33,741 nucleotides of DNA from an uncultured virus (IMG/VR IMGVR_UViG_2061766007_000275) (IMGVR_UViG_2061766007_000275), one strand, 5' to 3'. Numbered from the stretch's first letter, positions 1 through 33,741 are shown. Notes: generated by a model not told the origin, from the letters alone. Numbers and translations are program-made.

Positions 1-1314
1 CCCAGTGTTAACTTCACATGATAGCTGGGTATCCCCGCTATCTTTGTAAAATACAGTTCCGTTTAATGACTCAATATTGATAACATAACCACTAGCTCTA
101 TTTTCAACTGTAATTGAATTATCGAGAATTAAATCATTATAAATAGCTATACATCTATAAGTCTGTTGTCGTGCAGCTACTTGACTTACTTGAATATCTA
201 AAATATTAGTAGCACTATTCCAAACTTTTTTACCATTATCATTATATGAACTATTTAAACATTTCCAACCTTGTGTATCTATTGAAGGTAAAGAACATAA
301 ATCATCTTCATATAATGAGCCTCTATAAACTCTAGCATCTTGTTTAAACCAATAATATTTAATACCATCATCATTTATTATCACACCATCTAATCTAATT
401 TTAGCTAATAAAGAAATTAAATTTGGTGTAGGTTGTCCATACTGATTGGCGAAAAATATTGAACCATTCGGCGTTTCAAATGAGAGATATCCGCCGACCA
501 TCTGGCTTTCCGCAAGTTCTTTTTGTGCGGTAATGCTAAAATTCTTCATCCATACATCAATAGGTGGATTAGCTTTAGTAGAATAATTTTCTACAAAAGC
601 ATCTATTGATATAATCTCACCAAAATGCTCTACATCTAGTGGTAAAATAATAGATTGTGTGATATAATTCTCATATAGATTAGGATTACCTAACATATCA
701 GTAGATTTTAAAATATAGGTTCTAGCTTGTGTAGAATTAGGAATACTAACAACAATTCTAAAACCATATTCTCCTAATGTTTGTCGATTATCAATATTAC
801 TTTTAACATCAACTTGTAATTTAATATGAGAATTTTGTTTTATATATTCTTCTACTTTTGTAGTATTTAATTCTAATAAATTGTATAATGGATAATATTT
901 AGTTCCTTCCCACGTTGACATTTCTACTTCAATAGAAGGATTATCTAAAACATTATCTCCAATAGCATCATAATAATTTCTTTGTGTAATATTGCTGGCG
1001 TAATTTTCACCAAGCTTTTCTACTGTGCCAATAATAGTCTTAATAGCATCCCAATCATTCCCAGGTATCAATATATATACAAGAGTATCTTCAGTATAAG
1101 TTACATCAGGTTGCGGGCTGTACGCTAAAAATTTACTATCTTGATATTTACATTGATATTCACCTTTTGCGGAATTAGTGCAAGATATTATTGTAGCTTG
1201 AATAGTTTTATCAAATTTAGCTTTAGCTATATAGCGATCTACTATAATTTCAACAGCATCTAATACTGAATTAGCAAAATCACTTGATGAATGATTTAAC
1301 ATACTATCTTCCAT
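1..1314 (-). CDS. Putative tail/baseplate protein downstream of the tape measure (partial, runs off the window)
   Basis: ATG at 1314 follows the RBS AAGGAG(AGG). Reads MEDSMLNHSSSDFANSVLDAVEIIVDRYIAKAKFDKTIQATIISC... It is absent from the ORF track, consistent with no stop before base 1. Product inferred from position after the TMP. Confidence 0.6.
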   Translation of the reverse strand, partial: MEDSMLNHSSSDFANSVLDAVEIIVDRYIAKAKFDKTIQATIISCTNSAKGEYQCKYQDSKFLAYSPQPDVTYTEDTLVYILIPGNDWDAIKTIIGTVEKLGENYASNITQRNYYDAIGDNVLDNPSIEVEMSTWEGTKYYPLYNLLELNTTKVEEYIKQNSHIKLQVDVKSNIDNRQTLGEYGFRIVVSIPNSTQARTYILKSTDMLGNPNLYENYITQSIILPLDVEHFGEIISIDAFVENYSTKANPPIDVWMKNFSITAQKELAESQMVGGYLSFETPNGSIFFANQYGQPTPNLISLLAKIRLDGVIINDDGIKYYWFKQDARVYRGSLYEDDLCSLPSIDTQGWKCLNSSYNDNGKKVWNSATNILDIQVSQVAARQQTYRCIAIYNDLILDNSITVENRASGYVINIESLNGTVFYKDSGDTQLSCEVNTG

Positions 1315-1338
1315 TATTCCTCTCCTTTTCTTTCTTTT

Positions 1339-1367
1339 ATTATAAACTAATTTTTTTATAAAGTCAA
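1339..1367 (-). promoter_or_regulatory. sigmaA-type promoter TTGACT-17-TATAAT
   Basis: -35 at 1367-1362, -10 at 1344-1339, 17-nt spacer; lies upstream of the partial tail gene. Confidence 0.75.
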
Positions 1368-1393
1368 GAAGGTGCGCGAGGCACCTTCCTGAC
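1363..1393 (-). terminator. Hairpin/terminator after the tape measure gene
   Basis: GTCAGGAAGGTGC-loop-GCACCTTCTTGAC followed by TTTAT, just after the TGA; overlaps the -35 of the next promoter. Confidence 0.6.
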
Positions 1394-1400
1394 ATTTATA

Positions 1401-4400
1401 TCAATATTTTTTAGTAAAGGCTCTTTGAGATGCCATATTAACTAAGCTATCAAAGGCAGCTTTGATTTCATCACGATCGGTTGCATCAGGGAAGTCTGCA
1501 TTAATTGTGATATTTTGATTAAGTGGTGCGGCCTGACCATCTGGAGCCATACCACCATTATTTAACCTTTGTTGCATAGCGAAGAATGTATCAAACATAT
1601 TTGACTCTAATCTACCTACATCTATTTGTCTTATCATATCTACCATCTGTAACATATTCTTGGTATCATCTTTGTTTAGGACTAGTTCTTTCTCATGGAG
1701 CATAGCTAATTTTCCCTGATCGCCCCATGCGCCGGTATATCCACCTGTGTCAAAAGCTGTTTTATTCCTATAATCAGCAACTGACCAACTATCTCCCTGA
1801 ATATTTAAACTAACTATATTTTTAATATGTTTATCATTTTTTATTTCATCTAAAGAACGTTCTTTTAATTCAAAATCTATTCCTTGTTCTCTAAATGTAT
1901 CAACTTGAAAATACTTTTCTGCAACTTTTAAATCTTTTGTTGCAACAGCGTCTTCAAAAAGAGGCATACCAGATCTTCTATCTATCATAATAAAATATTT
2001 ATTACCAGAAGATTTTATATTGTTGCCTTTAAACTTATCTCCATCTCCAGTGTCTTCATCATTAGGTATCCCATCACCACGAGTAGGATTTCCATTGTTG
2101 CCAGAAGGAATATTAACTTCAGGTGCATAGCTCCATTTCTTTTTATTATACTCATCTAATAAACTAAACAACCCTTTAGCTTTAGTAGTTGCAGTATCGA
2201 AAGCAGTTCCTAACTCACCAACTTTTTCAGTTAAAGTGATAAAATTGCCTGATATTGTATTGAGATTATCTCTTAAATTCTCAGGATTAACTAATTTTAT
2301 TAAAGAATTATATGCAGCATCTGCATGACCTGTTAATCCTTTTTCTCCATCTTTTTTGCCTAAAGCTTTAGCTAAGTTTTTAATTTCTTTAGTTACATTT
2401 TGTATATTGGTTAAATCAATGCCAGTTTCACACTGTATTTTAAAATTGTTAACTGCATTAGAAGCTTCACCATATAACTCTATAACACCTTGTAATGTAG
2501 TTTCTTCATCTAAGTCAGTTTTAAACTTTTCTACATCTTTTATAAACTGATCTTGATATTCTTTGCAATCATCAAAACAAGTTTTAACGCCATCTGCTAC
2601 ACTGCTATTCCCATCTTTAGTCGGAATAAATTTATTAATAACATCTGTAATAGGTTTCTGTAGCCCCATGACTAATTCATCAATAGCTTCAGGTCCTTTC
2701 TGGACAAGAGTCTCAAATGAATTCATTAACCCCGGGGTTGCATTTGGATCATTTAGTATTTCATCAACATCCTCACTAACGTTACGTGCGGCAACTGCAT
2801 ATTCTTTTGTTGCTACAGATATTAAACCATTATCTTTGTCAAAATATTTCTTTTGTAATTCTTCTAACTTCTTATTCATAGCTTCTTGGTCGTTAATATA
2901 TTGAGGATCATTTAAAATAGCCTGTCTTTCTTCAGCAAATTCTTTATATAAATCCAAAGTTTCTTTGACCATTTCATTTGTTCTATCTTTATCCATATTA
3001 TAAAGATTATTTTTAGCTATGTCCACTTCTCCTTGAGCTTTATCAATTTCTTCTTGATTAGCAACATACTGATAAGTATAATTACCTTGACTATCTCTAC
3101 GAAGACGGAGGTTAGTTTTATTTTCTCTAGCTTCTTCTAAAGCAATTTGTTTTAATGTTAAATCATATTTTGCATTAGCTCTATCTAAGTCATATTGAGT
3201 TAATTTATCTTTCTCTCTCAACATCGCTAATTCTTCTTGCATAATTTTGTTAATCTTTTCACGAGCCTTTGTATTACCAATTTCTTTATTATATGCTTGA
3301 ATATATTTATTTCTTAATTGTTCAACATTAAATTCAGCATTAATAGTATCAAGATATTGATCAGCTTGTTTATTTAACAATTCCCATTGACTAATATATT
3401 CATCAATAGAATAACCATTAAATATACCCATATCAAGTTCAGACATTAACCTATCCATTTGCATCTTATATTCATTCATTCTAGCTTCAACTAAACTTTC
3501 AGTTAAATCATTTAGTTGTTGAATATTTTCTGACCAGATATTATAAGCTTCTTGAGCAACTTCTTTATCGCCACTATCAACAGCCTTCAGATAATCTTGA
3601 TAAGACTCTTTTGCAATTCGATTAGCTTCAACAGCTTGACTATATAAATTACCCGTTTTTTGTGTAGCTATATTTTCATGTACTACTCTAGCTTGTAATG
3701 AATCATCGCCATATAAAAGACTTGTAAGTTTATCCGCATGATCAAACATACCATTTGTCATATTATAATGTTCCATTACAGTCTTATTCCAATTTTGCAT
3801 TTCTTGAAGTGCATTTATATAAGCCTTACGAGCATCATCAACTGTAGATTTTATATCATCAAAAGCTCCTTGAATATCATCAGTCATTTTTTCTAGCTTT
3901 TCTATTAGTTTAGGGATTGCAGTTCTATCATAACTTTCGCCTTCCCACTCTCTAATTTCACCGACGCCCGCACTCTTTAAGAACATTATTACATCTGCTA
4001 AACTAGTTGCACTATTAGTTAATGCTGTCATAGATTGAGCACTTGTTTTAACAACCTGACGACTAGCTTTGCCAGTTGTTACTGCATCAATAGCAGTTTG
4101 ATCAGGATTAAGAACTAAGTCAACATTCCAAGCACCCATGTTCTTTTGGAATTCAAGAATTTGTTTTTTAACTTTAGATAAATCAACCATAGCTTCAATG
4201 CGGAGATCAGCTGTTTTTAACTTAATCTCTAATTGTTTAATTAAATTATCATATAGCTGTTCTTCTAATTGACGCCTATCATCTAAATATTTTTCATATT
4301 CAGATATATCTTGTTTTAAGTCATCTAATTCTTTTTTAACTTTATTATAGTGTTCTTCATCTACTTCTGAACGAGATTTATTAAATTGCTGTCTAGCTTT

Positions 4401-7400
4401 TTCTAATTCAGCTTCTTTCTTACGGATAACTTCATAATAATTTTCAATCTCGCCAGTATCTTTATTAAATTCAACTCCATATGCGGAAAGCCCTTTAGTG
4501 CCATCATCATTAACTTTTTGTGCTCTAAGGGTTGCTGCTTCATCTACAGCAATTTGAGCTCTTTCTTTTAATGCTTTGTTTTGTTCTTTTAATATACTTA
4601 ATTGATTTTTTAAGTTCTTTTCAAGTTTCTTACCTGTTAAGAATTCACTTTGTTTCTCTAATATAGCAGTAGTATGAGTTATTTCTTTTAATACTATATC
4701 TATATCATGATATACATCTAAAACAGATCTTGCTGCATCTATAGGTTTCTTTGTTGAACCAGACTTCTTACTATGGTCAGTACCTAAAGTTTTCATTGCT
4801 TCCTGTACTCCATATAGCGAAGCCCGCAATATACTTAATAATAAAACCTGTTCTTCTATTTCTTGATTTACTTCTTCCCATTCCGCATCTGTTTCAGTAT
4901 ATTGAAGCGCTCTTTGTTGTGCGGCTTCTAATTGAGCTTCTGTTGCTGCAATTTGTTGTTGTAATTGTTCAAATTGACGTTGAGCCATATCTGAAATACC
5001 AGCTTCATCAATTTGTAAACTACCATCTTGATTAACCTTCTGAATATATAATTCAGAATTTTTACAATTTTGTTGGAAAGTTTTAGCATCTTCTGCAGCA
5101 ACCTTCCACCCATCACCAACTGTTAATAAAGCTTCTTTAAGTTTATCAGATTGATTTACAACATGATATACTTCATTTTCTTGACGAGTTAAAGTATCAG
5201 TTAAGCCTTCTACAACTTTATCAGTATTCTCTATACCAGCTTTCCACTCTTCTAAAACTTTTAAATCATTTTGTAATTGAGCTTTTAAGGTATTATTAGT
5301 TACTTTATCTATTGCTTTTTGATATTTTTCGATAGCTTTTGTAATATTTTCTATACTACTATCTGCTGCTAATTCTTGTTTCATAGAATTTGCCATATCT
5401 TTAGCTTGACGATTAACATTACTTGAATATAAAACTTCATTATGTTCTGAATAAGAATAATTATGTAATCCACTTAAACTTTCATTTCTTAAATTGCTTT
5501 GTCTATCTTTTAAATAGCTATTAGTATCTTTTAATCTATCATCTAAAGCTTTTTTAGCTTCATTAATAGCATCAGATATTAATTCCCATTTACCAGACTC
5601 TAAAGCTTCTGTAAGTTTATCTCCTAATTCTCCTAACCCTTCAAATTCAAGCCAATTTAAAATAGCATCTAAAGTTTCATCATCTATTTTTTTATCTTCA
5701 TACCATTGACGCTCTAAACTATTAAAAGCTTGATATCCAGCTAAAGTCTGTTCCATTTCAAATTGAATAGCAACAGATAATGAATAATCTTTATTAAGAG
5801 CTTCTGTAATAGCTTTTTCAAAAACTTCACGAACATCTTTGTCTAAAATATCTAAAGGTAAATCAGCAAAAATATCACCTTTTTCAATACCTTCTTTTAT
5901 TTTTTTACCTGTTTTTACAGATAAATTATTTAAGAATGAAAAATCTGTTTCTCCAGATAGGGCTTTAGTTAAAGCATCTCCTAATCCTTCTGTATCATAT
6001 TCTTCACCAATTTTTTGTGCAGCTTTATCTATTTTTTGAATTTGTTCTATTGTTTTATTACCAACTTCATCCATATAAGTTTCAAAAGCTTCTTCAAGTA
6101 TTTCATTAGCAGCTTGCTGAGTGAAATGTTTAAGATTTTTTTTGACTTCTTCGCCATTTTCATCTTCAAAATAAACTTTATTATCTTTTATACCCTTATA
6201 TTCTAAATCATTTTCATTGGCATATGCTTCAATAAATTTTTCTACTTTTTCATATCTAGCATCCGCAGTATTATAATTTTGTTGATTTATAAAATCTATA
6301 TAATCATCTAATTGTGGTGTATCAGCGTATAAAACAGATGCTATTGTTTGTTGAACTACTGCAGATTGATCATGATATTCTCCATAGTCACCTTGCTCTA
6401 ATAAATTTCTATGAATTTCTTGCTTCCTAAAGGTATTTGCTTCTATTAAATCATCTTGCTTTGTAATAATAGTATTAACCTTATCTACTAATTCATTAGA
6501 AATTTCTAAATTTTCTTTATTTTCTATGTTTAAAGCATTTGCAAAAGCATCTATTAATTCAGCTTTAGTCATTGGCTTATTTGCATTTTTAATAACTTCT
6601 TGTAAATCACCTATTCTATCATTTAAATTAATACCAAAACCGTCTGCATCTCTTAAATATGGAACTGTATTAGATTTAGATATTCCAAAACCTATTTCTT
6701 TTTGTAACAAATCTCGTGTGTCTTTTTGATATTGTAAATTTGCCTGACTGATTTCTGACCAATAAGCATTTCTTTGAGATTGTAAATAAGTATTTTTAGC
6801 TTCTAATTCAACATCTTCTTGACTATATTCAGATTTTAAAACTAATCTACCTTCTGTATCTCTTCTAAAATATTTAGCTAATTCATTATTATTTTTAATT
6901 AATTCTAATATAGCTTCATTAGATTCTTGTAATGCTTTATTATAATCTTCAGTGCTAACTTTAGCATCTTCCATTGTTTTTGTTGCTTCTTCAAATTTAT
7001 TAAAAGTAGCAATAATAGAATCATAAGTAGACTTTAATTCTTCGGTTACTTCTTTAAATTCTCTTGCATTTTCTTCAGCTTCTTTTAAAGCTTCAGCTAA
7101 TTCATCAACAGGATCTCTAGTTAATAGATATATAACTGCAACAAGAGCCCCAACAGCAGCAGTAATTGCTATTAAGACAGGGAAAGCAGCTGTTAATGCA
7201 GCACCAAACCCTTTAGTAGCTATTTCTGCGCCTTTCATTCCAGTTGCTAATGAAATTATACCTGTTTTCATAGCTGTTATAGAACTAATTACCATAGGAG
7301 CCATCATAGCGAACTGCAATAAAATTTCATGCGGTTTCATTTTCTTTATATTACTAAAAGCATTCTTTACCATATTAATCGACATAGCAACTTGCCCCAT

Positions 7401-10235
7401 TGCGGCAACTACCTTAGTCGCGCCTTGTATCGTTTGCTGTCTATTAATTTGACTTTCTAAATTAGCTTTTTTATGTAATTCAGCTTCAGTTTTTACTTGT
7501 TGACCTATTTTAACCAAATCTTGACCTTCAGCTTCAAGATTTTTTAATTCAGCTTCAAAATCTACTGATGCATTAGTTAATGATTTCATCCAAGTTTGTT
7601 GTGCATCATTAATGTCTTGAATTGTCCTTCTAACATCTTCTGCATCCATATCACTAACTACATTTTTATCAGTTAATTGATTTAATAAACCATCTAATTC
7701 ATTCTTTTGTTCATTTATTGTCTGTTGTACTTCTTCTGGTAATCTATTTTTAAATTGTTCATATTGTTGTGCTATTGTATTAACTTTAACTTGAGTATTA
7801 TGTACTCCTTCTGTAATAGAATTAACTAATCTTTCTTTTGTGGTAACTGCTTCTTCTCCGTATTCACTTAATCTATCATTAAGCTTATCTCTACCTTGTT
7901 GTAAGCTATCCAATATATTATTAAGAATAGGTTTCTTTGTACTATGTTTATTATCATTTAAATATGTATTAATTTCTGTTTCTAATTCATTAACTCTTGT
8001 TATAATTTGTTGACTAGTCATTGTTTCTATATTAGATTGTAAATCTAATACAGCAGTACCTATATTTTTTAAAGCTCCATTGGAACTATTTTCTAAATTT
8101 CCTGTATCAGCTAATCTAAAAGTAGCAAAATCTGAACCAGCACCAGGATTTGCAGTCTCAACCCCATTAAAGATATCTCTTAAACGTGCTGATGACATTG
8201 TTTGATTAATTTTCATATTTTGACCATTTGTTTTAATAGTTTCATTTAAATTATTTAATGCTACTTGTGCTTCTTCAATTAAATGATTTTCTTCCTTAAT
8301 TGTAGAACTTGCAGCCTTGCTACTTTGTAACATTCTACTTGCTTTTGTTGCATATGCTTCTTCAAGAGTTGCTACATCAGCAGCTTCATCTCTAATACCT
8401 TCAAGAATAGCTTTTTCTTGCTTTATTTGCTCTTTTTGAGATTCAGATAATGTTTTATAATGTGTATAATAAAGTTGATCTAAACCATGTACTTGAGCAC
8501 TTATTTGTTTTTGTAGTTCTAATTCTTGTAATTGCTGTTCTTTATTTGCACCTTTTAAATCAGTATTAATATGTTCTGCACTTCTACCATAAAATTCTTC
8601 ATACCATTGTTTAGATTGTTGAGTATTATTTAAACCAACTTGAGCAATTTCTTTTTGTTGTTTACTTCTCTCAAAGACAGTCAACATATTTGTAATACCC
8701 TGACTAATTTTTGGAGCAAAAGCAGTCGTTAGAGCAGAACCAATAGCCATAATAACATTTTTAATACCACCAAAACCTTTAATAATATCATCTACTGTTT
8801 TAACGACACCTGTTAAGCTATCAAACATATCTTTAACAGCATCAGCATCAAATATAGTTTGATATAAATTTTCAGCTTCCGCGGTTAACTGTTTTATATG
8901 AGCCTCAATAGAGTCCATATATATATCTTGTTGTTTCTGTAAAGTACCTTCCGCATTTTGAGAAGTTTTTAAAGCAGCTTGATATTTATCCCAGTTTTCA
9001 AACAATGCAGTTAAGTTAGAATACTGTCTAGTACCACCCATTGCTTGAGCAAGTCCAACTTGCGCTTCACGACTAAATGTATTCCATTTATTACCAATTT
9101 CTTCAATAACATCGCCCATATCACGAAGCTTGCCATTAGAGTCTAAAACACTAATACCAAACTCATTCATTTTAGCAGTATATGATTTTAATGTAGCGCC
9201 ATCTTCTTCATCAATACCACCAGCTTGAATAGTTGACATACGAGCATATACTGTTTTAAATGCTGCACCAATAGTTTCAGGAGCCTGTCTAGTAACAGAT
9301 ATAACAGTTGATAATTGAGCATTTAATTGGTCAATATCAACACCCATCATATTTGCGGCAGATGCAACTTTAGACATACCAGTTGATAATTCTTCTAGAT
9401 TTGATGCTGTACTAGCTGCAACAGCAGATAACTTATCTACATATTTTTCAGTTTCAGCTGCACTAACTTTATAACCATTCCAAACCGCAGTTAACTGTTC
9501 TGAAACTTCTGAAGTAGATTGACCGGTAACATTTGCCGCCTTTAATGTAGTTTCCGCACGTGCGGCAACCTCTTTATCTCCAAGACCTTGCTGATAGTAA
9601 ATTAAACTGGCTTTAGTATAATCAGTTGTAGTTTTACCTAATGCTTGAGCAGCTTTAGTTGCTTGTAAAGCAAATCTTTCCATTTCATCAGCATTTTTAC
9701 TTGTTACTATTCTAATATCATTTAATGAAGTATCCAAGTCTTTTGTAAAATAATATGCTTTTTGAATTGAACCAGTTACAGTTTGTAATGCTTTAGTTGC
9801 AATAGACCAACGAATAGTATTACTTAAAGTTGTTAACATTTTATCTGCCCAACCACTCGCAGATTTTAATTTATCATTAGTTTGAGTTAAAGATCTTTGT
9901 AAGCTATTAAATGCTTTATAACCCGCTGGTCCAACTTTAGCTAAATTTTGTAAAAATCCACTCATTACATTTGGACTTATTAGTTGATTGAATTTAGACA
10001 TATCAATTTGACCTATAGCAGTGTTAAAAGAATTTCCCATAGCTTGAGAAATTTGAGTTGCTTGAGCTTGTAAGTCCTTTAGTTGCTTTTCACTAAAACT
10101 AGGTGATACTACATTTTTAGTAGTTAATTTACCAATATCACTTAAAGCTTTTTGCATTTGCTTTAATTGCGATATGCCTTTAGAAGTATCAAAATTAATA
10201 CCAAAAGTCATATCACCCATATAATTTCCAGCCAT
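1401..10235 (-). CDS. Tail tape measure protein (2944 aa)
   Basis: Very long helical protein with a TP901-type TMP core near the N-terminus (LDTSLNDIRIVT...YVDKLSAVAASTAS...IGAAFKTVYARM), hydrophobic segments around aa 950-1045, and a typical C-terminal FDTGGYTG...AMLHEKELVLN motif. RBS AAGGAGG. Confidence 0.93.
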   Translation of the reverse strand: MAGNYMGDMTFGINFDTSKGISQLKQMQKALSDIGKLTTKNVVSPSFSEKQLKDLQAQATQISQAMGNSFNTAIGQIDMSKFNQLISPNVMSGFLQNLAKVGPAGYKAFNSLQRSLTQTNDKLKSASGWADKMLTTLSNTIRWSIATKALQTVTGSIQKAYYFTKDLDTSLNDIRIVTSKNADEMERFALQATKAAQALGKTTTDYTKASLIYYQQGLGDKEVAARAETTLKAANVTGQSTSEVSEQLTAVWNGYKVSAAETEKYVDKLSAVAASTASNLEELSTGMSKVASAANMMGVDIDQLNAQLSTVISVTRQAPETIGAAFKTVYARMSTIQAGGIDEEDGATLKSYTAKMNEFGISVLDSNGKLRDMGDVIEEIGNKWNTFSREAQVGLAQAMGGTRQYSNLTALFENWDKYQAALKTSQNAEGTLQKQQDIYMDSIEAHIKQLTAEAENLYQTIFDADAVKDMFDSLTGVVKTVDDIIKGFGGIKNVIMAIGSALTTAFAPKISQGITNMLTVFERSKQQKEIAQVGLNNTQQSKQWYEEFYGRSAEHINTDLKGANKEQQLQELELQKQISAQVHGLDQLYYTHYKTLSESQKEQIKQEKAILEGIRDEAADVATLEEAYATKASRMLQSSKAASSTIKEENHLIEEAQVALNNLNETIKTNGQNMKINQTMSSARLRDIFNGVETANPGAGSDFATFRLADTGNLENSSNGALKNIGTAVLDLQSNIETMTSQQIITRVNELETEINTYLNDNKHSTKKPILNNILDSLQQGRDKLNDRLSEYGEEAVTTKERLVNSITEGVHNTQVKVNTIAQQYEQFKNRLPEEVQQTINEQKNELDGLLNQLTDKNVVSDMDAEDVRRTIQDINDAQQTWMKSLTNASVDFEAELKNLEAEGQDLVKIGQQVKTEAELHKKANLESQINRQQTIQGATKVVAAMGQVAMSINMVKNAFSNIKKMKPHEILLQFAMMAPMVISSITAMKTGIISLATGMKGAEIATKGFGAALTAAFPVLIAITAAVGALVAVIYLLTRDPVDELAEALKEAEENAREFKEVTEELKSTYDSIIATFNKFEEATKTMEDAKVSTEDYNKALQESNEAILELIKNNNELAKYFRRDTEGRLVLKSEYSQEDVELEAKNTYLQSQRNAYWSEISQANLQYQKDTRDLLQKEIGFGISKSNTVPYLRDADGFGINLNDRIGDLQEVIKNANKPMTKAELIDAFANALNIENKENLEISNELVDKVNTIITKQDDLIEANTFRKQEIHRNLLEQGDYGEYHDQSAVVQQTIASVLYADTPQLDDYIDFINQQNYNTADARYEKVEKFIEAYANENDLEYKGIKDNKVYFEDENGEEVKKNLKHFTQQAANEILEEAFETYMDEVGNKTIEQIQKIDKAAQKIGEEYDTEGLGDALTKALSGETDFSFLNNLSVKTGKKIKEGIEKGDIFADLPLDILDKDVREVFEKAITEALNKDYSLSVAIQFEMEQTLAGYQAFNSLERQWYEDKKIDDETLDAILNWLEFEGLGELGDKLTEALESGKWELISDAINEAKKALDDRLKDTNSYLKDRQSNLRNESLSGLHNYSYSEHNEVLYSSNVNRQAKDMANSMKQELAADSSIENITKAIEKYQKAIDKVTNNTLKAQLQNDLKVLEEWKAGIENTDKVVEGLTDTLTRQENEVYHVVNQSDKLKEALLTVGDGWKVAAEDAKTFQQNCKNSELYIQKVNQDGSLQIDEAGISDMAQRQFEQLQQQIAATEAQLEAAQQRALQYTETDAEWEEVNQEIEEQVLLLSILRASLYGVQEAMKTLGTDHSKKSGSTKKPIDAARSVLDVYHDIDIVLKEITHTTAILEKQSEFLTGKKLEKNLKNQLSILKEQNKALKERAQIAVDEAATLRAQKVNDDGTKGLSAYGVEFNKDTGEIENYYEVIRKKEAELEKARQQFNKSRSEVDEEHYNKVKKELDDLKQDISEYEKYLDDRRQLEEQLYDNLIKQLEIKLKTADLRIEAMVDLSKVKKQILEFQKNMGAWNVDLVLNPDQTAIDAVTTGKASRQVVKTSAQSMTALTNSATSLADVIMFLKSAGVGEIREWEGESYDRTAIPKLIEKLEKMTDDIQGAFDDIKSTVDDARKAYINALQEMQNWNKTVMEHYNMTNGMFDHADKLTSLLYGDDSLQARVVHENIATQKTGNLYSQAVEANRIAKESYQDYLKAVDSGDKEVAQEAYNIWSENIQQLNDLTESLVEARMNEYKMQMDRLMSELDMGIFNGYSIDEYISQWELLNKQADQYLDTINAEFNVEQLRNKYIQAYNKEIGNTKAREKINKIMQEELAMLREKDKLTQYDLDRANAKYDLTLKQIALEEARENKTNLRLRRDSQGNYTYQYVANQEEIDKAQGEVDIAKNNLYNMDKDRTNEMVKETLDLYKEFAEERQAILNDPQYINDQEAMNKKLEELQKKYFDKDNGLISVATKEYAVAARNVSEDVDEILNDPNATPGLMNSFETLVQKGPEAIDELVMGLQKPITDVINKFIPTKDGNSSVADGVKTCFDDCKEYQDQFIKDVEKFKTDLDEETTLQGVIELYGEASNAVNNFKIQCETGIDLTNIQNVTKEIKNLAKALGKKDGEKGLTGHADAAYNSLIKLVNPENLRDNLNTISGNFITLTEKVGELGTAFDTATTKAKGLFSLLDEYNKKKWSYAPEVNIPSGNNGNPTRGDGIPNDEDTGDGDKFKGNNIKSSGNKYFIMIDRRSGMPLFEDAVATKDLKVAEKYFQVDTFREQGIDFELKERSLDEIKNDKHIKNIVSLNIQGDSWSVADYRNKTAFDTGGYTGAWGDQGKLAMLHEKELVLNKDDTKNMLQMVDMIRQIDVGRLESNMFDTFFAMQQRLNNGGMAPDGQAAPLNQNITINADFPDATDRDEIKAAFDSLVNMASQRAFTKKY

Positions 10236-10263
10236 TCCTTGTTCCTCCTTTTCTTATAAAAAT

Positions 10264-10319
10264 AAAAAAGCCTTTGCTTTTATAATCTAATTCTATATAG
10301 ATTAAAAAGCAAAGGCTTT
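10264..10319 (-). terminator. Long-stem intrinsic terminator between the 177-aa gene and the TMP
   Basis: AAAGCCTTTGCTTTT / AAAAGCAAAGGCTTT arms plus inner TAATCTA/TAGATTA, followed by a T-run on the minus strand. Confidence 0.75.
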
Positions 10320-10338
10320 AAATTATATTATTTTGTCC
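10293..10338 (-). promoter_or_regulatory. GGACAA...ATAG putative phage late promoter (copy upstream of TMP)
   Basis: GGACAAAATAATATAATTTAAAGCCTTTGCTTTTTAATCTATATAG; same 46-nt geometry as three other intergenic copies. Confidence 0.55.
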
Positions 10339-10343
10339 GAAGA

Positions 10344-10877
10344 TTATTCTGGCATTTTATTATTATTAACTGCTTTTGCAAAATTGATAACATTTTCATA
10401 CTTATCAGGATTAAAATTATCAACTATATCTCTAGCTTCTGCTGCACTTTTTGGAAATTCAGTAACCAAAGTAGTAATAGCATCTGCAAGACTACCTTTA
10501 TACTGAACTGCGGCAGCCTGCTTCTCAACTAAATAATTATATAATTCATCATATTCAGCTTTTGGAATAGCTTCTAAAATTTTATTAAGCAATCCTGAAC
10601 TTAATAATTCATCATATATTTTCCCAATTTCAGATTTTTCTTCCTCTGTAAATTCTAAATCAGTATAGCAAAATACTACATAAGTATTAAATACAAAATC
10701 CAAAACCATAGGATCATAATATCCATCTGCATGAATTGAATTCTGAAGTGATATATCTATTAAAGATAATTTTTCAGAAATTGGTAAATACTGCTTTACA
10801 TTAATAACAAAACCATTTTTAAATTTAATAGGTTTTATTTCGTTGTTAGTTGTTAAACCTAAATCACTATATTTCAT
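10344..10877 (-). CDS. Hypothetical protein, possible tail assembly chaperone (177 aa)
   Basis: RBS AAGGAG; acidic helical protein immediately upstream of the TMP. Function inferred from position only. Confidence 0.5.
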   Translation of the reverse strand: MKYSDLGLTTNNEIKPIKFKNGFVINVKQYLPISEKLSLIDISLQNSIHADGYYDPMVLDFVFNTYVVFCYTDLEFTEEEKSEIGKIYDELLSSGLLNKILEAIPKAEYDELYNYLVEKQAAAVQYKGSLADAITTLVTEFPKSAAEARDIVDNFNPDKYENVINFAKAVNNNKMPE

Positions 10878-10912
10878 AACCTTTTATCTCCTTTTTATTA
10901 TTTTCTATTTAT

Positions 10913-10941
10913 ATTATAAAATAATTTTTTTAAGTTGTCAA
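10913..10941 (-). promoter_or_regulatory. Perfect-consensus sigmaA promoter TTGACA-17-TATAAT
   Basis: -35 at 10941-10936, -10 at 10918-10913. Confidence 0.8.
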
Positions 10942-12654
10942 GGGTGTGGAAATAGCAGTTGCTATTGATGAAGTAGGAATCATAGCTGATACTTTTAAAC
11001 TATGTATATAAAAAATAAGATCTCTAATACGCTTTCCAGCTGCTTCATCAGCTCCTCCTGGTCCAGCAGGAACCATTTTATTAGGTAAGGTTAATTCTTC
11101 TATTGGTTTATCGTTTAAAATAACTGATACTGATTCCATATGCTCTGTCAATGAAGCAACTAATCTTTTAATACTAACTATTTTAGGAGGATCTTTTGGT
11201 TTATTTGGTTGATTTAATAAAATATAATCAGCTATATTTTCTACTCCCTTACCAACATTTGCACCAGATGCCGCACTATATAAGATCATAAGTTTTAAGG
11301 CTGCAGCTGCACTTTGCCTAGCTGCATTGATAAAACCAACTAATGCCGCATCACTCTCATTTTTACTGTTTCTTATTATTTTTTCACCACCAGATTCATA
11401 TTTAGCAAATATATTTAATAAATTATTAACTTCATTCGCCGTAAATTCACCACCTAATAAAAAAGTGGTAAATAAAGAATCGGTTACTAAGTGCATATTC
11501 TGTGCTTGATAATTCTTAATTGAGATACCTATATTTTTAAAAGCTGTCTCTTGATTTTCTTCTACTTCTACATTTAATCTAGCATCAGCTTTTCTTTGAC
11601 TTGAATAATTATATTCAAAAGTAGCTTTAATTACTTTATCTTTATATTCTTTATCATATTGTTTATTTATCTTTAAAGTATTTTTTCCTTTTTTATACTG
11701 GTTTTTCATTAACTGTGCAGCAGCTGGAAATATCTCCCATTTACCAGTACTACCTTTGGTTTGAGCTTCACCTAATGATTCACAAGCTAGGGTTACTCCT
11801 AAACTTTTTCCCTGATTAATAAAGCTAGCATATAATTCTTCCATAAAAGAACCTTTAATAACACTTAAATTAGGGACTTTCATTAAATTCATAGCTTCAA
11901 TTATACCATCTGCTGCATATTTTAAATAGAAATTTGTACGAATATATTTTTTATTAGTTGTTACACCATTTTTATTTATACTATGTTGAATTTCATACAT
12001 ATCATCCATAGATTGAATATTTTTAAAAGCTTGCTTTAGATACTTTTCTACTTCCTTATATTTTTTATTCATATCTTTAGCATCTTTTTTTGATAATTTT
12101 TGTTGTCTAAATTTATCAAAATATTGTTGACAAGCATTAAGACTTTCTGTTAATAATTGCTTTAAATCTAAATAAGAATCTTCTGTGTTTTCATCCACAT
12201 ATACTCTTTGATCATTCTGAGCTAATTTAGCAAGAAAATTTTGTGTATTAGTATCAAGAATATTACTATTTTCTCCTTGTAATAAAGATGATACTTTACC
12301 AGTAGCAAAATTAAAGTGTATTAGCTGAGTAGCAATACTATATTGTTCTTTTAATACCTTTTGCAATATTTGTTGTTTTAAAGCTAAGATATCTTTGCTA
12401 GTTCCTTTTTCTAACTGTTCCATATATTCTTTTAATTGGTTAGTGCTTTCTTGGAGTGTTCCCTCTAATTCATCAACTTGTGAAACGGAACGAAATCTTT
12501 TTGTTATAAGTTCTCTGCGTGCTCTCCAATAGTTAGTTTGAATAAATAAAGTGTTATTTTCAATTTCACTGCGACCACTTATTCTCGCAGTTCCATATTT
12601 ATTATAGTTAAATTTTCTTAGGTGTATATAATCACCTAATGCACTCATGCGCAC
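10930..12654 (-). CDS. Hypothetical protein (574 aa), possible PD-(D/E)xK-like fold in the C-terminal half
   Basis: Long ORF with RBS GGAGGAGG (start GTG 12654 or ATG 12648). Weak motif pattern KGSFMEE...RKAD...GISIKNY. Confidence 0.6.
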   Translation of the reverse strand: MRMSALGDYIHLRKFNYNKYGTARISGRSEIENNTLFIQTNYWRARRELITKRFRSVSQVDELEGTLQESTNQLKEYMEQLEKGTSKDILALKQQILQKVLKEQYSIATQLIHFNFATGKVSSLLQGENSNILDTNTQNFLAKLAQNDQRVYVDENTEDSYLDLKQLLTESLNACQQYFDKFRQQKLSKKDAKDMNKKYKEVEKYLKQAFKNIQSMDDMYEIQHSINKNGVTTNKKYIRTNFYLKYAADGIIEAMNLMKVPNLSVIKGSFMEELYASFINQGKSLGVTLACESLGEAQTKGSTGKWEIFPAAAQLMKNQYKKGKNTLKINKQYDKEYKDKVIKATFEYNYSSQRKADARLNVEVEENQETAFKNIGISIKNYQAQNMHLVTDSLFTTFLLGGEFTANEVNNLLNIFAKYESGGEKIIRNSKNESDAALVGFINAARQSAAAALKLMILYSAASGANVGKGVENIADYILLNQPNKPKDPPKIVSIKRLVASLTEHMESVSVILNDKPIEELTLPNKMVPAGPGGADEAAGKRIRDLIFYIHSLKVSAMIPTSSIATAISTPLTT

Positions 12655-12669
12655 GGCACCTCCTCCCGC

Positions 12670-12701
12670 AAAAATAAAAAAGGGGAGCTTCCGCTCCCCT
12701 T
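12670..12701 (-). terminator. Intrinsic terminator after the tail tube gene
   Basis: AAGGGGAGC-GGAA-GCTCCCCTT followed by TTTTATTTTT. Confidence 0.85.
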
Positions 12702-12715
12702 AAATAATTACTTTA

Positions 12716-13705
12716 TCAGCCGGTAGGTTGAACACTATCATCGAAGAAGTCACTTGGTCCTGAAGCAGAATCAATAACTTCATCTACATTGTGATCAAAT
12801 ACACCCTTCATACCAGCGCCTGCATTTTCAATATCATCCATAATCTGCATAGCTAGAAGAACTTTTCTTGTCTTATTAAACCAAGTATATCCAGGGAATG
12901 CGTCCATTGTGAATGTGAATGTTGAAGGATCACCAGTAGCAGCATTGTTAAATGTAAAGTTAGACTGAATTTTAACATTAGGGAATGTCATTTCAGCAGC
13001 ATGGTCAGCACCATCAGTATCTCTCCAAAGAGTCTGAGCCTCAACATAGAAGTATCCACCAAAGTGATTACCATCAATCTGAATTTCATTAACTTTCTTT
13101 GAGTATCTCTCTACATAGAAATCTACGAATGTAGGACTTCCACCAAATGTAGATGCTGCATCAGCCTTAACTAAGTACTGGTTAGCTTTAAGATTAAGAG
13201 TTGCACTAGCTGTTGTACCAACTGCAAAACCTTCAATCAAAGTACCAGTTAAAGAACCATCGTTTTCTGTATATGCTACAAAGATAGGAGCTGTAGGACA
13301 GATGATATCACCTGATAGACAAGCGTCCTGAAGGTCAATATAACCTTTCTGAGTAGCATCATAGTTTGTATATGCCTGAGCTGTTAAGTGAACATGTACT
13401 AACTGTGTACTATCACTAGCACCCTTAAGAACACCAGCACCAGAAAGCATAGCAAAACTAATTGGGCTAAGTAGAGCGTCTTCTACGTTGAATGTAAGTG
13501 TACGCTCACCTTCCCAAGCAATTAAACGAGTATTACCACGACCACCAGTAGCATATACAGTTGTAGCAGCACCTTCTGTTGTTGAAGTTTTAGCTGTATC
13601 TATATAAAGAACTGGCTGGCCCTTTACAAATGAAGCAGTACCAATAGTCATGTCATTCTTGGCTTTGAATACTACATTACATATGTCACGAATACCATAC
13701 TTCAT
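12716..13705 (-). CDS. Major tail (tube) protein (329 aa)
   Basis: Beta-rich, Thr/Gly-rich protein (TVYATGGRGN..LIAWEGER.LTF.EDAL; FPNVKIQSNFTF...GDPSTFTFTMD). High-expression codon style like the MCP, strong RBS, followed by a terminator. Confidence 0.8.
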   Translation of the reverse strand: MKYGIRDICNVVFKAKNDMTIGTASFVKGQPVLYIDTAKTSTTEGAATTVYATGGRGNTRLIAWEGERTLTFNVEDALLSPISFAMLSGAGVLKGASDSTQLVHVHLTAQAYTNYDATQKGYIDLQDACLSGDIICPTAPIFVAYTENDGSLTGTLIEGFAVGTTASATLNLKANQYLVKADAASTFGGSPTFVDFYVERYSKKVNEIQIDGNHFGGYFYVEAQTLWRDTDGADHAAEMTFPNVKIQSNFTFNNAATGDPSTFTFTMDAFPGYTWFNKTRKVLLAMQIMDDIENAGAGMKGVFDHNVDEVIDSASGPSDFFDDSVQPTG

Positions 13706-13735
13706 GCTTATTTTCCTCCTATAACCTTATTTAAA

Positions 13736-14482
13736 TTATTTAATATCCGGATGCAGATCTTTTTTCCAATCTTCCGGATCTTCTAATCCAGTTGCTCCCG
13801 CCATCCTAGCTTGTAAGTTAGTATCATTAACAACTTTAAGCTGATAGCGCATAAATTGATCATAGATTTGAAAGACTGTGTAATTACATATTACACGAAG
13901 ATCAATATTTAAACCAATAGCTAGAATTGACGCATATCGACTAAGTATTGAAATTTTATTATGTTTTTTACTACGAGCCGCCTGTGCTCGGCCCTTAGCA
14001 ATTTTTTCCGCAATTTGTTCTGCAACTTTACTAGTTGGATTATACTCCTTCGATTCATCGGTCATACTCTTCAAACAACATATATCGACAAGTATTTGTT
14101 GAAATATAGGGAAAGTGTCTTTGCGTATATAGTATGTTTCAGAGTTTTGTGTAAAGACAAGAGCATCTTTACTAATCGTCATTTCATAGCTAGGAAATAA
14201 AATGGATAACACATTAATTGCACTTTCTCGAAGAGAATGTGTTTCTTTTTCTGTATCATTCATTAATTTCATAAATACATCAAAATTATCAACAGTTTCT
14301 AAAAAAGATTTGTCCACATCTTTTAAAGTTTTAGTTGATATGTTTAATACTTCACAACCCCAGCGAAATTCAGTCTCCCCGCCAATTAAACCCAACTCTT
14401 TAAGGGTGGGCTGGTGAACTATTAAACGAGCTTCTTTAAATGGGACATCTACTCCAGAAGTCAATAAATCCTCATTGACCAT
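13736..14482 (-). CDS. Conserved phage tail-region protein (about 248 aa)
   Basis: ORF overlapping the upstream gene; lies between the putative tail terminator and the tail tube. Confidence 0.6.
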   Translation of the reverse strand: MVNEDLLTSGVDVPFKEARLIVHQPTLKELGLIGGETEFRWGCEVLNISTKTLKDVDKSFLETVDNFDVFMKLMNDTEKETHSLRESAINVLSILFPSYEMTISKDALVFTQNSETYYIRKDTFPIFQQILVDICCLKSMTDESKEYNPTSKVAEQIAEKIAKGRAQAARSKKHNKISILSRYASILAIGLNIDLRVICNYTVFQIYDQFMRYQLKVVNDTNLQARMAGATGLEDPEDWKKDLHPDIK

Positions 14483-15077
14483 TTTCAATCATTTCCTCGG
14501 GCGTTAAAGGATTTTTATCATCCCCATCATGAACCGCTATATAAGTTAAAGTATAACCAGACAATTCTTGATTAAGGATTAGTTCTTGCGCACCCATGAA
14601 ATGTAATGTACCAATACCAGATAATTTTGCATTATTCAAAATACCATCTATATATCCCATAATTTTAAAAGGTCTCAATCTACAATTTCCGATGTCCCAA
14701 TAGTCTGTGTGACAAATAACGTCAAAAGAAATTGTATTATCTCTAAATTGTGGATTAGTTCCATTTGGTACATAATTATCAAAACTAATTACTATATGTG
14801 ATTTTACTTGCGGGAACTCCTCAAAGGCTAATTTAGGCTCGAGTTTAATATATCCATCCTCCCGCAGTTTACGTAAATTCACATTAGATACTATTTTTAA
14901 GTATTCTGGATTATTATATAAATCATCTAAACAATCTTTATTATTAATCATTAATAAACTTAATAATTCTTTCTTTTTAGGATTTTCTTCAAACAATTTA
15001 TATAATATTGTAATTATATCTTTTTCAACAGATAAGAATGTTGAAGTAACTTCTTTTGGTCTTAAATCTTTATGCAT
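14472..15077 (-). CDS. Putative tail terminator/completion protein (201 aa)
   Basis: RBS AAGGAG; position in the neck module; pattern ISFDVICH...RPFKIMGYIDGILN. Confidence 0.55.
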   Translation of the reverse strand: MHKDLRPKEVTSTFLSVEKDIITILYKLFEENPKKKELLSLLMINNKDCLDDLYNNPEYLKIVSNVNLRKLREDGYIKLEPKLAFEEFPQVKSHIVISFDNYVPNGTNPQFRDNTISFDVICHTDYWDIGNCRLRPFKIMGYIDGILNNAKLSGIGTLHFMGAQELILNQELSGYTLTYIAVHDGDDKNPLTPEEMIENGQ

Positions 15078-15094
15078 ATTACTCTCCTTTTATC

Positions 15095-16069
15095 TCAAAT
15101 ACTTCTTACTGTTAAAATAGTTTCTATTGTTTGTTCTTCACCTGATAATAAATAAGTATATTTTAAATGTATTGTACCCATTTTACTAGCTATAATACCA
15201 ATAGCAACTTTAGTAGCTGTTGAAGAAACTTCCAGAATTTTTGCTAAATTAGTTTCAACAATAGTCCAAGTTCCATTTGTTGCAGTATTTATAGCTTCAT
15301 ATACATACTTACCAAAACAATCAACCTCTAACGGACCTTCAATATAAGGCTCATTATATGCGGGAATTGGTACAGGATCAGGTTTCCTCTGAACGGAAGC
15401 GACCGCATTTGAGAAATCTTCCTTGATTGCAATTTCTATAATCCCCTCTAAGAACATATTGCGCGCTTGTACTTCCCATTGATGTCCTTCAATAATTACT
15501 TTATTAAAACGCTGTAAATGTTCTAATACTTCTCTTGTTTTAGGCAATAGTAAAACAGCATCATAATTAATGTTATTCCAAAAAGCATTTACATATTGTC
15601 GCCAATCTTCATTGCGGACGCTCGGTCCTATAATATGACCTCTCTGGGTATAATCTCCGAACTCTACGTCTATATTACACTTATAGCAGCCCGCGCGAAA
15701 ATAAGCTAATTCATCCACTCTTTGTACATATACAAGCCAATCTGTACCTGTTTCTTTCCAAGTAAAAATATCTCCGCATTTCATTGGTATATCAACCATA
15801 CCATCGGTCATTGTACCTACTCTTGGTTCATTTAAACATACATCTCTAAATGGGATGGATATTTCTTTATAATCAACATCCGCATTTAGTTTACTTGGGT
15901 TTATTAAACAATAAAACTCTCTGCCATCAGATAAAATAGCAGTTGCTCTGTGATAAGACCTTCCTTGTAAAGCTGTTCTTAAACTCCAAAGTTTATCTCT
16001 TATCATTCTATCTTGTTGTCCCGATCCTCCATGATAATTTAATCTAATTCCTAAATCATCATTAATCAT
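15095..16069 (-). CDS. Putative head closure/neck protein with a C-terminal Ig-like domain (324 aa)
   Basis: Neck-module synteny; beta-rich; Pro-rich linker (KPDPVPIP) before a C-terminal beta domain. Confidence 0.5.
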   Translation of the reverse strand: MINDDLGIRLNYHGGSGQQDRMIRDKLWSLRTALQGRSYHRATAILSDGREFYCLINPSKLNADVDYKEISIPFRDVCLNEPRVGTMTDGMVDIPMKCGDIFTWKETGTDWLVYVQRVDELAYFRAGCYKCNIDVEFGDYTQRGHIIGPSVRNEDWRQYVNAFWNNINYDAVLLLPKTREVLEHLQRFNKVIIEGHQWEVQARNMFLEGIIEIAIKEDFSNAVASVQRKPDPVPIPAYNEPYIEGPLEVDCFGKYVYEAINTATNGTWTIVETNLAKILEVSSTATKVAIGIIASKMGTIHLKYTYLLSGEEQTIETILTVRSI

Positions 16070-16376
16070 TTAAGCTATCTCTTAAATTACTCATTAAGCC
16101 AAGTATTTCAAATATTGTTCTTCTAAATAATTGAAATTGATCTTCTTGGCATAAGAATAATCCTTCTAACTTACAAATTGTCGGAAAAAAGATGTTATGT
16201 TGATCGGTAAACAATCTATCCATTCCTGCCAATTCCTCAATAACAGTTTCTAAAGGTTTTTTCCAATCAATATTTTCTTCCCATGTAGGAAGTAATTTGT
16301 ATATTTGATTAATTAACTTTCTTATTTCATTTTGAATAACTTTTTTATCAATCTCTAGGTCGTATTTTAATTTCAT
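16062..16376 (-). CDS. Hypothetical neck-module protein (104 aa)
   Basis: RBS AGGAGG; overlaps both neighbours. Confidence 0.65.
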   Translation of the reverse strand: MKLKYDLEIDKKVIQNEIRKLINQIYKLLPTWEENIDWKKPLETVIEELAGMDRLFTDQHNIFFPTICKLEGLFLCQEDQFQLFRRTIFEILGLMSNLRDSLND

Positions 16377-16881
16377 TGAAACCTCCTGTCGAAGATTCCA
16401 TTATCATTCCCATTGTAGACTGTATTACTCCTTCATCATCTTTCTTTCTACGAGAATATAATCTCTGTAAATGGAAACCTTGATCTTCATAATCTTTTTT
16501 TAATTTTCCAAGCTTTTGCATATGAGATGCTTGAGAAGTTAACTTAAAATCAGCACCAGTATACTTCTGTCTTGTAACATCTATATCTGCTAATTGCTGA
16601 CCTAGCCAAGCCACAACCATATAAGTTCCTATAATACCAATCTCTTCTCTTGTTAAATCACCTTCAATAACAGTTTCATAAGTAGGTGGATCTTCAGGAT
16701 CTACAGGCGGAATTTCAACTTCTATAATCTCAAGTGGCTGTCTTGGAAATTCAAACCATGGAATAGCTTGATTTAACAACTTTAACAACATTCCTTGTGT
16801 CTGTTCGGGAGTTAATTCCATATACATATCATCAGTTATTCTACTGAAAAAATCATCATATATTACATTTAACTGTGTCAT
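16348..16881 (-). CDS. Putative head-tail adaptor (177 aa)
   Basis: RBS GGAGG; helical protein two genes after the MCP. Confidence 0.55.
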   Translation of the reverse strand: MTQLNVIYDDFFSRITDDMYMELTPEQTQGMLLKLLNQAIPWFEFPRQPLEIIEVEIPPVDPEDPPTYETVIEGDLTREEIGIIGTYMVVAWLGQQLADIDVTRQKYTGADFKLTSQASHMQKLGKLKKDYEDQGFHLQRLYSRRKKDDEGVIQSTMGMIMESSTGGFNEIKIRPRD

Positions 16882-16897
16882 CTTTACCTCCCTTTAT

Positions 16898-17446
16898 TTA
16901 TTTTACAACTCTCCTTCCAGGTGTGCTAACCTTCTTCTCAGGTGTCACAGCAACCCTACGTTGACGAGTATCTTTTTCTTCTTCATCATCTTTATTAACT
17001 TCACGCTCAAATTCAATAGCCTTAGTAACATCAAAACCTGTTTTCTGCTTTAAAGCTTCTCTCTTTTTTACGTCATTAACTTCATACTTTAAACTAATGC
17101 TTTTCATTAATTCAATTACACTATTTGGTGCAAAATCTAAAGCATCAAGAAATTCATTTAAAGATCTATTTAATACTAAATCTTTTATTTCTTCTTCTGA
17201 ATAATAATATTCAGGTTCAACATGATGTAAAATTTCTTCTACCAAATCTTCATTCCAAATAATAAAATTATTCCTTAAAGCATCAATACCTGCGGGAAGG
17301 TATGATAATTTTCTAATCTCTTCCGCAGTTACTTTTTTAGTTTCATTAGGTTCAAAAGTTCTTGATATTCTCAAGTCTTCTATTGTGTAACCGATAGATC
17401 CATTATCTCTATTAGTTAATTTAATTATTTCATCATCTTTTACCAT
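16898..17446 (-). CDS. Hypothetical protein after the MCP (182 aa; start revised to ATG 17446)
   Basis: AAGGAG precedes ATG 17446 (MVKDDE...). The track's upstream extension runs through the terminator. Confidence 0.7.
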   Translation of the reverse strand: MVKDDEIIKLTNRDNGSIGYTIEDLRISRTFEPNETKKVTAEEIRKLSYLPAGIDALRNNFIIWNEDLVEEILHHVEPEYYYSEEEIKDLVLNRSLNEFLDALDFAPNSVIELMKSISLKYEVNDVKKREALKQKTGFDVTKAIEFEREVNKDDEEEKDTRQRRVAVTPEKKVSTPGRRVVK

Positions 17447-17472
17447 TGTATTTATCTCCTTTTTTCTCTTAT

Positions 17473-17506
17473 AAAAAAATAGGGGCAATATTTTTCATAT
17501 TGCCCC
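17473..17506 (-). terminator. Intrinsic terminator after the major capsid gene
   Basis: GGGGCAATAT-loop-ATATTGCCCC then TATTTTTTT. Confidence 0.85.
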
Positions 17507-17516
17507 AAAAGTTAAA

Positions 17517-18569
17517 TTACGAAATTGAGTGATTCTTTGAAAGTGTGTTGTCAATGTATACACAGATGTTATTCTGTACCATTGCAGCTGCACCGAACTT
17601 CTCATAAATCTGAATTTCCTTAGAAGCATCTCTATTCTCGTGTTCACGTACTATAGCCTGTCCTTCAAATGCAAGTTTAACTGGCTTATCAGCGCCACCA
17701 GGGATAATCCATACATATTTAGGATCAACAACCTTAAGAGCGTTTGTTTCATCTTCAAATGACTGGTCAAGAAGAATTACTGAGTGGCCCTTGTAACTTC
17801 CAAGATAACCCTGTGTCCACATAGCGTTCTTCATTTCATTTGAAACCCAACCAGTTGCAGGTAACATCTTAGCTGCAAACTCAAAAGTACAATAAATAGG
17901 TGCCTTTCCACCACCGTAAGCATCTGCTGTTGCAAGAAGCTTATCGAACTTTGTCTCTTCAAAACCAGTAAGTGAAGTATACTTATTTCTATCGCCTAAC
18001 TGGCTGATAGAAGCGATAAGAGCCTTCTCGATTTCAAGATAAACCTGGTCATTAAGACCTTCCATAACGATATCAAGTAATTCCTGAAGATTCATTCTGC
18101 CATCAAGCATTTCTTCAAGTGTTACCTGTGCTGCAGTACCAAATGCGCAGGTAGGAACTTCTAATTTACGTCCATCAAGTTTGAATACTTCATAAATACC
18201 ATCAAGACCAACTCTTGTAACGAACTGCTTAGCTCTACGCTTTGAAGCTAATGTAGTCTTCTGAACAAAGATAGGCTTGTCACCCTGAGCAAATGTTTTA
18301 ACTTCTGCAAACTGACCAAACTGTTCAAGTACTTTCTTAGGAAGAACATCAGTAATAACTTCTGCCATTAACTGGAAGTACTTATTCTTATTTTCTTCAT
18401 ATTTATAATAATCTGAGCAATCTCCAACTAATTCATAAACGCCAGCCTTGAAAGCATCATTAAGAGCTTCATAAGAGAACTTTTCGTCTCCAAAACTGTA
18501 AGCGATAGGAGCAGATGGATTTGCCTTAATTAAAGCTTTTCCTAATTGGATAAGATTCTTAAATTCCAT
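17517..18569 (-). CDS. Major capsid protein (350 aa)
   Basis: Size, strong RBS, high-expression codons, position after protease and decoration genes, and a downstream terminator. Confidence 0.8.
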   Translation of the reverse strand: MEFKNLIQLGKALIKANPSAPIAYSFGDEKFSYEALNDAFKAGVYELVGDCSDYYKYEENKNKYFQLMAEVITDVLPKKVLEQFGQFAEVKTFAQGDKPIFVQKTTLASKRRAKQFVTRVGLDGIYEVFKLDGRKLEVPTCAFGTAAQVTLEEMLDGRMNLQELLDIVMEGLNDQVYLEIEKALIASISQLGDRNKYTSLTGFEETKFDKLLATADAYGGGKAPIYCTFEFAAKMLPATGWVSNEMKNAMWTQGYLGSYKGHSVILLDQSFEDETNALKVVDPKYVWIIPGGADKPVKLAFEGQAIVREHENRDASKEIQIYEKFGAAAMVQNNICVYIDNTLSKNHSIS

Positions 18570-18584
18570 TCTATTTCCCTCCTA

Positions 18585-19136
18585 TTACTGAATTCTCTGG
18601 ATTTTAATACCAGGTGTGCCATCAGGCATTGTGTAAATCTTAACTGCCTTCCAAACCATTCCAGAAACAGGCTTTGAACCCTGCTTTGCAAGGAAACCGT
18701 TTGCATTAACAGCAAAGTAAATTCCATCAGTTACATCTGCATCATCAGCAACACCCATATCAACTTCTGCGGTACCTGAAGTTGCGGCTGAAGCGAAGCA
18801 GTTAGTTGTTATAATATCGCCAACTTTTGTTGCGTAAAGTCTAGGATAAATCTTGCCATCAGTAAACTGAGTAGTCTTTAAGCAGAAATCCTTGTAAGAC
18901 TCTCTCCAAAAGTCATCATATAACTTAACTTCATTGAATACGAGCATGTATTCACCATCAGTTGCTGCAGCTGTATTTACATTACCATTAGCATAATCAT
19001 ATTTTGCAAACTGACCATTCTCGATCTGGGTAATTGTGTTTGCTGCAGGAAGCTGAGCATAAATTTCTTTTGTAGCTTGTCCAGATAGATGATTAGGCTC
19101 TACCTGACCATAACCAACTCTTTTTAAATTAGCCAT
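18585..19136 (-). CDS. Putative capsid decoration/cement protein (183 aa)
   Basis: Lies between scaffold and MCP; GYGQVEPNHLS..., ENG.F and TMPDG..GIK motifs; strong RBS. Confidence 0.65.
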   Translation of the reverse strand: MANLKRVGYGQVEPNHLSGQATKEIYAQLPAANTITQIENGQFAKYDYANGNVNTAAATDGEYMLVFNEVKLYDDFWRESYKDFCLKTTQFTDGKIYPRLYATKVGDIITTNCFASAATSGTAEVDMGVADDADVTDGIYFAVNANGFLAKQGSKPVSGMVWKAVKIYTMPDGTPGIKIQRIQ

Positions 19137-19154
19137 CGCTTTTCTTTCCTCCTA

Positions 19155-20864
19155 TTAATTATTCGATCTTTCTTGGTATGCTTTTACATCTTTAACCCAT
19201 GCGGGAAGGTCTGAAGATATATTGCATCCTTCCAAATTAAAGGTTGTAGTCACAGGCTCTACAGCCTTTACGTCTTGTTTCTTTTCTAATGTTACATTAT
19301 TATCAAAATAAAGTACTTTTAAATGATTTTCTAAATCAATTAAACTATACTTTGTTTTGTTATCTGAAACTTCCTTAATAACTTCTTCAGGAAGCATAGA
19401 AAACTTAGCTATAATAGCATCCTTTTCTGCATTTTCAATCTTTAATTTATATTCTCTCAAACTTTCAACTTCTGCGAGAAGAGCATTATATTTTTCTTCT
19501 AATGCGGTAAATGACTCTTTAGGAACTACGTTACCAGAGCCTGCAGCATCAGAACCTTGCTGGTCATTAGCAATAGCATCAATAGTTTCTTGCTGAGCTG
19601 CTACTGCGGAAGCAACCTCTTCGGCGCCTTCTAACGCAGTTTCTGCAGTCTCTAATGCAGCCTCTGCTTCTGCGATAGCTTCTGCATCACCAGATTCTGT
19701 AGCTGCCTCTAAAGCTGCTTCAGCCTCAGTTACTGCTGTTTCTGCACTTACAACACTTGCATTAGCTGTATCAACAATTTCTTGACCTTCAATCTGAGCT
19801 ACATCTCCTTCGATTGTTCCAGCTGCAGCTTGTCCAGCAATCGCCGTAATATCCGCCACAGGATCATCACTATTGGCATCACCGGCACTACCATTACCAT
19901 TGCCACTACCAGCGCCTTGATTATCGGAACCACCGTTCCCGCCATTTCCAGAACCTGCTCCAGAACCATTGCCATCTCCTCCAGTACCAGAACCATTACC
20001 GTCACTAGCACCACTATTGCCACTTCCTTCACCAGCACCGGCGCCAGCGCCATTTCCATCACCACCAGAAGTACCAGTGCCTTCGCCGCTATCTTCAAAT
20101 TTCTGATTGAATTCTGTTGTAGGATTTTCTACTATAGACTTATCAATATCTTCTTTTGTCATTGATAGTCCTCCTTTTTTAGCAAATTCTACTTGTTTAA
20201 TCATTTCTCTTAATTCGCTGATAAAACTCTTTGAATCTTTAGTAAATGATTTAGAAATATTAGGAGCTGTTACAGAACTTCCTTCAAAACAAGGTTCTAC
20301 ATCAAGTCCTAATATGCACAGTTTAGTAATGTTTGCATCATTTATAATAAAAAATTCAATACCTTTTTCATCACTAGCCCAATGTCCATCAAGAGTATCA
20401 TCATCTAATTCCATTGAATGAGGTCTTCCTTCTCCTTCTAATGGAAGATTAGCTTCTTCAAATTGTCCTTTCCAAAGATAACAAGTTGTCATTAAATACT
20501 CTCTTTCAATCTGATTACCAAATTCGTCAGCATCCATGAATTTTTGGAACCAAACTTTTGCATCAAGAGGAACAAAACCATAAGGCTTAGTCATACATTC
20601 AAATTTGAAATCATCACAATCCCAAACTACTTTCTCACCATGATCTCTAAAATCTCCAACGTCTTCTTTATAATATCCAACAATCGGAGCCCCACGGAGC
20701 GTCTTACCCATACGCTCCGCAGTGTCCTTAGATATAAAAGAACCATTTCTATTCTTACCAGTATATAATACCTTTACTTCGCCCTTTGCGATAAAAGGTG
20801 AAATATCACTTGTTTGGAGATTTATAAATTCAGGTGCATCTATTGTTGCAACTGATTTATTCAT
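19155..20864 (-). CDS. Prohead protease/scaffold fusion (569 aa)
   Basis: N-terminal protease-like domain (GKNRNGS...PIVG..DFRDH...HSMEL...LCILG..VEPCFEGS), Gly-rich and Ala/Glu-rich linker, C-terminal coiled coil; lies between portal and capsid genes. Confidence 0.75.
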   Translation of the reverse strand: MNKSVATIDAPEFINLQTSDISPFIAKGEVKVLYTGKNRNGSFISKDTAERMGKTLRGAPIVGYYKEDVGDFRDHGEKVVWDCDDFKFECMTKPYGFVPLDAKVWFQKFMDADEFGNQIEREYLMTTCYLWKGQFEEANLPLEGEGRPHSMELDDDTLDGHWASDEKGIEFFIINDANITKLCILGLDVEPCFEGSSVTAPNISKSFTKDSKSFISELREMIKQVEFAKKGGLSMTKEDIDKSIVENPTTEFNQKFEDSGEGTGTSGGDGNGAGAGAGEGSGNSGASDGNGSGTGGDGNGSGAGSGNGGNGGSDNQGAGSGNGNGSAGDANSDDPVADITAIAGQAAAGTIEGDVAQIEGQEIVDTANASVVSAETAVTEAEAALEAATESGDAEAIAEAEAALETAETALEGAEEVASAVAAQQETIDAIANDQQGSDAAGSGNVVPKESFTALEEKYNALLAEVESLREYKLKIENAEKDAIIAKFSMLPEEVIKEVSDNKTKYSLIDLENHLKVLYFDNNVTLEKKQDVKAVEPVTTTFNLEGCNISSDLPAWVKDVKAYQERSNN

Positions 20865-20891
20865 ATTTGGTCTCCTTATCTTAATTAATTT

Positions 20892-20937
20892 CTATTATTA
20901 TTCAATTTTATCTTAAATACTTTTAAATATTTTGTCC
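20892..20937 (-). promoter_or_regulatory. GGACAA...ATAG putative late promoter (upstream of the head operon)
   Basis: GGACAAAATATTTAAAAGTATTTAAGATAAAATTGAATAATAATAG. Confidence 0.55.
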
Positions 20938-20956
20938 GAATTTTTTAGAAAAAATT

Positions 20957-22697
20957 TTAAGAATTGCCTTTGCTCTCTCTATTAGCTATTGTTTTTTCTG
21001 ATGTAGGCTGGCCTTTTTCTTCATTAGTCGGCCTTCCCGCCTTATCTCCCTGAGGAGCATTTGCACCAGTATTTCCATTACCCTTAGCATCTTTAGGATT
21101 ATTATTAGAACCAGTGTTTGACTTACCACTCATAGTTGAACTCATAGCAGGGGGAATTAATAATTCATCAAGTTTAAGAATTTCATTTTCAAAATACAAA
21201 GTATATAATATAAGACTTTGCGATTGTCCAAGAGCAATCTGTGAAAATAGTTTTCCATGTCCAAGTTGCATTTGTTCTTTAAACATTTTAGACATTTCTT
21301 TATAATTATATGCTGTTGTCATTAAATAATCAAATCTATAATATAATTTCTTTGCTGTTTTATTAAATGCTATATCTAACACATAATTATAAAATTCTTG
21401 CATCTGGAAGACAAAATCCTCTAAGCTTGACTCATCATTAACAATAGACTTCTCAAGAGCAACACTATTATCAGAATTGAATAACTGTTGTGCAGTACCC
21501 ATTTCATTAAATACACCACGTTCAACTTTTTCTAGTTCATCTGCTCCTGAAGATGTCCTTTGATCCATTAATGTTTCAACCGTAGCTTCTGCGGGCGTGG
21601 TCAAAACGTCTACACCTATAGCTTTTGCGAGCATATTGACAGCATTATTATGCAATTCTCTAGATTCTTCCAAGCTAAATATTAATTCGCTATTTTTATT
21701 TAATGGNNNNNNNNNNATCTACACCTATAGCTTTTGCGAGCATATTAACAGCATTATTATGTAGCTCTCTAGATTCTTCCAAGCTAAATATTAATTCGCT
21801 ATTTTTATTTAATGGAAGATGCTGAATAACCAATTTTAATAATAATTGCTGCATTCTCTTTAAATCAATTTCTTTTGCTACTCCTAAATCTATAATAACT
21901 GGAATAGTTGCTATAAAAGCAGGCCATTCACCATTACCTAGGGTAAAACGAACAGTCTTTGTTGGATCCATTGCAAACCAACTACTTTGTCTACCTGTTG
22001 AATCTGGAGGTAATTTATTACCATTCTTATTCTTATATAACTTATAATTCTTTTTAAACTCTTCGGGAAAAGCATCTAATACCCTTTCCCGCAAAACATC
22101 ATCCTTATAAGCATCAAAGAATTTCAAATCAAACTCTATAATAGGTCTATTTTTTGTTTTAAAAGTTGTTAGTCTACAAAACTGTATTGGCAGTTCTTGT
22201 ACTACAATTAAATCTTTTGAATCAGATATATAACCATAATACACTCCATTTAATAAAACAGTTTTACAAACTTCTTTGCAATATTTTTTAATACTTGAAT
22301 TATCAAAATATTTTAATACTTTTAAGAATTCTGTTTTAACTTTATCTGCTTTTGCGCCTTCATCACAACAAGGAGTAATAAACCAATCATATCTGTATAA
22401 ACCAGACATATAGTCTATTAATCTTTTATAAATACCACTAATTCTATAAAAGAAATTAGATATTTCTCTCATTTTATCATACTGTAAATTAGCGATAGCC
22501 TTTAAAACAACTTCTTTTTTCCCAAGATCTGCACTAGCCCTCTCATATTGACTAATTTCTAAAGCTGCATCTGCTACTTTGTGTGCGCCCAAACTAATCT
22601 TAGAGAAATCAAGTACAGGTTCTTCTTGGGGCATTATTGTAGAATCTGCTAGTCTAAAACGAGATAGACTATGCTCTGTTTCTCTTCTATTATTCAT
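20957..22697 (-). CDS. Portal protein (about 543 aa once the assembly gap is collapsed)
   Basis: The two track ORFs share the peptide EESRELHNNAVNMLAKAIGVD on both sides of the N-run. Removing 109 nt (99-nt duplicate plus 10 N) gives one 544-codon frame between TerL and the protease. Confidence 0.8.
21608..21815. other. Scaffold gap (10 N at 21707-21716) flanked by a 99-nt near-identical duplicate
   Basis: 21608-21706 versus 21717-21815 differ at 5 positions, all synonymous. Confidence 0.9.
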
Positions 22698-22712
22698 TTA
22701 AGCACCTCACTA

Positions 22713-23069
22713 TTAATATCCTGCACGTTGCATAATATAGTCATAATTCATACGACTTTCATCTGTATAAGGGATAACCACTAAGGTAATTCCATGTTTT
22801 TTACAATATTCTCTTTTTCTCATGTCATTAAATTGTTGTTCTCTTAATCCAGCTATTCCACCAAAATGATCAATAGCTTCATAATGTTGTTTACCATTAA
22901 ATTCAATTAAGAAATCTAAATCACCTGAATCATCAAATACTGCAAAATCAAAGCGAAGTGGATTACCTTTTGCGCTAACCAGTCCCGGAAATTCATATTC
23001 TTGTTTAAAATTTAATCCAGCAAATGTTAAAATTTCTTCTATCTTTATTTCTCCACGACTCGCTCTCAT
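22713..23069 (-). CDS. Small Vsr/DUF559-like PD-(D/E)xK endonuclease (118 aa)
   Basis: SRGE..I...QEYEF...LRFDF...LIEFNGKQHY...D..K..YC...GI.LVVIPY motif series. Confidence 0.75.
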   Translation of the reverse strand: MRASRGEIKIEEILTFAGLNFKQEYEFPGLVSAKGNPLRFDFAVFDDSGDLDFLIEFNGKQHYEAIDHFGGIAGLREQQFNDMRKREYCKKHGITLVVIPYTDESRMNYDYIMQRAGY

Positions 23070-23092
23070 TTCTTTTTCTCCTTTACCTTAAT

Positions 23093-23138
23093 TCATTAAA
23101 TATAAAAACTAATTTATGAACATTAAAATAATTTGTCC
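23093..23138 (-). promoter_or_regulatory. GGACAA-type putative late promoter (upstream of nuclease-portal)
   Basis: GGACAAATTATTTTAATGTTCATAAATTAGTTTTTATATTTAATGA; the 3' element is a weaker match. Confidence 0.45.
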
Positions 23139-24881
23139 TTATCGTGCTGAATTAAAGAAACAAAAATCTGCAAGGCTACCTTTTTTACGTTTATTCATTT
23201 TTTCATCTTCAAGTTTAATATAATACAATCCATAAGCTAAAGCAGAATATTTATCTTTTTTAATTTTCCTATTAGATTGTTTTAAAATAATATTAATACC
23301 TTCGTTCTCTTGCACAAGATTTGCCATTTGTTCTCTTAATACAGAAGTTAAAGTAAAAGGTTTTAAATATTCCGCACGCTGCTCTGAAGTCATTGCGGCG
23401 CCCATCTTAGTCGCCATTAACTTAGCCTTAGCTTGTACTTCATCTATTAAGAATTTAAGTTTACCATTCGCCATTTGTGTTTGAACATATGTATGTGCTT
23501 CTGTATTTATAGGAGCATTAGCCTTTACTATAAAGATAGCATCTGCTTCACATACATCATTTTTAACATCTTTATATTGTCCTTTTTCATCATTTGCTAC
23601 ACCAAAAGGAACATATATATCACCAGTGTCAGGATCTACCTGAGACTTGGTCATGAAATCTATAAGTCCAGCACCAACACCGTTACCATCAATTACCGCA
23701 ACTTTTGCTTTATATTTATAAAACAATCTTTTAATATTTATAGCTTGTTCTTCAAAGTCAGTAGCTTCAAAACTATAAATATTTACAATAGACTTAATAG
23801 ATGTTTTTAAGTGCGGAGTTACCTTGATTATTAAAATTTCTGTCTGGTCTGAGAAACGACCAACGTCAACCGCAAGTATGTAATAAGCACCCTTTGCAGA
23901 ACGCCCGCTATATTCATACTCTGGCTGTAAATTAACTCTATGCTTATCAAAAGCAGCAATACTAAAGAATGCGGACTCCACATCCCCAGCCCATTCTGAT
24001 TCATACTCTCGGGCAAATGATGCGTCATTATAGGTTCCTGACAAACGAAGCTCCTGCACGAAGTTCTTACTAATAAGCTTCTCCATAACAGGAATTCTCC
24101 AACTTCCGCCCATACAAAACGCTTTACCCGGTTCTGTAATTTGTTGTACCAGGGTCTCTATACATTTATTATAGGCAAAGCTGTTTTTCCATCCAGCTGT
24201 AGTAACAAATACCAAAGCCTTATTTGCAGGTTCATTTTCATCTCTAGAACCATCTGTTAAACGTCTATTAATATTCAGAGTAGGAATTAAAACTTCATTA
24301 AGGATATCCTCGTCAATAAGAATGCACTCCTCGATAAGTCCTCCAGTTCTTCTGGCACCACGACTTCGTTGGCTTGCCGCAAGAATATCAAGTTTGCTAC
24401 CATTTTTAAAGTCATAAACAAGATCTGCTTTACTTGTTTTAGTTTTACCTCTTGACATATCAAGTTCATAATTTATGCCCGGAATTAATTTTCTTAATTC
24501 CTCAGCTTTCTCTAATGTAATACTAGCAGCCTGATCCTTACCGCCAGTACTAACAAATAAGTGAGATCTAGGATATAATATACATCGCAACATTAAAATT
24601 AAGACAGCCATAAATGACTTACCCATAGCACGAGGGAAAGTGCAGTAAGCATATTTATGACGCATAATAACTCTCAACATTACTCTTTGATAGAAATATA
24701 AGTGGAAATTCTCTGGATTTTCTCTAACTAAAACTGTTTCCACAAAAATATCAGGATAAGCCCGCCAAAAGCTAATATATTGCTTAAGTACAGGCTTAAT
24801 CGCTTCTATTCTTTCTGGAGTTACTTCTTGTTTAATATTACGAGGATTAATTTTTAATGCTAATAAATCAGATAAAGCCAT
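23139..24881 (-). CDS. terL: Terminase large subunit (580 aa; start revised to ATG 24881)
   Basis: Q motif (LYFYQR), Walker A FPRAMGKS, Walker B GGLIEE, motif III VTTAG, RNase H-like nuclease LAVDVGR...IDGNGVG...KDKYSA. AAGGAGG at 24897-24891. Confidence 0.92.
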   Translation of the reverse strand: MALSDLLALKINPRNIKQEVTPERIEAIKPVLKQYISFWRAYPDIFVETVLVRENPENFHLYFYQRVMLRVIMRHKYAYCTFPRAMGKSFMAVLILMLRCILYPRSHLFVSTGGKDQAASITLEKAEELRKLIPGINYELDMSRGKTKTSKADLVYDFKNGSKLDILAASQRSRGARRTGGLIEECILIDEDILNEVLIPTLNINRRLTDGSRDENEPANKALVFVTTAGWKNSFAYNKCIETLVQQITEPGKAFCMGGSWRIPVMEKLISKNFVQELRLSGTYNDASFAREYESEWAGDVESAFFSIAAFDKHRVNLQPEYEYSGRSAKGAYYILAVDVGRFSDQTEILIIKVTPHLKTSIKSIVNIYSFEATDFEEQAINIKRLFYKYKAKVAVIDGNGVGAGLIDFMTKSQVDPDTGDIYVPFGVANDEKGQYKDVKNDVCEADAIFIVKANAPINTEAHTYVQTQMANGKLKFLIDEVQAKAKLMATKMGAAMTSEQRAEYLKPFTLTSVLREQMANLVQENEGINIILKQSNRKIKKDKYSALAYGLYYIKLEDEKMNKRKKGSLADFCFFNSAR

Positions 24882-26157
24882 AAGGTTTGTCCTCCTTAAA
24901 TTCTTCTTCGTCCTCTTCTTCTTCAGCACCTTCTTCATAATCTTCACGTTCAGCATCAATTAATCTTTGATTTTCAATTTCTTCTAAGTATTCACTAATA
25001 TCTTTATCTCCAAGTCCTTCAATTTCTTTATCTTCTTCTAAATTCGCTTCCTCTTCTTCTTGTTGACGTAACTTCAAAGCTTTCAAAGCATTTTCAATTT
25101 GGTCACCAAAACCTAAATCTTGTGTAACCAATTTATATGAATAATTATTCATATCCTTAATTGTAAAATCAACTTTATCTTGCGGAATGTCAGTAGGAAA
25201 TCTAGGTATGAAACCATCAGTCTCACACATAACAATAAGTTCTCCAATACTTGCAACACCAGCATCTTTATCTTCCTTATTCTGTGCTGCTGTAAACTTA
25301 GTTGATTTACGCATTGACTCATATGTACTGCTTAATTTCTTAAATGACTCCACATCGCCTGCATCAAGAGCTTGATTCATCTTAAGGATAACTTTACAAA
25401 TCATCATCAAAGCCTTTTCAGTATCTGGATCATTAACTTCAAAGCTATTTACATATTCTTTATATGTAGCTTCAAGTTCAATCCATTCTGCGGGTTTATA
25501 TAATCGACCCCACTTCATAGCAAGATAAACTTTATCTTCTTGCGTCAATTCACTTGCGGGATCCGGGAGGTCTTCTTCGGGAATGTAGTCATTTTCATCG
25601 AAAAATACTGGACTGTCATCAGATGAGCTGCCCTTCGCGCCCTTCTTATCCTTTCCCGCAAACACATTTGGATCTACTAAATATTTATCTCTATCACTCT
25701 CTTGTTGAACAACTGAAGTCATAGTTTTATATTCATATTCGGAAATTTGACCTTCTTGCAGTTGTTTTAATAAATCATTACTATACTCTTCCTCTTGTTT
25801 AGCAAGATTAGCAATTCTTTCTTCTTTTTCTGCTTTTAGCTTTTCAGTAGCTGCATAATTATATTTGTTCCATTGACCTAATTTCATTTTAGATAAATAC
25901 TTACCAAATGCGGCCGCATGATTAAATTTATCAGCACCTTTTTTAGCATAATCTTTATTAACTGTGGCATTGAATTCTTCTTCAATATAAGGAACGTCTA
26001 TCTTCTCTAAAACCCACATAAATGTTTCCGGTTTAAAAACATCTATGTGCATAGTTAGACATTTCTTGCATATATCTAATGGCTCTCCAGTTTTCTTTTT
26101 ATAGAACTCCTTATCTTGAAGTACTTTGCCACATTTTTTACAAAGTACTGTTGCCAT
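24868..26157 (-). CDS. Zn-finger protein upstream of TerL, candidate terminase small subunit (429 aa)
   Basis: N-terminal CKKC-x-CKKC, acidic C-tail, overlaps the TerL start. Confidence 0.5.
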   Translation of the reverse strand: MATVLCKKCGKVLQDKEFYKKKTGEPLDICKKCLTMHIDVFKPETFMWVLEKIDVPYIEEEFNATVNKDYAKKGADKFNHAAAFGKYLSKMKLGQWNKYNYAATEKLKAEKEERIANLAKQEEEYSNDLLKQLQEGQISEYEYKTMTSVVQQESDRDKYLVDPNVFAGKDKKGAKGSSSDDSPVFFDENDYIPEEDLPDPASELTQEDKVYLAMKWGRLYKPAEWIELEATYKEYVNSFEVNDPDTEKALMMICKVILKMNQALDAGDVESFKKLSSTYESMRKSTKFTAAQNKEDKDAGVASIGELIVMCETDGFIPRFPTDIPQDKVDFTIKDMNNYSYKLVTQDLGFGDQIENALKALKLRQQEEEEANLEEDKEIEGLGDKDISEYLEEIENQRLIDAEREDYEEGAEEEEDEEEFKEDKPYGFI

Positions 26158-26160
26158 TTT

Positions 26161-27426
26161 TTATTTTCCTTTCTTCTCTTTATATTTATCACTTCGACAA
26201 GTTTTACAAATAGAATAAAATCCATCTTTGCTACTCTTGTTCTTTGAAAAGAAATGATGGTTAGCTAATTTTACTATCCCGCAACAACTACACTTTTTCC
26301 ATTGACCTTTTTCAACATTAGTATAATACCATTCAAGATAATTTTGTTCACATTTTTCAGCAATCATTTTAGGTATTTTATTTTTCCATAATGAAGAAAT
26401 ATATTCTTCACTATAAGATATATTATATTTTTCTAAAAGTTTTTGTTTTATAGTTTCATTTTTTAATCCATCAATCTTCCATGTGATTATATCAATATAA
26501 AACTTATCTTCTTCTTTTTGAAAAGTTTCGTCCACTAATTTATCCAAATCTTCCATTTGATAATATAAATCATTAAACTTTCCCCAACTATCTTCTTTTA
26601 ACTTCGAGTAATTTCCTAATAAAGCTGCTACATGCTGTGGATTTATGCATGAAAGAAGCCCCTTTACAACAACATCTCCTTTATCATTAACACTTATTTC
26701 TTCAGACAAGTTTGTATGTCCACTAGTAATTTTGATTAGATGCATTGATTTTATCTGGGGCTTATATGCTGCTCTTATTATATATCTATCTTGGTACATT
26801 TCAATTATCTGTTTTTTTATTAAATATCTATCTTTTCCTCTTGTTCTTTTTAATTTCTCCTCTAACTTAACAATAGCATCTGTTAATTCTTTTAACTCAG
26901 GAATTTCATCAATATCCTTTTGGGTAATTGGATCTTTTGGCGTTAGAATAATATTCTTATCATAATCTGTAATTAGATTATATAATCCATCTTCTCCTTG
27001 TTCAAAGCTACTCGCCAATCCTTGTAAGGAGGTTTCTCTTACATAAACCGTACCTTTTAATCTATTTGGAGTTTGTATTAATTTCTCTTTTTTCTCTTTT
27101 TTATCCATAGCTAATACTATGTATGTTCCTAATATATCTAAATAATAAGGTGTTAATTGTTCAGGAGTTGCTGACTCGACAATCTTATTTACTAATGCAG
27201 TTCTTTCTTCTGGCGTTTTTAAGGTATAGTCTAAAGCAATTTTAGGTCGCTCTTTAATCTTTTCTTCTCTTTTTTGTAAAGAAGCATCTGATTTATTCAT
27301 TTTATCTTCTTCTTCAATATTAACTAAAATTGGCTCATACCCGCCATAATTGTCATCTTCATCTTCTTCTAGATAATATTCTTCATTATCATTACTTTCA
27401 TAATCATAATCATCGTAATCAGACAT
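26161..27426 (-). CDS. Hypothetical protein with C-terminal Zn ribbon and possible HTH (421 aa)
   Basis: Very acidic N-terminus; IITWKIDGLKNETIKQKL...YISSLW resembles a sigma4-like HTH; CSCC...CKTC at the C-terminus. RBS AAAGGAG. Confidence 0.6.
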   Translation of the reverse strand: MSDYDDYDYESNDNEEYYLEEDEDDNYGGYEPILVNIEEEDKMNKSDASLQKREEKIKERPKIALDYTLKTPEERTALVNKIVESATPEQLTPYYLDILGTYIVLAMDKKEKKEKLIQTPNRLKGTVYVRETSLQGLASSFEQGEDGLYNLITDYDKNIILTPKDPITQKDIDEIPELKELTDAIVKLEEKLKRTRGKDRYLIKKQIIEMYQDRYIIRAAYKPQIKSMHLIKITSGHTNLSEEISVNDKGDVVVKGLLSCINPQHVAALLGNYSKLKEDSWGKFNDLYYQMEDLDKLVDETFQKEEDKFYIDIITWKIDGLKNETIKQKLLEKYNISYSEEYISSLWKNKIPKMIAEKCEQNYLEWYYTNVEKGQWKKCSCCGIVKLANHHFFSKNKSSKDGFYSICKTCRSDKYKEKKGK

Positions 27427-27457
27427 TTTTAATCTCCTTTCTTTATTTTCTATATTA

Positions 27458-27486
27458 AGTATAACAAAAATTTTTTAAGTTGTCAA
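27458..27486 (-). promoter_or_regulatory. sigmaA promoter TTGACA-17-TATACT with extended -10 (TGn)
   Basis: -35 at 27486-27481, -10 at 27463-27458. Confidence 0.75.
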
Positions 27487-27487
27487 C

Positions 27488-27522
27488 AAAAAAATAGGGG
27501 AACCATATTACTATAGTCCCCC
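27488..27522 (-). terminator. Intrinsic terminator after the glycosyltransferase
   Basis: GGGGGACTATA-loop-TATGGTTCCCC then TATTTTTTT. Confidence 0.75.
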
Positions 27523-27530
27523 TTATATCT

Positions 27531-28139
27531 TTATTCAATTATACAATCTGCACTTGCTACTCCGCATTTTGCATCATTATCTAATATTTCTTGCGGAAGC
27601 TTGCTTCTAATCTCTGCAAACTCTTCATCTCCACGATATTCTTCTGTCTTAACTTTCTCCATAAATTCAAAGAAAGTAATTTTTGGAATAATATTAATAA
27701 GATCTTGAGCCTTTCCCGCAAGCTGCATTGTGTACATTTGTTTTAAAATATCATTATCAATTTGTTTTTCTATATCTTTATAACACTCATTATAAAATTT
27801 CTTTGCATTAAAGAAATTTTGTTCTGCAAATATTGGTTTACGTTCTAGACATTCTATATAGGTAAAATACTGACCAACCATCATTTCTGCTGTAAACTTT
27901 GTAATAGAACCATTAAAAGGATTTTTCTTACGACAAAATTTAATTGCATTAATAGATGCTACTGTTGCGCCCCACTGACATAAATCAAAATTGTATTGCG
28001 GGATCCCGCTATCATCTACGCCTATCCTAGTAATAGAATGCTCTGAACCAGTTCTCCATAAATATACCGGTTCTTTAATAACATTAATAAGTAATGGCGA
28101 ACCTTCAATAGTCATCCTAATCTTCCAATTTAACTCACC
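27531..28139 (-). CDS. GT2 glycosyltransferase, exon 2 (202 aa)
   Basis: The frame opens at GGT GAG TTA AAT TGG (GELNWKIRMTIEG...) directly after the intron terminal G, and continues the GT-A fold (PVYLWR..EHSITR). Confidence 0.85.
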   Translation of the reverse strand, partial: GELNWKIRMTIEGSPLLINVIKEPVYLWRTGSEHSITRIGVDDSGIPQYNFDLCQWGATVASINAIKFCRKKNPFNGSITKFTAEMMVGQYFTYIECLERKPIFAEQNFFNAKKFYNECYKDIEKQIDNDILKQMYTMQLAGKAQDLINIIPKITFFEFMEKVKTEEYRGDEEFAEIRSKLPQEILDNDAKCGVASADCIIE

Positions 28140-29084
28140 CTTAAAATACCTTATATCCCTATAAGGAATAGACTATTTCTTCTATATAACTTTAGTTATA
28201 TAGCAGCGCACTTCGAATTACGTACCAATAGTAATTCTACTCCCTTACATTCATCGGGGTTAGTCGTTACACTTTTAATCATCATCATCAATATATTTCC
28301 AACTAATTCTTTCTTTTGTTATTGGATGTCTGCCTGCTGTTTTAGTTACTCCCTTACAAGCTTTCCCAATGGATGAACCATCTTTACATCCAACCCATTT
28401 AGCTGCTTCTATCATTGTATCAAAAATTTCTCCTGTAGATGCTTGAACTTTTCTAGCTCTATTTGCATCTTTACCAACTCTTAATTTTGCTTGTTCAGAT
28501 AAAAGCTTTTTAGTTTCTTCTGTATGTTTTTTACCATACATTCCATTTTTTTCTCCAGTTAAATGAACTCCATACATTCCATTTTTCTCTCCTTTTAAAC
28601 CCTCTGATATTTTCTTTCTTACATCTTCAGTAGGATTTAAAATTCCATCTCCACCTTCTGATATATTATAGCCATTATTTTTTGAATCAAAATATTTAAT
28701 CCAATATTTTTCTTTATCTTTAAGTTCATCTACACTGCATTCTTCTATAATAGTATATTCAAAATTATCAACACCATATAAATTATAAGCATTTTGTAAA
28801 TGTTCATTTTCATGTTTTCCATTTTTTAAATCTCTTTTATGAGTTTGCCATCTTCTTTGTATATCTATTGAATAACCTATATATCTATGATTATTTTGAA
28901 TATTTCTTATACTATATATTCCTATTATTTCAAATCACCTCTTTCTTTTTGTGATTTGATGATGATGAAAACTTAGCACGGCGTTGTCTGGTCTAGAGTT
29001 TCGCCGTTAGCACATAGTTATTTGTTCTTATCTATGCACACCGCTGGTTTGCGTTCACACTGTTTAAGGAGGACTAGTGTGTCA
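28140..29084 (-). ncRNA. Group I intron (945 nt, probably subgroup IA) with an internal homing endonuclease
   Basis: P1: exon GGAGGAU pairs with IGS GUCCUCC (29074-29068), with U.G at the splice site. P4 ACGGCG/CGCCGU. R GUAACGACUA and S GAAGAAAUAGUC form P7. Extra hairpins P7.1/P7.2, P8 CUAUAUAACU/AGUUAUAUAG, P9 CCUUAU/AUAAGG, terminal G at 28140. Splicing restores the frame. Confidence 0.92.
28275..28928 (-). CDS. Intron-encoded GIY-YIG homing endonuclease with NUMOD3-type repeats (217 aa, probable ATA start)
   Basis: Manual translation: IIGIYSIRNIQNNHRYIGYSIDIQRRWQTHK...EKYWI...GYN, then GEKNGMYG twice, KKHTEETK, and a C-terminal HTH-like segment. The track calls only the last 100 aa. Confidence 0.9.
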   Translation of the reverse strand: MIGIYSIRNIQNNHRYIGYSIDIQRRWQTHKRDLKNGKHENEHLQNAYNLYGVDNFEYTIIEECSVDELKDKEKYWIKYFDSKNNGYNISEGGDGILNPTEDVRKKISEGLKGEKNGMYGVHLTGEKNGMYGKKHTEETKKLLSEQAKLRVGKDANRARKVQASTGEIFDTMIEAAKWVGCKDGSSIGKACKGVTKTAGRHPITKERISWKYIDDDD

Positions 29085-29609
29085 ATCCTCCATGGCCCTC
29101 AACTTAGTAAATCCAATTTCATTCTTCTTTAAAAAATTAACATTATACATTCTACCAAATACCCATGGATGACCAACATCATTTCTAGGTACCATTCTTA
29201 TTCCCTTAGGATGTCCTACAACTTCCTGACAAAAAGGTGCTTGAACTTCAACAACTTCCGCCTTAACAACTCCCGCTAATAAAGACTCAAGAGCAAATGG
29301 TGTCATAAAAACATCATCAGCATCTATAAAAGTAATCCAATCAGTAATCGCTGCATCTAAGCATCTCTGTCTTGCTAATCCAGGTCCAGTATTCTTTTCA
29401 CAATCTAATATTTTAATATCTAACTGTGGGAAGTCCGTTTTTAAAAATTCATAATCATCATCTGGGTTGTCTTTTCCTATTATAACTGTTACATTATCTC
29501 TTACAGTTTGTATCATAATAGAAGATAAACAATCTCTAATATGACTTTCTGCTTTATATGCAGGAATACCTACCGTAAGCATTTTCTTATCCGTATTGAA
29601 TATATTCAT
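29085..29609 (-). CDS. GT2 glycosyltransferase, exon 1 (175 aa; spliced product 377 aa)
   Basis: VGIPAYK, NTGPGLAR, WITFIDADD (DxD); ends at the conserved ED. RBS AAGGAG. Confidence 0.9.
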
Positions 29610-29629
29610 CCTTTTATCTCCTTTTTTAA

Positions 29630-29911
29630 TTAAATATCTTCTTCGTCACTCCAACGCTGAAAATAACTTAATTTAAGATCTTCTCCTCTCATGAGTTTAT
29701 CTATTTTTAAATTATTCTTTCTAATTTCATCTTGCAATATAGCTATTAAATGAGTGCGGTTTGCCACATCATTACCTAAATCTATTTGTTTATTATTTTC
29801 ATCTATCATTAACTTCATTTGTTCTATAATGATATTAATAATTCTAATCTTATCTGTCCTGCTATAAGAACAAGTTCCATTAATTAAAGACTCATCACCT
29901 GTCGCTTTCAT
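29630..29911 (-). CDS. Hypothetical protein (93 aa), paralog of the upstream gene
   Basis: RBS AAGGAGG; shares ENN.QIDL..DVA.RT.LIA.L with 29923-30183. Confidence 0.7.
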   Translation of the reverse strand: MKATGDESLINGTCSYSRTDKIRIINIIIEQMKLMIDENNKQIDLGNDVANRTHLIAILQDEIRKNNLKIDKLMRGEDLKLSYFQRWSDEEDI

Positions 29912-29922
29912 GCTATCCCTCC

Positions 29923-30183
29923 TTACTCTCCTTCGCGGGAAGCCTTTTCCGCCAATAAAGCGGTCTTTTCATCTGTTTTAAATTCTTTTTCTTTATTTAA
30001 TAAAGCTATTAATCTTGTTCTACCCGCCACATCATCTTCTAAATCAATTTGCCTATTGTTTTCAGCTACCATTCTATCTATCTGATCTAGTATAGCCTGA
30101 TTAATATCAATAGCAATATCTAAATCTAAATCTGACAAATTGGAAAAATCATAATCATTTACTAACGGAATAACATCTGCCAT
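29923..30183 (-). CDS. Hypothetical protein (86 aa)
   Basis: RBS AAGGAGG; acidic and helical. Confidence 0.7.
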   Translation of the reverse strand: MADVIPLVNDYDFSNLSDLDLDIAIDINQAILDQIDRMVAENNRQIDLEDDVAGRTRLIALLNKEKEFKTDEKTALLAEKASREGE

Positions 30184-30200
30184 TTACATTCCTCCTTATA

Positions 30201-30503
30201 TTATAATGTAAGCATCTGTTTTACCCAAGCCGCCTTATCAACATACTGTCTATGCTCAGCATCCCATTTATCTAACATATCTGCGGGAGGCTTAACACCA
30301 GCCGCCTGTATCTTTTTAATTTCTTCTATTACATAATCATGTAAATATCCGGCATGCTTAAGTTCATCATTTGCCATTTCTTTATATTTTGAAGCCATTG
30401 AAGTTTCTCCACTGACCTTTTTATCTATATAATTTTCTGCATAATGCTGAGCATCACATAATTCTTCTGTTATATGCTCAGCCAATTCTTTTATTTTTTT
30501 CAT
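30201..30503 (-). CDS. Small ferritin-like helical protein (100 aa)
   Basis: EELCDAQHY...MANDELKHAGYL contains an ExxH half-site typical of ferritin/rubrerythrin-like helical pairs. RBS AAGGAG. Confidence 0.6.
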   Translation of the reverse strand: MKKIKELAEHITEELCDAQHYAENYIDKKVSGETSMASKYKEMANDELKHAGYLHDYVIEEIKKIQAAGVKPPADMLDKWDAEHRQYVDKAAWVKQMLTL

Positions 30504-30528
30504 ATATGTTAATTCTCCTTCTTTTATA

Positions 30529-30570
30529 AAAAATAAAGCCCCTTATAGTAAAAAACAACTATAAGGGGCT
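30529..30570 (-). terminator. Intrinsic terminator
   Basis: AGCCCCTTATAGT / ACTATAAGGGGCT 13-bp stem then TTATTTTTT. Confidence 0.8.
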
Positions 30571-30601
30571 GAAAATCCTAGTTTAAAATCTATAACTTAA
30601 A

Positions 30602-31024
30602 TCAGATCTTTATTGCTTGTGTAACAACAGTAATTGCAGTTCCTGCTCCTGTAGTCGCTACAAGAGTAATAGAATCTGGAATTTGTTCACAAGGACAACC
30701 TCCATTATAATTTTCTTTTACTATAATTGATGGTAATGTTATTGTCATAGGAACAGTTGTTGAAGCAGCATTTGTTGTTGCGGAAGCTCCTGGGATTAAT
30801 ACACCATTTCTATATAATGATAAAGTTACCTGGCCTGCTTCGCTAGGAAGTATAGTTGCTGAAACTGATATACTATAATATCCTGCGCCTATAATACTTA
30901 ACGCATTACCGTTTATACCAAGATTAGGTCCAAATCTATAAATAATATTACCTAAACTAATATCTCCATTCTCTATAAAAGCCTGAGAAGTATTATTCAA
31001 TATTTGTATAGCCGACTTGCTCAT
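30602..31024 (-). CDS. Beta-rich protein, possible BclA-C/C1q-like jelly roll (140 aa; start revised)
   Basis: AAGGAGG at 31037-31031 precedes ATG 31027/31024. Pattern I.GAGYYSISVS...V.LSL..NGV.IPGA. Confidence 0.55.
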   Translation of the reverse strand: MSKSAIQILNNTSQAFIENGDISLGNIIYRFGPNLGINGNALSIIGAGYYSISVSATILPSEAGQVTLSLYRNGVLIPGASATTNAASTTVPMTITLPSIIVKENYNGGCPCEQIPDSITLVATTGAGTAITVVTQAIKI

Positions 31025-31035
31025 CATAAACCTCC

Positions 31036-31695
31036 TTAGTTCATTCCACAACCGCATCCACCACAAAATGGATTAACTCCACTTGAATAAGTTGATGCCA
31101 TAGGATATCTTACTACACCTGATACAGCTTGATTTAATTCAAGAGCACTTACTTTATCACGCAAAGCCTAGATTGTATTAGCATCCATCTTAGCTGCTAA
31201 GCGCTGCTCGACTCCCGCAATCTGCATAGCAGTTTCATATTTGCTATTAGCAATCTGTGCTGCAATTTCTGCGGAGGTACCCTGAACTAACTGTTTAACA
31301 TCACAACAACAATTCTGCATATTTCCACTTAAGGCGGTAAGCGCTGTTTCTACTGTACCAAATTCTCTTATAAGAGAAGCATTACCATCCTTAATTGCGT
31401 TAATAGCATTTGCAGCATTAGCTGTACTAGCTGCTATTGTCTGTGCTGTTCCATTAGTTACTGCACTAAGAATATCTCTTGTTTGAGCCTGAAGGTTTTG
31501 ATTATCAAAGCCTCTGTTCACGTCCGCTTGAATGGCATTAGTATTAGAGTTATTGCCTCCAAAGTTACCAAAGTTACCTCCAGCTAAGATAAGTAAAGCA
31601 AAAATCCAAAATGCTCCACCCATACCATTCATGCAATTTCCGCCGTTATTACCCAATAAAGCAATGTCTGACGCTGTGAGTCCATTATTTTCCAT
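31036..31695 (-). CDS. Gly/Asn/Cys-rich protein with an in-frame TAG at 31170-31168 (219 aa if read through, 175 aa if not)
   Basis: After TAG the frame continues ALRDKVSALELNQAVSGVVRYPMASTYSSGVNPFCGGCGCGMN-TAA. That TAA overlaps the next RBS. Confidence 0.7.
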
Positions 31696-31802
31696 AATGA
31701 ATTCTCCTTTCTTCTAATAAATTTTTTTAGTCAGCGGCTATCTCCTTATAGATAGTCGGTGAAAGATATTTTAATTCTTGCAAGAAATTAAAAACGCAAA
31801 AA

Positions 31803-32063
31803 TTAAAGTCCCATTGTTTTGGCAAGACTAGCTAAATCATTAAGATTAACACCTAAAGACTCCATACTTAATCTTGCGGCTTGCTCATAATTTCCGCCAC
31901 ATTGATCAAGCACTTCTAAAACTTGTTTTCCATTAGGTAAATTAGCTAATTGTTGTCGTAATATGGTATCAGTATTTGATGCGGACTGGACTGCTTTGTA
32001 CGCTTCCATTATTGGACTGCGCATTACTTGCTGTCCCATTATCTGGTTTACCAGTGCATTCAT
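31803..32063 (-). CDS. Hypothetical protein (86 aa)
   Basis: RBS AGGAGG; Gln/Met-rich and helical. Confidence 0.7.
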   Translation of the reverse strand: MNALVNQIMGQQVMRSPIMEAYKAVQSASNTDTILRQQLANLPNGKQVLEVLDQCGGNYEQAARLSMESLGVNLNDLASLAKTMGL

Positions 32064-32388
32064 TTTCTTTACCTCCTAAAAGTTCTGTTAGAGTTTCTGC
32101 TAACATAGATTTTAATTCATCCTTTGTTACATAATTCTCCATATTAGGCGGTGCATTGCTAAAGAATTTATTGGTTACATCTTTAGCTTCATACGCCAAC
32201 AATGATTTTGTCATGCCATATTCATTGGAACTTTTTAAATAAAAGATCACATTTGGTGAACTTCTATCAATGAATACTGCTGTCTGATTTGGTTGCATTT
32301 CCACTTGCTTAACAGCTTCTGGACCATCAACCAAATTGACTCCAAAAATTACATTTTGTCTTTGTAATGTATTTGGATAAGCTATCAT
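31969..32388 (-). CDS. Hypothetical protein (139 aa)
   Basis: RBS AAAGGAG; first gene of the small-gene cassette; its 3' end overlaps the next gene by 95 nt. Confidence 0.7.
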   Translation of the reverse strand: MIAYPNTLQRQNVIFGVNLVDGPEAVKQVEMQPNQTAVFIDRSSPNVIFYLKSSNEYGMTKSLLAYEAKDVTNKFFSNAPPNMENYVTKDELKSMLAETLTELLGGKENECTGKPDNGTASNAQSNNGSVQSSPVRIKY

Positions 32389-32407
32389 ATTTTTATTTTC
32401 TCCTTTA

Positions 32408-32453
32408 CTATATATTTTAAAAATTAATTAAAAGACTTTTAATTGAATTGTCC
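32408..32453 (-). promoter_or_regulatory. GGACAA...ATAG putative late promoter (upstream of the small-gene cassette)
   Basis: GGACAATTCAATTAAAAGTCTTTTAATTAATTTTTAAAATATATAG. Confidence 0.55.
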
Positions 32454-32515
32454 AAAAATTCTTTTAACCAATTTTTAATTTTTAATTTTTTTTCTTAACT
32501 CATCTTACATAAATA

Positions 32516-32544
32516 ATTATATCAAAAATTTTTTAAATTGTCAA
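32516..32544 (-). promoter_or_regulatory. Perfect-consensus sigmaA promoter TTGACA-17-TATAAT with extended -10
   Basis: -35 at 32544-32539, -10 at 32521-32516. Confidence 0.8.
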
Positions 32545-32550
32545 AAAATT

Positions 32551-33585
32551 TTATAAATTATTTAAAGTAGTTAATGGTAAATTAGTTCTTATTCCATTCT
32601 CATCAAAATATTGTTCTAATATATTATCTGTTGAAATATCAGTATATGTATCAACCATATTAGTAGATGACCAGCCAATAATTTCTTTTATTACATTTGG
32701 AGGAATATTCTTTTTTACATATTGAGTAGTTGCATAATGTCTTATACTATGCCAATAAAAATCTTTGCCAAGAAATTTAGTAAAATATTCTGCCCAACCA
32801 TCAAGAGTATCAGTTAAAATAGGTTCGTCAAGATTGGTTGTTTTAGGAAAAAGCCATATACTTTCTATTCCTTTTTCTTTTCTTTCATCCATCCATAATT
32901 TTAAATATGGATCAAATTCATTTTTAAGGATATATAGTTCTATCATTTTTCCTTTTGTTGTTGCACCTTTTGTTTTTACTTTTTCAGGTGTTTTATATAG
33001 TGAACCAAATAATACATTTTTTTCATCAAAATAAGATACTTTAAATCTAGGTAATTCTGCTTTTCTTCTTGCAGAACACATAGCTAAACTTAATGCACAT
33101 GCTTGCTTATATTTTTTCTGTGATACTAAATGGTCTAATAATTTTTGCAATTCTTCTGTTTCAAAAACTGTTTTTTCTCTAACTAATGTTAAAGGTGGTG
33201 ATTCTATTTTTCTAATAATAGAATGATAATCTTCAAATTCCTCTTCTTCATCTAAAATATTTTCAATAAAATTAGATAAAGAAGATATTACTGATTTAAC
33301 TCTTCTTAACCGATTTGGACTCCATTCCCATTCTGTTAAAGCTTTCCCTTGAAATTTTGTCAATTCTCTTTTAGTAATTTTAATAAAGGGTTTATTATTA
33401 TTATCCGTAACATTCCAACAAAAAAATATGTTTAAATCATTTTTATATTGAGCTATTGTTGTTTTAGCCCTATCTATTGATGTTAAATAATCTAAAAATG
33501 AAGAAATTAAAAATTTATTTTGTTCATTAAATTGCGCTATTAATTCTGGACTAGATATGTGATTTACTTTAGTTTTTCTTGCCAT
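32551..33585 (-). CDS. Tyrosine recombinase/integrase family protein (344 aa)
   Basis: SAM-like N-domain (AKTTIAQYKNDL); catalytic R (ARRKAEL), K (KTKG), HSIR, W (IIGW) and Y (VDTY). Confidence 0.9.
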   Translation of the reverse strand: MARKTKVNHISSPELIAQFNEQNKFLISSFLDYLTSIDRAKTTIAQYKNDLNIFFCWNVTDNNNKPFIKITKRELTKFQGKALTEWEWSPNRLRRVKSVISSLSNFIENILDEEEEFEDYHSIIRKIESPPLTLVREKTVFETEELQKLLDHLVSQKKYKQACALSLAMCSARRKAELPRFKVSYFDEKNVLFGSLYKTPEKVKTKGATTKGKMIELYILKNEFDPYLKLWMDERKEKGIESIWLFPKTTNLDEPILTDTLDGWAEYFTKFLGKDFYWHSIRHYATTQYVKKNIPPNVIKEIIGWSSTNMVDTYTDISTDNILEQYFDENGIRTNLPLTTLNNL

Positions 33586-33608
33586 AATATTATCTCCTTT
33601 TTTCTTTT

Positions 33609-33637
33609 ATTATAGCAAAAATTTTTTAAAAAGTCAA
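33609..33637 (-). promoter_or_regulatory. sigmaA promoter TTGACT-17-TATAAT with extended -10
   Basis: -35 at 33637-33632, -10 at 33614-33609; upstream of the recombinase. Confidence 0.8.
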
Positions 33638-33656
33638 CCCACAAGTATTTAATAAT

Positions 33657-33695
33657 AAAAATAAAGATGCGACATTAGGTACCTAATGCCGCATT
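33657..33695 (-). terminator. Intrinsic terminator of the gene upstream of the window
   Basis: AATGCGGCATTAGG-TA-CCTAATGTCGCATC then TTTATTTTT. A frame IFKGVGGTGTTIRRGNAALGT ends with TAA (33677-33675) inside it. Confidence 0.65.
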
Positions 33696-33741
33696 TCCTC
33701 TTCTAATAGTTGTACCAGTTCCGCCAACACCCTTAAATATA

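Follow-up and report, generated by a model that had tools for sequence, protein, structure and literature searches.

An over-represented pentamer, probably under selection for copy number, in an uncultured phage clade, and its possible role as a Chi-like word

The DNA analysed here, a window of 33,741 nucleotides from an uncultured virus (IMGVR_UViG_2061766007_000275), raises the question of why a phage should carry one GC-rich pentamer, TGCGG or its complement CCGCA, far more often than chance predicts. The initial annotation had counted 38 TGCGG and 32 CCGCA on the plus strand by hand; an exact recount agrees (70 in total), and every coordinate it had given is among the sites found. Base composition predicts 13.8 copies, a 5.1-fold excess. 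Per-gene shuffling of synonymous codons (n=300) yields 20.4±3.9 copies (z 12.6, maximum 31), and a codon shuffle that also keeps dinucleotides (n=300) yields 30.8±3.8 (z 10.3, maximum 40). None of the 300 shuffles of either kind reaches 70 copies, and TGCGG/CCGCA is the top-ranked pentamer pair of the window under both nulls. The claimed excess thus survives a test that had been set beforehand. Shuffling with codon pairs left intact, also suggested initially, would by its design retain most pentamers. Read on the coding strand, CCGCA occurs 38 times against 6.9 (codon shuffle, z 11.9) or 9.3 (dinucleotides kept, z 9.4), and TGCGG 32 times against 13.3 (z 5.1) or 21.1 (z 2.4). The dinucleotide-preserving shuffle is blind to an excess of GCG followed by G and understates the TGCGG orientation, for which the plain codon shuffle is therefore the fairer null.

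Copies are found along the whole window. TGCGG on the plus strand, which reads CCGCA on the coding strand, spans 526..31984 with starts at 526, 1112, 1168, 1527, 2787, 4199, 4482, 4920, 7330, 7401, 9354, 9561, 10509, 14809, 15359, 15613, 17291, 18768, 18783, 19200, 19503, 19605, 21590, 23394, 23812, 23970, 25181, 25489, 25555, 25909, 27592, 27997, 29755, 30282, 30779, 31270, 31875 and 31980. The copies that read TGCGG on the coding (minus) strand span 510..33693 and appear as plus-strand CCGCA starting at 510, 3734, 3968, 4824, 4883, 6263, 8951, 9485, 9554, 11271, 11346, 12666, 14008, 14862, 15403, 15774, 15880, 17323, 20717, 22089, 23372, 23696, 23870, 24377, 25656, 25914, 26279, 27562, 27716, 31052, 31215 and 33689. 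Two of these (12666 and 33689) are intergenic; the other 68 lie inside genes. Both inverted pairs reported initially are real, CCGCA-CG-TGCGG at 9554..9565 being a 12-base palindrome and the abutting TGCGG-CCGCA at 25909..25918 a 10-base one. They are unremarkable, since 70 sites give ~1.7 pairs within 12 bases by chance.

Several genes had been singled out as free of the word. The absence itself holds for three minus-strand ORFs and for the region 28116-29081; in the ORFs it is not special, as the null is close to zero there as well. The ORF at 17517..18569, with no rare GC-rich codons, has 0 copies against a codon-shuffle mean of ~0; that at 12716..13705 has 0 against 0.1; and the tyrosine recombinase/integrase ORF at 32551..33585 (PF00589, E 4.7e-15; phrog_1 integrase) has 0 against 0.0. 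These empty ORFs reflect codon choice, because they contain almost no codons able to form the word. The names major capsid protein and tail tube given earlier to the first two are not confirmed by any named family: the former matches phrog_4088, of unknown function, and the latter phrog_2729, which is annotated as virion structural protein. When 15 kb of the window was compared with cultured phages at the DNA level, no match emerged.

How specific is the signal to this one pentamer? AGCGG/CCGCT, chosen initially as a same-composition control, is indeed rare (2+10, or 12 copies in the window), but it fails as a neutral control: it is depleted relative to both the codon shuffle (22.4) and the dinucleotide-preserving one (28.8), so its contrast with TGCGG is inflated. 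GCAGC/GCTGC shows a 5.2-fold excess on base composition, equal to that of TGCGG/CCGCA, but as an equally enriched word it was rejected, its 69 copies against 76.3 and 73.0 under the two shuffles being explained by codon usage. Other GC-rich pentamers do stay enriched, namely CCGCC/GGCGG (23 copies against 10.0 and 14.5) and CCCGC/GCGGG (33 against 9.3 and 11.7), and the word is therefore wider than one pentamer. A flank table from pooled sequences shows enrichment of CCGC when the next base is A or C, and none when it is T or G. The flank matrix of the 70 window copies shows only a T at position -2 (40/70), with no extended consensus. The core of the Haemophilus uptake sequence contains TGCGG, as given in PMC5217627, and DNA uptake sequences are likewise over-represented on both strands, inside genes and selected for density. 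However, they are 9-12 bases long with fixed flanks and belong to unrelated organisms; the flanks of the window copies do not match, and the Haemophilus sequence was rejected.

The initial annotation had also held that the copies fall in different reading frames. Within the window they are concentrated in two alanine-codon frames, which hold 51 of the 68 genic copies: 28 of the 38 coding-strand CCGCA are NCC-GCA codon pairs, and 23 of the 32 TGCGG are NNT-GCG-GNN. All three frames are enriched, however, when 516 kb from six clade genomes is pooled, with CCGCA at 2.7, 4.0 and 3.5 times and TGCGG at 1.5, 5.0 and 2.2 times the codon-shuffle null; AGCGG is the least enriched variant in these data. 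CCG makes up 31% of proline codons before CA and 7% elsewhere in the pooled relatives. NCC codons are favoured before GCA (odds ratios 3 to 21) and not before GCT, whereas GTC, ATC, AAC, GAC, TTC and TAC show no preference for a following GCA (0.5-1.3) and GGC a modest one (2.1). Non-coding DNA of relatives carries the word at similar density, 5.2 and 2.5 per kb. A preference for the pairs NCC-GCA and NNT-GCG-G that is purely translational and carries no DNA-level meaning would account for the two dominant frames of the window and for the lack of the word in genes thought to be highly expressed. We find it hardly credible, as it is already largely refuted by the enrichment of both orientations in all three frames, by the non-coding copies, and by the indifference of NCC to GCT and of most C-ending codons to GCA.

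Nor does the word look like the end point of a single substitution. Deficits are evenly spread over its one-letter neighbours, which indicates that no single mutational path feeds it, and a Dcm/Vsr-type methylation-linked repair bias was rejected because the deficits are not concentrated in transition neighbours. The ratio of coding-strand CCGCA to TGCGG is 38:32 in the window, and 143:178 and 83:99 in two further counts, against null ratios of ~0.45. This equalisation fits a reader that acts on each strand separately and is required on the two alike. For genes running counter to those around them the figures were 1.93 against 1.96, from 39 genes, too few to tell whether the bias goes with the coding strand or with the replication strand.

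Relatives carry the same signal. All ten clade contigs analysed whole have CCGCA or CCGCC among the three leading pentamer pairs out of 512, and the preferred word drifts within the clade, to GCGCA in G003 and G004 and to CCGCC in G015c. No word has a z above ~6 in two cultured phages taken as outgroups, H1 and FADO, or in four candidate bins. Conservation of individual sites, proposed initially as a check, reveals turnover: 8 of 32 window sites are conserved in the relative G005, at the background level of a 30% mean for all pentamers, and the aligned parts of the two genomes hold 32 and 35 sites. Density is kept while individual sites turn over. In six genomes the spacing along each strand has a coefficient of variation of 0.84-1.29, from random to slightly clustered, and gaps between copies on a strand reach 4-8 kb; even spacing was rejected, the copies being no more regular than chance would place them. 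Clustering at the ends of the relative G001 was likewise discarded; its 'terminal repeat' is only 127 bases long, and the excess over local composition is uniform (3.3-7.4 times). The shuffles, the enrichment in all frames and orientations, the non-coding DNA and the ten contigs together bear out the original view of a dispersed, selected DNA-level signal in coding sequence that amino acid content does not explain. The excess is thus genuine, operates on DNA and is maintained throughout the phage clade, and the best reading is that TGCGG/CCGCA is under selection for copy number and not for particular positions.

A possible source of this selection emerged from a bacterial genome. G001, a relative whose terminase is 55-56% identical to that of the window, has a flagellin gene 80% identical to the flagellin of the bacterial genome G167, which shares its family with a genome bin titled Lachnospiraceae. 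Over 200 kb of G167, TGCGG comes first among the 1024 oriented pentamers when codons are shuffled (396 copies against 199.8) and second when dinucleotides are kept as well; both orientations and non-coding DNA are enriched ~2-fold. Of seven further genomes sampled from the G167 genus, six place the pair TGCGG/CCGCA among the first 15 of 512 by either null. Taken over all pentamers, the profiles of phage and G167 correlate at 0.20, no better than the 0.17-0.34 seen with bacteria without the word, and other top words of G167 (CGGAA, ATCCG, TCCGA and ACGGA) are not enriched in the phage (0.71-1.26). What phage and bacterium share is specific to this word and is not an overall signature. At 2.23 copies per kb the phage comes close to the absolute density of G167 (3.6 per kb), despite a null of its own of 0.76 per kb; the fold-excess is 2.9 in the phage and 1.8 in G167.

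On these grounds the G167 genus, or one with the same word, may be the host of the phage. The link to this genus is indirect, since it comes from one gene of one relative. The window itself holds no flagellin gene like that of G001 and G167, and a glycosyltransferase common to G001 and the window has no match in the 401 genomes of the Lachnospiraceae family sample. Word sites in the two flagellin genes differ in position and so were not inherited with the gene. GC content is 31.7% in the phage and 41-55% in the G167 genus. Bins G006, G007, G008 and G010, titled Erysipelotrichaceae or Bacilli and containing related phage contigs, were rejected as hosts because they show no excess of the word; they are probably cases of mis-binning. 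Among the bins holding contigs G013c to G016c, only G016 has a moderate excess of the pair.

We see about an even chance that TGCGG is a Chi-like regulatory word of the host AddAB helicase-nuclease that the phage has accumulated, and we infer both that host AddAB reads the word and that the phage benefits from carrying it. A Chi-like site was one of several candidates offered initially and is now the best supported, given that the flagellin-linked genus has AddAB and has the word as a top pentamer. In the mechanism we envisage, AddAB would enter at a free double-strand end, such as that of an injected linear genome or a rolling-circle tail, and would unwind and degrade the DNA. On meeting the word on the strand ending 3' at the entry point, it would stop cutting that strand, and destruction would give way to RecA-dependent recombination. 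Because ends can arise anywhere and on either side, a phage would gain by carrying the word densely on each of its strands, a density reached through otherwise rare synonymous codons.

To our knowledge, a crystal structure has shown the recognition of one Chi only, that of B. subtilis. This word, 5'-AGCGG-3', is read by AddAB (structure 4CEJ; described in the sections of PMC4614115 consulted) and resembles the present one in being a five-base word with the same GCGG core, over-represented in its genome and read on the 3'-ending single strand by a pocket of AddB. AddA (TIGR02785) exceeds its curated threshold in all 5 genomes of a first set and, within the G167 genus, in 12 of 13. An AddB-sized ORF, matching B. 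subtilis AddB, adjoins addA at all ten loci. Most pocket residues are kept in these Lachnospiraceae proteins, with D41, Q42, F68, R70 and F210 (B. subtilis numbering) retained in the alignment (n=10). The difference lies in the first base, here T (or G) instead of A, and in E217, a residue that hydrogen-bonds the first Chi base in B. subtilis according to the same part of PMC4614115 and that is Q in 10 of 10 aligned proteins; T44 is replaced by A in those four genomes whose TGCGG signal is strongest. The AddB pocket would fit a changed first base, as a correlation confounded by relatedness, because AddB identity is 74-80% for these four and 44-50% for the others.

Phages offer precedents in both directions. 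The B. subtilis phage SPP1, used as a positive control, has its own recombination proteins yet carries extra AGCGG (77 copies against 47.7); TGCGG is not enriched in it, and the GCGG core is its most enriched CpG tetramer. The Bacillus phage FADO is nearly without the host Chi (2 copies against 29.5 expected), so Firmicute phages do not uniformly collect Chi. Chi-rich lambdoid phages such as LLS, as described in PMC12315714, also carry a host recombination-control word far above chance. RecBCD reads their Chi, an 8-mer that clusters at genome ends, whereas the word here is a 5-mer spread evenly over the genome as a whole. LLS-type phages are described there as lacking recombination genes and a RecBCD inhibitor, whereas Sak4-like and RecJ-like genes occur in 7 of 7 near-complete clade genomes (the window does not cover that part of the genome) and a T7 gp5.9-like RecBCD inhibitor occurs in G001 only among them. 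The recombination proteins of the clade count against the Chi-like reading, since lambdoid phages with such modules are, according to PMC12315714, mostly without Chi.

Strand bias counts against it as well. On the majority coding strand of eight bacterial contigs, with replication direction guessed from gene orientation, TGCGG and CCGCA stand at 767:575 (57%), far below the 89.7% co-orientation given for the S. aureus word GAAGCGG, which shares its GCGG end with TGCGG, in the parts of 10.1101/2021.07.08.451572 used here. The weak bacterial skew, a fold-excess that is higher in the phage, and the shift of the clade towards GCGCA and CCGCC fit at least as well with a new, nearly orientation-blind signal that is not a classical Chi and is read by an enzyme of the phage's own, a reading we consider rather unlikely overall. 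The reader could be a zinc-finger primase, or a RecD-like helicase together with a RecJ-like nuclease; the phage lineage and one Lachnospiraceae genus could have converged on the word or exchanged it; and the word could mark 'own' DNA for replication-coupled recombination or spare it when DNA lacking the mark is broken down.

The more specific proposal that the word is the start site of a DnaG-type phage primase, a candidate from the outset, has been weakened, and we hold it to be improbable. Such a primase would bind 5'-CCGC(A/C)-3' on a single-stranded template, leave the 3' base uncopied and start its primer with pppGCGG, and a phage of 31% GC, in which so GC-rich a site would be too rare, would write in extra copies. 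A primase gene does adjoin a DnaB-like helicase gene in all near-complete clade genomes (the window holds no replication genes). The G001 primase (L023:3531-4628) matches phrog_47 at E 7e-45 and has homologues 39-57% identical. Its CHC2 zinc motif is conserved, and there is a match to DnaG of Aquifex (structure 2AU3, E 8e-4). Covariation of this zinc finger with the preferred word was uninformative, the motif being conserved everywhere. The similar numbers on both strands and the drift of the word would suit primase sites. The form of the word is in keeping with known primase sites: T7 primase, also of the zinc-finger type, recognises short, degenerate pentamers, 5'-(G/T)2GTC-3', on single-stranded DNA, dispersed in genes and with the 3' base uncopied, and M. 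tuberculosis DnaG recognises GC(G/C), as set out in the sections of PMC12839067 drawn on here. However, those sections report no enrichment of T7 sites above chance and state that primases use a few per cent of their sites, which makes the need for enrichment unclear. We found no published case of genome-wide enrichment of a DnaG-type site in the literature searched. The Enterococcus phage H1 has a homologous primase (36% identical) and no enriched word, and the spacing, with its long gaps, speaks against primase sites. Bacterial genomes without such a phage primase have the same word as a top pentamer, which weakens this proposal.

That the word is common to host-lineage genomes and phages is also what one would expect of a functionless by-product of a mutation, repair or codon-context bias acting on bacteria and on the phages inside them. 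The bacterial excess is strongest in a single codon context, NNT-GCG-G (2.4 times, against 1.2-1.4 in other frames), and random spacing, site turnover at the background rate and weak strand skew point the same way. Chi frequencies themselves have been argued to follow codon usage (in the part of 10.1101/2021.07.08.451572 referred to above), and over-representation alone does not prove function, which counts against the Chi-like reading. We nevertheless judge a by-product unlikely. The rest of the G167 signature is absent from the phage, whose fold-excess is the higher despite its own replication enzymes, and the phage excess extends to all three frames, with deficits over all one-letter neighbours and not along one mutational path. 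The compositionally disfavoured orientation is also boosted more, which equalises the strands; an orientation-blind reader would not explain this, and the point also tells against a DNA-modification or nicking target or a site for a double-stranded-DNA-binding, genome-organising protein. Such a target would suit a DNA-level signal that occupies both strands and extends to non-coding sequence, and these phages avoid several palindromes, a sign of pressure from restriction systems. Restriction targets are, however, usually avoided rather than enriched, and the 123 proteins of the relative G001, a complete genome (ORFs of 75 codons or more, searched against Pfam and in part against PHROGs), yielded neither a DNA methyltransferase nor a base-modification enzyme. 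We regard this whole group of explanations, which includes the methylase target suggested initially, as highly improbable.

The initial annotation knew of no description of the signal, and we likewise found none in the literature searched. If the Chi-like reading is correct, TGCGG would be the first Chi proposed for the Lachnospiraceae, a major family of the gut and rumen, and a natural one-base variant of the B. subtilis word whose recognition rules could be tested through AddB residues 43, 44, 217 and 218. It would also mean that large Firmicute phages devote much to a host Chi even when they have recombination genes of their own, through rare codons across most of their genes and contrary to what has been reported of lambdoid phages. 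The word held in common is, in addition, a host-prediction clue for this uncultured rumen phage clade, whose members have been binned with at least 10 differently labelled bacterial genome bins.

We find that the pentamer TGCGG, with its reverse complement CCGCA, is a real, selected DNA feature of the phage clade to which the window belongs. The initial annotation had claimed an excess of this pair, and both its counts (38 TGCGG and 32 CCGCA on the + strand) and its coordinates are correct. Base composition predicts 13.8 copies against the 70 observed; it also makes GCAGC/GCTGC appear 5.2-fold "enriched" and is therefore a poor null, so we used two nulls that preserve proteins. Null A exchanges synonymous codons inside a gene and keeps all protein sequences; in null B, third codon positions are permuted among codons sharing their first two bases, amino acid, and next base, which leaves protein sequences, codon usage, and every dinucleotide count unchanged. 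The excess survives codon shuffling, at 70 copies versus 20.4±3.9 (null A) and 30.8±3.8 (null B), the highest counts in 300 shuffles being 31 and 40, respectively. The similarly GC-rich pair GCAGC/GCTGC shows no excess (69 versus 76.3 and 73.0), indicating that codon usage accounts for it. AGCGG/CCGCT, previously offered as a control, is indeed sparse (12 copies) but not neutral, as it is itself depleted relative to 22.4 (A) and 28.8 (B). Read on the coding strand, CCGCA occurs 38 times versus 6.9 (A) and 9.3 (B), and TGCGG 32 times versus 13.3 and 21.1.

The window (33,741 bases, 31.7% GC, 94% coding) is a phage structural and packaging block with all genes on the - strand, found in sequencing runs labelled bovine gut metagenomes. 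It encodes a 2,944-residue tape-measure protein, a tyrosine recombinase, a large terminase, and a portal gene (20957-22697) split by 10 N at 21707-21716, an assembly gap. This terminase shares 42-44% identity with its counterparts in Geobacillus virus E3 and Enterococcus phages H1 and EF1, and ~33% with the terminases of large Bacillus siphophages. The gene for a phage sigma-factor-like protein (26161-27426; phrog_5767, E 1.5e-42) lies immediately upstream of the packaging genes. A homing-endonuclease ORF (22713-23069) comes after the portal gene, and a NUMOD3 endonuclease ORF (28275-28577) sits in the gap before a family-2 glycosyltransferase ORF (29082-29609) that covers only the N-terminal part of its family; this NUMOD3-bearing gap may be the intron named in the initial annotation.

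Of the 68 in-gene copies, 51 fall in NCC|GCA or NNT|GCG|G, a two-frame concentration that, in the window alone, might look like nothing more than a codon-pair habit. Data pooled from relatives exclude that reading. In them, the proline codon CCG makes up 31% before CA versus 7% elsewhere; GCC, CCC, TCC, and ACC are favoured before GCA (odds ratios 3 to 21) and not before GCT; no effect is seen for GTC, ATC, AAC, GAC, TTC, and TAC before GCA (0.5-1.3), GGC has a modest preference (2.1), and TGC is favoured before GG. In 516 kb drawn from six genomes, the fold values over null A in frames 0, 1, and 2 are 2.7, 4.0, and 3.5 for CCGCA; 2.6, 2.3, and 2.9 for the sister word CCGCC; 1.5, 5.0, and 2.2 for TGCGG; 2.3, 2.8, and 2.3 for GGCGG; 1.4, 1.3, and 1.4 for CCGCG; and 1.5, 1.3, and 0.8 for AGCGG. 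CpG overall is depleted to 0.56-0.68 of expectation, and among ten CpG tetramer contexts CCGC/GCGG alone is enriched (2.17 times). All one-letter neighbours of the pair are slightly and evenly reduced, which argues that no single mutational route feeds it. In non-coding DNA of two relatives the word occurs at 5.2 and 2.5 per kb, similar to coding DNA.

The signal extends across the clade, which we sampled as the window and nine related phage contigs fetched whole or in large part. In all ten, CCGCA or CCGCC is one of the three highest-ranked of 512 pentamer pairs. The favoured form drifts: G004 has GCGCA as its leading word, which is also strong in G003, and G015c has CCGCC. In 41 shorter loci, the pair takes first place 6 times and second or third place a further 9 times. 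The method does not yield such signals everywhere, since no word exceeds z ~6 in Enterococcus phage H1, in Bacillus phage FADO, or in four bacterial genome bins. Where genomes carry genes on both strands, the pattern tracks the coding strand of each gene. The two strands carry almost the same number of copies, where codon usage by itself would give a ratio of ~0.45, and the rarer orientation is boosted more. Individual sites are not kept in place: in the aligned parts of the window and its closest relative G005, which contain 32 and 35 sites, 8 of the window's 32 are conserved, and pentamers in general average 30%. Sites are spaced at random or with slight clumping, and G001, a complete relative, shows a uniform excess along its length.

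Bins titled Erysipelotrichaceae or Bacilli that contain related phage contigs lack an excess of the word. A different bacterial link comes from the flagellin of G001, which shares 80% identity with the flagellin of bacterial genome G167, a member of the same family as a bin titled Lachnospiraceae; the gene looks to have been acquired from bacteria. It carries 6 CCGC(A/C) copies in 810 bases, none at the positions of its bacterial homologue's copies. In 200 kb of G167, TGCGG leads all 1,024 oriented pentamers under null A (396 versus 199.8) and comes second under B, and CCGCA is also enriched (290 versus 180); AGCGG, CGCGG, CCGCT, and CCGCG show no enrichment there. The excess is ~2-fold in both gene orientations and in non-coding DNA. 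Six of seven further sampled genomes of G167's genus place the pair among their 15 leading pairs of 512 under each null; two other genomes of the family, whose flagellins are 74-75% identical, show no excess. Phage-G167 sharing is specific to TGCGG/CCGCA: the two pentamer profiles have a correlation of 0.20, which is not above the values for bacteria without the word, and the other words that lead in G167 have no excess in the phage. Word density is 2.23 copies per kb in the phage (null 0.76) versus 3.6 in the bacteria.

Given these patterns, the best explanation, with a roughly evenly balanced chance of being right, is that the word is the Chi-like word of a Lachnospiraceae AddAB, accumulated by the phage. 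AddA passes the curated cut-off in 5 of 5 genomes and in 12 of 13 from G167's genus. TGCGG differs in one base from AGCGG, the Chi of B. subtilis, and has the GCGG end of the S. aureus word GAAGCGG; protection of rolling-circle DNA is what defined these known words (10.1101/2021.07.08.451572). In the structure of AddAB with Chi, each of five bases is specifically bonded, the first is held by F210 and E217, and D41, Q42, T44, F68, R70, and W73 form the remainder of the AddB pocket (PMC4614115). Ten Lachnospiraceae AddB proteins conserve D41, Q42, F68, R70, and F210, and all carry Q in place of E217. Position 44 is A in the four genomes where the TGCGG signal is strongest and T in the others, a split confounded by relatedness. 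As a positive control, SPP1, a phage of B. subtilis (Chi AGCGG), has extra AGCGG (77 versus 47.7) and extra GCGG core, and no extra TGCGG. In the literature, covered incompletely, we found no description of this word in phages or of a Chi of Lachnospiraceae or Clostridia.

Several observations count against a Chi-like role. The bacterial strand skew of the word is weak (57%), the host link is one gene of one relative, and phage and bacterial GC contents are far apart. The clade also has its own recombination genes, with RecJ-like, Sak4-like, and RecD-like proteins encoded by G001, together with a relative of the T7 gp5.9 RecBCD inhibitor (L022:16728-17000); in lambdoid phages, own recombination genes go with a lack of Chi (PMC12315714). 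FADO is nearly without its host's Chi, with 2 copies versus 29.5 expected. Abundance by itself is also no proof of function (10.1101/2021.07.08.451572). A functionless bias shared by phage and bacteria is one main rival, which we regard as unlikely. Among possible phage-encoded readers, no methyltransferase was found among the called ORFs of G001. Its replication genes comprise a PolIII alpha subunit, DnaB-like helicase, ligase, gyrase, RNase H, and a DnaG-type primase (L023:3531-4628) that carries a CHC2 zinc motif; that the word marks start sites of the phage primase, the other main rival, we regard as very unlikely.

G001 also carries, besides flagellin (L022:15002-15811), a FliD cap gene (L024:9459-10829) and a Tad8-like Thoeris inhibitor (L026:9317-9550). 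Clade phage contigs (L047-L074), many of whole-genome size (125-151 kb), are spread over bins titled Erysipelotrichaceae, Bacilli, Lachnospiraceae, Oscillospiraceae, Treponema, Bacteroidales, Endomicrobiaceae, and others, and most such placements are probably binning errors. One bin titled Oscillospiraceae (G014, L185-L189; 58% GC) contained a 36% GC phage contig, G014c; the bin's own top pentamer pair is GGCGG/CCGCC (379 versus 259), a sister word of the phage signal.

Some close relatives appear to depart from the standard genetic code. Reading TAG as sense raises coding density from 0.51-0.70 to 0.82-0.89 in four contigs (G013c-G016c; L100-L130), and primase homologues in three of them have one in-frame TAG; reading TGA as sense raises it from 0.68 to 0.84 in G003 (L028-L034). 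The window, G001, and G002 are compatible with the standard code. Pooled over the window, G005, G001, and G002, the palindromes CAATTG (0.25 of null) and ATCGAT (0.29) are strongly avoided and TCGA, GATC, ACGT, and CCGG are also low, consistent with restriction-enzyme pressure; AAAAA/TTTTT runs are depleted as well. In FADO (L132, record positions 60001-110000), where the AGCGG/CCGCT expectation derives from base composition, CGCGG/CCGCG is absent versus 14.9, and TGCGG and GGCGG are at expectation. SPP1 coding sequence (L133) lacks GCAGC/GCTGC (0 versus 38 and 31) and CCAGG/CCTGG (0 versus 18 and 17), a clean restriction-avoidance signature.
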